Assembly: GCF_028641065.1 (NCBI RefSeq)
Contig: NC_073387.1
Span: 35,836,001 to 35,900,000, forward strand
Length of the DNA stretch: 64,000 bases
Origin: Leucoraja erinacea
Taxonomy: Eukaryota
Reading direction: 5' to 3'
The notes beneath the pieces are model-generated. The model was not told where the DNA came from and searched no databases. It saw nothing but the letters and a program-made list of their open reading frames with translations. The position numbers and the translations under genes were made by a program. Positions 1 to 64,000 of the stretch are shown here, piece by piece; positions within the stretch are counted from its first letter, which is position 1, and every line of letters begins with the position of its first letter.

Positions 1-78
1 ACCTTCGATTTTCAAGCATCTGCAGTTCCTTCTTAGTCACTAATACAGTCACTTCCATTTTGATAACCACATACTTAC

Positions 79-171
79 TATCATCTGTGGGGAAATATAA
101 TGCCACAGACCTCTAACCTTCACCTGGAAGTTTCCATTATTCACATCTTTACTTGCAATCCACAAAATATC
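79..171 (-). CDS. Candidate downstream exon of the TRIM locus (93 nt, phase 0 to 0; DILWIASKDVNNGNFQVKVRGLWHYISPQMI)
   Basis: Acceptor ttatttatag and donor GTAAGT. Only the phase-0 frame is open, and it matches the end phase of the 1237-1276 candidate. No recognisable homology. Confidence 0.25.
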
Positions 172-1098
172 CTATAAATAATTCAATGTTAGAAGCTTCT
201 TGAGGAGAAAACACTAAATGTCAAGGTTGTTGGAGGTAGGACAATGTCAGGTTATGGCCATGGGGGAGTTTGCCATGTCTCTTTGATTCAATCACAAATA
301 TTTTCACACATTGTTAATACATTACTTTCTCTTTGACATAAGTAATGTGGGTGAACAAGACAACACGTAACTCTGGCTACTCAGGAATAATGCTGTGCCC
401 TTGGCATCCAAATGTCATTACATTTGTGTGGAAAAATATATTAATTAACTTAAAGCAAATAATGTTTTATGATATGCTTAGTATACCTGTGAACAGTTGA
501 CTAGGTGGAATGCAAGTTCAGGCCAGTGGCAGTTAGATAGCAATAGATAGTGATAATGTTATTTTTAAACCACATTATCTATAAGCTCTGTTCCTTATTA
601 ACAGGACGAAAATACATGTTCTGGTGTGGAAATCACTGTGATTGTTGTGCACTTGTTTGTCATTCCTTCTTGCAAAAAGAAAGAACCAAAAGGGGTATCC
701 TGCCTGACTCCTTTCAATGGGAGGGAGCTGAGGATTTGATAGTAACAAAGCAAAATATTTAATTTATAAATATTATAACAATTTATGAATATGTAACAAT
801 TAATATTTAATTGTTAGTGGTAAAGCAGTGAATAACAATTTGTAATTGAATCGAGCAGGCATTCTGTAACTCTTTAAAAGGAATAAAAAATATATTTAAT
901 CTTTTTTTTTGCAAACAAGTAGGTTTCTTATTCTGCAGAGTAATTCTCTGCCACCACAGAACCTCCGTTGCCTACATCTATGATATTCTTGATGCACCTA
1001 CTTCGCACATAGCATGAGAGTGAAGGAATGCCCATTCACTGCTAGGACGAGTATAATTTGCACTTCATTCAAGAAGATAGACACCATCAAAGATACTT

Positions 1099-1210
1099 GT
1101 GTCGGAAGGAACTGCAGATGCTGGTTTAAATTGCAGATAGACACAAAATGCTGGAGTAACTCAGCGGGACAGGCAACATGCTGAGTTACTCCAGCATTTT
1201 GCGTTTATCT
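1099..1210. mobile_element. Short Penelope-derived 3' (pseudo-LTR) fragment with internal inversion
   Basis: ggaaggaactgcagatgctgg...gctggagtaactcagc motif shared with other PLE ends in the window. About 31-bp inverted arms (1135-1165 / 1180-1210). Flanked by accatcaa(a)gatactt direct repeats. Confidence 0.7.
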
Positions 1211-1236
1211 ACCATCAAGATACTTCATCCTCTTAC

Positions 1237-1276
1237 CTGAAAATACACCTCTACAATAAGTAGTTGGCAACACTGC
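1237..1276 (-). CDS. Candidate downstream exon (40 nt, phase 2 to 0; QCCQLLIVEVYFQ)
   Basis: Strong catttttcag acceptor and CAG|GTAAGA donor. Frame is compatible with the 2250-2325 candidate. Confidence 0.25.
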
Positions 1277-1425
1277 CTGAAAAATGTTCAGCACCATACC
1301 AAGCACATTACAAACCTGTGATCATTACACCCCAGGGCAAAGCGAGCAGGTGCATGGGAGTAGCTCTGTCTTTGTTCCTTTCTAAATGGCTCAGCATTTT
1401 GACTTTGAATTGATTGATTAAAAGA

Positions 1426-1667
1426 TACAGCGTAGAAACAGGCCCTTTGGCCCATCGAGTCTACATCGACCAATGATCACCCGTTCACAAAAAATTCTAT
1501 GTTATCCCACTTTCACTTTTACTCCCAGCACACTTGGGGCAATTAACAGAGGCTAAGTAACCTGTAAACCCGCACATCTTTGGGATCTGGGAAGAAACCG
1601 AAGCATCCGAAGGAAACTCACGTGGTTATAGGGAGAACATGCAAACTCCACATAGCAAGCACCTGAG
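1426..1667 (-). mobile_element. tRNA-derived V-SINE (HE1-like), 5' truncated
   Basis: Reverse complement of the SINE body and 3' end seen at 41316-41628. Confidence 0.75.
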
Positions 1668-2249
1668 GGATATATATCACTCTATGTTCAACATTGTTGG
1701 GTGAAAATCTTGGAACTCCCTTTCTTCACCATTACAGTGAATATAAAAAAGTCTGGCAGCAACTATTCAAGCAAATTCTGGATATGGATAAATGTCATTG
1801 CTTCTGCCAATGTACCCATCATGAAAATCAGCATGTCGAGGATTATCTCCATGCAGTGTAAAATATTTTGTTCAATCAGTGAGATATTACAAGTTTAAAC
1901 TTGTTTGAAATTGTGTTTAACACAATTTAAGTATGTGACCAGTATTAAAAGCATTCTTACTCCATATTTTATAACCTTACCTTATATGAATAAGACAGGT
2001 TTAGAGGAATATGGGCCAAACACAGGCAGGTGGGACCAGCGAAGATGGGACATGTTGATCGTTGTGGGCCACATAGGCCAAAGGGTCTACGCTGTATGAC
2101 TCTATGACTTTACTCATATAACAAACCTCAGGCCCACGCTTGCTTACCGCTCCACACACACAAATTCAACGAGAAATGTGTTAAAACCACAATTACCCTT
2201 TGATATTTGTATAGAGTGATTTGCAAAAGTAACGTGCATTTTTACTTAC

Positions 2250-2325
2250 GTGTGTTCCATTATATGATCCTCTGCATAGTAGTCTTCCAATCGAAACCTC
2301 TCCTGCATTACTTCCTGTGACATAG
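2250..2325 (-). CDS. Candidate exon paralogous to TRIM exon 6 (76 nt, phase 1 to 2; xMSQEVMQERFRLEDYYAEDHIMEHT)
   Basis: AG acceptor and GTAAGT donor. Same splice phases as 12617-12695. Ungapped peptide similarity EVxxERxxLEDxxxED up to the donor. Confidence 0.45.
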
Positions 2326-2894
2326 CTTTCATAAAAAGATTTTTAACAATTTCATTTATCATTTACTATTGGTACAGGAATTTACTCTTTACTACCATAT
2401 TTTCTACCAGTTTAATTACAAATATTACAACATTTAAATCATTGGTGCTGATACTGGTCAGAATATGTGCATTTTTGTCAGGAAAATTATCAGTGTATCT
2501 CCAATAAACATTTGCAAATATCTGCTTCTGATTCCCATTAAATACCTTCCTGAAGATCAAGATTAAATTACATGATGGGTTAGCATTGTTTCTGTTATGC
2601 CTGATACTTCCAGCTCATGACCTGCTATTGAATCACAGAGGGGTGAGAGTGCACTAATTTTCAGGATGGATGGCTCATTCCAAGGGGCTGCTGCATTTAT
2701 TGGGTATGAATAAGTCCATCCCTGGTTGTCAGTGCTAAACATGTAATATACAAACACCTTCACATTGTACTAAATTTTCCTGAAAATCCAAAGAAAATAT
2801 CAATGCAGAGCCACTATAAAGCCAAACGTCTAGACATGTGGCTGAGGATACATTTCTAATGGCATTCTGAAAATATGTTCTTCAGCTTATTCAT

Positions 2895-3630
2895 ATAGAG
2901 GCATATAGCATGGAAATATGCCAAACTTGTCCATGCTGACCAAAATGTCCCATCTACGCTAGTCCCACCAGCCTGCGTTTGGCCCATATCCCTCTAAAAC
3001 ATTCCTATCCATGTACCTGTCCAAATATCTTAAATGGTATAATACCTGGCTCAGCTACCTCCTCTCTGGCAGCTTGTTCCAAAAACCCATCACCCTCTGA
3101 GTGAAAAAGCTGCCTCTCAGGATACAATTAAATCTTTCCCCTTCCACCTTAAACCCATGTCCCCTAGTTCTTAATTCTCATACTTTGAGGTAAAATACAT
3201 TGTGCATTCACCATATCTATCCTCCTTATGATTTTATACACCTCATCCTCCTGTGCTTCGAGGAATAAAGTCCTCGCCTCCTTATAACTCAGGCCCTCAA
3301 GTCCAGACAACATCCTTATAAATCTTCTCTGCATTATTTTCAGCTTAAAGATATCCTTCCTATAGCAAGGTGACCAAAACTGAAAACAATGTTCCAAATG
3401 TGGCCTCAGCCGCGTATAACTATAACATCTCAACATCTATACTCAATATCCTGACTGTTGGGGAGGCTAACGTACGATGAGTCTTCTTAACCACTTGAGC
3501 TAACTGCGATGACACTTTCAGGGACCTGTGTACCTGCATTCCTAGATCCTTCTCCTCCCTGACAGTCCCCAGGGCCCCACCATTCACTATGATAGTCCTG
3601 ACCTGGATTGACTACGAGAAATGCAACCAA
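2895..3630 (-). mobile_element. CR1 LINE (HER1-like) 3' fragment, degenerate
   Basis: ORF 3164-3436 gives RPHLEHCFQFWSP...QRRFIRML.GLEGLSY, a typical CR1 ORF2 C-terminus, followed by a CR1-type 3' UTR. Confidence 0.85.
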
Positions 3631-4984
3631 AAGGTAAGATGTTCAAATGTTTTACATGACTATAAAATTCCAAAGCAGCAAGGGTTCAAAGATATCTAGA
3701 TTCTGTCTGTCATTTATCCCTCAATCTTAAACAAATGGTGATTTGTCTCAATTTGATTTTAGTGAAACTAAACTGTGCAGCCATTTCCCAGCTACTGTAG
3801 ATGACTCCAATTCAACCAATTCAGTGGTTATGATTTACATTTAAATGTCATTAGGAAAGTACTGTGTTAAAATAGGCTGTTTAACCAGTTATCAGAAATG
3901 TGTTCAAGCACATTCTACACAATGATCGGTCAATAAGAGTTTATCATGAATTGCTCAGCAAACTTCAGCATTGCATCAGTAGACTCAGCCACTAAGATCT
4001 AAGAAGTCACTAGTGAGGTTGAAAAATATAATTATTGCAGTGGCATGTTCTTTTGCTTTGGGTTTAAGAAAATGAGGTAGAAATTAATCCTTGTTGAGCT
4101 TGTGAAAAAAAGGTTTGTTTGTTACACAATAAAATGAGATCGGTTTGAGAAATTAACCTAATACCAGATTGAAGAAACTTTCAGAAGAATCTGTTGGCCA
4201 TCGAGAACAGATTTCTCCAGCATTAGTGAATGCTGAAATGCCAGTTTTTCATTCCAGCTATGAAAATGGATAATTGCAGAGTCCAGTAACATTAGGGTTC
4301 TGCAGAAGCTTGGAGTTCTACAACAAAAGGTAAGCTGTTTTTTTTTTTTAATTAAAAGTTTTTAAAAATGGTGCTGTGCATAGTACTCCCCCAATTTAAC
4401 AGGATTCCCTGCTGCACCTGTTTTCCAGGACTTAACGTCAGATGTTTGCCAGTGAGACAAAGTCATTGATAATAATCTAATAGTCAAACAAACAGTTCAA
4501 TAATACTGTGAACCAGTAATTATGCTGATAGTACCTCCAGGTGATACCAATGCAAGTCATGGCCTTGGACCTTCCAGTTTGGACCTGCTTTGCAGTGCCA
4601 TGCTGTCTTTGCACCCAACATAAGGAATAAATTGGTTGCATAGTGTTTGGTGGTTCTGTTGCCCAGGTCCAGAAAACCCAGGTGTGAATCTGACCTATTC
4701 ACTACAAATTGGTCCTAGTGTAGACATGGGCCAGGAGAATCTGGAGGAGTTGGCCAACAAATGAGAGAGAATTGCCAACAGGGAAATAAGTGAGGGAACG
4801 GGACCTATGGATTGTTTCATTGTGAGCCAGCATAGATTTGAATGGTCAAATGGCTTCTTCCCATGACATATGATATATACCTCATTAATCAATAAGTATT
4901 GCAAAAAAAAGATCATTTATTAGCTTATTGATTTTTTTTTTAATTGCTCACGTTGTCATTTCATGGAAATCATAACATTATTGA

Positions 4985-5480
4985 AAGACAGCTCAAAAAC
5001 AGGTCATTCAGGACCACCTACCTTAAGCCAACTATGACTCCCTCCTACACTAATCCCATCTGCCTGCATTAGGTGTCTGCTCTACACTCCTCTACACACA
5101 TCCTAAAATGCCTTATAAACATTGTAGTTGTATCTGCCTTCATCATCTTCACTGACAACTCCTACCATATATTGAAGATAGATGCAAAAAGCTGGAGTAA
5201 CTCAGCGGGACAGGCAGCATCTCTGGAGAGATTTCCCCTGCCATATATTCATCACCTTCTGTGTAATATCATACCCCTTTCAATTTCTCACCTCTCACCT
5301 TAGACCTGTCCCTTTAGTTCCAGACTATCGAACCTATTTATTCACAATATAATTTTACAAACCTCTATAAGATCACACTACAGCCTTCCAAGTCCTAGTG
5401 AGCATAAACACAGCCTACCCAATATCTCTTTCAAACTGCAGCCCTCCAATGCCAGCATCAACCTTGTCCTGCTTGCAACT
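4985..5480 (-). mobile_element. Old CR1 3' fragment with a small PLE-derived insert (about 5175-5230)
   Basis: Similar to the other CR1 3' ends here. Embedded gctggagtaactcagcgggacaggcagcatctctggag motif. Confidence 0.55.
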
Positions 5481-7010
5481 ACATGTCGCTACAGACAGGT
5501 GCCATCTTAGGCCTTGGGCTCTTGGTGGAATCATTCGCAATTAATACGAACAAGGTAATAAGATTTTGTACAGTAAAATTTCCAATTAGAAGCAAAATAA
5601 AAATGCAGTCGTACATTAAAAAAATATAATTTCTAGGCATAAATATAAAATGGTGGAAACATGAAATTAAGATAGAAAAAGCTGACTGCATTTAACAGGC
5701 CATGTTACGTCTGTGGGGAAAGAGTTTCATGTTTCAGGTCAAGGCCACTTCATCAAAACTGAAAAAGTGAGATAAGGTTATTTGTCACTGCCTGTTTCCT
5801 TGTCCTTTCATTTGCTTTCAACATGGATGGGGATACATTATCTTAATTTCATTAGTCATAACCAGATGATACTTTATCTTTCCTTTTGGTAGTTTTTAAT
5901 GCCCAGAATGTTAGTTCACATTTTTCAAATCACATTAAATGGCTCTAAGTTTTAGGAAATGTTACTCATTGATAATTTACGCTAATCATTATGAATATGT
6001 AAAAGAATTTCAGTTAATATTTTCCAGTTAACATCAAATGCCAATTTGATAAAAAATTATCACACCTGACTCCCTTGACCCTTGAACTAATCTAAATTTC
6101 AACATGTCAAAAGCAGACCACTCTGCAAATCTAAATTGGTAGAACACTGATAATTTTCATATCTGCTGGGGAAACCAGAAGAAGAGGCAGCACACACATC
6201 CAATTGCACTGGCCAGCGCCGAAAATCATTTGCATGCAGTGTTTGGGATTTAGGTTTACCAAAGAAGTATCAACAATTTATATGAGGTATACAGTTTGAT
6301 TCTGGACTTAATCCCCTTAAGTCTGATTATAGGAGTGTCTGGGGCACATTAGTTAGATTTTAGTAGAATCTGTGATTAAGATTCAGGTCATGGGATGTAA
6401 AGCATTTTATGTGTTCAAATAAATATTGAGGCTAATAAATGGAGGGACAAGGGACATTTTTGTATCCAGTGCCAGTTTAAATCTCAATTGGCTTCACATC
6501 TCCAGGAGAGAGCATAATTGTAGAGCGATGAATTGGACAATTTCAATTCAACTAGGAACGATTTTGAATAAATGTAGACTGCTCAAATAACCCAGAGGTA
6601 TGCCCCTGAGCTGGCTAAAAGATGTAAATTAGAATGATCCCAGAAAAGTTACCCTGGTCAGTAGTATGTAAACACGCCCATTGCAATTTGCCACATTTCC
6701 ATCAAAGTGACCTGTTAGGCAACATCTCATTGTGCCTTAAAAAAAAACACATTGTATGAAGGATAAGTACACTATATTTTAGCATCATTCCATTGTCCAA
6801 GCTAGATACAGATATAAAAATGATTGTTAACTAAAACTAAAGTTTTCTTTATATATTTTTGTCAATGACTTTTTCAGTTTTTTTGCTACACTCAAACATC
6901 ACCTCACCACAATAAAATCACAGCACAAGAAAAGGGAAAACGTGAGAAGTAAATTTTAATATGATGGTAAGTGTTTTTAAGGATAATGAACCAGAAATTT
7001 TATTCCTTCA

Positions 7011-7918
7011 TCACATATTGGCCATGTACTGCTTCTCCGCAAATGTAACTATCTCCACTGGTCTGGTGCTAATTCTGGCACTACTAGTGGAAGGATGGGC
7101 TGTGTATATATCTTCTGCAGAAAGGCAAAGATCCCTAAGAATTGGAACTTCAAAGCCACTAACTCCTGAATATGGATTACTTTCCATCTCGGAATATGAA
7201 AAGTTAGTTTCTGCAATGAACTGACTGGAGCAGTAAGCTTGTTCCAAAACCTCCTCAGTTACAAGGCTAACCATGGAACTAATATCCTCACTAATTCCAC
7301 CTAAGCTTTTTTGCAATGCTGTGTGCATGTCTTGCAGATTTGTATTGATCTGCTTCAGGCCACTATGGATAGTATTCCATATATTGGCCATGTCCACCTG
7401 AAGTGCTTTTTGGATCTCTGCAAGCCCAATCTTTAGGGCACTCAAATGGTCTGTCATTCCAGCCTGCAAAACATTATGCAGTTCTGCAAGAATGGTTGCA
7501 TGCATGTCCGTTGCACCAGACTGGTTTGTAGCTTGCAGCTTTGCCACATTAAATGGTTCAGCTCCATGCATATCAGTGAAATTCGCATGCATGTGGGCTT
7601 CGAGATCAGCCACGGCAGCTTGTAGGTCCCCACTGATTGCATTCTTAGCCTCTTGTAGCCCCAAGAACAGAGCCTGAATATTCAGATCAAGCAGATCCTG
7701 TGGCATTACAACTTGCATCTGGTGACACCTACGTAGCCTTGCAGATGGTCTGGATACTGTCTCCTCCACCAACTGTGCCACAACTGCCTGTTCTGAGGTG
7801 GCCAGTTGCATTGAACGCTCCTGCAGCACAGGGGACCGTGATGACTCTTGAACTCCTCTGGTAGTTATCTTCATGCTTGATCTAGCTGGCTTCTCCAGCA
7901 CTAATCGGACTGGCACAT
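7011..7918 (-). CDS. Putative TRIM exon 8 (terminal coding exon, about 301 aa): low-complexity linker, 11-residue amphipathic repeat region, C-terminal tail
   Basis: Part of the 309-codon stop-free ORF 7011-7940 in non-repeat DNA. Strong acceptor TTGTCTCTTCCCACCTCCACAG|AT (phase 1) matches the end phase of exon 9677-9738. TGA at 7013-7011. Minus-strand AATAAA just downstream (about 7003-6998). Confidence 0.6.
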
Positions 7919-8164
7919 CTGTGGAGGTGGGAAGAGACAACCATGAAGTTATACCCTTTGATGAGCTCTGGATTTAGCAGTTGCTTCAATCTAGAGAATA
8001 GAATTAATCAAATTGCATTTGGTGTGATGATGATAAAACTATCGATGGCAACAGTAGGCACGGTTCAACGTGTTCAAGTTGAAGGGATGACATGCAAATC
8101 ATAACAGATCACTGCAACAATCTGTTCCACCCATTGTACTCCCAGGGTAACTTTCAGGGCCCAT

Positions 8165-8930
8165 AAGAAACTGCAGATGCTAAAACCTTGAGCAAAAAAC
8201 AAAGTGCTGGAGGATTTCAACAGGTCAGGCAGCATCTGTGGAGGGAATGGGCAGATGGCATTTCGGGTCAGGAGCATTCTTCAAAGCTGGAAAAGAGCAG
8301 CTGAGCTGGGACAAAGCCTGGCACGTGATCTGGTGGATATATGGAGGTGATTGCCATAAGGGTGGAGCATGTCATAAAGTCTAGAGATGAAAAGGAGACA
8401 AAAGGGTGTCAGATAAAGAAGGAAGAGTAAGAATGAAATGTAAAGCCAGAGAGAGGGATATAGGAGAAGAGGACAGGTGGAAGGGAAAAATTGTGGTTAA
8501 AAAGGAAATTGGGAGAGGAAAGGAGCAGGGAGACTGGGGTTTGGGAGATGGTGGGAGAAATGTGTATGCACTGAAATGAGGAGGTGCAATGGAGAAGGGA
8601 GGTAGAAGGGAATACTTGAAATTCATTCTTCATACTGTTGGGTTGTAAGCTACCCATGTGGCTGTTCCTCCAGTTTGCATGTGGCCTCACTCTCACAATG
8701 GAAGAGACCAAGGGCATAAAGGTTGATATGGGAATGGGAAGAGACTTAAAGTGATTCATAATCGGAAGCTCCAGCAAGCTTGGGGAGGGAGCGCATTGGG
8801 TGGAAGTGATGAGTGAACCAAGGAGTTGCAGAAGGAGTGTTCACTATAGAAAGTGGAAAGGAGTGAATTCACGCATGGTGCTGAATATGACATAAAGGGA
8901 TGGATTGGAATTGTGAATTCAGAAGTGCAC
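8165..8930 (-). mobile_element. Degenerate Penelope-like element 3' region
   Basis: GIY-YIG C-terminal remnant (CQ/SEATCKLEEQ..GSLQP-like), purine-rich tract and pseudo-LTR motif gaaactgcagatgct. Confidence 0.7.
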
Positions 8931-8943
8931 AAAACAACATAGG

Positions 8944-9060
8944 ACGGCACAGTGGTGCAGCTGGTAGAGCTTCTGCCTCACAGCACCGGAGCCCTTTGTT
9001 GATCCTGACATCGGGTGCTGTCTGCATGGATAACATAGAACTAGAGTGAACAGGTGATCA
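8944..9060 (+). mobile_element. V-SINE 5' fragment (tRNA-like head)
   Basis: ggcacagtggtgcagctggtagagcttctgcctcacagc head, as in the full copies. Confidence 0.7.
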
Positions 9061-9676
9061 ATTTTCTTAGATATCTTTTCTAAGATATTTTCCTACAATT
9101 TGCTTCTATCAATTTAAGTCTTTGGTTCCAGTTATTTGATTTCTTTACTGTGACGTTGATAATTTTATGTATTGTTTTTATTTCTGACATTGTTTCATGA
9201 TATCACGTTCACATTTACTGTCATGCAAATACATTTTCTTATGTGAACTGTATTTATGAACACCCATGACCAAAGCCATTGCCTTCTGCCATTCAGAATT
9301 ATCTCTATTTTTGATAAATCTTGCTGCTGCATCAGTGAAATAAATGCTTCCTTCTTTTACTTGGGTTGTCGTCTTCTGTATTTTTCAGTAACAATTTCAC
9401 ATTCACTCACAGATATATCATGTTTATAATAAATTTGAATTATCCTGAGTGTTTTATTGGGAGTGGCCTTGCGATAATAAAAATTGAATTATATGACATT
9501 CAGAACAGATGGAAGGAATTCCACAAATTAAAGATACTAAAGATTAGAAATAATTTTGACACTTAGAAAAGGAATGTTTCATGGTTTGAATATAATGATT
9601 ACAACTTGCAGCAAGGTTATTGTTGCCTCAGATTTTTGGGCAGGTTCTCGAATATATATCAGTCTACTTTAAATAC

Positions 9677-9738
9677 CTTTGCAAAACAGAGATGTATACT
9701 GTGTTCTTCTGACCTCTCCAGTGGTACCTGTGGGTTTC
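9677..9738 (-). CDS. TRIM exon 7 (62 nt, phase 2 to 1; KPTGTTGEVRRTQYTSLFCK)
   Basis: T-rich acceptor ttttatttttaaattattatag and donor AAG|GTATTT. It bridges exon 6 (ends phase 2) to the phase-1 acceptor at 7918. All three frames are open, so the frame is inferred from the neighbours. Confidence 0.6.
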
Positions 9739-9869
9739 CTATAATAATTTAAAAATAAAATGTTTGTTAGTTCTCAAGCTCTCCAGGCATTCTTTAAAAC
9801 ACTGCTTCTAATGGAGTGCTATATAGATTAATTATTAATGATTAATTAACTGTTATTGATGGTGTTCCA

Positions 9870-10215
9870 AGAGGCATAGTCATAGAGTCTTACGGTGAGG
9901 AAACAGGCCCCTCAGCCCAACTTGCCCTCACCAGCCAACATGTCCCATCTAACCAGTTTCAGCTGCCTGCGTTTGGCCCATATCCCTCTAAAACTGTCCT
10001 ATCCATGTACCTGTCTAAATCTTTCTTAAACGTTCCTCCTCCGGCAGCTCGTTCCATACACCCACCACCATTTGTGTGAAAAGGTTACTCCTCTGGTTCC
10101 CATTAAATCTTTCCCCCCTCACCTTAAACCTGTGTCCTCTGGTTCTAGATTCCTCTACTCTGGGCAAGATAGTCTGCGCATCTACCCAATCTATTCCTCT
10201 CATGATTTTGTACAT
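9870..10215 (-). mobile_element. CR1 LINE 3' end
   Basis: YKIMRGIDWVDAQTILPRVEESRTRGHRFKVRGERF motif plus 3' UTR. Confidence 0.85.
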
Positions 10216-11839
10216 GTGGTTTTGCATTTATTACAAGTCAGAGTGCAATGTGACAATGGAACATTCAACGTGTATGAATTGTATTGGCATCGTGGCAGCG
10301 AGGTTGTTTCTTCTGTCTGGAGTTCTAGATTTCTGGTTATCTCTACAACCTTTTGGATATCTGAGAAGTATGACCATGCACAAACAGACTCTTCAGCAAC
10401 GTACCAATAAGTGCAGTTGATCTTGCAAAGGTGTATCAAGTATCATGCCTTTGTCCTTCCTGTATCTGATGCCCATATCTGTCTCATCATTAACCATCTC
10501 CATCTTTGGCAATGCTAGATCTGCTTTGTGCCACCTTTCCATTTACACCGGTGGAGATCGCTTGATTCTCAGCAGATGTATTAGGTTAAAGTCTAAAGTC
10601 TAAAGCAAAAGTCTAAACACCAGGCGTAACTGCTGGCTTTATCATTGATGCATCCCTTAGCCTATCTGCAGGCACTTCATTAATAACTTTTCTTCTGAAA
10701 CACATTATTAGGATTGTGGCTGTTCACTGATAATTATCCAGTTTTTAATCTTTACCACCACTTCTCTGGGAATGAACCTATTGACAGGGACCTGTTACAG
10801 AACCTAATATCTAGACTGTGTTGCCATATAACTCGGAACATTCATAACATCATAAATAGTAAAGATCCTCATGAACAACATAAAACACTGTCACTTCCCA
10901 ATGCCATTAATGACATCAAGATCACAAAGACCCCTGTCATCAACACCATCCCTCTGAACAGAAGTGACATTGGACCAGTTATATTGACACTGTTGCAGCA
11001 AGATGAGAGGAAATGAAACAAGGGGATCGATTGTTCATCTCTTTAGGGCTTGAAAGCCTCCCCACATCTACAATGTTCATCTCAGGGATGTGGCACCATA
11101 CTTACAATAATATTTGCCTGGTAGCCTGGTAGCAAAATGAGCAATTTCCCAAGGTTATTTCAATTGCACCCCTCGTAACCTATGAAATATTTCAGCCATA
11201 AAATATTTTATGTGGAATATTAGCTGAGCGTTTTGCTCAAACTAATAGTATAATTGCAAGTAACATTTAACATTTAACATTTTGGGAAGCAGAGACAGGG
11301 CTCAATGACACATTGTTGTACACTAGGAGCTTAGAGGATGTATGCTGGTTTTGTCAGGAAAATACATTATTTTTAGAGTCTACTTGACCTCAATTAAGTA
11401 CAGAGCAATAAAGCTCAGAGTAGCAATTGGTAATGACATCCTAGTTCTCATTGCCTTGGAACATATATTATTAGTCACTTAAATTTCACAAATATTTTTT
11501 CCACAAATTATAACAGTCATTCCAATGTGTGTGAACTAATCGCACTCTCACAAAATGAATGGTAAATATAAAAATAATCTGGCAAATTACTGGAGCGTCT
11601 TGATTAATGATACTATCTGTGCAGACTGAATTCACCAATAAAGATTTTCTATCTATTTTCTGCTTATTCTGAATTTAAAACTATTTTTTCTAATGTCATC
11701 AGGTTGAGTGGCATCACCGTATTAAGCAATCCAACCTTTACTGCTGATATTAGGCAGTAAATTAGTAGACTAGCTTTCAATATCTTGGAAACATAGAATG
11801 GTGGATGGAGGAGAGGAATGTTGGACTGTTGAGGAATGT

Positions 11840-12045
11840 TGAACTCAGTGGGTGAGGTAGCATCTATGGAGAAAAGGAGTAGAGCAACGTTTTGGGTCGA
11901 GGCTGATGTCATGGGAGGGGGGGGGGGGGGGGGGGGGGGAAAAAGAAAGGAAGTGGTAGAGATAGTAGGCTATGTGGGAGAGCTGGGAATGGGAGGGGAA
12001 GGAGGGAGAAAGCAAGGACTACCTGAAATTAGAGGTCAATATTCC
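11840..12045 (-). mobile_element. Penelope 3' fragment with poly-G tract
   Basis: Near-identical to 13150-13370 and 21620-21830. Confidence 0.75.
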
Positions 12046-12079
12046 ACATAAAATGACTGGGGACTTATCTCCTTCACCC

Positions 12080-12600
12080 ATCATGGGTACTCTGGGTGTT
12101 CCAAGGTCGACTGCGAGAGGTGACCCGGTGCACGGAATGGGAGCAGTGGTTGTGTGAAGCAAGGGACGGTGTGTTGGTGGGTCAATGTGTCCTGGTCAAT
12201 GTGTTGGTGGAAAGGGTCACTGAAGGCCCTGCAGCTGCCTGGAGATCCATGGGATCGGGCGCCTCTGAGGTCCCCATAGAGGCAGAGCGCGTGGATCGGA
12301 TGTGGCCTGCAGCGGCATAGAGCGGAGGTGCAGCGGTGGAGGACATCAACAACATCGCCTGGCCAGGCCAACCCCAACAGCTCTGACCCTGTGCTGTCAC
12401 TGTCTTTAAGACCAAGTTTAGACTCTACATGAAACTTGAAGGATGCAAGATGGTGCCAGAAATGTGGCAACTCTAGTGTACCTCCTCACTGCAATCTATT
12501 TTCTTACACTCTTGGACTTAAGTGTACAGCAAGATTTTCACTGAATTGCATGCAAAATTCCACTGTACCTTGGTGCATGTGACAAAGTATCATAAAACTA
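12080..12600 (+). mobile_element. Non-autonomous GC-rich retroposon with LINE-derived tail (unclassified)
   Basis: GC-rich body ending in aattccactgtaccttggtgcatgtgacaa, a tail shared with other elements in the window (e.g. 18260-18300, 33420-33460). Confidence 0.5.
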
Positions 12601-12616
12601 TTGAACTATTACTCAC

Positions 12617-12695
12617 ATGGAGTCTGGCAAATTATCCTCCTCGTTTTCATCTTCCAATGGAACTCTTTCTTCCGATACTTCATCATTTGAATGAA
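12617..12695 (-). CDS. TRIM exon 6 (79 nt, phase 1 to 2; acidic linker VHSNDEVSEERVPLEDENEEDNLPDSM)
   Basis: ttttttacaaacatttag acceptor and GTGAGT donor. Open in the phase required by exon 5. Confidence 0.7.
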
Positions 12696-13152
12696 CTAAA
12701 TGTTTGTAAAAAATTCATTTACAGAACAAGGTTACCAATTTATACTATGTGTTCTTATAGATTTGAGGATTAATTTAATTTATGGTAATAAATCCCGAAG
12801 AAATAAAATCATTTAAATAACCATATCAGATGAGACATGCGTGTAGCCTTTATAGAATATTGATTTATTTCATGTGTTATACGATATCTAAGAAAAAACA
12901 ACACTAATGCTTTCTGCTTATTGTTATCAATTCCTGAACCAGTCACTGATTGTACCTCAGGTCCGGCTTCTCAATTATAGCTATTACATTAATAGACTTT
13001 GTACTGAAATTCCAACTAGCTATTACATTTTTGCACTGTAATAACCACATACATTATTAAGTTGATTACATTTTTGTTTACCATACAATCCATTACACTC
13101 TTTATGTTTTCTGCTCTTTTCATAAAGCAGACTAACGATACTTAGAGAGGGG

Positions 13153-13497
13153 ACAAAAACTGCTGGAGACACTCAGCGGGTGAGGTAGCATCTATGGAGA
13201 AAAGGAGTATGTGACGTTTCGGGTCGAAGGTGATGTCATAGGGGGGGGGGGGGGGGGAAGAAAGGAAGAGGTAGAGACAGTAGGCTATGTGGGAGAGCTG
13301 GGAATGGGAGGGGAAGGAGGGAGAAAGCAAGGACTACCTGAAATTAGAGGTCAATGTTCATACCGTTGGGGTGTAAACTACCCAAGTAAAATATGAGGTT
13401 TTGTTCTTCCAATTTGCGCTGGGCCTCTGGCAATGGAGGAGGCCCAGGACTGAAAGGTCAGATTCAGTTCTGCAGTTCCATCTGCAGCTCCTTCTTA
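13153..13497 (-). mobile_element. Penelope 3' fragment with approximate TSD
   Basis: GIY-YIG C-terminal remnant plus pseudo-LTR. Flanked by aacgatactt(a/g)gagaggg direct repeats. Confidence 0.75.
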
Positions 13498-13619
13498 AAC
13501 GATACTTGGAGAGGGAGTCTGTCTTCTAAGGAACCCATTTAAAAATAAACAGCTCACAAAGCTGCTTAATATCACCTGACATTTCTGCCTTAAATAGCAA
13601 GTACGGCGTACAGAATATA

Positions 13620-13880
13620 TTGATCATCCCCCACCCAAGTCACACTAGCTTCTCGTTTTCACCTAACAAACAGCTAACAATGGCCTGTTTCCTTTATCAT
13701 CATTGCTTTTTTGCATATCTTTCATTTATTGTTCTTTATCTCGCTACATCATTGCCTATATCTCTCGTTTCCCTTATACCTAACCAGTCTGAAGAAGTGT
13801 CTTGATCCGAAACGTCACCCATTTCTTCTCTCCAGAGATGCTGCCTGTCCCACTGTGTTACTCCAGCTTTTTGTGTCTAT
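13620..13880 (+). mobile_element. Penelope pseudo-LTR fragment with hammerhead-like motif
   Basis: ccagtCTGAAGAagtgtcttgatccGAAACGTCacc at about 13785-13820, followed by the gatgctgcctgtcc...ttactccagc tail. Confidence 0.7.
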
Positions 13881-14044
13881 ATTCAGAGAGATCATGGTCC
13901 TGGCCCCATCTTCAACCACAACAAAATACATTTTCTGCTGGTGAAGTATGTGCTTTTTACTGCAGCCAGATTTTCTGGATATATTGTAATCTAGCCAGCA
14001 GGTGTAAAACCATTCACATGATGTTGTCCACAAAAATGTGGACA

Positions 14045-14222
14045 ACATAGAGACATAGAAAAAAGGAGCAGGAGTAGGCCATTTGGCATCTCGAGCCAGC
14101 ACCACCATTCAATACGAACATGGCTGATCATCCAAAATCCGTACCCCATTCCTGCTTTCTCCCCTTATCCCTTGATTCCGTTAGTTCTAAGAGCTATATC
14201 TAACTCTCTCTTGAATACATTC
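14045..14222 (-). mobile_element. CR1 3' UTR fragment in inverted orientation
   Basis: catagagacatagaaa...ggagtaggccatt is the reverse complement of the CR1 tail at 16370-16410. Confidence 0.75.
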
Positions 14223-14239
14223 CAATTTTCTCTCTGTAG

Positions 14240-16410
14240 TCATATGGTGGAGAAATGGAGCAGGGGGACACACTATCAGAATCATTTGGTGAACATGAGA
14301 GAGGAGCTGGCCAAGGTCGACAGGAAAAGGATCCTAGCAGGAATGTTGGTGGAACAGCAATGGCAAGAATTTCTGGGCATAATCTAGAAGATGCAGGATC
14401 ATTTCATTCCAACGAAGAAGAAAGACTTTAAGGTAAGTGAGAGGCAACTGTGGCTGACAAGGGAAGTTAGGGATGGAATAAAACTAAAAGAAAAGGTGTA
14501 TAACATAGCAAAGAGTAGCGGGAAGCCAGAGGATTGGAAAACGTTTCAAAGGACAACAGACGGTAACAAAAAGGGCAATACGGGGTGAAAAGATGAAGTA
14601 CGAAGGGAAGCTGGCCAAGAATATAAAGAATGAGAGTAAAAGCTTCTTTAGGTATGTTAAGAGAAAAAGATTAGTAAAGACAAAGTGGGTCTCATGAAGG
14701 CAGAAACAGGTGAAATTATTATGGGGAAAAAGGAAATGACAGATGAGTTGAACTGGTACTTTGGTTCTGTCTTCACCAAGGAAGACACAATCTCCCAGAT
14801 GTACTAGAGGAGAGTGGATCTAGGGAGACAGAGGAACTGAAAGAAATTTGCATTAGGCGAGAAATTGTGTAGACTGATGGGACTGAAGGCTGATAAATCC
14901 CCAGGGCCTGATGGTCCGCTTCGCAGGGTACTCAAGGAGGTGGCTAGAAATTGTGGATGGATTGGTGATCATTTTCCAATGTTTTATAGATTCAGGATCA
15001 GTTCCTGTGGATTGGAGGGTAGCTAATGTAATCCCACTTTTCAAGAAAGGAGCGGGAGAGAAAATGGGGAATTATAGACCAGTTAACGTGACATTGGTGG
15101 TGGGGAAGATGCTGCAGTCAATTATTAAAGAAGTAATAACGGCGCATTTGGATAGCAATAAAAGGGTTCGTCCAAGTCAGCATGGATATATGAAGAAAAA
15201 ATCCTGCTTGACTAAACTTCTGGAATTTTTTGAGGATATGACAAATAAAATGGATGACGGAGAGCCAGCGGAAGTAGTGTATACGGACTTTCGAAAAACC
15301 TTTGATAAGATCGCACACAGGAGATCAGTGGGTAAAATTAGAGCACATGGTATTGGAGGGTAGGGTATTGACATGGATAGAGAATTGGTTGGCAGACAGA
15401 AAACAAAGATTAGGAATAAATGGGTCCCTGTCAGAATGGCAGGTCGTGGTGAGCGGAGTGCCGCAAGGCTTGGTGCTGAGGCAGCAACTATTTACAATAT
15501 ATATTAATGATTTAGATGATGGGACTAAAAGTAACACTAGCAAATTTGCAATGACACAAAACTGGGTGGCAGTGTGAACTGTGACGAGGATGCTCGGAGT
15601 TTGCAGGTTGACTTGGACACGTTGAGTGTGTGGGCAGATGCATGGCAGATGCAATATAATGTAGATATATGCGAGGTTATCCACTTTGGTGGCAAGAACA
15701 ACGAGGCAGATTATTATCTCAATGGTGTCAGATTAGGAAAAAGGGAAGTGCAACGACACCTGGGTGTCCTTGTACACCAGTCACTGAAAGTAAACATGCA
15801 GGTACAGGAGCCAGTGAAGAAAGCTGGCCTTCATAACGATAGAATTTTAGTATAGGAGTAAAGAGGTCCTTCTGCAGTTGTACATGGCCCTGGTGAGACC
15901 ACATCTGGAGTATTGTGTGTGGTTTTGGTCTCCTAATTTGAGGAAGGACATTCTTGCTATTGAGGCAGTAGGTTCATGAGGTTAATCCCCGGGATGGCAT
16001 GACTATCATATGAGGAAAGATGGGAAAGACTGGGCTTGTATTCACTGGAATTTAGGATGAGAGGTTATCTTATAGAAACGTATAAAATTATAAAAAGGAC
16101 TAGACAATGTAATGCAGGAAAAATGTTCCCAATGTGGAGTCCAGAACCAGGGGCCACAGTCTAAGAATAAAGGGGAGGTCATTTCAAACTGAGATGAGAA
16201 AAAACATTTTCACCCAGAGTTGTGAATTTGTGGAATTCTCTGCTACAGTAGGCAGTAGAGGCCAATTCACTGGATTAATTTAAAAGAGTTAGATAGAGAT
16301 CTAGGGGCTAGCGGAATCAAGGGGTATGGGTAAAAGCCAGGCGCGGGTTACTGATAGTGGATGATCAGCCAATTGGCCTCCTCCTGCACCTATTCTCTAT
16401 GTTTCTATGT
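14240..16410 (+). mobile_element. CR1 LINE (HER1-like), 5' truncated, RT region with frameshifts
   Basis: ORF fragments DWRVANVIPLFKKG, NYRPV, SQHG.MKKKSCLT.LLEFFE, SGVPQG, FTIYINDLDD. Ends in a (tttctatg)n tail. Confidence 0.92.
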
Positions 16411-16544
16411 AACTGGCTCGATGTCACAGCCATATGCATTTTTTTTGAGGTTCCTACTCTAAGTTGCACTGGTGGGTGTTGGAGCTGCAGCCCCAGTCCC
16501 AAAACTCCTGGTGAGGGATATCTTCAGGTGCATACTCTAGGCAG

Positions 16545-16705
16545 CTAAAGGTTTTCTTTGGGAAGGAGTCCTCACCACCCAGTGATGACCCCTTTTCAAC
16601 CAGACCCCCACCTCTTGGACCCCCGGATGGCCCTCTCCCTTCTTTAGACCTTTTTATTACCAACTGCCAACGGGATATCAACCGCCTCAACTTTTCCACT
16701 TCCCT
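16545..16705 (+). mobile_element. Penelope ORF N-terminal fragment
   Basis: Translates FFGKESSPPSDDPF...LPSLDLFITNCQRDINRLNFS, resembling the N-terminal region of chondrichthyan PLE ORFs (recalled, not searched). Confidence 0.55.
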
Positions 16706-17528
16706 TAAATCATTAATTTTATGTCATCTTAAATTTATCCCACGCTGTCAGGATAAAAATGACATATAAAACAATATCTCATAGAAAATGTTTGAATAAA
16801 ACCATCATTCAAATAATTTTGAGGATTGAAGGACTGCTGTCAGTCTTCCCTTCTCTTTCATAGTGAAGGATTCTTACATTCTGAAACATATTTATTGCTC
16901 TGTATCACATGATGTAACATTTTTCCAGTTTCTTTATTGAGCTCCTATTCCCCATTCTCTCCAATATCATTCCAGTCACAATAAAACATATGATTGAATT
17001 TATCGTTAAAATACACTTCATAAATATAATCAGATACCTCCTTGGTCACAATTACTTATCCTTTATTGGCTAATTTTGATATCTTGCCACCAAGAATTTT
17101 TCTTTCATTCTCGCCATTAGTGTCTCTTGCCTGTTATGAATACCAGCTCTATCTTTCAATTCATCATCCTCAATTGCTGTGGAATTACTTCACTGTCTTG
17201 GCAGTAACTTACTCCTCATTTCTTCACCTGACTTTATCAATACTATCTTATGAAAAATGTTACAATTTATTCTCTAGATAAACCATTTCTTGATTTAAAT
17301 ATACAAGAGCGTGTATTCCTTGGATTGTTTTCTCTATATGCCTATTTCCTATTTTATTGCTTAGTAATTTATTTGGTTATTGCCTACTAAATATCAAATA
17401 ATGTAACTTCAGTGAGACAAAATTGCAAAAAAAATTATAATTTCTCTGTGGTGACCCTTGTACTCATGATATACTAATTAATTATCCTTTTTTTAATGTT
17501 TTTCCAATTTACTTTGAGAATCAGTGAA

Positions 17529-18332
17529 CAACCACCAGATGGCGCCAGCAATGGCCGCCTCGCCAACAGGTTGCCTCATCCCTTCCTTCTTTGTTTGTTT
17601 GTAGTATATGTTAAATGGATGTTTTTGTTTTCTTTAGCTTGTTTTATGTGCGGGGAGGGGGAAGGGGGGGTTGGAAGAAACTCTCTTTTAATCTCTTACC
17701 TCGACGGAGATGCGATTTTCTTTCCGTATCATATCTCCTTCCCACTGCAGCCTAACATCGAGGAGCTAGTGGCCTCTGCTGGAGACTGACTTCATGAGTT
17801 CCAACCACAGGAGCCTGCAGACTTAACATCGTGGAGCTGTCGATCTCTGTCGGGGATCGACCTCGGAGCTCCAACTGCGGGAGCCTGTGGACTAACATCG
17901 TGGAGCTCGCGGTCCCTGGTTTGAGACCAATTTGGGGATCACAAAGCTGCAGGAGCTTCGACCGCCCCGATCGCGGGAGCTTCGACCGCCCCGACACAGG
18001 GGCTATGATTGCCCCGGTGCGAGAGCTTCGATCGCCATGATGCGGGGGCTTCGATCATCGCCTGCAGGGCCTTCGATCGCCCCAACTGCAGATGGCTCGA
18101 CTGCCCCGACCATGGGAGAATAAAGAGGAAGAAGGTTAGACTTTATTGCCTTCCATCACAGTGAGGAATGTGGGGAATCCACAGTGGTGGATGTTTATGT
18201 TGACTTTTATGTAGTTGTGTGTCTTGATGCTTTTTTTTTAGTATGGCTGTATGGTAATTCGGATTTCACTGTACCTTAATTGATACACAAGACAATAAAC
18301 TGACCTTTGAACCTTTCAACCTTTGAACCTTT
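17529..18332 (+). mobile_element. Non-autonomous CpG-rich retroposon with internal short repeats and (gaaccttt)n tail
   Basis: Repeated aacatcg(t/a)ggagct and gcttcga(c/t)cgcccc units. 3' tttcactgtaccttaattgatacacaagacaataaa tail followed by a microsatellite. Confidence 0.6.
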
Positions 18333-18461
18333 GCAATACATGGGACATTATAAACCATAGTTCTGAATTGTACTGTATTTCTCACATAATTAATACATAT
18401 TTTATTACATATCAAATAGGTGCTGCCTTAATAGGTTTCACAACCAGTGTTAAGTACGTAC

Positions 18462-18598
18462 CAGGGTGATCAAAAATTAGTGTGTTTAACATCTCAAAAA
18501 TCCGTTTAGTTTCTTGTTTAATGGTCGATATTGTAGACTCATCAAGCTTCTTCCAGGAAACCCTGAGTGTTTCTACTTCAGTATTGTTGTTGGAAATC
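18462..18598 (-). CDS. TRIM exon 5 (137 nt, phase 2 to 1; ISNNNTEVETLRVSWKKLDESTISTIKQETKRIFEMLNTLIFDHP)
   Basis: actatttcag acceptor and CTG|GTACGT donor. Open in the phase set by the 23-nt exon. Position fits the TRIM L2 linker exon. Confidence 0.8.
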
Positions 18599-18724
18599 CT
18601 GAAATAGTTTTACAGCCATTAGGTTGAAAACAAGAGTTTCTTCTAAAATCCTTTATACCTCAAACTGTTTGGTACAATTTGTTTTATTATAGTCAACCTG
18701 TCCTTGAGAATTAAAGGATGTTCT

Positions 18725-18975
18725 TTTAGGAAGGAGATGAGGAGAAATTTATTTAGTCAGTGAGTGGTGCATCTGTGGAATGATTTGCCACAGAAGGCTG
18801 TGGAGGCCATGTCAGTGGATATTTTTAAGGTTGAGATAGATAGATTTTTGATTAGTACAGGTGTCAGAGGTTAAAGGAAGAAGACAGGAGAATGGGGTTA
18901 GAAGGGAGAGAGATCAGCCATGATTGAATGGCCTAATTGATGGACCAAATGGCCTAATTCTACCCCTATCAATTA
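18725..18975 (+). mobile_element. CR1 3' end fragment
   Basis: gagatgaggagaaatttatttagtcag...ggccatgtcagtggatatttttaagg CR1 tail. Confidence 0.75.
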
Positions 18976-19996
18976 TCACACGACCTGTTAGATAAATTTC
19001 AAATATATTGTCCTTTTGTGGAAACTTCTTATAAAGGTTTTTTTTTCCTATATGTTCACATAGTCCTCTGATTAATGTAGATCAATGTTGAAATGATGCA
19101 TTGCACCATCTATACATAAATATTATGGGAAATCTTGCCTGTTGTTCCTTCCCATGTCTTTCCTCACACAAAAAGAGCATAGGAATGGTGAAATAACCTA
19201 CAAATACAAAGACGATAGAAAATTTAAAAAAATCTCTTTTGATGTAAAAAAAAGACATAAAGTGCGAAAGTATGTTAAAAAAAAGACATTGTGTGAAAGT
19301 AACCCAGCACTCGGGCAGCATGTCTGGAGAACATGGATAGTGGGGTCTTGCCCCATCTCTCTTCCAGCTTCCTCCAACCCACCATAATCAGTCTGAAGAA
19401 TGGTCCTGACCCGAAACATCACATACCCATGTGCTCCAGTGGTGTTGCCCGACCCGTTGAGTTACTCCAGCACTTTGTATCTTTTATTTGTAAACCAGCA
19501 TCTGCAGTCCTTTGATGCAATTATTTAAACCTATTAAGACGTTCAGTATTTTCATACAATGATAAATTCAGGTTCAAATCGGACTTTCCAGATACCTATT
19601 ATGGATATTCTATTGAACTTTTATGCTTTGCATCCTTTCTTGCCTTAAAAAAAATCAAATATGAAGTCAAAATTGTACAGATAGTTTTATATTGTGTCAT
19701 TGTTGTAATAGTTCAGGACTTGAAATTAGCGGTTGCCCGGGTGCCAATGGTAATCTACAGTCCTGCCGGGCAACCTAAAAGCCATGCCATTTTGCCCGGC
19801 TTGGAAAGCACCCGGGACACCTATCATTTAATTCTGAGTGGGCCCCCTATCTATCTCTCTCTCTCTGTCACTCTCGGTCTCCGCCCGCCATCCGTGTCCG
19901 GCTCTCCGGTCTCTGTTCGGCTCTCAGTTCTCTGCTCGGCTTTCGACTCTCGGCTCTCTGGTCTCGGGTCTCCGCTCGGCATGGCACGCCGCCTTA

Positions 19997-20190
19997 CACA
20001 TGCGCACTGTCACGGCCTGCACATCCTCCCCCTGCACATGCGCACTGTCACGGCCTGCACATCCTCCCCCTGCACATGCGCACTGTCACGGCCTGCACAT
20101 CCTCCCCCTTCACATGTGCACAACCACGGCCAGCACAATCATCGGCTGTGGTTGTGCGCATGTGCCACCCTGCACATGTGCACTGCCATG
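19997..20190. repeat. Tandem repeat, about 38-bp unit acatgcgcactgtcacggcctgcacatcctccccctgc, 3 copies plus degenerate ones
   Basis: Read directly from the sequence. Confidence 0.9.
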
Positions 20191-21117
20191 GCAACTGGTT
20201 GGCGTTGGCCACTTTCTCCCTCCCTTTGCATTGTGGGAGGTCTGGCCGCCATTGCTGTCCTCACTGCGACGCTGAAAACCAACGCAGAATCACTCGCTGG
20301 AGCTGGAGTAACTCCCTGGAGTAACTCTTGCTTCTTGGTTTCCTGGCCCTCCAAAAATATTCCAAATGGAATTGAAACTAATGGACCCACCACCACCAAA
20401 CTCCAAACTCTGAAAAATAACAGCCTATTGCATTTTATCTGTTTATTTAATGTGTATATATATATATTGTCTATGGTATATAGACACACTGAACTTTTAT
20501 CTCCTGTTCTGTATTATGTTTACATATTTTGCTGTGCTGCAGCAAGCAAGAATTTCATTGTCCTATCTGGGCCACATGACAATAAAACTCTCTTGACTCT
20601 TGACTTGAACTTAAGCAAAAAAGGGTTTGTGGGAAAAAACAGCCACCTTAAATTTAGTTGCATCTGGTTGGGTGCCTATGGTAGGGTGAAGACTATTCCA
20701 TGCTTTAATTGTGCAGGGGGATCTCCATGCAGCAGCCAGCATCTCTGGATGGAAGAAATTGGGTGACGTTTCGGGTAGAGACCCTTCTTTAGATTTCCTC
20801 TGGTTTTAATGTTTTTAGTTTAATTTAAAGATACACCATGGAAACAGGCCCTTCGGCCCACCGAGTCCATGCCGACCACTGACCACCCATACACTAGTTC
20901 TATCCCACACATTAGCGACGCAAGTTAAGAGTCAAGAGTGTGTTATTCTCTCACGTCCCAATTTGAACAATGAAATCCTTATTTACAGCAGCACAACAGA
21001 ATATGTAAACATAGTACTCTGTAAACAATGTTATAAACGAGAAAACAAATCTCCATACAGACAGCTCCCATATTCAGGATCAATTCCGGGTCTCTGGCAA
21101 TTTTAGGCCGCAACTTT

Positions 21118-22056
21118 ATGGCCAGCGAAATACGAGGTGCAGTTCCTCCAATTTGCGGTGGGCCTCACTCTGGCCATGGAGGAGGCCCAGGACAGAAAGG
21201 TTGGATTCAGAATGGAGGGGGAGTTGAAGTGCTGAGCCACCAGGAGATCAGGTTGGTTATTGCACACCGAGTTGGGCAGCTGTTGGGCGAAGCGATCGCC
21301 AAGCCTCCGATTGGTCTCACCGATGTAGGGCAGCTGACGCCTAGAGCAGCGGATGCAATAGATGAGGTTGGAGGAGGTGCAGGTGAATCTCTGCCGCACC
21401 TGGAAATACTGCTTGGGTCCTTCAATGGAGTCAAGGGGGGAGGTAAAGCAACAAGTGTAGCATTTCCTGCAGTTGCAAGGGAAAGTGCCAGGAGAGGGGG
21501 TGGTTTGGGTTGGAAGGGACGAATTGACCAGGGAGTTATGGAGGAAGCGGTCTCTGCAGAAAGCCGACAGGGGTGGAGATGGGAAGATGTGGCCAATGGC
21601 GGGATCCCGTTGGTAGACAAAGCTGGAGAAAATCAGCGGGTGAGGCAGCATCTATGGAGCGAAGGAATAGGCGACGTTTCGGGTTGAGACCCTTCTTCAG
21701 ACTGATGTCGGGAGGGGTGGGGGGCAGGAAAAAGAAAGGAAGAGGCGGAGACAGTAGGCTGTGGGAGAGCTGGGAATGGGAGGGGAAGGAGGGAGAAAGC
21801 AAGGACTACCTGAAATTGGAGAAGCCAATGTTCATACTGCTGGGGTGTAAACTACCCAAGCAAAATATGAGGTGCTATTCCTCCAATTTGCGGTGGGCCT
21901 CACTCTGGCCATGGAGGAGGTCTAGGACAGAAAGGTCGGATTCGGAATGGGAGGGGGAGTTGAAGTGCTGAGCCACCGGGAGATCAGGTAGGTTATTGCG
22001 AACTGAGTGGAGGTGTTGTGCGAAGCGATCGCCAAGCCCGCACTTGATCTCACCGA
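21118..22056 (-). mobile_element. Two Penelope 3' segments in partial tandem (GIY-YIG region plus pseudo-LTR)
   Basis: ORF 21103-21651 contains NLIYCIRCSR..LPYIGET.RRLGDRF (GIY-YIG). A second copy of the same C-terminus lies at 21820-22056. Confidence 0.9.
21669..21705 (-). ncRNA. Minimal type I hammerhead ribozyme-like motif in PLE pseudo-LTR
   Basis: Minus strand tcagt-CTGAAGA-a-gggt(ctca)accc-GAAA-CG-TC-gcct. Confidence 0.6.
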
Positions 22057-22771
22057 GGTTGATCATACGCTGAATAATCCAACCAGATTTTTGTTTGGAA
22101 GTGGAAAGAGATATAATAGAAATTGCATTAATTGCAACGTGTAAAAAGAGTTCAGATACTGTATTATAATTTTGCTGCATGTTATTGTGGTATATATCAT
22201 GTCTTGATTGGTGAATATGTTTAGTTTGCGACTTTACTTGAAGCAGAAATAATATGTGAATGCTTCATTGACCATAATTCTGACTGGTAACTACGCACTT
22301 CGTCCGAGCACATTATCGCACGCGTCATGCAAGCCGTCTTAAATGACCACCTAAACTGTCATTTGGCAACCTAAAAAGCTGCCGAGGTTGCCCGGCTGGC
22401 AACAGGGTAAAAACGTTAAGTGAGAGCCCTGTAGTTCTATTTTGTATTTTTATTCACGAGGAGGGATTTTCAGATTGCTGAATACATTTTGAGACCACGC
22501 TTTATGCCATGCTGCACCTGACTTATATAACCTGAAGGGATCAGCCCAAACAATTTTTCTTCTGACTGATACAACATTGACACAATCCGTCACCCCCTGC
22601 TTGAAACTAGGAAAGGACTTTTTATGGTAGTCATGGATTGGGCGTAGATTGAAGGGAAGAGTGAGTTGTGCTCTCGTCATTATTGTGGAGACAAAGGTTA
22701 CTTGATACATGGGTTGCTTGGTCTTGATCGATAAACCAAGATGGTTAGAATGCAACAGGAAATTTATCATT

Positions 22772-22905
22772 GTGTAGGAAGGAACTGCAGATGCTGGTTT
22801 TAACTAAAGATAGACACAGAAAGCTGTAGTAAATCAGCGGGTCAGACAGCATCTTTGGAGAAATGGAACAGGTGATGTTTCGGGTCAAGACACTTCTTCA
22901 GTTTG
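22772..22905 (-). mobile_element. Penelope pseudo-LTR fragment
   Basis: gtaggaaggaactgcagatgctggttt...tttcgggtcaagacacttcttcag. Confidence 0.75.
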
Positions 22906-22970
22906 TCATTGTTCTACCGAACAGGCTAGGTTAAAATTCATCTTTTTGTTTGTGTTGTGCAAATTCCTAC

Positions 22971-22993
22971 CTTTCATAAGTAGACTTGAAATC
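22971..22993 (-). CDS. TRIM exon 4 (23 nt, phase 0 to 2; DFKSTYER)
   Basis: gtttatttattttccag acceptor and AAG|GTAGGA donor. A 23-nt micro-exon is characteristic of vertebrate TRIM genes. Confidence 0.88.
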
Positions 22994-23887
22994 CTGGAAA
23001 ATAAATAAACCATCTTTCACTTTATTATATAATATTGAAATTCAAGGAACTGTGTACTTCATAGAAAAGTCATGCTGTACTCTTCCATTTTGTTTAGAAA
23101 ATAACCATAAATAGCCCAGTCTGAAAATTAATGAAACTGCGTAATTGATGATTTCACAGCTGTATACAAGTTTGCTTTTCCATATCCTTTTCCCTTTCTG
23201 TAAGATTGTACAGAAGATCAATTGGTTTATCCAACATGATATATGTACACCGTCTCACCAACACCATCCTCCATGCAAACAAACTCTCCTTCTTCAAACA
23301 TAGCTGTGCACAATCTTAAAAAGCATAAATGTCCAAACTAACACATAGCATTGTCTTATTAGAAATATTACAAAGCTCTAATTAGGGATTTTGAACAAGT
23401 TTGTGCCATTTGTGCCACTTCAACACGATGATGCACAATTATTTATGTATTTTTACTCATGAAAGCAAATATGTTGCCATTTAGAAAAGTGGGGGGAAAA
23501 AAGGCAGGGTAAATTAGACAGTAGGGAATCAGCTGTATCAAATTTGGATTTTACCATTTTGGAGATTTCAGGAAAAGTAAAAGCAGGGAAGGCAGATTTA
23601 CTCAATGTTAGACTTCATAAAGGCATCAATACATTCAGCTGAACTCTGATTTATTTTATGGCATTCTTGTTTAATCAACCCATGTCAACCTCTTGAGAAT
23701 GTGGAAAGAATACAATGGGATTAGTGTAGGGATAATATAAATGGGTGGTTGATGGTCAGAGCAGGCTTAGTGGGCTGAAAGGCCCATTTTCATGCTATCT
23801 CTTCCTATGACTTTATAATCGTAAAACCAGCAACTTCATAGAGCATTTTTGACATGTTATAGATCGTTGATTAAAGTCCTCTTTTAC

Positions 23888-24121
23888 CTTAATAAAGAAC
23901 AGCGGGTCTTTCTGATTTTTCAGGTCTTGGACTTCCTGAATAAGATGAGTAATAACTTCTCTTTTAATTTCTAATTCTTGGATCTTCTTCAAGACTTTTG
24001 AAAGGTTTATGTTTTTCTCTGTTATAACTGTGTCCAAGATTTGCTTTTCTTGCTTGGTTAATAGCATTCTAATTTCTTGAAACAAGTCTGAAATTTGTTT
24101 CCTCAAAATAGCACTGTCTTT
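23888..24121 (-). CDS. TRIM exon 3 (234 nt, coiled coil; KDSAILRKQISDLFQEIR...QKDPLFFIK)
   Basis: T-rich acceptor ending ttttacag, donor AAG|GTAAAA. Heptad-rich helix. A 231/234-nt size is typical of TRIM coiled-coil exons. Confidence 0.92.
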
Positions 24122-24754
24122 CTGTAAAATTAAAAAAAAATTCAATTCACAAGTAGGAACAAAATAACAGGCACTGGAAGCTTTGCAATTTAAAGTAAGG
24201 TTTAATTACTTGGATTAATACCTGCATTGTAAAAACACAGGTCTAATGGTCATTAAACCTTATTATAAAAGAATAATCTTTATGCACTTTCTAAGTACAT
24301 TTACCAGAATTCTTCTATGTGCATAAAATACATTGAAATGAAAACACTCCAGTTATTTCAGACAAAGGTTCTCCAATTAGCATACACGAATAAAGGGACA
24401 TCAAATCAAAAAAAGACAATTTAGTCCCTTGAGATCCTTAATGTAACTTAATCTGATTTACCTGGAATTTAAATCAATTTAAATCAATACTTCTTCATCA
24501 CCTTCCTTGTAACAATTTCAATTGGCTGGATTTCAATGCTAACATATAGTTGGCATGCTAACTTGACACTGGAAATTATTCTAATTTGTAGATTAGCGAA
24601 AAGCCTCTGGGGAAAGGGGTTTGATGAGAATGTGAGGAGAATATAGTGGGGAATATAGTGGGATTAGTGTAGGATTGCAGTACATGGGTGCTTAGTGAAT
24701 ATCCATGCTGTATTACTCTCTGAATCAATGAACCTATAATAGATAAAGACATAC

Positions 24755-25590
24755 GTCATTGGAGTGACTCAGTAGGTCGGGCAGTATCTCTGGAGAACAT
24801 AGATGGGTGGCATTTTTAGTTGGGACCTTTCTAGTCTGTTGATGGTGGGCAGGGGAAAGCTGGAAGAGAAGCACATAGCCTGGCGAGTGATAGATAGATA
24901 CGGGTGAGGTGTTGGGGAGGGCTGTGATAGGGAGATGGTTGGACAAAGGTCAGGTATGAATAGAGAATTGGTGTGAGATAAGGAGAGAAGAAGTACGAAA
25001 TGTGAACCCTAATCGCACTTCAGCTACTTCATCCGGTGTTCCCAATGTGGCCTCCTTTACATCAGTGTGACTAAGCATAGATTAGGCGACCATTTTGTTG
25101 AACAGTTGCACTCAGTCAGCCAAAGCCAACTGGATCTCCCAGTTGCTAATATTTTAACTCCTCATTCCCATACTGACCTTTCTGTCTTGGGCCTCCACCA
25201 TTGTCAGAGTGCGGCCACACACAAACTGGAAGAACCACACTTCATATTCCACTTGGGTAGCTTACAATCCAATGTTATGAACATTGTATTTTCCAATTTT
25301 AGGTAATTAACTTACAAACCCCCCCACCCCTTCCCTTTCTTCACTCCCTATGTTCCTCCCCTTTTTCTTCCCTGTGCCCCATCTGGACACGTACAAACTT
25401 CACTCCTCCCCCTCTCACCTATATTCTTTCTTCTAGCTTCACAATTCGCACTTCTTCTATCAATGAGAATTGTGCCTTTTCATCTCAGGCCTTTGTCCAA
25501 CCATCTGACTATCGCCCCCTATCACTCACCACTGCCCCTCCCCTCTCCCAGCTCTCCCCCCCATCACAATCAGTCTGAAGAAGGGTACGG
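24755..25590. mobile_element. Penelope fragments in inverted arrangement (minus pseudo-LTR about 24755-25005, plus GIY-YIG/3' region about 25030-25590)
   Basis: ORF 25067-25306 TKHRLGDHFVEQLHSV...KLEEPHFIFHLGSLQ, then cagtctgaagaaggg at about 25571. Confidence 0.75.
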
Positions 25591-26066
25591 TTCTCTGCGA
25601 TCATTCCACCTTAATGACATCTTTCCGACAAAACATTGACCAAAGTTTAACATAATGCTCCAAGTGCGGCCTCACCGATATCTTGAACAATTGTAACATA
25701 ATGTCCCACCTTCTACCTCAATTCCCTGACTGAAATGTGTAAGCATGCCAAAGCCTACTTCATCACCCTATCTACCTGTTGATGTCACTGTCAGGGAACT
25801 ATATGCTTGTACTCCTAAATCCCACAGGAGCCTACAGTTCAGTTTAGTTTATTGTCAGGTTTACCGAGGTACAGTGAAAAACTTTTGTTGCGTGCTAACC
25901 AGTCAGCGGAAAGACTGTACATTATTACAATTGAGCCATTTACAGCGTATAGATACATGGGAAGGGAATAACGTTTAGTGCAAGGTAAAGCCTGTAGTCC
26001 GAACAACGATAGTCCGAGAGTCACCAATGAGGTAGATAGTAGTTTAGGACCACTCTCTACCTGTGG

Positions 26067-26510
26067 CAGGCATGGAAATCGCTATCAAAATATGGGGGGG
26101 GGACAGGGGGGACTCAATTTCTTGGCGGCCGCTCGCGCATGCGCACAGTTACACACACACGCGAGGCTTCAGAGGCTTCAGCCGTGGGCCCTGAGAACAG
26201 TAATTACAGCTCAATCCAGTACTAAATGCAGCTCAACTATGCCTGTCTTGCCAGGTTAAACTACAGCCCTGCCTGGACTGGCGGGACATCAGCCTGGAGT
26301 CGTGGAGCTAGCGCTGCTTCTCCGCGCTGGCTGTAAACCTGGGCTGTCGCTCCCGTAAGTCCAGGCAAGGTTGTAGGTTAACCTGGCTGGACAGGCAGAG
26401 TTGAGCTGGGTTTAGTGCTGCTTCTCTGCGCTGGCTGTGGGCCTGGGGGCACCGATTACAAAAAAAATGGGGGGTATCGTTCCCCACCTCTCAAAAAAAG
26501 GGGGGGGGGG
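26067..26510. mobile_element. Probable truncated DNA-transposon (hAT-like MITE) fragment
   Basis: Starts CAGGCATGGAAATCGC, GC-rich, with poly-G subterminal motifs. No matching right end or TSD found. Confidence 0.35.
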
Positions 26511-27245
26511 TGGACTGAGTATAAATAAGCATGTTAGGCACACTACTGGGCACAGGCCTGCGCTTCCACCATCATCATCGGCTGTCACACAAAACGAGTA
26601 TGACTGTCCTCTCATGGAGGACGCTTGTGCTGACTTTGTTTAACGTGGGAAGATTGGTGCACAAACAGCCACCACATGGTCCTTCAAAGATCGGGGTCAG
26701 GATCCAGTGGAAGCACTTCCACCACTACCCTCAAGTTCTTCTTGGAACGCATGCAATCTAACCTTCCAGAGCAGCCTACCATGCCAATTTCCGGTTGCTT
26801 GGTATCAAAGATAGATGTTCCGCAGTCCATGAGAATCTCAGCATTTGTGCCCTAGCTCCATATATAATGGTGGCTGGTAAACGTCAACACACAGGTTTGG
26901 GGTTGATGTATTACAGATCACTTGGAAATCTGTGGTGGCATTCTCTGTGTGAACTTCCAGGCATTATATTGGTTAAGAGTAGTCATAAGATTATTTACAA
27001 AGATATGGCAATGGTAGGCTGATTGGTCCTTATAGTTGTGGATTTCTCACACTGCAAGGATGTCTGTGTTTTGAGTCCAACATGTTTGCCAAATACTCAC
27101 ACTTTCCCCAGGAAGTTTCCCGCATTAAGTTGGAGGATTCTAATTGTAAACTTATTTATTGGGAAGATTGGGCCATTACCCTGATGATTGTTGATCAAAG
27201 CAATTGAGTTGATGCCCATTAAACCATATAAAGGTTGCCATTTTC

Positions 27246-27555
27246 TGCACGGTGGCGTAGTAAAGGCACGGTAAAGTCGCTGCCTTACAGCGCCAGAGAC
27301 CCAGGTTCAAGCCTGGCTATGGGTGCTGTTTGTACGGAATGTGTGTGTTCTCCACGTGACCTGCGTGGGTTTTCTCTGGGGGCTCTGGTTTCCTCACACA
27401 CTCCAAAGACATACAGGTTTGTAGGCTAATTGGCTTGGTAAAGTTTTAAATTGGCCCTGGTGTGTAGGATAGTGTAAGTGATTGCTGGTTGGAGCACACT
27501 CGGTGGGCTGAAGGGCCTGTTTCCACACTGTATCTCAAAACTAAAAAACTAAAAA
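27246..27555 (+). mobile_element. V-SINE (HE1-like)
   Basis: tRNA-like head, central ggtttcctc(c)cacactccaaagac core, CR1-type 3' end and (aaact)n tail. Confidence 0.85.
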
Positions 27556-27764
27556 TATCCTTTAATACAAAATTTCTCTCAGATTTGTGCAGATTTGAAA
27601 TTTATAATTGAATTAGCATCAATCACTTTATGTGGCTAACATTTTAAAGGGTTAGATATTTCATACTGAAAGGCCTGTCTCAATTCTGGGCTCTATCCCC
27701 TAATGCTAGACTACTCATTGAGTAGAAATTGTTTTGAACTCTTTTCCCTCAGTATCAGTGAATA

Positions 27765-27904
27765 TCTTTGGGGTGGAAGATTGCAACCTTCACGTGGTCC
27801 GCCCTGTTTCGACTAATGCAATCAACCCGGCGTGCATAATCAAATAAGATCAAATAGAACAAGTTTACAACTTTAGGCTGTGCACGCCATAAGCAAGAAG
27901 AAGA
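27765..27904 (+). mobile_element. Short 5'-truncated retroposon with (AAG)n tail and 8-bp TSD
   Basis: AGTGAATA at 27757-27764 and 27905-27912. Ends gccataagcaagaagaaga. Confidence 0.7.
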
Positions 27905-28566
27905 AGTGAATACCTTTAAAGATTCAATGAGAGAAAACCTTAACTTGTTAAATTTTAAGGAATCCAACCTCAATTTGTGTAATACATCTTCATTGCTTAA
28001 CATTTGGAGACTCGTATCATCTGTAATTATTCAAGCCTTATATATCTTTACAAATCTGCAGTGCCCAATAGTGATCACAATGCTATAGTTGTGTTCTAAC
28101 TCAAGCTTTGTATAGCTTTGTATCACTAAAACCATAACTTCTAGTACCTTCTAGTACCTTATATTCTCACCCTTGAGACAAAAAAATATAATTTCCATTT
28201 ACCATTACCATATACCATTTCGCTCAACACTGGCTCTCTGTCCACCAAGCCCCGCTGGAATTTCCGGTAGCTAATCATTTTAACCCCCTTTCAATTCTCA
28301 TAATGACCTTTCGGTGCATGGACTCCTCCATTGCCAAAGTGAGGCCACGTGCAAACTGGAAGACCAACACCTCATACCATCGCTGCCCCTCCTATCGTTT
28401 TCCTGCACCTTCCCCACCCCCAGCACCTTCCATCATATCTCACTACCCCAGTCATCCTTCTCCTTTCCCCTTCTTTGTGAGCTCCCACCTGCATTTTGCG
28501 TCTATCTTCGGTTTAAACTAGCATCTGCAGTTCCTTCCTACACATTCAGAAACAATGATTTCCTTC

Positions 28567-29776
28567 CTACCACTAACTTCCATCCGGCACTCAAATACAC
28601 CTGGACCATTATCGACACTTCCCTACCATTCCTTGACCTCACTATCTCCATTGCAGGTGATAGACTTCTAACCGACATACACTATAAACCCACTGACTCC
28701 CATGGCTATCTGGACTACACTTCTTCCCACCCTGCTTCCTGTAAGGACTCCATCCCCTACTCCCAATTCCTCCGTCTACGCCGCATCTGCTCCACGGATG
28801 AGGCGTTCCACACCAGGACATCTGAAATGTCCTCACTATTCAGGGAACGGGGGTTCCCCTCCTCCACCATAAATGAGGCTCGCACCAGGGTCTCCTCCAT
28901 ACCCCGCAACACTGCTCTCTCTCCCCATCCCCGCACTCGCAACAAGGGCCGAGTCCCCCTAGTCCTCACCTTTCACCCCACCAGCCATCACATACAAAAA
29001 GTAATCCTCCGTCAGTTTCGCCACCTCCAACGTGACCCCACTACTCGCCACATCTTCCCATCTCCCCCCATATCTGCCTTCCGCAAAGACCGCTCCCTCC
29101 ATAACTCCCTTGTCAATTCTTCCCTTCCCTCTCGGTCCACCCCCTCCCCGGGCACTTTCCCTTGCAACCGCAAGAGATGCAACACTTGTCCCTTTACCTC
29201 CCCCCTCGACTCCGTTCAAGGACCCAAGCAATCGTTCCAGGTGCGACAGAGGTTTACCTGCATCTCTTCCAACCTCATCTATTGCGTCCGCTGCTCTAGA
29301 TGTCAGCAGATCTATATCGGTGAGACCAAGCGGAGGTTGGGCGATCGTTTCGCCGAACACCTCCGCTCGGTCCGCAATAACCAAGCTGACCTCCCGGTGG
29401 CTCAGCACTTCAACTCCCCCTCCCACTCCGCCTCCGACCTCTCTGTCCTGGGTCTCCTCCATGGCCACAGCGAGCAGCACCGGAAATTGGAGGAACAGCA
29501 CCTCATATTCCGTTTGGGGAGTCTGCACCCCGGGGGCATGAACATCGAATTCTCCCAATTTTGTTAGTCCTTGCTGTCCCCTCCCCTTCCTCAGCCCCCC
29601 TGCTGTCTCCTCCCATCCCCCAGCCTTCCGGCTACTCCTCCTTTTCCCTTTCTTGTCCCCACCCACCCCCGCCCCCGATCAGTCTGAAGAAGGGTTTCGG
29701 CCCGAAACGTTGCCTATTTCCTTCGCTCCATAGATGCTGCTGCACCCGCTGAGTTTCTCCAGCTTTTTTGTGTAAC
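28567..29776 (+). mobile_element. Young 5'-truncated Penelope-like element: RT C-terminus, linker, GIY-YIG endonuclease (open to stop at 29567) and pseudo-LTR; 14-bp TSD
   Basis: LPFLDLTI, YKPTDSHGYLDYTSSHP, C.R.RCNTC zinc linker and NLIYCVRC...YIGETKRRLGDRFAEHLRS. TSD CAATGATTTCCTTC at 28553-28566 and 29777-29790. Confidence 0.95.
29680..29714 (+). ncRNA. Minimal type I hammerhead ribozyme-like motif
   Basis: cagt-CTGAAGA-a-gggt(ttcg)gccc-GAAA-CG-TT-gcc. Confidence 0.6.
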
Positions 29777-30419
29777 CAATGATTTCCTTCTCTTGATTTG
29801 TTTCTCTGGATTGTTGCTGGCATCAAGAAATAGGATGATGGGTAATAAAAAAATGAAATAAAGTTGCATTCTAATTGATTTTCTGGGGCTGCAGAAATTC
29901 TTTTTGAAAATGATTAATTGGGGTGATTTGAAGAAGAATAAATTAGGATGAAAATTTCAATATTCCCCTTCCAATAATCAATGTACACTATTAATTACTG
30001 TTATGTCTTTCCTCATGTTGTTACTTGTTACTATAAATGTATTCATTGGTCAAAAAAGGGGAGTAAAAATTTAATAGTTGATGACAAAAGCATATCATGA
30101 ATGAAAAATATATGAATAGATAATGCATTGATTTTCCGTGGCATTTTTTATAAATCAAGTAAAACTGGTCATGAGGTTCTGCAAGTTTCTTCAGACCTGT
30201 GGCCGTATCTCCAATAGGAAACAGTATGAACAATTATTTGTGACATTTTTGAAGATTTCAATTGATTGAGAATCCACCAGAATTTTGTTTTCTCAATATT
30301 TTTGTCATTGCACCTATTTCTCAGCTTCTTTCCAATTTATTAATTCAATTTTAAGGACACTGTCTGTCCTTATCGGTGTCTTCCACTTCTATGTTTCTGT
30401 GTTCAGTTAGATGGACTCA

Positions 30420-31800
30420 AAACAGACATGACTACATTGACCCGGGTATCCGTGCGGACTGAAGAACATCATCACCTGTAGAAATGTACTCCACCACAAT
30501 CTGTCACCTCAATACCCAACATACCCCTCACTGTCATTAATATCAGGCCTGGAGATTAACCCTGATTCAATGAGGAATGTAGAAGGTCATGCTGGGAACA
30601 CCACCAGGCATTCTTTAAAAAGAGGTGGGTCCTGTTGAAATGTAGTACAAGGCTCTAAGTGCACCATACAACAAAAGCAGTTTGCAATAGAGAAAGCTAA
30701 ATGAACCCACAACCAGCTTATCACATTAAGATCTGCATTCTTGCAACCTCTAATCATAAATATTAATAGATAATTGGATAGTGGGAGGCAGACATTCCTA
30801 GACCTCTGCATCCTCAATGATGGTTGGGCTCATTTTGTGAGTAAGTGGTACAAACTAGGCTGAAATACTCATAATCATGTTCAGCACGATGTATTGAGTG
30901 GATGGTCCATCCTGGCCTCCGTCTGAGATGCCACCATCACAGAGCCAAGTAAATGCTGGGAACATTGGATGCAACCAAGGATATGGACCAGATAATAGGT
31001 GAGACTAAGCGGAGGTTGGGCGATCGTTTCGCAGAACACCTCCGCTCGGTCCGCAAGAACCTACCTGACCTCCCGGTGGCTCAGCACTTCAACTCCCCCT
31101 CCCACTCAGAATCCGACCTCTCTGTCCTGGGTCTCCTCTATGGCCAGAGTGAGCAACACCGGAAATTGGATGAACAGCACCTTATATCCCGCTTGGGGAG
31201 TCTGCATCCTGCAGGCATGAACATTGAATTATCCCAATTTAATTAGCCTTGCTGTTTCCTCCCCTTCCTCAGCCCTCGGGCTGTCTCCTCCCATCCCTCA
31301 GCCCTCGGGCTCCTCCTCCTCCTTTTTCCTTCCTTCTCCCCGCCACCCCCTATCAGTCTGAAGAAGGGTTTCGGCCCGAAACGTTGCCTATTTCCTTCGC
31401 TCCATAGATGCTGCTGCACCCGTATCTTGTATCTTGGACCAGATAATATCCTGACTAAGGTACTGATCACTTAGATTCTAGAACTGGTCGCTTCTGTAGC
31501 CAAGATATTCCAGTACATTTATATTGACAGCATGTTCCAAAAATATCGAACATTCCCCAGGCTTATCCTATTCACAAAAAGCAGAACAAATCCAATCTTG
31601 TTTATACCCCTCCATGTCTCACACTTAAAATATATCACCATTCCATCATCAATGGTAAGTCTAAACCTTGGAACTCCTTCACCAGATGCATTGTGAGAGC
31701 ACCTTCACCCGAGGTGTGGTGCAAACCACTAAGATGGCTCACCGCCATGCGGGAAGGAAATCATTTCGGGAAATTGGTGTGGACAAATGTTGGAGATGGG
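30420..31800 (+). mobile_element. Old CR1-clade LINE remnant, interrupted by a PLE
   Basis: With the PLE removed it reads LDATKDMGPDNILTKVL...LELVASVAKIFQY, resembling the KAxGPDNIP...LAKLFQ motif upstream of LINE RT. Confidence 0.5.
30998..31434 (+). mobile_element. Penelope 3' fragment with 14-bp TSD
   Basis: GETKRRLGDRFAEHLRS... followed by a pseudo-LTR with a hammerhead-like motif (31354-31388). TSD TGGACCAGATAATA at 30984-30997 and 31435-31448. Confidence 0.92.
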
Positions 31801-32283
31801 TGGGGTAATAGCCCGGTGAGGCAAATATAAAACATAAGTGATCTGGAACTGGGGCACGAGACAATGGGTTAAGTAAAGACTGGGAACAAACATGGACATT
31901 ATACATTCAGGGACGAGAGACGTAGGATGTAATAAGCTCCATCAAGTAACATGTTGGTGTGGAGAGAGATTATATTATCGCGCTGGGACACTGGCAGTTT
32001 TGTAAATGGTTGCATTTCATTCACAGCATTTAAAGAAGCAACACAAAAAATCCAATCTTTTATCGTTGTATTTTTCTTGTTTTGCTGGTGAATGTTATTT
32101 CTGGGCTTTTTCTGGTACTATGAATTATCAAGAGGTTTCTCATATATACGTCTTGCAGTAAGTGGATCGGGTTACCAATGGTTACCAACGTTGGTGTACT
32201 TGCTTATCACTTCACAAGAAATATATGAAATGTATCACTAATCAGACAATACATTAAAAAGTAGCATATTACCACAGATTTAC

Positions 32284-32379
32284 CTTTAAGTTCACTTCAG
32301 TTCCTTGCAATTCTTTTGTAGCTTCCTCTAAGGTTAGTCTGCAGCTCTGCAGATTCTCCAGTTTCTCGGAAAGGCTGGC
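32284..32379 (-). CDS. TRIM exon 2 (96 nt, coiled-coil start; ASLSEKLENLQSCRLTLEEATKELQGTEVNLK)
   Basis: cttttaacag acceptor and AAG|GTAAAT donor. A 96-nt phase 0-0 exon is characteristic of TRIM genes. Confidence 0.92.
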
Positions 32380-32510
32380 CTGTTAAAAGATCACTGTACC
32401 AGTTATAGTAAAATGTATTGTTAAACATTAAAATGTGTACAACGGATTATTTTATAATCAATGTGGCATACCTGTAATTTTACCACTTGACATTTTACAA
32501 AATCTCTCAC

Positions 32511-33083
32511 CTTTGTCTCATTGTGTATGTCTTTTAAAATGCGTATGTCATGGTTCTTATGTGGTCCAGCAACATAGCATGTCACACAGATACAGGAATG
32601 GTCATCTAAGCAGTAATATTCAATTAGTTTCTCATGATCAGAACATTTTCTGTCTTCCAGTGAACTTGCAGGCTCAATCAGTAGGTGGTTTTTCTGAGCA
32701 GCTTTCTCAGAGTGCTTCCTCAAGTGATGTTCACATAAAGAGGCTTCACAGTTCATACATGTCTTCACTGCAGGGAGAGGACTATCCAAACAGAAATCAC
32801 AGAAGATTTTAGGTGGTTCTTCGTTCATCTGGGTGGCTTCAAAACGTTCTATTATGTTACTTAGTTTCAAATTTTTGTGTAGTATAGGTTTCTGAGCATA
32901 CTCTGCACGACACTCTGGGCAGGAATACCCTGGCCCAGTATCTTTTTTGTCCCAGTTCTTTTCAATACAACTACGACAGAAGTTGTGCCCACAGGACAGT
33001 GAAACTGGTTCGGTGTATATATTCCAGCAAATTGAACAATTTAATTCTTCTTTTAAATTACCAACAGCTGAAGTAGAAGCCAT
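32511..33083 (-). CDS. TRIM first coding exon: RING finger, B-box1, B-box2 (TRIM16/TRIM25/finTRIM-like architecture; putative E3 ubiquitin ligase)
   Basis: EELNCSIC...LSCGHNFCRSCI...CPECR (C3HC4), CDFC...CMNCEASLCEHHL..H...H, CSDH...YC...CVTC....H..H. Donor AAG|GTGAGA at 32510. Alternative ATG at 33089. A possible acceptor at 33112-33114 implies an upstream non-coding exon. Confidence 0.97.
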
Positions 33084-33471
33084 TTTCATTTCTCCAAAGT
33101 AAGTCAAGCAGCTGTAACAGATTTGCGAAATGGTTAATTAACGGAAAGAGCACATGATAATGGTATAATTAATGTTGATTTACAACCTCAAAGCTTTGCA
33201 AAATTACTTCACATACAATATGAAGTGCAGTCATTGTTGCAATTCAAGAACATACTCTGAATGCTGGTCCCAGAGTGGATCTGTGATCATTCAGTAGAGT
33301 TACTCCACTCTTTTACACCTCTACACCAACAACAGCTCTTTATCCTGTATCTGTACACTGTGGGCGGTTTGATTGTAATCTTGCACCGATTTTCCACTGT
33401 CAGGATAGCATACAACAAAGAGCTTTTAACTGTACCTCGGGTACAGGTAACAATAAACTAAACTAAACTAA

Positions 33472-34180
33472 TGGGCCTGTCCCACTTAGGCGATTTTTCA
33501 GCGGACTGCCGGCGACTGTCAAGTTGCCGGTAGTCGCCTGAAAAACCAGAAACTGGAANNNNNNNNNNNNNNNNNNNNNNNNNNNNNNNNNNNNNNNNNN
33601 NNNNNNNNNNNNNNNNNNNNNNNNNNNNNNNNNNNNNNNNNNNNNNNNNNNNNNNNNNNNNNNNNNNNNNNNNNNNNNNNNNNNNNNNNNNNNNNNNNNN
33701 NNNNNNNNNNNNNNNNNNNNNNNNCATGTGAATTTTTTAGACAGCGCTCCCTCGCTTGCACCGTCTAAAAAATTCACACGGTGCAAGCCAAGGTGATACA
33801 GACACACACAGCGATGAACAGGAAATTTGGCGCTGTAAAAAGACGTCTAAAGCACAGTGTACAGTAAGTCCTTTAAAAGAGATAGGGGGAGAAGGGGGGA
33901 GAAGGAGTGGTGACAACACCAGAGATACACGGCAGTGAAGCTCGGCTGACATTTAACATTACCGGTCGGTTATCCTTGGTTCTGAAAACTACTGCTTACC
34001 TTTTTTCCCCCCAGTGAGCCAATGAAATTCACCCGCTACATCCTACGAGAACCTCCGAGAACCTTCGACCTCCTGGCAACCCATTAGGACCTCCTTCCGA
34101 CCCACCTACGGTTCGGGAATTCTCGCTACTCTCCATGGCGGCTTCATTCTAGTCGCCGCTAATTTTTCAACATGTTGGAA
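33472..34180. mobile_element. Harbinger-type MITE sequence spanning the assembly gap, right end missing
   Basis: TAA|TGGGCCTGTCCCACTTAGG start, matching 56763. Sequence after the gap has related motifs (gacctcc, aatttttcaacatgttg). Confidence 0.6.
33559..33724. other. Assembly gap (166 N)
   Basis: Run of N. Confidence 1.
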
Positions 34181-34370
34181 TGTGGTCCGATGAAGGTAAC
34201 GCCCCTTCCGGGGGGGGGGGGGGGGGGGCAGCACTATAAAAGCCCGGATGCCTGGACGTGAGTGGAAGATCGCGAGGGAGAGTCCACAACTGTGATTCTA
34301 CGCTGTGAATCAACTGAACTGTGAATCTGCAATAAATGATTTGTTAGCCTTTAATGAAAATGTAATTACA

Positions 34371-34688
34371 GGTTTGGCCTGCCTTGTGCTTGAAACAGCA
34401 ATGGAAATGGAAATGAAATGAAAATGCAATGAGCTGTTTGGCCTGCCCTGTGCTTGAAACTGCAATGGAAATGAAATGAAAATGCAATGAGCTGTTTGGC
34501 CTGCCCTGTGCTTGAAAGTGCAATGGAAATGGTAATGGAAATGAAATGAAATGAAATGAGTTGTTTGGCCTGCCCTGTGCTTGAACTTGACATGGAAATG
34601 GAAATGGAAAGTAAATGAGTTGTTTGGCCTGCCCTGTGCTTGAAATTGCAATGGAAATGAAATGAAATGTGTTGTTTGGCCTGCCTGA
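34371..34688. repeat. Tandem array of about 55-70-bp units: tgtttggcctgccctgtgcttgaaa plus variable (GAAAT/GGAAAT)n
   Basis: Five complete units plus a partial sixth, read directly. Confidence 0.9.
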
Positions 34689-34829
34689 AACCACCAATTT
34701 CAGCCCACAAGGCCCCTAATAGCCAAGAAACCAGTCCCTTTTACCCAAAATGCCTGTATTAGCTCAGGAGGAGCATTTGGGCCCAAAAGGCCCGTGCCAG
34801 GCCAGGAAAAGTCTAGAGAAAGTGCTTTC

Positions 34830-35034
34830 ACTGAGCTGCCAGCCCAACAGGCCTGAGTGACTGAGCTGCCAGCCCATCAGGCCAGAATGACTGAGTTGCC
34901 AGCCCACCAGGCCTGAGTGACTAAGCTGCCGGCCCACCAGGCCTTAGTAACTGAGCTGCCAGCCCACCAGGCCTTAGTAACTGAGCTGCCAGCCCACCAG
35001 GCCTGAGTGACTGATCTGCTAGCCCACCAGGCCT
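34830..35034. repeat. 30-bp tandem repeat ctgagctgccagcccaccaggcctgagtga, about 7 copies
   Basis: Read directly. Confidence 0.92.
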
Positions 35035-35169
35035 CCAGAACCCGCCCCCCCCCCCCGCCCCCACTGGTCACCAATATTGGAATTGGTGGAGGTGGAATAT
35101 TGCATTGGAGGACCAGCCCTCCCGTGTGAACACGAGACCCAGTGGGTCCCACTTAGTCTTGTCAATAAT

Positions 35170-35640
35170 AAGTCTTGTCAGCGGCTGTTGAAAGCATCTT
35201 GTCTGGAAACATCACAATTGGGTTTGGGAATTGCTCTGCCCAGGACAAGAAGACTCTGCAGTGAGTAGTGTGTTCGGCCAAACGAACTATGGGAACTACA
35301 CTCGCCCCCCTGCAGGAACTGTACATAAGAAGGTGCAATTCCAGAGGCAACAAGATCATGGGAAATCCTCCAGCTGCTACGGTCAGGCAAACGCCTCTGT
35401 TGCCATGCTGTGAAAACGGAGAGGATGAGAAAGAGTTTCTTCCCAGAGGCCATCAGGACTGTAAACTTCTATCTCACCAGGGACTAACTTTACTGTACCT
35501 TTTTACTGTTGTGTTTTTTTTTTAATTGCTGTTTTTTTGGGGGGTTTTTCCTCCCACAAATTTGCAACCTGTTCCATTCTGTTTTGTAGTTTTTTTGCAC
35601 AATTTTGCGAGCATTGCCATTTTTCATTTCACTGCATGAA
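35170..35640 (+). mobile_element. Degenerate Rex1/Babar-type LINE 3' fragment
   Basis: ESILSGNITIGFGNCSAQDKKTLQ.VV.SA motif, homologous to 51850-51960. Confidence 0.65.
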
Positions 35641-37344
35641 GGTATTAATAGTGATAAGCACCCCATTTCTTTGCAATTTTGTTTGGGATTCAACAAGTCC
35701 ATGTGCAGTCCCCAAAATCCAAATCACCCTCTATGCAATCCAGCTTTTACAGATTGCCAGAGAAGTCAAAGTGTTCATTGAACACAATCAACAATAGCAG
35801 CCACAGACACTGGAAGAAAACATGGGAGCTCATTATAGTCAGCTGGCCTCTTCCTAGTCCTGTGCAATTTCCATGTGACACAGTCCAAGTCCAAAAAATC
35901 GTTTCTGCACAGCATGTAATCATTACCAAGTAAATATCTTGAGCAATATGGACACCATCTTATACAAGTCTACAACTTCCTTCTATACTTGCTGATGGTT
36001 CCTCCAGAGCGCCCACTCAGGAGTGCCCAACACACTTCACTGCCTCCTCTTGTGCAGGAACCCGAAGGCTCCAATTCACTCTTTTGATGGGTCCTATGCA
36101 GCGCCTACACAAGGACAGACCCATGTTATCCCACTTATCCCTCCAAGACATTCTGCAGACTACTCAAGATAATCCACTATCACCCTCCCTGTTGCATTTA
36201 CCTCCCAAAAGTCCAGCAAACTGCAAATTCACATACATGCGCTTGTTATGGATGATTGCAGTACCATCTTAGCCTCGACAAAATTCTAACAGGATTTAAC
36301 CTGACTTAACTAATCCCCTCTCCTAACTAAACTTTCTGAAACCATTATTGAATAATGCTCACATGATGACCATTTTATTATTCAAGAGGCACTGCATGAA
36401 TATGAATTGTTGTGGTGCAATAACACTAAGCCAAATCCTAGGCAATGGTCAAAGGTTATCCTGTTCCAATAACTGGCTGAAGATCCAGCCATTCTGTCAA
36501 AGGTCTGTTCATAGCAGATGGCTTGGGAACTGTACCTTCACTTCTTTAATGCTCAGCCTTTTGCTTCATGCTTGCTTGCAGATCACATGAACACAGCTAA
36601 TTATCATCAGCTAACACAGATGGAAAGGAGAAAAGTAAGGGAAAAAAACCCTGCAACCACCACTAGAATGCAAGAGGGCCGATTCAAGTCAATGGCGAGG
36701 CAGTAAGCAAACTCATCCCTGAGGTGCAGTAATGTTTAGAAATGCTGGGCATCACTCCAGGATAATATATATATAAGATTTATAAGATGTACAGTTCCTA
36801 CAGGTACATCCCAGGGCCTCTCTGATAACAAGTCCATGATAGCATGCATAAATAGCTGCAAGAAATATTTTTCCTTGTGGCAAATCAAAACCACCATATA
36901 GCAATAGGACAGACACATAATTAGTGATCAGTTGCAATCACTAAAAGCAACGTACTGATTCCACGTAGAAAACAAAAAGTATTTTCCTGGTTTCCTAACG
37001 AATCTGCAATAAGGATTCTCCGATGTATCTCACAAGACACATATTACACTATTAGAACATATTTGCAAATAATTAATTCAGTTATGGACACTACAATACT
37101 GCAAGAAATTTGCTGAAAGCCAAAGTTGAAGAAAAAAATGCACCAATCACATTTAAGAAAAATATACATACACAATTGTCAGGGCACATAAAAATAAATT
37201 GCATTCAACATTCCATCAAAAGGAAATAATTAGAAGGCAATTATTACTTTAAATTGGTCGCAGAAGATGCACATAACCTTTATGAAAGTTAGGTGAATTT
37301 TGAGTGATATGCAAAAGCAGTATCTACATGGAACTATGAATGTA

Positions 37345-38412
37345 CAAATCAGAAGCAGGCGGAGGGACACTCAACTCCACCACGGAATAAGATCATGGCT
37401 GATCTGACAAGCATGACCTTCCCAATTCTGTCTACTTTCGTAAACGTTTTCCCTTTTGCTTCCCCTGTCCTTAGAAGATGAGACTCCAATGACGTTTGAT
37501 CTTTTGAGGGGAAAAAAAAGATGTTTCTTAAGTAAATTAGTGATCTCTTATTTTTAAATAGTGACAAAATTTTTTGTCCCATAAAAGCAAAGATGTTTTC
37601 CACATCACCCTTTCAAGATCCCTTCTCACTTTTATAAAGGCCTGAGAATACAGGCCTAGCTTTTTCAACTTTTCCCCATAAGATAAATCATCAAATCCAT
37701 TATTATCATCTCTCATAATGATTCTCTAAATGACTTCCAGCACATTAGTATCCTCTGTGAAAGACAGAGGCAAATACTGTGTGGAATCCAGAAATGATTA
37801 AATCATTACCATATATCTCCATAATTTTGTATTCAATTTCCCTTGCAATAAATGTTAATATTCAGCTGGCTTTTCTAATTACCATCGCCTGCTTAGTAAC
37901 TTTTAGCAAATCGTGAATGAGAACACCCAGCTCTCAGTATCCTAGACCTCTGCCATCTCACATCATTTAGATGATATGCTTCATTTGTATTATTAACTCC
38001 GCTAATTTTTTAATCAATTCCACCTTGCAATAAATGATAACATTCAGTGGAGAGAAAAACAGAATTAATGACCCTTCACCAAACCTTTTACACGTTTCCA
38101 ACACTTGTTTTTTTTTTTCATTTTAGATTTCCACCTCTGCAGTATTTTTGATTTTCAATGATAACACTCTATTAGCATCCCTAAGTAATTGTTCCACCTA
38201 CACAACATCCTTTTATGAATCATGCTCTAGAACACACTGATCTCTGCATTTCAGAGATCTACAATCGCTCATGATTTATATAAGCTTCTTTTGTTTTTAT
38301 GTTTTCCTGTCAAATGGACAATTTCACATTTTTTTGCCAATGAGTTAATTGATCCATCTTGCTCTGCAATTTCTTGTTGTCCATTTCCAAACCCTTTTTC
38401 TTTCCCTGGTAT
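37345..38412 (-). mobile_element. Old CR1 remnants (host of the solo LTR; continues at about 39195-39240)
   Basis: Diverged CR1 3' motifs (agatcatggctgatctg, ccttgcaataaatgataacattc, catcagcaaattt). Confidence 0.55.
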
Positions 38413-39194
38413 TGTTAATCCTGGCTGAAATCAAGCAGCCTTAGTACCCACACTATAATAAGGACTTATGAATTGCTGGGCCATTTTGGTCAAGTCTGGT
38501 GTGCTCTGTAGAAATGGGACAAACTTCTGAATGGTGCCAGCAAGTCTGGGGTCCAGATCAGTGTTGCATTGTCAGTTGACAGATGGATGAGATTTCTGCA
38601 AAGGACATCAGAGGAAATGTAAAATGCATAAGGTTTAATGGCTCTCAGCAAGCGCCTTGTATATATTATAAATAATGTTGCGAGACAGTTACCCTGTTAA
38701 GTGTTGATAGGTTGAAATGTTAAGCCCTGTCTGGTTTGTTTGAATCCCAGGGTAAATGTTGCATTATTCAAGGTTCTGCGCATCTTCCAGAAGCTTCACC
38801 TGCAACAATGTAAGAAGATTCTCTAATTGGCCTGAATACCTGTCAGTAATGTATTATTGTAATTTGTTATACTTGATTGGATTGTAAATATACCTCCCCT
38901 CTGTAGTTCGGCCCCTCAAGTTTTGGGGACGTATAAAAGGCAGCCACCACGAGGTCCGTGTTCGATCTTCTGGAAGAGCGCTTGGGAACTGCGTGACCTT
39001 TTGGAGTGTTTCTGCTTGCACAAGGCTAAAGGGCTTGGCCAGGCAGATACAAGGATCGAACCTGCCGTGGTTTAGGTATCGTATAGGGTGATTTGTTGTG
39101 CTTTCCAAAAATAAAGTTTAGATGTTCCAGTGCTTGAATCAGTGGTTTATTGATTGACCTAGACTGGGGGGAAGCTTAGAAAGATCTTTTTAAA
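38413..39194 (+). mobile_element. Solo LTR (ERV- or Gypsy-type), about 780 bp
   Basis: TGTTAA start, degenerate TTAA(C)A end and GTAT 4-bp flanks whose removal restores the CR1 host. TATAAAA near 38932 and AATAAA near 39110 in U3-R-U5 order. An alternative boundary 38562-39200 (TG...CA, TCAG flanks) is also possible. Confidence 0.65.
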
Positions 39195-40454
39195 GTATCA
39201 TCAGCAAATTTAGTAACCATACCTTCAGTGAAAAATCAAAATATGACAAATGTCAAGCTAACCTTTGGTATAAACCTGCATCAGCAGTTCTTTGTTTCTA
39301 CAAACTAACCAGCCTGTTGTTTCCTGTTTTCTGTTTCAACCCCTTTTGAATCAATTTTCTGTTTTCTAATCTCAGGGAACATTCGACAAATCTGAGGAAT
39401 TTTGGAAAATTAAAACCTATCAATAAACTATCTCTGAAATGGGATCCTGACACAAAACATCACCTGTCCATATACTCCAGATATGCTGCCTGACCATTGT
39501 GTTACTCCAGCACTTTGTATGTTTTTTTCATAAACCAGCATCTGCAGTTCCTTGTGTCTAACATAAACCACTACATTAACTGTTTCTTTTAAGGCACTCC
39601 CTTGAAACCCGTAAAGACCTGACATCCAGTGCTCCAGCGGTTTGCTCAGTATCAGTGCCCTGGTAATTGTAACTTTCTCCAAGTTTCTCCTCCAGCAGAG
39701 AGTGTCTTTTCATAAAAACAGAAAATACCGGAAAAAATCATCAGATCAGGTGAGAGGTAATAAATCTTTATATTAAAATAGCTTAATCTAAGTATCCAAT
39801 AATAACCTCTACTAAAAGTCTGATCTATTTTATTTGAGAATAGATTCTGCTGAAGAAAATTGCATCAAATGATGTTTCTGTGGCCGCCAGTGGAGAAAGA
39901 TTTATTTTATGTCTAAAAATGGAAGTGACCTGAAACATGCCGAATTTTGGGTCTATAATAACGAGCTGAAAGTTTGAAAAACAGCATTGAGTTTATAATT
40001 AGGGTAGCCTTTGCCAATTATGGTACAGGACCATTGATTCAATGATGAAATGTGAATTTCAATACCATCATGACATTTAAACACTGCTAATTAAATTTCA
40101 AATTGTATAACAAAAAACTCCTCTCAGTCGATGATCAGATCGTTGTTAAAAAACCCAAGTTTCACCAATGTCCATCAAGGAAGGAAAATTGCTACCTGTA
40201 CTGGATTTGGCCTATATCTGACTTCAGATCCACTAACATGTTTTGCTCTCAACTGCCCGGGTAGCAGGGAGAAAAATCATTACATTATATCACAACAGGC
40301 CATGTCTCACCACTGCCTTCATAATGGCAATTAGGAATTGGCAAAATCGCTGGTCCTGTCAGTCTGTCCACATTCTGCAAATAAATATATATAGGCATAA
40401 CTCGGGTTATGGCATAGTCTTTTCTCCAGTTGATTAATTAAGATCTTGAGGACT

Positions 40455-40712
40455 TTAAGGTTTAAGGTGAAAGTAGAAAGAATTAACAGGAACCTGAGGA
40501 GCAGCTTTTTTCACACTGAGGGTGGTACTTATACAGAACGAGCTGCCAATGGAAGTGGTTGAAGAAGGTACAGTAACAACATTTAAAAGACATTTGGATA
40601 TTTACATGGAAAGGAAAGGTTTAGGATGTGGCTCAAACACGGGCACATAGGACCAGCTTAGACAGCCACCTTGGTTGACCCACAGGGCCGGTTTCCATGT
40701 TGTACGACTGAT
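40455..40712 (+). mobile_element. CR1 3' end fragment
   Basis: gtttaaggtga...aggaacctgagg...tttttcacactgagggtggt motif. Confidence 0.75.
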
Positions 40713-41315
40713 TGATTCCTGCCAAAATACTTTCTCCAATAATACACAGTAAAGAACTGTGCTATCTCCATATGTATCTTGCGAACTTAAATCCATTTAG
40801 TTAATTTAAAAAAAACAATACCTTATCCATCCTGCACTCCGTAAATGAATAATTCCTTGCAGATCTTTTGTTTTGCCAAATACTGTCTGTGATAAGGCAA
40901 AGGATTGACAAAGAAGTATCCCATGGGCTTTGGTTTAAAATTCCTAGCTGAACTGCTGACCAGAAATACCACTGGTGTACCACTGTTTAATTATGTTAGT
41001 TACTGTGCAGCATCACAAGTGTCATCAATGCCCTCAAAACATCAAGGTAACCAATAAGGTAACGACTCAATCTGGTAACCAAAAACTAATATGCTGATAA
41101 AACAGTAATACACTGAAAGGTCAAATATACCCCAATGAATGGATGAAATTTTTATAGTAGTCGTACAAATATAAATAATTGTGATCAGTCTATATAAACA
41201 AAGCATTGGAAGTTTTCTTGTATGTATATGACTGGGAGTGGTTCCAAGTTTTTAAACTGAAGTTCCAGTGGCTGGTTGAATATAAATGTTAGATCTTGTA
41301 TCACTATTTTGAGAG

Positions 41316-41628
41316 TGGCACAGTGGCGTAGTGGTAGAGCTACTGCCTCACAGCGCCAGATACTCGGAATCGATCCTAACTACGGGTGCTTGTCTGTACG
41401 GAGTTTGTACGTTCTCCCCGTGTCTGCATAGGTTTTCTCCGAGATTTTTGGTTTCCTCCCACACTCCAAAGACGCACAGGTTTGTAGGCTAATTGGCTTG
41501 ATATAAATGTAAATTGTCCCTAGTGTGTGTAGGATAGTGTTAGTGTGCGGGGATCGCTGGTCAGTGCAGACTTGATGGGAAGAAGGGCCTGTTTCCGCGC
41601 TATATCTCTAAACTAAAACTAAAACTAA
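41316..41628 (+). mobile_element. Full-length V-SINE (HE1-like)
   Basis: tRNA-like head with A/B-box-like motifs, conserved core, CR1-derived 3' end, (aaact)n tail. Confidence 0.9.
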
Positions 41629-41924
41629 AGCTACTTGTAGGATTTGCCTTGGCAAAGTTGTTTCTACTCCTGCCTAAAACAGAAGAACATAGAAAATTTG
41701 GAGCAGTGATGCCATTCAAGCCAGCTGTGCTATTTAATACAATCATAACTGATCTTTGATCTCAAGACCATGATTCTCTACTCTCCCCACCCGATGATGT
41801 GCTTGGTGCCTAGAAATCTAATTACCTTTTTAAATGTAATCAGTGACTGCACTGCCTTCCAGATAGACAACTCTGCAGGTTCACCACATTGAGTGAAGAA
41901 ATTTCACAGCCTAATCCTAAATGT

Positions 41925-42280
41925 CTGACCTTTCTGTCCTGGGTCTCCTCCATTGTCAGAGTGAGGCTAGATGCAAATTGGAGGAACAGCGCCACATATT
42001 TCACTTGGACAGCTTTCAACGTGGCGGTATGAATATTGATTACTCTAACTTAAAGTAATCCTTGCCTCCCTCCTCTCTGTGTCCCTCCCCCACCTAGTTT
42101 CACTGTCATACTGTTGAGTTTCATTGTCTGTACAACTCATTATCACCTAGTCCGCAGCCAACAATGGACCATTGTGGGCTCAACTATCCTTAATCATCGT
42201 TGCTTCTTGAAAATCTATTAATCACGTACTATATACTTTCTATGTATTATATTCCTTCTATATCTCTCACTTCCCTTTCC
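41925..42280 (+). mobile_element. Penelope 3' fragment
   Basis: DLSVLGLLHCQSEARCKLEEQRHIFHL motif. Confidence 0.75.
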
Positions 42281-42788
42281 CATTATAACTGATAACTGAT
42301 TCATGAATGCTTCTTTAAACATTGAAGGAAGTAATTACAAAATTTGCATTAGTGATTTCTCCAAATATTCTCATTACCACCATCCAAATATTATAACCTT
42401 CTGTTAATGGGAAGACAGAGAAAATGAAGAACAACCCATCCATGACACTTCCTCATCCCTTATTTGTATAAAGAGCAAAAGTGAAGTATAGGGAAGTTTT
42501 GACTATTGCAATGAGGAGAGCATGGAACATATTAGACGTGGTTCCGGAGTGGAAAGATAAAACATAAGAAATTATTTAGGATCAATGAACTTGTCAAGAA
42601 AGCATAAGCAAGGTGCAACAGAACTACAATCCCACGACAGACTGTAAAGCAAGTCTTAACATTCCTAACATTTGTGCCTGTGAACTAATTTTTAACAAGA
42701 AGAAATAGTTCATCTCCATGTGACATTTTTGCACTTCATCTGTTATTAAAGGGAGTAATTCAAATCAGGAAAAGTTAGCTTGTAGGAG

Positions 42789-42985
42789 GTGCCACGGTGG
42801 CACAGCAGTAGAGTTTTTGCCTTACAGCATCAGGGACCCAGGTTCAATCCTGACTACGGTTGTTGTCTATACAGAGTTTGTACATTCTCCCCGTGACCAT
42901 GTGGGTTTTCTCTGGGTGCATCAGTTTCCTCCAACACTCTAAAGACATACATGTGTGTAGGTTAATTGGCTTTGGTAAAAATATT
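42789..42985 (+). mobile_element. V-SINE, 3' truncated
   Basis: Head and core match 41316-41520. Confidence 0.8.
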
Positions 42986-43376
42986 TTTTTTTGTCTAATG
43001 TGGTTCAATAGTTCAATGGTTGCTTTATTGTCATGTGTACCAGGTACAGTGAAGTACATTTTGTGCATACAGATTTGCATGCCGACCCCAGTTCATAAGC
43101 ACAATTACCCCGGTTAGCACAGAACAGACCACCGAATCCATATGCAAGAGGTGCCATTTTGTGCGCCACTTTACAATCCCATCTGCAGCTGGCCACAAAG
43201 GCCTGTTACAGCTGGGATTTGTATTCTGGACGTCCATTCTGGACGTCCCACGATTTGAAGCTTTATTAATTATCTAAATATTCTCAATCATATTTTACAT
43301 AGAAACAGAAACATAGAAAATAGGAGGCCATTCAGCCCTTCGAGCCAGCACCGCCATTCTTTGTGATCATGGCTGA

Positions 43377-43907
43377 GGAAAGACATTCTTGCCATAGAGG
43401 GAGTATAGAGAAGGTTCACCAGACTGATTCCTGGGGTGGCAGGACTTTCATATGAAGAAAGACGGGATAGACTCGGCTTGTACACGCTGGAATTTAGAAG
43501 ATTGAGTGGGGATCTTATAGAAACTTACAAACTTCTTAAGGGGTTGGACAGGCTAGATGCAGGAAGATTATTCCCAATGTTGGGGAAGTCCAGAACAAGG
43601 GGTCACAGTTTAAGGATAAGAGGGAAGTATTTTAGGACCGAGATGAGAAAATATTTTTTTATTTTTTACACAGAGGTTGGTGAATCTGTGGAATTTTCTG
43701 CCGCAGAAGATAGTTGAGGCTAGTTCATTGGCTATATTTAAGAGGGAGTTAGATGTGGCCCTTGTGGCTAAAGGGATCAGGGGGTATGGAGAGAAGGCAG
43801 GTAAGGGATACTGAGTTGGATGCTCAGCCATGATCATATTGAATGGCGGTGCAGGCTCGAAGGGCCAAATGGCCTACTCCTGCACCTATTTTCTATGTTT
43901 CTATGTT
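43377..43907 (+). mobile_element. CR1 3' fragment inserted antisense into the 3' UTR of another CR1
   Basis: GLSYEERRDRLGLYTLEFRRLSGDLIETYK, (tttctatg)n tail, approximate flanking duplication tcatggctga / tcaatggttga. Confidence 0.85.
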
Positions 43908-44589
43908 TCAATGGTTGATCGTCCCCAGTCAATAACCCGTGACAGCCTTCTCCCCATATCCTTTGATTCCACTAGCCCCTAGAGCTCTATCTAACTCTCT
44001 CTTAAATCCATCCAGTGATTTTGCCTCCACTGCCCTCTGGCAGGGAATTCCACAAATTCACAACACTCTGGGTGAAAATGTTTTTTCTCACCTCAGTCTT
44101 AAATGGCCTCCCCTTTATTCTAAGACTGTGGCCCCTGGTTCTGGACTCGCCCAACATTGGGAACATTTTTCCTGCATCTAGCTTGTCCAGTCCTTTTATA
44201 ATTTTATATGTTTCTATAAGAACCCCCTCATCCTTCTAAACTCCAGTGAATACAAGCCAAGTCTTTTCAATCTTTCCTCATATGACAGTCCCGCCATCCC
44301 AGGGATCAATCTCGTGAACCTATGCTACACTGCCTCAATCACAAGGATGTCCTTCCTCAAATTAGGAGACCAAAACTGTGCACAATACACCAGATGTGGT
44401 CTTACCAGAGCCCTATACAACTGCAGAAGAACCTCGTTACTCCTATACTGAAATCCTCTTGTTATGAAGGCCAACATTCCATTAGCTTTCTTCACTGCCT
44501 GCTGTAACTGCACGCCAACTTTCAGTGACCGGTGTACAAGGACGCCCAGGTCTCGCTCCACCTCCCCCTTATCTAACCTAACTTCATTG

Positions 44590-44685
44590 GTCTGAAGAAG
44601 GGTTTTGGCCCGAAACGTTACCTATTTCCTTCGCTCCATAGATGCTGCTGCACCCGCTGAGTTTCTCCAGCATTTTTTTGTACCT
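44590..44685 (+). mobile_element. About 95-bp PLE pseudo-LTR insertion consisting of the hammerhead-like motif and tail
   Basis: ggt-CTGAAGA-a-gggt(tttg)gccc-GAAA-CG-TT-acc. cattg is duplicated at both flanks inside the CR1. Confidence 0.8.
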
Positions 44686-45631
44686 CCCATTGAGATAATA
44701 ATCTGCCCCCTTGTTTTTGCTGCTAAAGTGGATAACCTCACATTGATCTATATTATACTGCATCTGCCACACATCTGCCCACTCACACAACTTGTCTAGG
44801 TCACCCTGCAACCTCCTAACATCCTCTTCACATTTCACACTGCCACCCAGCTTTGTATCATCCGCAAACTTGCTAGTGTTGCTCCTAATTCCCTCTTACA
44901 AATCATTAATATATATGGTATACAGTTGCGGCCCCAAAACCGAGCCTTGCGGCACTCCACTCGCCCCTGCCTGCCATTCTGAAAAAGACCCATTCTCTCC
45001 TACTCCCTACTCCCAATACCATGTGCACTAATTTTCGTCACCAGTCTCCCGTGCAGGACCATATCAAAGGCTTTCTGAATGTCTTGATACACTACATCCA
45101 CTGGCTCCCCTTCATCCATTTTACTTGTCACATCCTCAAAAAATTCCAGAAGATTAGTCAAGCATGATTTTCCTTTCATAAATCCATGCTGACTTGGACT
45201 AATCCTTTTACTGCTATCCAAATGCCCCATTATTACCTCTTTAATAATTGACTCCAGCATCTTTCCCACCACTGAAGTCAGGCTAACTGGTCTGTAATTC
45301 CCCGTTTTCTCTCTCGCTCCTTTCTTGAAAAGTGGGATAACATTAGCTATCCTCCAATCCGCAGGAACTGATCCTGAATCCATTGGAAAATGCTCACCAA
45401 TGCGTCCACTATTTCTAGTGTCACCTCCCTGAGGACCCTGGGATGCAGACCATCAGGCCCAGGGGATTTATTATCCTTCAGTCCCATTAGCCTACCCAAT
45501 ACTATTTCTCGCCTAATGAAAATTTATTTCAGTTCCTCTAGCCCCTTAGATTCTCTGTCCTCCAGTACTTCTGGGAGATTATTTGTGTCTTCCTTAGTGA
45601 AGACAGATCTGGAGTACCTGTTCAACTCTAT

Positions 45632-46369
45632 AGGGTGATTTCACAAAAGGTCACTGGAGCGTAGATCCGCACCCACGTGACTGAAAATCTCAACTGGAGT
45701 ACATGTTATACATCGGTACATGTTAGTGAATGGGAAAACACGCACTTTCCCACCCGTTAAAAACATCGAAAATGGCCGATATTTGAGCTGAAATGTTCTG
45801 TGCTAGTCGGGGTGACCGTGAAGCACAGCGACCTAAATTTTCAGGCAAAAAAAAGATAGAAAGTAAGGTAATTACAAGAAGGAACTGAAGGTGGAAAAAC
45901 AGCGGAAGTGCTTAGCAGACATTTGCCGTGGAGATTTAAAGGTCCAAAATATCGGGAATTATCGCGTTTGCTCGCTGAATTTCATCAAAAGTAAGTTAAT
46001 AATGCCTTATTTTGATGAAATTCAGCGAGCAAACGCGATAATTCCCGATATTTTGGATCTTTAAATCTCCACGGCAAATGTCTGCTAAGCACTTCCGCTG
46101 TTTTTCCACCTTCAGTTCCCTCTTGTAATTATCTTACTTTCTATCTTTTTTTTTGCCTGGACATTTAGGTCGCTGTGCTTCACGGTCACCCCGACTAGCA
46201 CAGAAAATTTCAGCTCAAATATCGGCCGTTTCCCATGTTTTTAACGGGTGGGAAAGTGCGTGTTTTCCCATTCACTAACATGTACCGATGTATAACATGT
46301 ACTCCAGTTGAGATTTTCGGTCACGTGGGTGCGGATCTACGCTCCAGTGACCTTTCGTGAAATCACCCT
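45632..46369. mobile_element. 738-bp palindromic (fold-back) MITE, AGGG...CCCT termini, AT flanks
   Basis: Arm 45632-45990 is the near-perfect reverse complement of 46010-46369, with a ~19-bp spacer. It interrupts the CR1. Confidence 0.92.
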
Positions 46370-46564
46370 ATTGCCATTTCCTTGGTCCCCATAATAATTT
46401 CACCCGTGCCTGCCTTAAGGGACCCACATTTGACTTTCCTATTATTTTTCCCTTAACATACCTAAAGAAGGTTTTACTGTCCTTCTTTATATTCCTGGCC
46501 AGCTTCCCCTCGTACTTCATCTTTACAGCCAGCATTGCCCATTTTGAGTGGTATTGTTCACTTA

Positions 46565-47140
46565 AGGGACTGTCCCACTTGGGAGACCTAATCCGCGAGT
46601 TCTAGCGAGTTTGCCCTCGACTCATACTCGCAGCATGGTCGAGACGAGGTCCTAGGAGGTCTTTGTAACTTTCCTTCATGCTCGAGAGTAGTCCCCGTGT
46701 ACTCGAGGCATCAGCTATATCGCGGCATATTTTTCAATGTTGAAAAATGCCCACGAGTAAACAACAGTTGCCATGGAAAAAATTGATACTTTTTTTACTG
46801 GTAGGTTTAGTCAAAGTAGGTCGTAGTATGTCAGCAGTATGTTAGTTGCAGGTAATCGAGGGTCGTCTAAGGTAATCAAAGGTAGTTGAAGGTAATCGTA
46901 GATATTCTTCATCATAGTCGAAGGGAGATCGAAGGGAGGTCGGCTTCGTTCTCCACTATTTGGTGTCCAATTTTTTCAGAAGTTAGTCATAGCTAGTCGT
47001 AGCTAGTTGAAGCTATTCTTCAACATAGTTAAAGGAGGTCTTCTACATAGTCTAAGGAGGTCTTCAACATGACATATTTTTCAAACTCTCCTAAACTCTT
47101 CTAAACTCGCCAATTAGGTCGCCCAAGTGGGACAGCCCCT
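46565..47140. mobile_element. PIF/Harbinger-type MITE, TTA TSD
   Basis: TTA|AGGGACTGTCCCACTTGGG...CCCAAGTGGGACAGCCCCT|TTA. Confidence 0.88.
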
Positions 47141-47909
47141 TTACAATTCAGTAACATTCAAAAGTTCTCTGATAACAATGCTTATTTTGCCAAATTGGAA
47201 AGCAAGACAGGATGTAACATTTACACAATGTAGGTCAGTACCAGTTAATCAGCAAATTCAAACAACAGAAATTACCCCAAATCTGCCCATGATTTTCAAC
47301 AGAAATCCATTGCTGAGTCCACCATAATCAACTCCCGAGTACTGACATTAATTTGAATGAGACCAGGCATACTAACATTACTACTATGACAAATTAACAG
47401 ATCTTCGGTGGATTGCATTGATTGGATTCAGAAGCTGCATTTTCTCATAATTTAGTGTCTAGCTATACTAAATCTGAAGGATGTTCATTTTGTCTTAATT
47501 TATTATGTTGCATAAAATCACAAGGTAATCAATGTAATGATCCTGAGTAAGTTGCAACCTTTTAAAGATGTCTCATTTAAAAATATGTGATATGTGGCTA
47601 GTGATTATATCTCACATCCAGAATATGCTAACGTGAGAAAAGAAAATCACGATATAATTGATTTTTGATGCAATTAAATGTAGAATGTTGACAAAAAATG
47701 AATGCAAATAGTACAGCCATGGCGATTTTTTTAATTTGTCCCTATTCTATTTATTTTCTGCGAAATAAAATAGATTAATGATCCATTTTAAATCTTTTCA
47801 TCTGATGGTTTTTGAATTCTCATTTGAAAGGATTAGTACATTTGCGTGAAAGACTCGTAGACCGAACTAAAATTACAAGAAGATATTATTGTTACACACT
47901 TAGAAGATA

Positions 47910-49420
47910 GATCATAGAACAGTACAATACAGGAAAAGGCACTTCAGCCCATAATGTCTGTGCCGAACATGATGCCAAGCCAAATTCATCGACATCCCAA
48001 GCAGCATGTTCCAGACATATACCACCCTCTATGAAAAAGCTTGCCCTACACACATCTCCTTTAGAGTTTGCCCCTCTCACCTTAAAGCAATGCCCTCTTG
48101 TATATTTCCACCGAGGGAAAAGGGTTCTAACTGTCTACCACATCCATGTCTCTCATAATTTTATAAACTTTTTATCAGGTCACCCCTCAAACTCTGGCAT
48201 TCCAGAGTAAATAATCCAGGTCTGTCCAACCTCTCCTTACAATACCTTCTAATCCTGGCATCATTCTTGTAAGCCTTGTTTGCACCCTTTCCAAAGCCTC
48301 CACCTCCTTCCTGTATTGGGGTTACCAGAGCTGCTCACAATACTCCAATGCTGCATTAACAAAGTCCCATAAACCATGACTTCCTGACTTATACTTCAAT
48401 GCTTCGATCAATGAAGGCAAGCATACCATATGCCTTCCTTACTATATCCACATGTGCTGCCACTTGAAGGGAGCTATGGATTTAGACCCCAAGATCTCTC
48501 TGTACATCACTGCTGTTAAGGGTTATGTCATTAATCACATATTTTCACCTTAGGTTCAACCTCCTAAAGTACAACATTCACGCTTGCTGAGATTAAACTC
48601 CATCTGCCATTTCTCCGCCTATTTCTCCAGTTGATGTGTATTTCACCGTACACTTTGACATCCTTCCTCGCAATCTGGCGCTCCAGAAATCTTGGTGTCC
48701 CCTGAAAATTTACCAACCAACCCATCCACATTTACATCCAAGTCATTTATATATATATATATATATATATGTCACAAAACAACACAGGTTGCAGCACAGA
48801 TTCCTCCAGAACTCCATTAATCACAGATCTCTAGCACAGAAACAGGTCCACTGAGTCACACCAACCAGCGATCCCCACACACTTAGACCATCCTACACAC
48901 ACTAGGGACAAATTACAATTATACTAAGCCAATTAACTTATAAACCTGTACGTCTTTGGAGTGTGGGAGGAAGTCGGAGGTCCTGGAAAAAACCCATGCT
49001 GTTCACGGGGAGAACGTACAAAATCCGTACAGACAAGTACCCGTTGTCAGAATCAAACCTGGATTCCTGGCACTGTCAGGCAGTAACTCTACAGCTGCTC
49101 CACCGTGCCCCTCCAGTAGGCCAGTTGTAAATCCATATGACCAAGTCACCGCTAATCCAGTGTATCTTACATCAGACTTCCATGGGAGACTTTATCAAAT
49201 GCCTTGCTAAAATCCATATAGACAACATCCACCCGCATCCATCACCTTTGTCACTTCCTCAAAATGCTTGATCAAGATAGTAAGACATGCCGCATATAAA
49301 GCCATGTTCACAGTCGATAAGTAACCCATTCTCTACCAAATGGCAGTCAATTCTCTCCAGATTAATCCTCTCCAACTGCTTCCCTACCACTGTCGTGAGG
49401 TTCACTGGCCTATAATATCC
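47910..49420 (-). mobile_element. Degenerate CR1 with nested V-SINE (about 48850-49110, minus)
   Basis: CR1 3' UTR at 47910-48100, RT-region remnants (gactttatcaaatgccttgctaaaatccatatagacaacatccac) and a reverse-complement SINE body. Confidence 0.75.
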
Positions 49421-50269
49421 TCGATGTGAGTCACATAACCAGATAAACCACCATATTGCACATATACTCTCACAAGCGTAAGAGAGTTAGATCATTCACA
49501 GCTACAATTGCATCGTAGGAAAGTTTTTTTTAGGATATCTCCTAATCCCCAACCCCGACTTCAGTAAAATAATGTAAATAAGTAAAATAGTTTTTAAACA
49601 CAATCTCTTGAACTTTTCTCATCATTGTTTGTCAAAGCTTTGGCAGGAGGTTCTAAATACGATTTTAGATTATTACATTGTGATAGTAGTTTCAAAAATT
49701 TGATGATAATAAATAGCTAATTCTTTCATTTAAATTTGGTGACATTTCAGTTCTAATGTTAACAATTGCTTAAGATAAGTAACTTAATATATGTTATGAA
49801 TATAAACAATGTGTTTTAAATGCCACCGTTATATCTAAATGTAGACATCTCAATTGAAGAATTTGCCACTGGCCATCACTTAGAGAATAGTATTGTTTCT
49901 TCATTGAAACGGGAAAACTGCAAAACAAGGATGTTTTAAGTTGCAGGGGCAGGGAGAGGTGGATAAAACAAAAGGAACGTTTCTCTCTTTCGAAGACATT
50001 GTCTGTCCTGCTGAATACTGTAAACAATTTGCTTCTGGTGCAGCTCTGCTGTTCACTTACAGAAGACCCTTGAAAAAAAACTTCCTATAATATTTTACTA
50101 TGCTAATAAAAACATAGCCATCCCAAAACAGTAGATATAAGATGATGGATCTAATGTGAAAACCTGTCAATATTACTGATAGAAATATATAAATATCTGA
50201 TACAGTTATGGGAAACGTAATAGGGGGTTGTTTTGCACAAGGAAGACAATTTTAAAATGCTGGAAATGT

Positions 50270-50540
50270 GAAATGTGAGAGTGGGTAAGGTTAAAGGAGA
50301 TTTGCAAGTCAAATCTTTTTTACACCAAAGACAATAGGCTCCTGGAATGCGCTGGGATGGGTGGTAATGGAAGCTGATACAATAGCAATGTTTAAAGGGC
50401 ATTGAGACAGACATATGAACAGGTGGGGAAAAGCAGGATACAGACCATGTGTAGACAGAAGGAATTAGTTTAATTTGGCATCATGGTTGGTGCAGACATA
50501 ATGGACCGAAGGGCCTAATCCTGTGCTAGGTTTCTATGTG
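50270..50540 (+). mobile_element. CR1 3' end fragment
   Basis: cctggaatgcgctg...gatacaatagcaatgtttaaagggcattgagacagacatatg motif. Confidence 0.7.
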
Positions 50541-51569
50541 CCTTTGTAATCCCAATAAATCTGAAAGCCTATGTGGATAATAAAAGGATTTAGATTCCAG
50601 GCATATACATTTTGAGTGTAGATTTTTAAGGGATGATTAATCTTTGCGGAAGGTTATCACCAATTCAATTTGTTATTGACATTAAGATCCACTGATGGCA
50701 AAGAATAGTGGATGCTCTGAACTGCATTTGACCTAGATTATTTAGGAATTTGGCATAAGCATTGCTCCCACAGAAAAATATCAGCATTTCTCTGTCACAA
50801 TAACATTTTATTCTGATGTTATGTAACTGAAAACACATAAGTAATGCACAGTAAGAACATTAGAAATGAGATAACTCACCGAATTTGTGTTAAATATTAC
50901 GAGACAGTGTGTCATTGATTCTCATAATCGGTAGCAATGAACGAGACCTAAGTGACCTACAAACTATTTAATTGTATCATAATATGATACTTATGATGTC
51001 ATAAGATCAAATGATAGTTATTGCACAAGCTTGTGCAAAATTAAATCACATTGGGTTTACTGTGGTAACCTTGCAGGAGAATAGCTATTCACTAAATAAC
51101 TTCAAATTTAAATGTCCTCTTTAAAAATAGTGACCCTTGCAGTAGCTTTATGTAGATCTCCCCTCAGCCAATCAAGTTCTGCCTTGTGAACAAGTGGACA
51201 TTATGAGGTCACACACTATTAGAAGCCGTGTAATGACATCACTATTTAGCTGTGTCACATTGTGACAACATGAATAACCAACAATTCACACATCCTTCCA
51301 AATATCTAGGTACTTTCTATGCTATTCTGACAATCCCTCTCATATCTGCACTGTTTCCTTTTCCAAAAAGATAAAGAAAAGATCACCCCCCCCCCAACCC
51401 TCTTTCCCCGCAGTTAACAAAATCGCAGAAAACACTGCGGATATTAACAGTTGTACCTTACTTAGAACCACATTTTCTCAGCAGTAAGGAATAGAAAGAA
51501 TAGCCAACCTTGACAAAGCTATAAGAATGACAGTGAATGCTTCTCAAGTAACTGTTAAACCATTTAACC

Positions 51570-52523
51570 TGGTGCTCAGAAAACAATCTGGCTCTGAACA
51601 CCAGGAAAACAAAAGAGCTCATTGTCGACTTCAGGAGGTACAGCACCGACTTAGTCCCCCTACATATCAACGGCGAGTGTGTGGAGAGGGTCAACACCTT
51701 CCGGTTTCTCGGCGTCCTTATCTCTGCTGATATCTCCTGGACAGACAACACGACAGCGGTCATCAAGAAGGCTCAGCAGCGGCTGCACTTCCTGAGGGTT
51801 CTCAGGAAGCACAACCTGGACTCTAACCTGCTGCTGACCTTCTACCGCTCGTCCATCGAGAGCCTGCTGACATACTGCATTACAGCATGGTACGGCAGCT
51901 GCACCATGGCAGACAGGGAGAGGCTTCAGAGGGTAACTAGGACAGCACAGAAGATCATTGGTTGCCCTCTCCCCTCCCTGATGGATATTTACACCTCCCG
52001 CTGCCTTAGCAGGGCAAAGAATATCATCAAGGACAGCTCCCATCCTGCGTTTGGACTGTTCGACCTGCTGCCCTCTGGAAGGTGCTATAGGTGCATCAAA
52101 TCTAGGACAAATAGACTCAGGAATAGTTGTTTTCCGAAAGTCATAACTACTCTTAATTCACACATGCACTGACTTCACAGCCCAACACCCGGGCTTCCAT
52201 CTATTCTATCCACGTACTGATATTTGGAACTGTAATGTGTATTGTAACTGTAATTTTTAATATTTTTTAAAAACATTTTTAATATTTAATATAATCTTTA
52301 AACATCTGCCTAAGAATACTACCTATTCATCCTTCACCATTTTGCCTTTCTAGATATGTATATAGCGCCGCAGAATTGTGCACCTATCCCCCCCCCTTTT
52401 GTTTTGTTTTCTGTTTCTTGTTTTTTGTACTAAATTATATGTATGCACTGAGTACGAGCAGCTTTTAATCTCATTGTACATGTATAGTGACAATAAATGG
52501 CATATCTATATCTATATCTATCT
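51570..52523 (+). mobile_element. Rex1/Babar-type LINE, 5' truncated, open C-terminal frame (RT C-terminus plus DUF1891-like region)
   Basis: WCSENNLALNTRKTKELIVDFRR...FRFLGV.IS..SW..NT..VIKKAQQRLHFLRVLRK...SIESLLTYCITAWYG; 3' aataaatggc(atatct)n tail. Confidence 0.9.
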
Positions 52524-52699
52524 GTGCGCTAATGTCAATATTTTCAATAAATTTTGAAAACAAAACTCACAGTGCAAATAATCATTAGCAAATGGGAGAC
52601 ACTGATTTTAATGATGAGCTTTGAATTGGATGGTGATAACTTCCATAAAATGATGAAAGACCAGAGAACAATCCTTCATGTATGAAAACACGAGCCTTA

Positions 52700-52924
52700 A
52701 GGGCCTGTCCCAGTTTCTCGACCTAAGTCTCAGCCTTTTTTACTCGTGGACATTTTTCATCATGCTAGAAAATCGCCCAGACCTACTTGATGCCACTAGT
52801 ACCTACGACTAGCATCACGACCTGCTACGACCTACTTACGACCTCCTACGCACTTGTGCCGACCATGCTGCAAGTATGAGTCAAGTGCAAATGCGACAGA
52901 GGTCGTTGATGTGGGACAGGCCCT
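52700..52924. mobile_element. PIF/Harbinger-type MITE, TTA TSD
   Basis: TTA|AGGGCCTGTCCCA...TGGGACAGGCCCT|TTA. Confidence 0.88.
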
Positions 52925-52931
52925 TTAGCTG

Positions 52932-53030
52932 GAGATAGACACAAAATGCTGGAGTAACTCAGCAGGACAAGCAGCATCTCTGAATAAGAGGAATGGGTGA
53001 CGTTTCGGGTCAAGACCCTTCTTCAGACTT
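52932..53030 (-). mobile_element. PLE pseudo-LTR fragment with hammerhead-like motif
   Basis: Minus strand agt-CTGAAGA-a-gggtc(tt)gaccc-GAAA-CG-TC-acc. Confidence 0.8.
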
Positions 53031-53399
53031 GATCTATATATTTTAAAAGAGTAAAGTCTCTTAAAAAAAACATGAAGGTGACTAGGCTGGGTCTTGAGAG
53101 AAAATAGCGCAAGTAAAAAATAACAGGAGAACAAGCCATCACATAAAAATAGTCTTAAACATGATTAGATTGATTGTGTGTGCTGTAAAAATGTTTTCAT
53201 ATTTTGAGTGTAATAATATTTCCTTTCTGTTGCTAACATGTGGCTCCATAAAGAGCAGTATCTGAATATAATGTGCCTGCTGACCCATTCATCTGTTGAT
53301 TTATTTTAAGCTTCAGGCCTTGATGAGCTATTTCCAGTAATCCTTGGCACTGTTGGAAGCAGACTGTATAATCTAATTTTATTTGGTTTTGGTCAAGCA

Positions 53400-54372
53400 G
53401 GAGAAGCCATCTTGGGGAACGGCTGCTAACCAGCAGCCGTCCGTTTAATTCACTTTTTTTTTTGTAGTTCTAGTGAGTCCTGTGTTTTGTTTGTGGGAGA
53501 AATAGACTTTTTAATGTGGGGGGAAGGGGGTAACTATATTTCTAGGTCTCTACCTGGTCGGTGAGGCAGCTTTTTCTCCGGGCTGCCCCGTCGACCCGTC
53601 CTCGTGGCCTACCAGCGGGCGTGGAGCGCCGTTTCCTGGCGGTGACCACCCAGCACCTCGGCTTCGGTGGTGGCACAGCGCTGGAGCACTATCACGGAGC
53701 GGAGCGGGCGATGCCTTGCCTGGGTCGCCGCGCTGGATCGACGCGCTGGAGCTCCGGTGTGCTGTGACCGCCGAGTTCAACACCTCTGGGCTGCTGGTCT
53801 GCGGAGCGGAGCGGGCGACGCCGACTTCAACATCGGGAGCCTGGGAGCTCCAAACCGGCGCGGCCTTGTCGGCTTCGGAAGCCGCGGTCTCCGGGAAGGA
53901 AGCGGCCGTTCCAGGTGGCCCAGCCGCTGAGAGGACTCTCCCAACGCCGGGGCAACAGCACCCTGCGAGAACGGCCAGGAACATCGGGCCTCCGTAGAGG
54001 CAATAGCGGAGGCCTCAATAGGCCTGACTTTGGGAGAACTGGGGATGGGGACTGGACATTGTGCCTTCCCCCACAGTGGTAACCATTGTGGGGGGATGAT
54101 TTTTGTGTGTAAGTGATTATTTTAGTTTGTGTCCAAGATGGCTGTCGGAAGGAAGAGTGTATGCTGTCGCGGTTTAGCTGCCACTGCTCTCTCTTCACAT
54201 TGTGTTTTTGATTTTTTTGGCTTTGGATCGAATTCGGTCTTTAATTTGTGTACTGGTGATGGGTTTTTTTTTTTACTCCGATTATATGTTTTTTACTCTT
54301 GTTAAATTTTGTAAGGTGTCCTTGAGACTTTTGAAAGGTGCCCACAAATAAAATTTATTAAAATTTATTATT
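53400..54372 (+). mobile_element. CpG-rich non-autonomous retroposon with L2-type 3' tail
   Basis: Ends tgtaaggtgtccttgag...gaaaggtgcccacaaataaaatttatta, resembling fish L2 3' ends. The GC-rich body has no recognisable protein. Confidence 0.6.
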
Positions 54373-55588
54373 GTATGGATTTCGACATGTTTTCTCCCCT
54401 CACAGCCATATATAGATGTTCAATTATATTTCCAGGACTGTAGTTCTTCCAAGCAACTCCATGTTTTTTTGGATACAGTACCTGATATTTCACTTGGGCA
54501 GCTTGAAACCCAGTGGTATGAATATTGATAGTCACAAAAAGTTGGAGTAACTCAGCAGGACAGGGAATATTGATATATTTAACTTCAAGTAATCCTTGCA
54601 TCCCCTCTCTCTCCTTCCTTCCCCCACCCTCATCATCGTATTAGTTTCACTTGAGTTTTGCTTGTTTAAAGCACAGAATTGTAATTGTTATTATGTATAT
54701 CATATCAGTGACGTATTCTTGATGGTGTTCTCAGATTCACATCATCCTGCATATAAAGATGGATTTCTAGTAAAGCTTTTGTTTAATACCCTTAGTGAAC
54801 ACTAGGGGGAAATAACGTTACAGAAACTGATACTAAATCAAATACTTTACTTAGCCATGGTCGTTTAAGTTAGTGTAACCCTTGAAGACCTGAATGACCT
54901 TTCTTTTGTCTTTCATTTTATATTTTTTGGAAAGGGATAAATTAGCAAACTAATTCACGGAACCAATTCACAAAGGGTCGTTAGATATTGTAAAAAAAAG
55001 CAAGTTCTTGATGATATTGGCTTTTTAATTTTAAGCTATTTTAAACCGTAAAAATCCTATTATGTTTCAATAACGTGTTTGCTTTTGAATAGAAACAATT
55101 TCCTTGAGGATCTGGATCAATGAGCTATAAAGAGAGAATAAATAGACTTAGATTAGTTTCCGCAGCAAAACAAAGGTGCAAGAAATGAATCACGATATTG
55201 AAGTAATAAGGTAATTATTAAGTAATAAGTGGAAGCTTGCAATTTGCTTTTGAATTAATTCCTTGCAAAATTGGGAAGCCACAAGCTTAAAAGAATTTGA
55301 CATGCCCCCTTTTGTTAGCATTGTCAGCCTGTGACACAAGCTGTTGCTAAGAGGAATGGACTCAGAAGTAATAGTTTGGAATGAAGACATTGAAAGTAGG
55401 GCAAGATGGTGATTGATAGATTGAGGTTTTCACGAACTAGTATTGCCTGGTGTATTGTTCCACTAAGTACATTGGGTCTTAACAGTCTGGAAGACTTTCA
55501 TTAATTCCACATGGTGAAGAATTGACACATTTCCGCCCACTTGCCATCTGAAAAATCAAACAGTTGCCAGAGCAACATCGCCTTTAAA

Positions 55589-55880
55589 GTTTAGACTCTA
55601 CAGAGTGGAAACAGGCCCTTTGGCCCACCAAGTCCAATCTGACCAGCAATTGCATTATAAAATAAAACTATTCCACACGAGGGAAAATTTACAATTTTAC
55701 TAAAGCCAAGTAACCTACAAACCTGTTTATCTTTGGAGTGTGGGAGGAAACCGGAGCACCCAGAGAAAACCCACACAGTCATAGGGAGAACGTAAAACTC
55801 CATACAGACAGCACCTGTAGTCAGGATCAAACCTAGATGTCTGTCAGTGTAAGGCAGCAACTCAACCGCTGTGCCACCTT
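55589..55880 (-). mobile_element. V-SINE (HE1-like)
   Basis: Reverse complement of 41316-41628. Confidence 0.85.
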
Positions 55881-56762
55881 GCCACTCTAAATCCACCCGT
55901 TGGAATTACTGATTATTTATGGATATTATTTATCATATATAATTATAATTATTTATGGATATACAGTTTGGTACAAGGATAAAAGTTGCAGAGAAGATCG
56001 AGTAGCTCTCCAGTTTGTAATGAACGGTTCTGGTGCTGTTAACATAATTTATGTGAATCTTCTTTCTTTTAACTGCTTGTCTGGAATGATTTAATATCTT
56101 TGTCCTACAGAGAGTGACACAGAGGTTGTGGGATAAAAAGCTGTTGATGCTGTTTCATTGTGGGTGGACTGATTAGATAACTAGTGAATGGGAATGTCAT
56201 AAGTTGGGCATGATTGTCATCACAAATGGTATACAAATCTTATCCTGGGTTGCTCATTTTGTAATGTCCCATATAGTATTTAATTTATTGAATGTAGCAG
56301 TGGTTATCTTTTTAAGCAGAATGCTACTTAATGGGAAATGGCTTGGTGATTTTTTGGGATAGTGACTTTAATTCTGATGCCATCCATGTTCATGAAATAA
56401 GTCCTTTAAATGGTATTACCATTTTATATAAATTAGGGGTTTTCTTTAAATTTTATTTCACTAAATTTACTTGTTTGGCCTCATCACCAATCCTCGATTT
56501 GTGGAGTGAATTATGCCATATGTACCTGATGTAAACATGCAGGTGTGGTAGATGTAAGAGCTGCATTTGTTCTAATAGCTATGATTCTCCATATTCTTTG
56601 CATTAAACATTGTTGGAAAAAGGGCCATGCATTTTTTTTGCATACATTAAAAAAACTGGGAATGCGGTTACGAAGAATGGACTTCCTAAAGGACTATAAA
56701 TGTTTCAGGCTTGAATACGGGCAATGTTGATCGCAGCAACGTTTGAGGCATTTGCACAGTTA

Positions 56763-57379
56763 TGGGCCTGTCCCACTTAGGCAATATTTTCGGCGACTGC
56801 CGCGACTGTCATAGTCGTAGCAGGTCGCAGAAAAAACGGCGACTGGGACCCCCTACGACAATGTCTATGACAATGTCTACAACAACCTACCTCCCAGTCG
56901 ACGTCAAGCTATGGCAAGCTACATTACCACTATGACCCATTCGTACATCCACCTATGACCACACCTATGACAACCTACGTCCACCCGCGACATGCTACAA
57001 CAAGGTAAGACAATTCAGTCGCCGGTACCTATCGCCGGTTGACATAGGTTGACGTAGGTAGTCGCCAATGGAATTCACCAAATGGAGTCAGCACCGGCGA
57101 CAACCTATGTCATTTTGGCGACAACCTACGTTGTCCTGGCGACAACCTACATCATCCTGGCGACAGCACCTACCTCAGGCTACGATCGTTGGCGTTAAGC
57201 CCATAGGCGCCGACTCTCGCCGAAAGGTTTTGAACATTTCAAAATCCAGCATCGACCAGAAAAAAGGTACGACTCTTTGGGCGACTGTGGAACCCATAAA
57301 GGCGACACATCGACGACTATGTGGTGACAGCCTAGTCGCCTGTAGTCACCTAAAAAATCCCCCAAGTGGGACAGGGGCA
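56763..57379. mobile_element. PIF/Harbinger-type MITE, TTA TSD
   Basis: TTA|TGGGCCTGTCCCACTTAGG...CCCAAGTGGGACAGGGGCA|TTA, with internal (cgacaacctac)-like repeats. Confidence 0.88.
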
Positions 57380-58259
57380 TTACTGAGCCAACATTAACGG
57401 CTCCAAGCAAGCATGGGCATGAGAGTAATTCCGCAGCAGAAATTAACAATTGCTTTAGAGGCGTTTGGGTGAGAACAGAGTGGAATGAGACATGCATGAT
57501 GTGGCCAATAATGTCACTTCGGCTGTGGGTATACCAGAATGAGGAGGCACAAGGGGGTCACACTAGAAAACTATGTGTGCTTGATATTACGAGTGAGATG
57601 CTGTGGCCAGGGAACTACAAAGATTGTGTAAAAGATGGGGTCGTCTTGCACATTCAGTTTAGGATGGGACAGCATCAGGTAGGCGAGCCTTCCATTCAAT
57701 CACCAGATACAATTTTATTTTAATGTGGCAATTTCATGGCTTGTTTCATGGCTTTTACTGAGTAGACTTTTTCTTTTAATTTCAGATGTATTCAATTAGA
57801 TGAATTTAAATTGCCCATCTACCATATGGGATTAAAATTTACATCCAAAATCAGTTTTCCAAAACTCTGGTGGCCAATCCAGTGACTTAACTACTTTGCT
57901 GTTGTGCCCATGTGCTGTATTCATATCCAAAGTAAATTATCTGGTTAAAAGTAGATAAAATTTAAAATCTGTGTTTTTTTCTGAATCCAAGAAGTTGATT
58001 GAGTGGACATTGCAGACCTGCAGAGCCCATTATCATGAATCACAGTCAGAACTGTCAATTTTACTTTGGAGTCACGTGAGTGACTACGTGAAGAACCCGC
58101 TCAGCACGCATGCGCGGCATTAACGCCAGCAGTGCAACAGCGGCTGCAACGGGAGTTAGGCGCTCCCGCTACAGAATGAAACGGACCGTCAGGTGAGTAC
58201 CCTGAGGTCGGGTTTCTATTACAGGGGAGCCTTTTTCTGCTTGTGTTTTACAGGCAGAG

Positions 58260-58890
58260 AAAAAGGCTCTGGAACAAAACTGTCCCCCGTTCGAGGAGGA
58301 ACGTTTTCCGTCGGGGAGGGGGGCAGCAACAGGCGGTAGGAGCATTTACCCGATATTCCGCTATTCCCCGACACCGTGCCGAGCCCAGCCCGCTAGTACC
58401 TGAGCAGCGGGCTGGATGCATAGCCACCCGAAGAGGCATCCGGCAGGTGTTCCCGAATTCGGACGGGACGTCTCTCCACCCGCATGGGGGGGAGAGAGAG
58501 CCGCCTGAGCCGCTGGAGCGGCTCTCGGAGCAGGTGCCTGCGAGACGCGCTGCTTGAGGGGCGCTCTCGCTTCTACAAGGCACAAAAGCTCTAGAAGAAC
58601 CTGTCCCCCGCTCGACTCCAGCGGAGGAGCGTTCCATTGCAGCGGGGGCAGCAATAGGCGGTAGGAACAATTACCGGGCGCTCCGCTATCCCCATCACCG
58701 CGCCGAGCCCAGTCCCGCTAGTGCCTGAGCTGCGGGCTGGATGTTTAGCCATCCGAAGAGGCATCCGGCCGGTGGCTTCCGACTTGTCGGAGGGGACGTC
58801 TCTCCACCCGCATGGGAGAGAGACAGCCGCCTGAGCCGCTGGAGCGGCTCCTGGAGCAGGAGCTCCTGCGAGACACGCTACGTGAGGGGC
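58260..58890 (+). repeat. Diverged tandem duplication (about 320-bp unit x2) in the DIRS gag/ORF1 region
   Basis: 58260-58560 aligns by eye with 58583-58890 (ctgtcccccg, gccgagcccag, gggacgtctctccacccgcatggg, gccgcctgagccgctggagcggctc). Confidence 0.85.
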
Positions 58891-61449
58891 AGTCTCGCTG
58901 GAGGGTTCAGGCATACCCTCCACAGTGCCTAGGCACTGCCCATCGCTTCCTCCTTAGTGTGGTTAGCTTTGGGGTGACCAGTGGCTGGGCTGGTCATGAA
59001 GAGGGGTCATTGGCTGAACAACATCGGGAGTATGCTTGAGGTACAGGATCAGGAAGAGCTGCTGGGTGTGGCCGCTATGTGGCTCCACCACTAGCGAGAT
59101 GGCTTTTCAGTCTCAACTGATGGCCAGCTTACTACCTGTCTTTTCCAAAAAACCTCTCCAAGACAGGTAGCCATGAGGCGTTGGTTTTATCACGCCTCCC
59201 CTAAATTGCATTTACTCAAAGTGCCCGCCATTATTGGGGGATACATTGAGCAGCGCATTTTACCTAAATATTTAAAAAACGCATTTGATACCCTGACGTC
59301 GGCTATCATGTCCACCTGCTCATTCCAGAAGGGCAGGGTAGTATGGCAAAACACCTGACCCTACTGTTCAACGGTATACCCCATAACTTCTCAAGTGAAG
59401 TCACAGACCTGCCCTCAATCTATGAAATGAACAGGACTATGAGAACGCCGACCTCACAAGCACAGATCCTGCTACCTGGCACTTACCAAACCAGTCCTAA
59501 AAAATTGAATGAAGTGTTCAAACTATTCGGCTCAAGAGGGCAGAGTCTGGAATGAGCACCACACTAAACCAGACAGCAGTACCTATACGCGTCCACCAGG
59601 TGCGTCTACCTCATGGTACTGGTGAAAGCTCGGGGCCTGCATGCCAAACCCGTAGCATTTTAGGCCACGGCCCAGAGCAGGCCCCAGGAAAATGCGCCAC
59701 CCCCCCCCAACAAACATCGTCCCTACAAGAACAAGGAACCAGAAACCGAAGAAAACAACAATGAAGACAGATAAGTATGGTTCCTACCATCACATAAAGG
59801 TGAAGGGTTGTACTAACAAGGGGTGGGTGAATCACGCCTGGTTAGGAAGCTATCACTCTTGGTAGTTATATACCAAAAAATAAATACAAGGGGAATAGAA
59901 TTAATATCTTGCCACCAATTCAGCAAGCACCCCAAGGGGTCTACCCTCCCACGATGGTGAATGTCGCACCATCATTGATAAACCATTTGAGTATTTCACC
60001 AGGTATACCCATTTATGGGATTTGTAACTTCTACCATGGATCCAAGGATACTTTATGGTAGACATCGACCTTGAAGATGCATACTATTCAGTACCTTCTC
60101 ATATAAGTTTCGGTTATACAGCAATTACCTGGATGGAGTAACCATGATGAGGTTGCGGCATTTAAGTCAAAGCTATCCAGAATCAACCAGCCCTGACACT
60201 TAAGAAACATTCCGTCATGGCATGTTTATATATTAACGACAGACTATCCTTGGATACAGCTTTAGCTGCATTAGCTACTAACTTATTTAGTGGGCACTGC
60301 CATATATCCAGATATTTACGTTGACCATCCACAACATTGTCTATCTGGTATTCATTAAGACTATCAGTTATGGTACATTAACCACCAATCAACTACGTGG
60401 CAAAGTAATTGGGATAATAGCAGCATTACCAGCTACTGAACATTGTACCTTTCCTATGAGCTGAGATACTAGTGTTCAAAACTATCTCCATACCTGTAAT
60501 ATGTGGGCAAATGAATTAATCTGGAGTGTTATCATGGAATTTATCAGCAGGAAGGATTATGGTTGTACACTTCGACCTGTTTTGAGTAACATCTTATGTG
60601 TCCTGATGTGTTACTGAGCTTGTAAAACTTAATGCCAATGTGAATTGACTTAAACGTGTTATATATTAACTTACTTAATTCTAGTGAAGCATTTGCTCAG
60701 TAATCGACCAAATTTGCAGGTTCATTTATAAGTTAACAACATCACAGTGGTGGCATATACCAAACCACTTGGGCGGGGAACATCGATATTAGGTGACAAT
60801 TTATTAACAATTGGAAACCATATGTCATCAAACATGTTTGACCATCAGTAACTCACCTATCAGGTGAGCTAAATACTGTAAACATACATTTAAACCAAAA
60901 ATATTTGCTGAAATTACTAAGCAATATGGACACCAGATATCGATTCCTTATATCCAATTAAATCACCACGTACTAACTCACGTCACATGAAACCAATCTC
61001 AAGGCAGCGGCAATGGAGACATTCCCGCGTATTGAGGGGTGGGGGGAACCTAATCTCTATGTTTTCCTTTCCTTCTACCTCTTCAATAGGTACTACGGTT
61101 TCATCAGTCGGGTACTATGCAAATTACAGTGGACCAAGTCCACAGGCATGGTTCCCAGTGATCCTCGACATGGTCATTAAAAGAATTGCAGAATTGGGTA
61201 GACCGCTGCTAGGCTTGGATCAGCAGCACTATCAACCTGATGACAGCATTCCGTCGCATATCCTAGGGAACATACCTGAGGAACATCAAGAAATGGGACA
61301 CTGTTTTCCAAAACAGGAATTACACATTGAACTACAACAAAAAACTGTACTGGAGCTCCTGGCAGGTCTTCACCACAATGAAGGAAATGTTCTGTCAGCC
61401 TACTCAACTTGGGTACCGCTCACTGGTGATCAGATACAGGAGAGGTATA

Positions 61450-62047
61450 TCAATCCATTCCCCAGAAATAGGTACACCCAAATTGGGATGTCAGTGAAAT
61501 CCTGACATACCTTAGGGGATGATCACCAGCCAGGTCACTCACCCTGGAACAGCCTACCCTGAAGATGGACATGCTGGTGGCCTTACCTCAACACAAAGAG
61601 CCAGTTCTCCCATCTACTGCGATTGGACAACATGGTTATAACACCAGATAGTGTCACATTCCCATTCAAGGGTTGGCCAAACAGAACAGACCAGGAACAT
61701 CAGGTCTAGTCATGAAATTCCGGGCATACCCACCTGAACCACGTTTTATGTGTCATGACCCACTTAGAGATCTACATCGACACAATAAGGAATACCGAGG
61801 GAGAGGAAAAAGCCTTATGGGTCAGCCAAAGGAAACCTCGGTTGGGTGACGAGCTAAACTATCTCTAGTGGCTCAAGCAGGTACTGGGAGTTGCTGGAGT
61901 AAATACTAACGTGTATAAAATCTTATTCCACCAGGACAGCTTCCACGTCAGTAACTAAGAGGATGGTCGAGCCTATGGACCACATCCTGGCGACTGCAGG
62001 GTGGTCTAGGGAGTATACGTTCCAAACTTTTATAACAAACCACTGAC
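61450..62047 (+). pseudogene. Frameshifted DIRS tyrosine recombinase
   Basis: Across frames: LRLDNMVIT...AKQNRPG...FRAYPPEPR..CVMTHLEIYID...WLKQVLGVAGVNTNVYK.YSTRTASTS...HILATAGWSREYTFQTFYNKP. The catalytic HxxR reads YSTR. Confidence 0.85.
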
Positions 62048-63034
62048 AGAACCTGTATCGTTTGCAGAAAAAGAATCTGCAAAAAATATATAATTTAAGC
62101 CCGGGGGAGCAATTGGTCTTGTTGTTGTTAATAACACCATTATTGTTTTTACAAACAGATTCATGGTTGATTACGATAACATACTTCCTCCCTCGAATGA
62201 CTTCGGCAGCGAGTGAAGTATGAACTGTTACACGGTTTGAAATCACAGAGCTTTGAAGTCTTCACGTAGTCACTCACGTGACTCCGAAGTAAAATAGTAA
62301 GATTAAACGAGAACTTACCAGTTTGAAGTTTGATCTGTATTTTATGAGGAGTTACGATGAGGGATTACGTGCCCTCCGCTCCCACCCTCAATAATATGGA
62401 TCAAACTGATAAACTGATGTCTCCTTGTCTTACTATGTTTATTTCAATAACTGTGTCTATCTGTGATTCCACACCGCTGCTTTGAAGTATGCCGCGCATG
62501 CGTGCTGAGCGGGTTCTTCACGTAATCCCTCATCGTAACTCCTCAGAAAATACAGATCAAACTTCAAACTGGTAAGTTCTCATTTAATCTTACTATTCTA
62601 AAGAACTTCAGTCACATGTACAAGGATACCTCTAACAATCTAGGATCCACCAAGTTTAAATTAGAAATAGAAAAGATGAATTCAGAAACAAGGTGAATTA
62701 TTCACCTTTAACAATGAGTTGGGCCGAATGGCCTGTTTCCGTGTTGTTCTCTATCTTAAAGAATTTCAAGATTAAAATTGGTGTTACTCATTATTTTACT
62801 ATGGTAGTAGCCTTGTTCTGTTTAGCGCTATGTATTAAGAAGTATTTTGTCTGAATGGCTAATATAAAATTCTTGCTAATTAAGCAACATTTTTGAAAAA
62901 TCCCTGTTGTTTACCATACTTGTCCCTATATATTTTGGTTCCACTAATTCAGCTGTGAGGATTAAATAATTGCTGCTAGGACTTTAATATTCCATACATG
63001 TGAACATACCACACATCCAGTCACCTGATTCATA

Positions 63035-63205
63035 AGGCCATGAATGATAGCAGCAGAATTAGGCCATTCGGTCCATCAAGTCTATACCATTCAATCATGC
63101 CTGATCCATCTTTCCCTCCGAACCCCATTCTCCTGTCTTCTCCTCATACACTTGACACCCGAACTAATTAAGAATCAATCTATATCTGCCTTAAAATTAT
63201 CTATT
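63035..63205 (-). mobile_element. CR1 3' UTR fragment
   Basis: gcagaattaggccattcgg...ccattcaatcatg...aaccccattctcctg motif. Confidence 0.7.
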
Positions 63206-64000
63206 GACTCCTCCCCTCTCTAAGCAACAGCCCCTTGCATCTTCCATACCTTTTATGGATAACTCATTTTCTGAAAATCTCTAAACTCAGTCAAAATAAG
63301 CAAAGTTTAGTAGAATTGAAATCATATTTCTTTTTTAATTTCATCAAACATCACTGCCTTTAGACTCTTCACTTCGAAGTCCCTGGACATGCTTTTTTAA
63401 ATTAACTTCATTGACATAAAGGCCATAATTCCAATCCGGTAGTGCAATGGATGGGGTTGCATGCACAAAATTATGATTTGTTTTGCGTGCTCAATTTTAT
63501 TATGTTCTTGTGTCCGTATTCTTCAATTTATGTTCGTGAAATTGAATTAACTGTAGGCGACCAGTGATTGTGACTGTAAGCATTCAGCAAGTATTTGCAT
63601 TCCCGGCTCCTGGTTTTGCACAAGAGGTAATGATATTTCCAGCTTCATTGTCCATGTAACAGAAAATCAATTTAGAAAGTTAATATTTAAACAAAGGCCT
63701 GGTGTAGAGAAGAAATACACAGGCTGAATTGATTGATAAATTTCAAAGCAAATTTTGGTACTTTCCCACTGATTAAGACTTCATACAGAACTCTTGGTTC
63801 CATTTCTATCCTATTGAAAGTTTGAGCTTGAGATCTGCCCAGCATTCTGTATGTAAAAAAAAATACATCCCTTGTATACCTACATTGGTTGCTGATTTGG
63901 CAAGACTGCTCTAGTTATGAATTGTTATTTCGGACTGTCAACGGATTTGCTGGCACCAAAGATAAACAAAAATAAACTTGCATTTATAAAGCTATTTTCA

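Follow-up and report, generated by a model that had tools for sequence, protein, structure and literature searches.

Several TRIM proteins are known with their B30.2 domain replaced, such as zebrafish ftr06 (chromodomain) and ftr52 (RanBD-CypA) and primate TRIMCyp. As described in PMC3137616, their new C-terminal module was gained when an exon was inserted downstream of the RBCC region; the same source describes class IV TRIM genes as duplicating and fast-evolving. Class C-V, on the other hand, comprises RBCC proteins with an unclassified C-terminal region and is presented as a residual, non-monophyletic class (PMC10445537), and TRIM8, at 10q24.32, is listed as R-B1-B2-CC-nd (PMC2533329). C-terminal swaps are familiar in TRIMs, mostly with parts whose fold is known. 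The gene analysed here, from the little skate Leucoraja erinacea, carries an unclassified part instead. Among the titles and opening lines of abstracts listed in the literature, none describes the gene or this module, and none of six locus or protein identifiers occurs in the main texts covered. A B30.2-less TRIM is a known kind of protein, and it is the helical mobile module on it that is apparently undescribed.

The reading that we favour, with moderate confidence, is that of a single-copy, slow-evolving, B30.2-less chondrichthyan TRIM with two spliced ends, the longer of which carries a shuffled helix that would act as a self-assembling coiled-coil rod.

Gene model and predicted alternative C-terminal ends

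The gene lies on the minus strand of the window, i.e., the whole 64,000-nucleotide stretch that was analysed. The eight exons proposed by the first-pass annotation, with their sizes, their GT-AG boundaries and an in-frame product of about 703 aa, were reproduced exactly: joined, they give 2112 nt, or 703 aa plus a stop in an uninterrupted frame. Coding exon 1 (32511..33089) contains the RING, B-box 1 and B-box 2 recognised by Pfam. From the ATG at 33083 it measures 573 nt (33083-32511), while the in-frame ATG at 33089 yields the 705-aa RefSeq protein (XP_055498998.1/XP_055498999.1, Leucoraja erinacea). An acceptor-like AG just upstream suggests that 5' non-coding exons may precede it. The coiled coil is encoded by exon 2 (32284..32379, 96 nt) and exon 3 (23888..24121, 234 nt). 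They are followed by exon 4 (22971..22993, 23 nt), by exon 5 (18462..18598, 137 nt), whose fold-back helix follows the coiled coil (331-353 in a model of low confidence), by exon 6 (12617..12695, 79 nt), an acidic linker, by exon 7 (9677..9738, 62 nt), also linker, and by exon 8 (7011..7918, 908 nt). This chain corresponds to the little-skate RefSeq isoform X1, with 302/302 residues of exon 8 identical to the RefSeq protein.

Exon 8 is predicted to yield two gene ends through one splice choice, the evidence for both isoforms being the genome sequence and RefSeq's automatic models. About 6% of one raw RNA run, from another species, placed 0 reads on exon 8, which does not bear on its splicing. 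The part common to both (7733..7918, aa 404-465) begins at a phase-1 acceptor and ends at an internal donor, GTAGGT, after 7733. Read through, the exon continues into the helical module (7239..7733, aa 466-630 in the 705-aa numbering), which includes ten 11-residue repeats (7568-7239), and then into a variable tail with the stop (7011..7238), coil in the predicted model; an AATAAA directly past this stop (6999..7004) is a candidate poly(A) signal. Spliced at the internal donor, exon 8 joins three further exons to give exactly the 549-aa RefSeq isoform X2, which ends in a short acidic tail and has no helical module. These are exon 9 (2250..2325, 76 nt) and exons 10 and 11 (G000:C11:35835717-35835659 and 35831713-35831595), all exact matches to X2, the last two lying left of the window and finishing 4.4 kb from it. 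The first-pass claim of a novel end overlooked a second, annotated one. The "novel ~300-aa domain" of that claim has no curated family match, but it is not one domain: the C-terminal ~300 aa divide into a shared linker of ~62 aa, a helical module of 11-residue repeats (~165 aa) and the variable tail.

Both ends are found beyond the skate. Annotation of the long form extends to Chiloscyllium, Callorhinchus and two species of Scyliorhinus, and models from sharks, rays and chimaera show the acidic-tail end. The annotated stingray and devil-ray models stop 11 aa past the exon 8 donor and the zebra-shark model 5 aa past it; going by these annotated models, the module may have been lost in some lineages.

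Absence of B30.2 and conservation of the gene

RING, B-boxes and coiled coil follow one another at the N-terminus in the order that defines a TRIM (RBCC) protein, the Pfam RING and B-box matches being above their cut-offs and the TRIM_CC match below. PRY/SPRY was not found in the protein of either isoform, and a search with a single skate B30.2 ORF, covering the window and 100 kb on each side of it (264 kb), found no B30.2 (best tblastn E 3.0; best HMM E 0.76). The earlier statement that the window has no PRY/SPRY thus holds over a larger region, which includes the left flank where a B30.2 exon had been thought worth seeking; no downstream B30.2 exon was found within 100 kb on either side. No PRY match near the locus was among the genome candidates listed, 150 of 247 of which were scored.

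The gene lacks the C-terminal PRY/SPRY that class C-IV requires. Its RING-B-box exon is nonetheless followed by the 96/231-234/23-nt exon series of that class, and the first-pass view of this series as typical of class IV is borne out by two skate PRY-bearing TRIMs on C29 that share it as 96/234/23 nt, their 23-nt exons coming from a permissive exon scan. The shared series fits a class-IV-type ancestry, and an RBCC-B30.2 ancestor would have lost its B30.2 before the chimaera-shark split. As it now stands, an RBCC with an unclassified C-terminus, the gene belongs with class C-V. A PDE6A exon lies ~72 kb left of the window on the opposite strand, a neighbour that fits the 5q/10q paralogon, as would suit a possible TRIM8 ohnologue. 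In a tree of exon 1 (27 rows) the deep forks stay open, whereas four orthologues form a clade with 100/100 support and branches of 0.066 or less; the TRIM8-like row from C15 is a long branch that does not join the gene.

Conservation is high at the N-terminus. The RBCC is 90-98% conserved across chondrichthyans, and the RING and B-boxes are 92% identical between skate and chimaera, with a conserved RING motif; we infer E3 activity for the product. The next skate paralogue is only 47-51% identical in exon 1, and the gene is thus neither multi-copy nor fast-evolving as finTRIM/btr-type genes are. The "immune-type" part of the first-pass description is weakened by this single copy and by the RBCC conservation.

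The module itself is under purifying selection. Its identity between skate and sharks is 66-69%, and 49% to chimaera, while the variable tail keeps 27-44% among orthologues. Across 7733-7014, three DNA runs gave 17 synonymous versus 7 non-synonymous distinct changes among those listed (pN/pS 0.11, binomial P 3e-7, a ratio uncorrected for transitions and transversions), and 0/10 of the listed indels fall within exon 8. When a bony-vertebrate orthologue was sought with aa 300-705 as query, 8/8 matches, among lengths 387-1234, were chondrichthyan. Since identity in chimaera still reaches 49%, the module is old, and on sequence grounds its acquisition is older than the chimaera split and is not peculiar to this paralogue, as first proposed, or to this species. 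Sharks and chimaeras separated about 420 million years ago.

These results also bear on the suspicion that the read-through part represents leftover transposon or viral sequence, or an annotation artefact from intron retention, and that the 549-aa form alone is of importance. It does sit behind an internal donor, two unrelated genes carry it as an optional end (Narcine X1 versus X3) and it is possibly lost in some rays. Nevertheless, the read-through part has one DNA match in the skate genome, it keeps an open frame from skate to chimaera, and the 8 matches found among 1.84 billion representatives are all (8/8) named chondrichthyan TRIM-locus or Ig-five-transmembrane (Ig-5TM) proteins. It is therefore not multi-copy, decaying or element-like in the manner of a transposon ORF, in agreement with the checks on copy number, constraint and relatives that the first reading had proposed. 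The module had no match in phage records or viral contigs. An origin from Harbinger Myb/SANT genes was tried and rejected, with no match in 15 skate loci of 3.2 kb each. We regard this explanation as very improbable and its "non-functional" form as largely refuted; a very old captured element is a possible origin of the module.

Structure of the module and its other bearers

The module has the properties of a hendecad helix, with hydrophobic residues recurring every 11 positions along a long helix. The helical period is 3.63-3.66 in 10/10 module homologues, self-similarity is maximal at lag 11 in 3/3 modules, and in the repeats Gly occupies position d while a/e/h are taken by large hydrophobic residues. 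An AF2 monomer of 201 aa consists of two long helices only (35-80 and 97-199; pLDDT 66, pTM 0.34); the full-length monomer (pLDDT 35) was not used for folds. No clear fold match was obtained: Foldseek returned nothing at E 0.001 or better for the module model (best E 2.4), and the module profile, run against PDB sequences, gave 2 matches only (E 1.4 and 1.7). Structural alignment with VIA-align recovered only helical bundles of a generic kind (best Z 8.9, rmsd 3.4-3.8, 158-168 aligned, 6-10% identity), matches below the tool's meaningful level for helices, from which fold novelty does not follow. The best ESM Atlas feature scores, 0.75 and 0.82, are leads only.

On the preferred reading, the module would most likely serve as a rod for coiled-coil assembly and not as a pocket for substrates. 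The first-pass proposal of a new substrate-recognition arm is not supported, a long repeat helix being more typical of an assembly rod. A quite unlikely alternative is that the 11/3 amphipathic helix binds membranes, lipid droplets or lipoproteins and so brings the ligase to a lipid surface, in the style of perilipin, synuclein and apolipoprotein. A period of 3.66, the Gly/Ala-rich flanks and weak Pfam Apolipoprotein (PF01442) matches in 5/8 module members (best E 0.0014) would suit such a helix. However, the skate module stays at 18.8 bits where the curated cut-off is 90, the repeats have a net acidic character (2-6 K/R versus 6-10 D/E per 66 aa), the face edges have no fixed Lys, and the core is made of large Leu/Ile/Met.

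The module is not restricted to the TRIM. A homologue, 32/77 identical in the repeats, ends an unrelated shark and ray protein predicted to have a signal peptide, an Ig domain, five TM helices and then the module as its tail. A related module probably ends a skate TNFR-like gene: its six repeats alone are matched in score by 27-47/300 shuffles, whereas the whole module, at 76 bits, is reached by 0/500 block shuffles (maximum 72) and 0/500 column shuffles (maximum 50). In this gene, on C30, the CRD exon is predicted to join the module exon at 15288069/15290917. It has a signal-like start and no TM exon was found in it, so that it looks secreted. In TRIM, Ig-5TM and TNFR-like genes the module is attached at a phase-1 junction in all three, and as a terminal exon of that phase it may have been shuffled between the TRIM, the Ig-5TM protein and, probably, a secreted TNFR-like protein. 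Such an unclassified part, kept since before the shark-chimaera split and present on unrelated proteins, points to a lineage-specific mobile domain.

The hosts seem to lie in different compartments (cytosolic TRIM, post-TM tail, TNFR-like chain), a distribution easier to reconcile with an autonomous assembly unit than with a pocket for a specific ligand. An unlikely rival takes the module as a like-with-like tag, by which the long TRIM isoform co-assembles with the Ig-5TM tail, or with another bearer, and ubiquitinates it. The idea makes the earlier substrate arm concrete. The TRIM and Ig-5TM modules are both predicted to be cytosolic, resemble each other in the repeats, and are found together in Scyliorhinus torazame and in Chiloscyllium plagiosum. 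B30.2, which is also found on Ig-TM butyrophilins, has a similar host range. Lamprey, for instance, has TNFR_c6-PRY/SPRY fusions (PMC11788884). Against this, the TNFR-like bearer looks secreted, and in the skate no Ig-5TM module was found, either in G000:C138:80001-210000 (an unplaced scaffold) or genome-wide (12 candidates scored), yet the skate TRIM module is constrained and thus needs no such partner. A broader version, which we consider unlikely, is that of a chondrichthyan mobile helix shuffled onto TRIM, Ig-5TM receptor and soluble TNFR, assembling like with like, with the splice switch controlling the docking of the ligase to the receptor tail; its host set would be much like that of B30.2 in other vertebrates. 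A homotypic tag, if real, would connect a ligase with a receptor in a manner that is new.

Under the preferred assembly-rod reading, the module of the long isoform would bundle with its own copies and cluster TRIM dimers, letting their RINGs pair and ubiquitinate, while the short isoform, devoid of the module, would present its acidic tail. In other TRIMs clustering is driven by the B-box or by the target. An autonomous oligomerisation rod would show TRIM clustering without a B30.2 target and provide a natural multimerising tag, and a soluble TNFR bearing it would be a pre-assembled decoy.

Comparison with known systems

Human TRIM25 is the RBCC's best relative of solved structure (4cfg; E 4e-36, aa 12-343). 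Within the TRIM25/TRIM16/finTRIM-type class C-IV, the skate gene shares its exon series with the skate PRY-bearing TRIMs, and it differs from the class in being B30.2-less, single-copy and strongly conserved in the RBCC. With TRIM8 and class C-V it shares R-B1-B2-CC without a recognised C-terminal domain, and RefSeq labels several of its orthologues "TRIM8-like"; nevertheless, the skate has a separate TRIM8-like gene on C15, presumably recognisable as TRIM8 by its N-terminus, the tree does not join the two, and the module profile has no match in 60 kb at that locus. Hendecad coiled coils and amphipathic 11-mer helices have in common with the module the 11-residue period and an all-helical model, but the module scores far under the cut-offs of Baculo_PEP_C (PF04513; 22.3 bits for the skate module versus 38) and Apolipoprotein (19 versus 90 bits). 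Finally, ftr06, ftr52 and TRIMCyp resemble the skate gene in that a new module entered downstream of the RBCC. They captured known globular domains recently, whereas the skate module is an unclassified repeat helix that predates the chimaera split, is optional by splicing, and is shared with unrelated membrane or secreted proteins.

A TRIM gene with two predicted alternative ends

The eight minus-strand exons proposed for the TRIM gene at window 7011..33083 (573, 96, 234, 23, 137, 79, 62 and 908 nt) have the expected sizes and GT-AG ends, and they splice into 703 amino acids without a single stop; RefSeq XP_055498998.1 of the little skate is the same chain with two extra N-terminal residues, which bears out the open chain of the first-pass annotation. 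RING and B-box families score above the Pfam cut-offs, and the closest solved structure to the RBCC part is TRIM25. The reported absence of PRY/SPRY also holds on a wider scale: no B30.2 turned up when the window plus 100 kb on either side (264 kb) was searched with a skate B30.2 ORF (best E-value 3.0 by tblastn and 0.76 by HMM), nor did any PRY near the locus among the 150 of 247 candidates scored in a genome-wide search.

The long and short isoforms are predicted from the genome sequence and automatic RefSeq models. The long one (X1, 705 aa) would read through a donor inside exon 8 (7918-7011), located after 7733, while splicing there to three further minus-strand exons (2325-2250 and two just left of the window) yields isoform X2 (549 aa) with every residue matching. 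Annotated models of the long form exist for Chiloscyllium plagiosum, Scyliorhinus canicula, S. torazame and the chimaera Callorhinchus milii, whose model contains both the module described below and the acidic tail. This tail is also found in models of catsharks, zebra shark, bamboo shark, white shark, sawshark, stingray and devil ray. The acidic last exon (aa 505-549 of the short isoform) combines a basic patch with a conserved Tyr; its sequence is 80-86% identical among sharks and clearly retained in the chimaera, and it may be the real conserved binding motif of the TRIM.

Upstream of coding exon 1, two short tandem-repeat tracts (34310-35020) adjoin an N run (33559-33724). Retroelement-like ORFs, presumably ordinary LINE, Penelope, Gypsy and DIRS types, are found at 14887-15855, 21037-22264, 28284-29678, 44584-45452 and 51552-52172, and in flanking stretches L011-L012 and L022. 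To the left of the window, at a distance of about 72 kb, is the first exon of PDE6A (L010:7311-7847, plus strand). Two long minus-strand ORFs 43-49 kb to the right (L017:2826-3860 and 7931-9349) are taken by us to be PPARGC1B-like, with no tool match found for them; this block is presumably paralogous to the human 10q23-24 region with TRIM8.

The 11-residue-repeat module of exon 8

Identity to orthologues of four species is 92-98% in the RING and B-boxes, 90-94% in the coiled coil, 43-82% in the shared part of exon 8, 49-69% in aa 466-630 and 27-44% in the last 70 residues of the long form. Residues 466-630 (window 7239..7733) form a helical module, whose C-terminal two thirds are filled by ten 11-residue repeats. 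Positions a, e and h are occupied by Leu, Ile or Met, position d is mostly Gly, and all ten homologues have a hydrophobic period of 3.63-3.66. AF2, run on an 8-sequence alignment, predicts two long helices without a globular fold (pLDDT 66, pTM 0.34).

Variation in exon 8 was taken from three DNA runs, one at an identity of at least 99% and two at 95-99%. None of the ten indels listed falls inside the exon, and the distinct changes listed in the long-form extension comprise 17 synonymous versus 7 non-synonymous ones (pN/pS 0.11 with P 3e-7 from a plain site count). The extension DNA is single-copy in the skate genome, which argues against a multi-copy transposon ORF, just as the pN/pS points to purifying selection. 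Since it is conserved, free of the listed indels and single-copy, the extension is a real, old coding module under constraint, and it is very improbable that the open read-through is non-functional or element-derived. Beyond the donor, the stingray and devil-ray models continue for only 11 aa and a zebra-shark model for 5 aa, which weighs against an essential role of the module.

Other proteins bearing the module

Among 1.84 billion representatives searched, eight matched, four from the TRIM locus and four (30-39% identity) from an unrelated family, to which all six matches among 8000 scored candidates in a profile search of longer proteins also belong. Its members, here called Ig-5TM, begin with a signal-like sequence and an Ig domain; five predicted transmembrane helices (above threshold, four in three of four sequences and five in Narcine) follow, then a Thr-rich stretch and the module. 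The layout is, we presume, CD47-like; no matching sequence was found. Module-bearing members occur in four shark genera, a sawshark and the electric ray Narcine, whose models show the same alternative of module versus short acidic end. The TRIM and Ig-5TM repeats align without gaps (32/77 identical), with a score reached by 0, 0, 0 and 1 of 300 whole-repeat shuffles. The skate member of this uncharacterised family (G000:C138:194905-178755, minus strand; L035, L037, L040, L043, L048-L050) appears to finish in a short acidic exon, without the module of the shark and Narcine members; none turned up in G000:C138:80001-210000 or genome-wide, with 12 candidates scored.

A third skate copy (C30:15290917-15291662) lies in frame after three TNFR-type exons, all phase 1, in a gene model built in the present analysis. 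The predicted chain has a signal-like start and cysteine-rich repeats (Pfam TNFR_c6; best PDB match HVEM/TNFRSF14), and no transmembrane exon was found in the gene. This copy reaches 76 bits on the module profile; in two sets of 500 register-keeping shuffles the maxima were 72 and 50. Because six repeats taken by themselves do no better than shuffled ones, the homology is rated probable, not certain. The module exons of all three hosts attach at phase 1, in agreement with exon shuffling. The whole predicted TNFRSF14-like gene (G000:C30:15283246-15291662, plus strand; L028-L029) runs from cysteine-rich exons into a stalk and the module in frame, and its product is a candidate for a soluble TNF receptor that multimerises by itself. 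Some 25 kb upstream there is a second TNFR-type gene (L025), and a cyclin gene is located 7 kb downstream. Elsewhere, an ORF of 588 codons, rich in Ser, Thr and Pro and with an 11-residue-type helix at its end (G000:C3:81074398-81076161, plus strand; L115), is a possible fourth, diverged bearer; it scores 18 bits on the module profile, under the means of the register-keeping shuffles.

Proposed role and comparison with known TRIMs

A self-assembling coiled-coil rod is the reading that we favour, with somewhat better than even confidence, because of the long repeat helix, the apparent location of the hosts on either side of the membrane, and the retention of the module on the TRIM of the skate, where none was found for Ig-5TM. 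In the long isoform, such a rod would cluster TRIM dimers and thereby favour RING pairing, clustering of this kind being general TRIM behaviour. The homologous modules could instead be like-with-like tags bringing the ligase to the Ig-5TM tail, which is a less likely reading; a lipid-binding 11/3 helix appears slightly less likely still. None of the titles or abstract openings listed by literature searches describes the gene or the module. The notable part is an apparently undescribed mobile 11-residue-repeat module rather than the loss of B30.2.

Judged by its sequence, the gene would function like a TRIM E3 scaffold and would fall in residual class C-V, as defined in PMC10445537. It is not a member of class C-IV, although its 96/234/23-nt-type exon series points to a class C-IV ancestor. 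The earlier interpretation is supported in part: B30.2 is absent and the coding module is under constraint, but the gene does not look like an immune TRIM expansion. Exon 1 shares 47-51% identity with the next skate paralogues, and in the exon-1 tree the orthologues make up a 100/100 clade with short branches and no sister fixed. Distinct from this gene, at least seven nearly identical TRIMs with two B-boxes form a young cluster (G000:C13:54.13-54.19 Mb, C90 and C965; 100/100 clade), which is likely the finTRIM-like expansion of the skate. Among known systems, TRIM8 is likewise R-B1-B2-CC with no known C-terminal domain (PMC2533329). C-terminal replacement is known in ftr06, ftr52 and TRIMCyp (PMC3137616), and TNFR-PRY/SPRY fusions are reported for lamprey (PMC11788884).

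Follow-up and report, generated by a model that had tools for sequence, protein, structure and literature searches.

What does a run of 11-residue amphipathic repeats do at the end of a vertebrate TRIM gene: does it join protein chains to one another, or does it lie on lipid? The question is raised by a 64,000-nucleotide stretch of the little skate (Leucoraja erinacea) genome, referred to here as the window. In an earlier note on its sequence, these repeats had been parsed from a putative TRIM C-terminal exon, and targeting of the ligase to membranes or lipid droplets, a second oligomerization rod, and pH or metal sensitivity through histidines had been suggested as functions.

The host is a SPRY-less TRIM gene

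The window is vertebrate DNA, and its chief gene is a TRIM gene on the minus strand, modeled in little skate as LOC129701679. An exact-match walk accounts for every residue of the RefSeq isoform X1 (XP_055498998; 705 aa) with eight exons between 33089 and 7014. Isoform X2 (XP_055499000; 549 aa) shares these exons and adds one at 2249 to 2325. In this last exon the acidic tail of X2 begins, with 23 Asp/Glu among 84 residues; the final 58 residues of X2 had no match within the window. Coding exon 1 (32511 to 33089) encodes the RING and B-box region (aa 1 to 193), and exons 2 (32284 to 32379; aa 194 to 225) and 3 (23888 to 24121; aa 226 to 303) encode the coiled coil. These are followed by exons 4 (22970 to 22993; aa 304 to 311), 5 (18463 to 18597; aa 312 to 356), 6 (12616 to 12696; aa 357 to 383), and 7 (9678 to 9737; aa 384 to 403).

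Pfam finds the N-terminal RING above its cut-off (zf-C3HC4_4; E 3e-10) and a B-box (zf-B_box; E 4e-9); an ANCHR-like B-box and TRIM_CC, the latter in exon 3, match weakly, below cut-off. The nearest solved relative is TRIM25 (E 4.4e-36 across aa 12 to 343). The host resembles TRIM25 and other RBCC ligases in its RING, B-boxes, and coiled coil but differs from the TRIM25 class in its C-terminus, which is either the acidic tail or the hendecad module described below; no Pfam PRY/SPRY family matches X1 or X2. The RBCC part (33089 to 22970) is identical between skate and catsharks at 295 to 296 of 303 residues, which is very high for a TRIM. Database names for this protein disagree (TRIM8-like, TRIM25-like, and MID2), and a 166-N assembly gap (33559 to 33724) lies directly upstream of the first coding exon.

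Elsewhere in the window, a long open reading frame at 28284 to 29567 (plus strand), with a weak GIY-YIG match (E 0.003) and partial copies nearby and at 21103 to 21651 (minus strand), presumably resembles the end of a Penelope-type retroelement. Fragments that by eye look like LINE reverse transcriptases, of the CR1 type and others, lie at 14887 to 15855 (plus), 45000 to 45452 (minus), and 51552 to 52172 (minus), and a tandem repeat with a unit of ∼50 to 60 bases (34310 to 34740) gives repetitive open reading frames in three frames. Two plus-strand open reading frames, at 60921 to 61505 (194 aa) and 19516 to 20766 (416 aa), have no Pfam match; the second, in which a short tandem repeat lies, may be noncoding.

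The repeat is reached by reading through an internal splice donor

Exon 8 begins after an acceptor AG at 7920-7919. Its 5′ part (7733 to 7918, minus strand) is common to X1 and X2 and is predicted to be mostly disordered. It ends at an internal GT donor (7731-7732; C|GTAGGT) that, in the gene models, is spliced in X2 and read through in X1. The X1 read-through passes a stretch ahead of the repeat as first parsed (7626 to 7730), then the hendecad module (7251 to 7625), which comprises 10 11-mers, an 8-mer (7493 to 7470), and a 7-mer (7337 to 7317) and is predicted to form a long helix, and finally the poorly conserved X1 tail (7011 to 7250), with its TGA stop at 7013-7011. A stop-to-stop open reading frame (7011 to 7973, minus strand) contains the repeat peptide. 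Just past the X1 stop, within the X2 intron, stands AATAAA (6999 to 7004), a candidate poly(A) signal; farther into this intron is a very high-copy repeat (4937 to 5470), to which most of the aligned reads and contigs belong. The assignment of the repeat to a TRIM gene therefore stands, but calling its exon the TRIM C-terminal exon needs qualifying, since it is an X1-specific read-through and other isoforms are acidic-tailed.

Translation of the read-through is read here from database gene models and from conservation. RefSeq models carry X1 in three species, and among 18 TRIM proteins examined, the module is found in three: skate X1 and the X1 of two catsharks. In bamboo shark and in an older catshark annotation, the module was called as a predicted gene of its own. 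Zebra shark X2 (P0019) meets a stop five residues past the donor, and a RING-less Mobula model (P0034) continues into a short, different peptide; lineage-specific loss is a possible explanation of these differences, and the fusion with the module may be dispensable in some lineages. In an RNA run of a related organism (∼6% sampled), depth was zero over the module and likewise over bins with two other TRIM exons. Three contig sets continue through the intron and look genomic.

Skate-catshark identity follows the parts of the protein. The common part of exon 8 is identical at 51 of 62 residues (skate versus catshark), the first read-through residues (aa 466 to 501) at 34 of 36 (skate versus catsharks), the repeat at 77 of 125, and the X1 tail at 32 of 79 (both skate versus catshark); the read-through frame is open and retains 62 to 94% identity from skate to catsharks. 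All of these identities are inflated because chondrichthyan proteins evolve slowly, as described, along with a skate/shark split at 306 Ma (95% CI, 252 to 387), in PMC3692497. The gradient argues for an X1 product that is translated and under selection.

An old repeat with a period of 11/3

The proposed parse (11, 11, 11, 11, 8, 11, 11, 11, 11, 7, 11) is letter-exact at 7625 to 7284, and the same register extends beyond it, by two 11-mers upstream (7691 to 7626) and one downstream (7283 to 7251). Spectral power at 3.667 residues, the period expected of 11-mers, was reached by none of 2,000 shuffles on each of three scales, and in a 114-residue stretch the Fourier peak within the 3.3-to-4.0 band fell at 3.68 to 3.69 on all three; over all periods, the highest Kyte-Doolittle peak was at 2.24, near the 11/5 harmonic. 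There is no heptad signal, since 550, 1,249, and 152 of 2,000 shuffles on the three scales reached the power at 3.5. BLOSUM autocorrelation was high at lag 11 (z 5.4), lag 22 (z 4.9), and lag 33 (z 3.7). As had been noticed by eye, hydrophobic residues fall at positions 1, 5, and 8: large ones occupy these positions in 8, 9, and 9 of the 10 skate units and any other position in at most 3 of 10.

At the DNA level, the lag-11 signal comes from the first and second codon positions (z 2.9 and 6.3) and is missing from the third (z −2.3), and Tandem Repeats Finder reports no array at the repeat. These results point to an old protein-level repeat and rule out a recent tandem repeat of DNA. The window holds no second copy of the module. 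Derivation from the gene's own coiled coil was rejected because tblastn gave only E 0.33 to 0.86, hhalign aligned only the shared part of the exon, and the 3.667 period is absent from that coiled coil (308 to 787 of 2,000 shuffles); the module does not align to it. A viral or phage origin was likewise rejected, since searches of viral contigs, metagenome contigs, phages, and NCBIfam found nothing related. A fold search returned no BFVD or PDB match at E ≤0.001, and weak matches to tail-protein PHROGs in two of seven members are taken as pattern matches.

Two smaller features of the repeat fared less well. DMH does recur three times in skate but reads DVH, DMQ, or QMH in catsharks and so is not conserved. 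Histidine makes up 8 of 125 residues in skate versus 4 to 5 in three shark orthologues; two histidines are invariant across all seven aligned sequences but flank the core. Because the histidine excess is specific to skate, the idea of pH or metal sensitivity finds little support.

A homologous module in an unrelated membrane protein

A phmmer search of 1.84 billion representative sequences returned eight matches, all elasmobranch by name. Four are not TRIM proteins: they represent one uncharacterized protein in whale shark, a sawshark, Mustelus, and the ray Narcine (XP_078062088.1, XP_069775744.1, and XP_048472589.1 are examples; phmmer E 2e-17 to 4e-11). This protein, here termed Ig-5TM, opens with a signal peptide and an Ig domain, continues with about five hydrophobic helices and a Ser/Thr-rich linker, and ends in the module and a basic tail with 11 to 17 Lys/Arg among its last 40 residues. 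By hydropathy there are five hydrophobic helices in P0032 and four in P0028 and P0031; all three have a conserved Cys-bearing loop ahead of the last helix. We take the layout to resemble that of CD47; searches of Pfam and of solved structures gave no CD47 match for this protein, and its structure model is poor (pLDDT 38). One Narcine isoform lacks the module. The earlier placement of the module in a TRIM gene, with an 11/3 period and a predicted helix, holds, but a copy in an unrelated membrane-protein gene had been missed.

The Ig-5TM module is a run of eight clean, uninterrupted hendecads, whereas its TRIM counterpart is longer by 8 residues; a single 7-mer sits at an equivalent place in both. 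In the four Ig-5TM homologues the period peaks at 3.64 to 3.67 (0 of 1,000 shuffles), likewise with no signal at 3.5. Because a common pattern is enough to make periodic sequences align, we permuted the order of the eight matched units (40,320 permutations, 12 pairs): the true order was equaled by just 1 to 12 of the 40,320 permutations in 12 of 12 pairs, at an identity of 32 to 39 of 88 residues in matched units. The unit order and the shared place of the 7-mer make the homology real, and we conclude that the TRIM and Ig-5TM modules are homologous.

Both genes are present in sharks and batoids, and the sharing of the module therefore probably predates the split between them. The common part of exon 8 (7918 to 7733) aligns weakly with the Ig-5TM stretch that precedes the module, at a borderline level (0 to 304 of 1,000 shuffles over eight pairs), so the captured piece may have been the whole of exon 8. 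Homology between the tails of the two genes is unsupported (13 to 731 of 1,000 shuffles).

A predicted hendecad coiled coil

Lettering the 11 positions a to k, a choice of this analysis that depends on where the register starts, places large hydrophobic residues at a, e, and h in 80, 90, and 88% of 40 TRIM units and in 90, 100, and 80% of 40 Ig-5TM units. At d, glycine is found in 16 of the 40 TRIM units and 25 of the 40 Ig-5TM units (41 of 80 overall). Over these 80 units from two genes, Asp/Glu is frequent at g, and Lys/Arg does not exceed 10% at any position. Plotted on a 3-11 wheel, the hydrophobic positions are confined to a, e, and h and make a stripe ∼66° wide. All eight sequences are acidic, with net charges from −7 to −15 and 4 to 8 Lys/Arg in 117 to 125 residues; the skate module has a net charge of −9 and 5 Lys/Arg in 125. 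The skate helix is broken near 7559 to 7470 by a Pro and the 8-residue unit. The AlphaFold2 monomer model, built from an alignment of seven sequences (pTM 0.29; mean pLDDT 57), places an unbroken 106-residue helix (model residues 137 to 242) after a shorter one, with pLDDT 75 to 92 over most of the helix block.

These properties are those of a hendecad coiled coil: a period of 11/3 rather than 7/2, three core positions accompanied by a small residue, and a long, predicted helix. PMC9858780 describes a steric clash in hendecad cores that is eased when core residues are small or the oligomer is of higher order; it gives the hydrophobic positions as a, d, and h, whereas in our lettering the module has them at a/e/h and often Gly at d. 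Scy and FilP and the hendecad segment in the middle of TRIM coiled coils share with the module an 11/3 period with small residues beside the core (PMC9858780; PMC10643145). The module differs from these known hendecad coiled coils in that no sequence relation to them was found and its small residue is mostly Gly, not Ala.

We consider it reasonably likely, judging from the residue pattern, that the repeat forms, over ∼145 residues, a hendecad (11/3) coiled-coil module that serves X1 as a second oligomerization rod. The pattern fits the rod proposed in the earlier note, and it is the pattern that suggests self-association. The module would form a long helix whose a/e/h stripe is buried against other copies; the bundle would be nearly straight, and Gly at d would permit close packing. 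TRIM dimers are antiparallel, and their RINGs are activated when assembly brings them together (PMC10643145); since activation follows assembly, a second rod could cluster and activate X1. Each X1 dimer would gain a second self-association site, by which dimers could be joined into larger assemblies and their RING domains brought together, and splice choice would decide whether the ligase clusters (X1) or carries the acidic tail instead (X2). A homotrimer prediction for residues 70 to 245 in three copies, run with no alignment and no controls, scored 0.22 against a mark of 0.32.

Other readings of the repeat

The main competitor is a helix of the perilipin or apolipoprotein kind, unfolded in solution, that folds on droplets or membranes and takes X1 there. 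The module resembles perilipin, apolipoprotein, and synuclein helices in 11-mer period, amphipathicity, and length, and a periodicity of 3.67 is what marks their 3-11 helices according to PMC6164224 and PMC5889406. Pfam Apolipoprotein matches four of seven aligned members, with a best E of 0.0048, but at 13 to 16 bits versus a cut-off of 90; no perilipin or synuclein family matches up to E 1, and nothing matches among solved structures. That a membrane protein bears the homologous module is also in favor of a lipid helix. The chemistry is less so. Lipid-binding 3-11 helices such as Plin4 have a basic polar face and a net charge that is near zero or positive, whereas the module is strongly acidic and poor in Lys/Arg, with a narrow aliphatic stripe and at most one Pro. 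Plin4 repeats, with a net charge of +1, were lost from droplets when reversed to −1, against −7 to −15 here; extra hydrophobicity rescued a charge-reversed Plin4 helix, and the aliphatic residues of the module are larger. A HeliQuest-style score peaked at 0.88, with 0 of 108 windows above 1.34 and 6 above 0.68. With aliphatic residues at a/e/h only, Gly at d, acidic character, and few Lys/Arg, the module is closer in its chemistry to a hendecad coiled coil than to the lipid helices of perilipins or synucleins. Membrane or lipid-droplet targeting, as proposed earlier, is thus the less favored function, and we regard it as unlikely.

A more skeptical account treats the read-through as captured DNA, annotated as an isoform and yielding little or no functional protein. 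In its favor, the module is intronic in most isoforms and confined to so few of the TRIM proteins examined, zebra shark X2 stops just past the donor, and two annotations call a separate gene. It is at odds with the open frame, whose 62 to 94% identity falls off along the protein's own parts, with periodicity kept at non-silent codon positions only, and with the AATAAA directly past the stop; we judge it very improbable. The likeness between the two genes has also prompted a bolder thought, that the module is a pairing code by which TRIM X1 would dock, through a mixed coiled coil, on the Ig-5TM copy and recruit the ligase. Unit-for-unit homology with the 7-mer in the same place, the presence of both genes in sharks and batoids, and module-less isoforms in both are in its favor, as is a layout of signal peptide, Ig, and five helices from which a cytosolic location of the Ig-5TM module would follow (a low-confidence model). 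Yet the 8 extra TRIM residues break register with the first half of the Ig-5TM copy, identity in matched units is low, and common ancestry alone explains the likeness, which leaves such docking rather improbable.

The widest version of this thought, improbable to a similar degree, is an elasmobranch-specific mobile module, perhaps transposon-derived, that was recruited twice before the shark/batoid split, once for a TRIM tail brought in by splicing and once for the cytoplasmic tail of Ig-5TM, to give a like-with-like TRIM/Ig-5TM pairing code with splicing in both genes as its on/off switch. Death domains, which pair like with like, offer a parallel. The Ser/Thr-rich, low-complexity linker and basic tail may resemble the C-termini of Harbinger Myb/SANT-like proteins. 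No such protein was among the matches of the phmmer search or of a profile search of proteins of 125 to 529 aa, and the part of PMC9392472 that was accessible gives no account of those C-termini. The preferred reading remains a coiled-coil rod specific to X1.

Relation to known families and significance

The module reaches the cut-off of no family in Pfam, NCBIfam, or PHROG, and no solved structure matches it by sequence or fold. Baculo_PEP_C (PF04513) gives weak matches in seven of seven members (best E 1.2e-5; 13 to 21 bits versus a cut-off of 38), read here as a common helical repeat pattern and not homology. The profile search of 125- to 529-aa proteins found nothing new. An index of longer proteins matched 0 of 1,428 candidates; longer relatives exist and went undetected, so this index misses relatives. 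In a literature search confined largely to the main text of open-access articles, we found no published description of the module. Ig-5TM carries a homologous module but in a membrane protein with a Ser/Thr-rich linker and basic tail. We conclude that the module is real, conserved, and lineage-restricted, that it belongs to a known kind of protein, and that it is apparently undescribed.

The targets and activation of TRIM proteins come from what follows the coiled coil, and this one, SPRY-less, alternates two tails. The occurrence of the module in two unrelated genes amounts to domain shuffling on a small scale, restricted to sharks and rays within the reach of our searches. As a regular, natural hendecad helix from a vertebrate, it also offers a direct test bed for the sequence rules by which coiled coils and 3-11 lipid helices are told apart.
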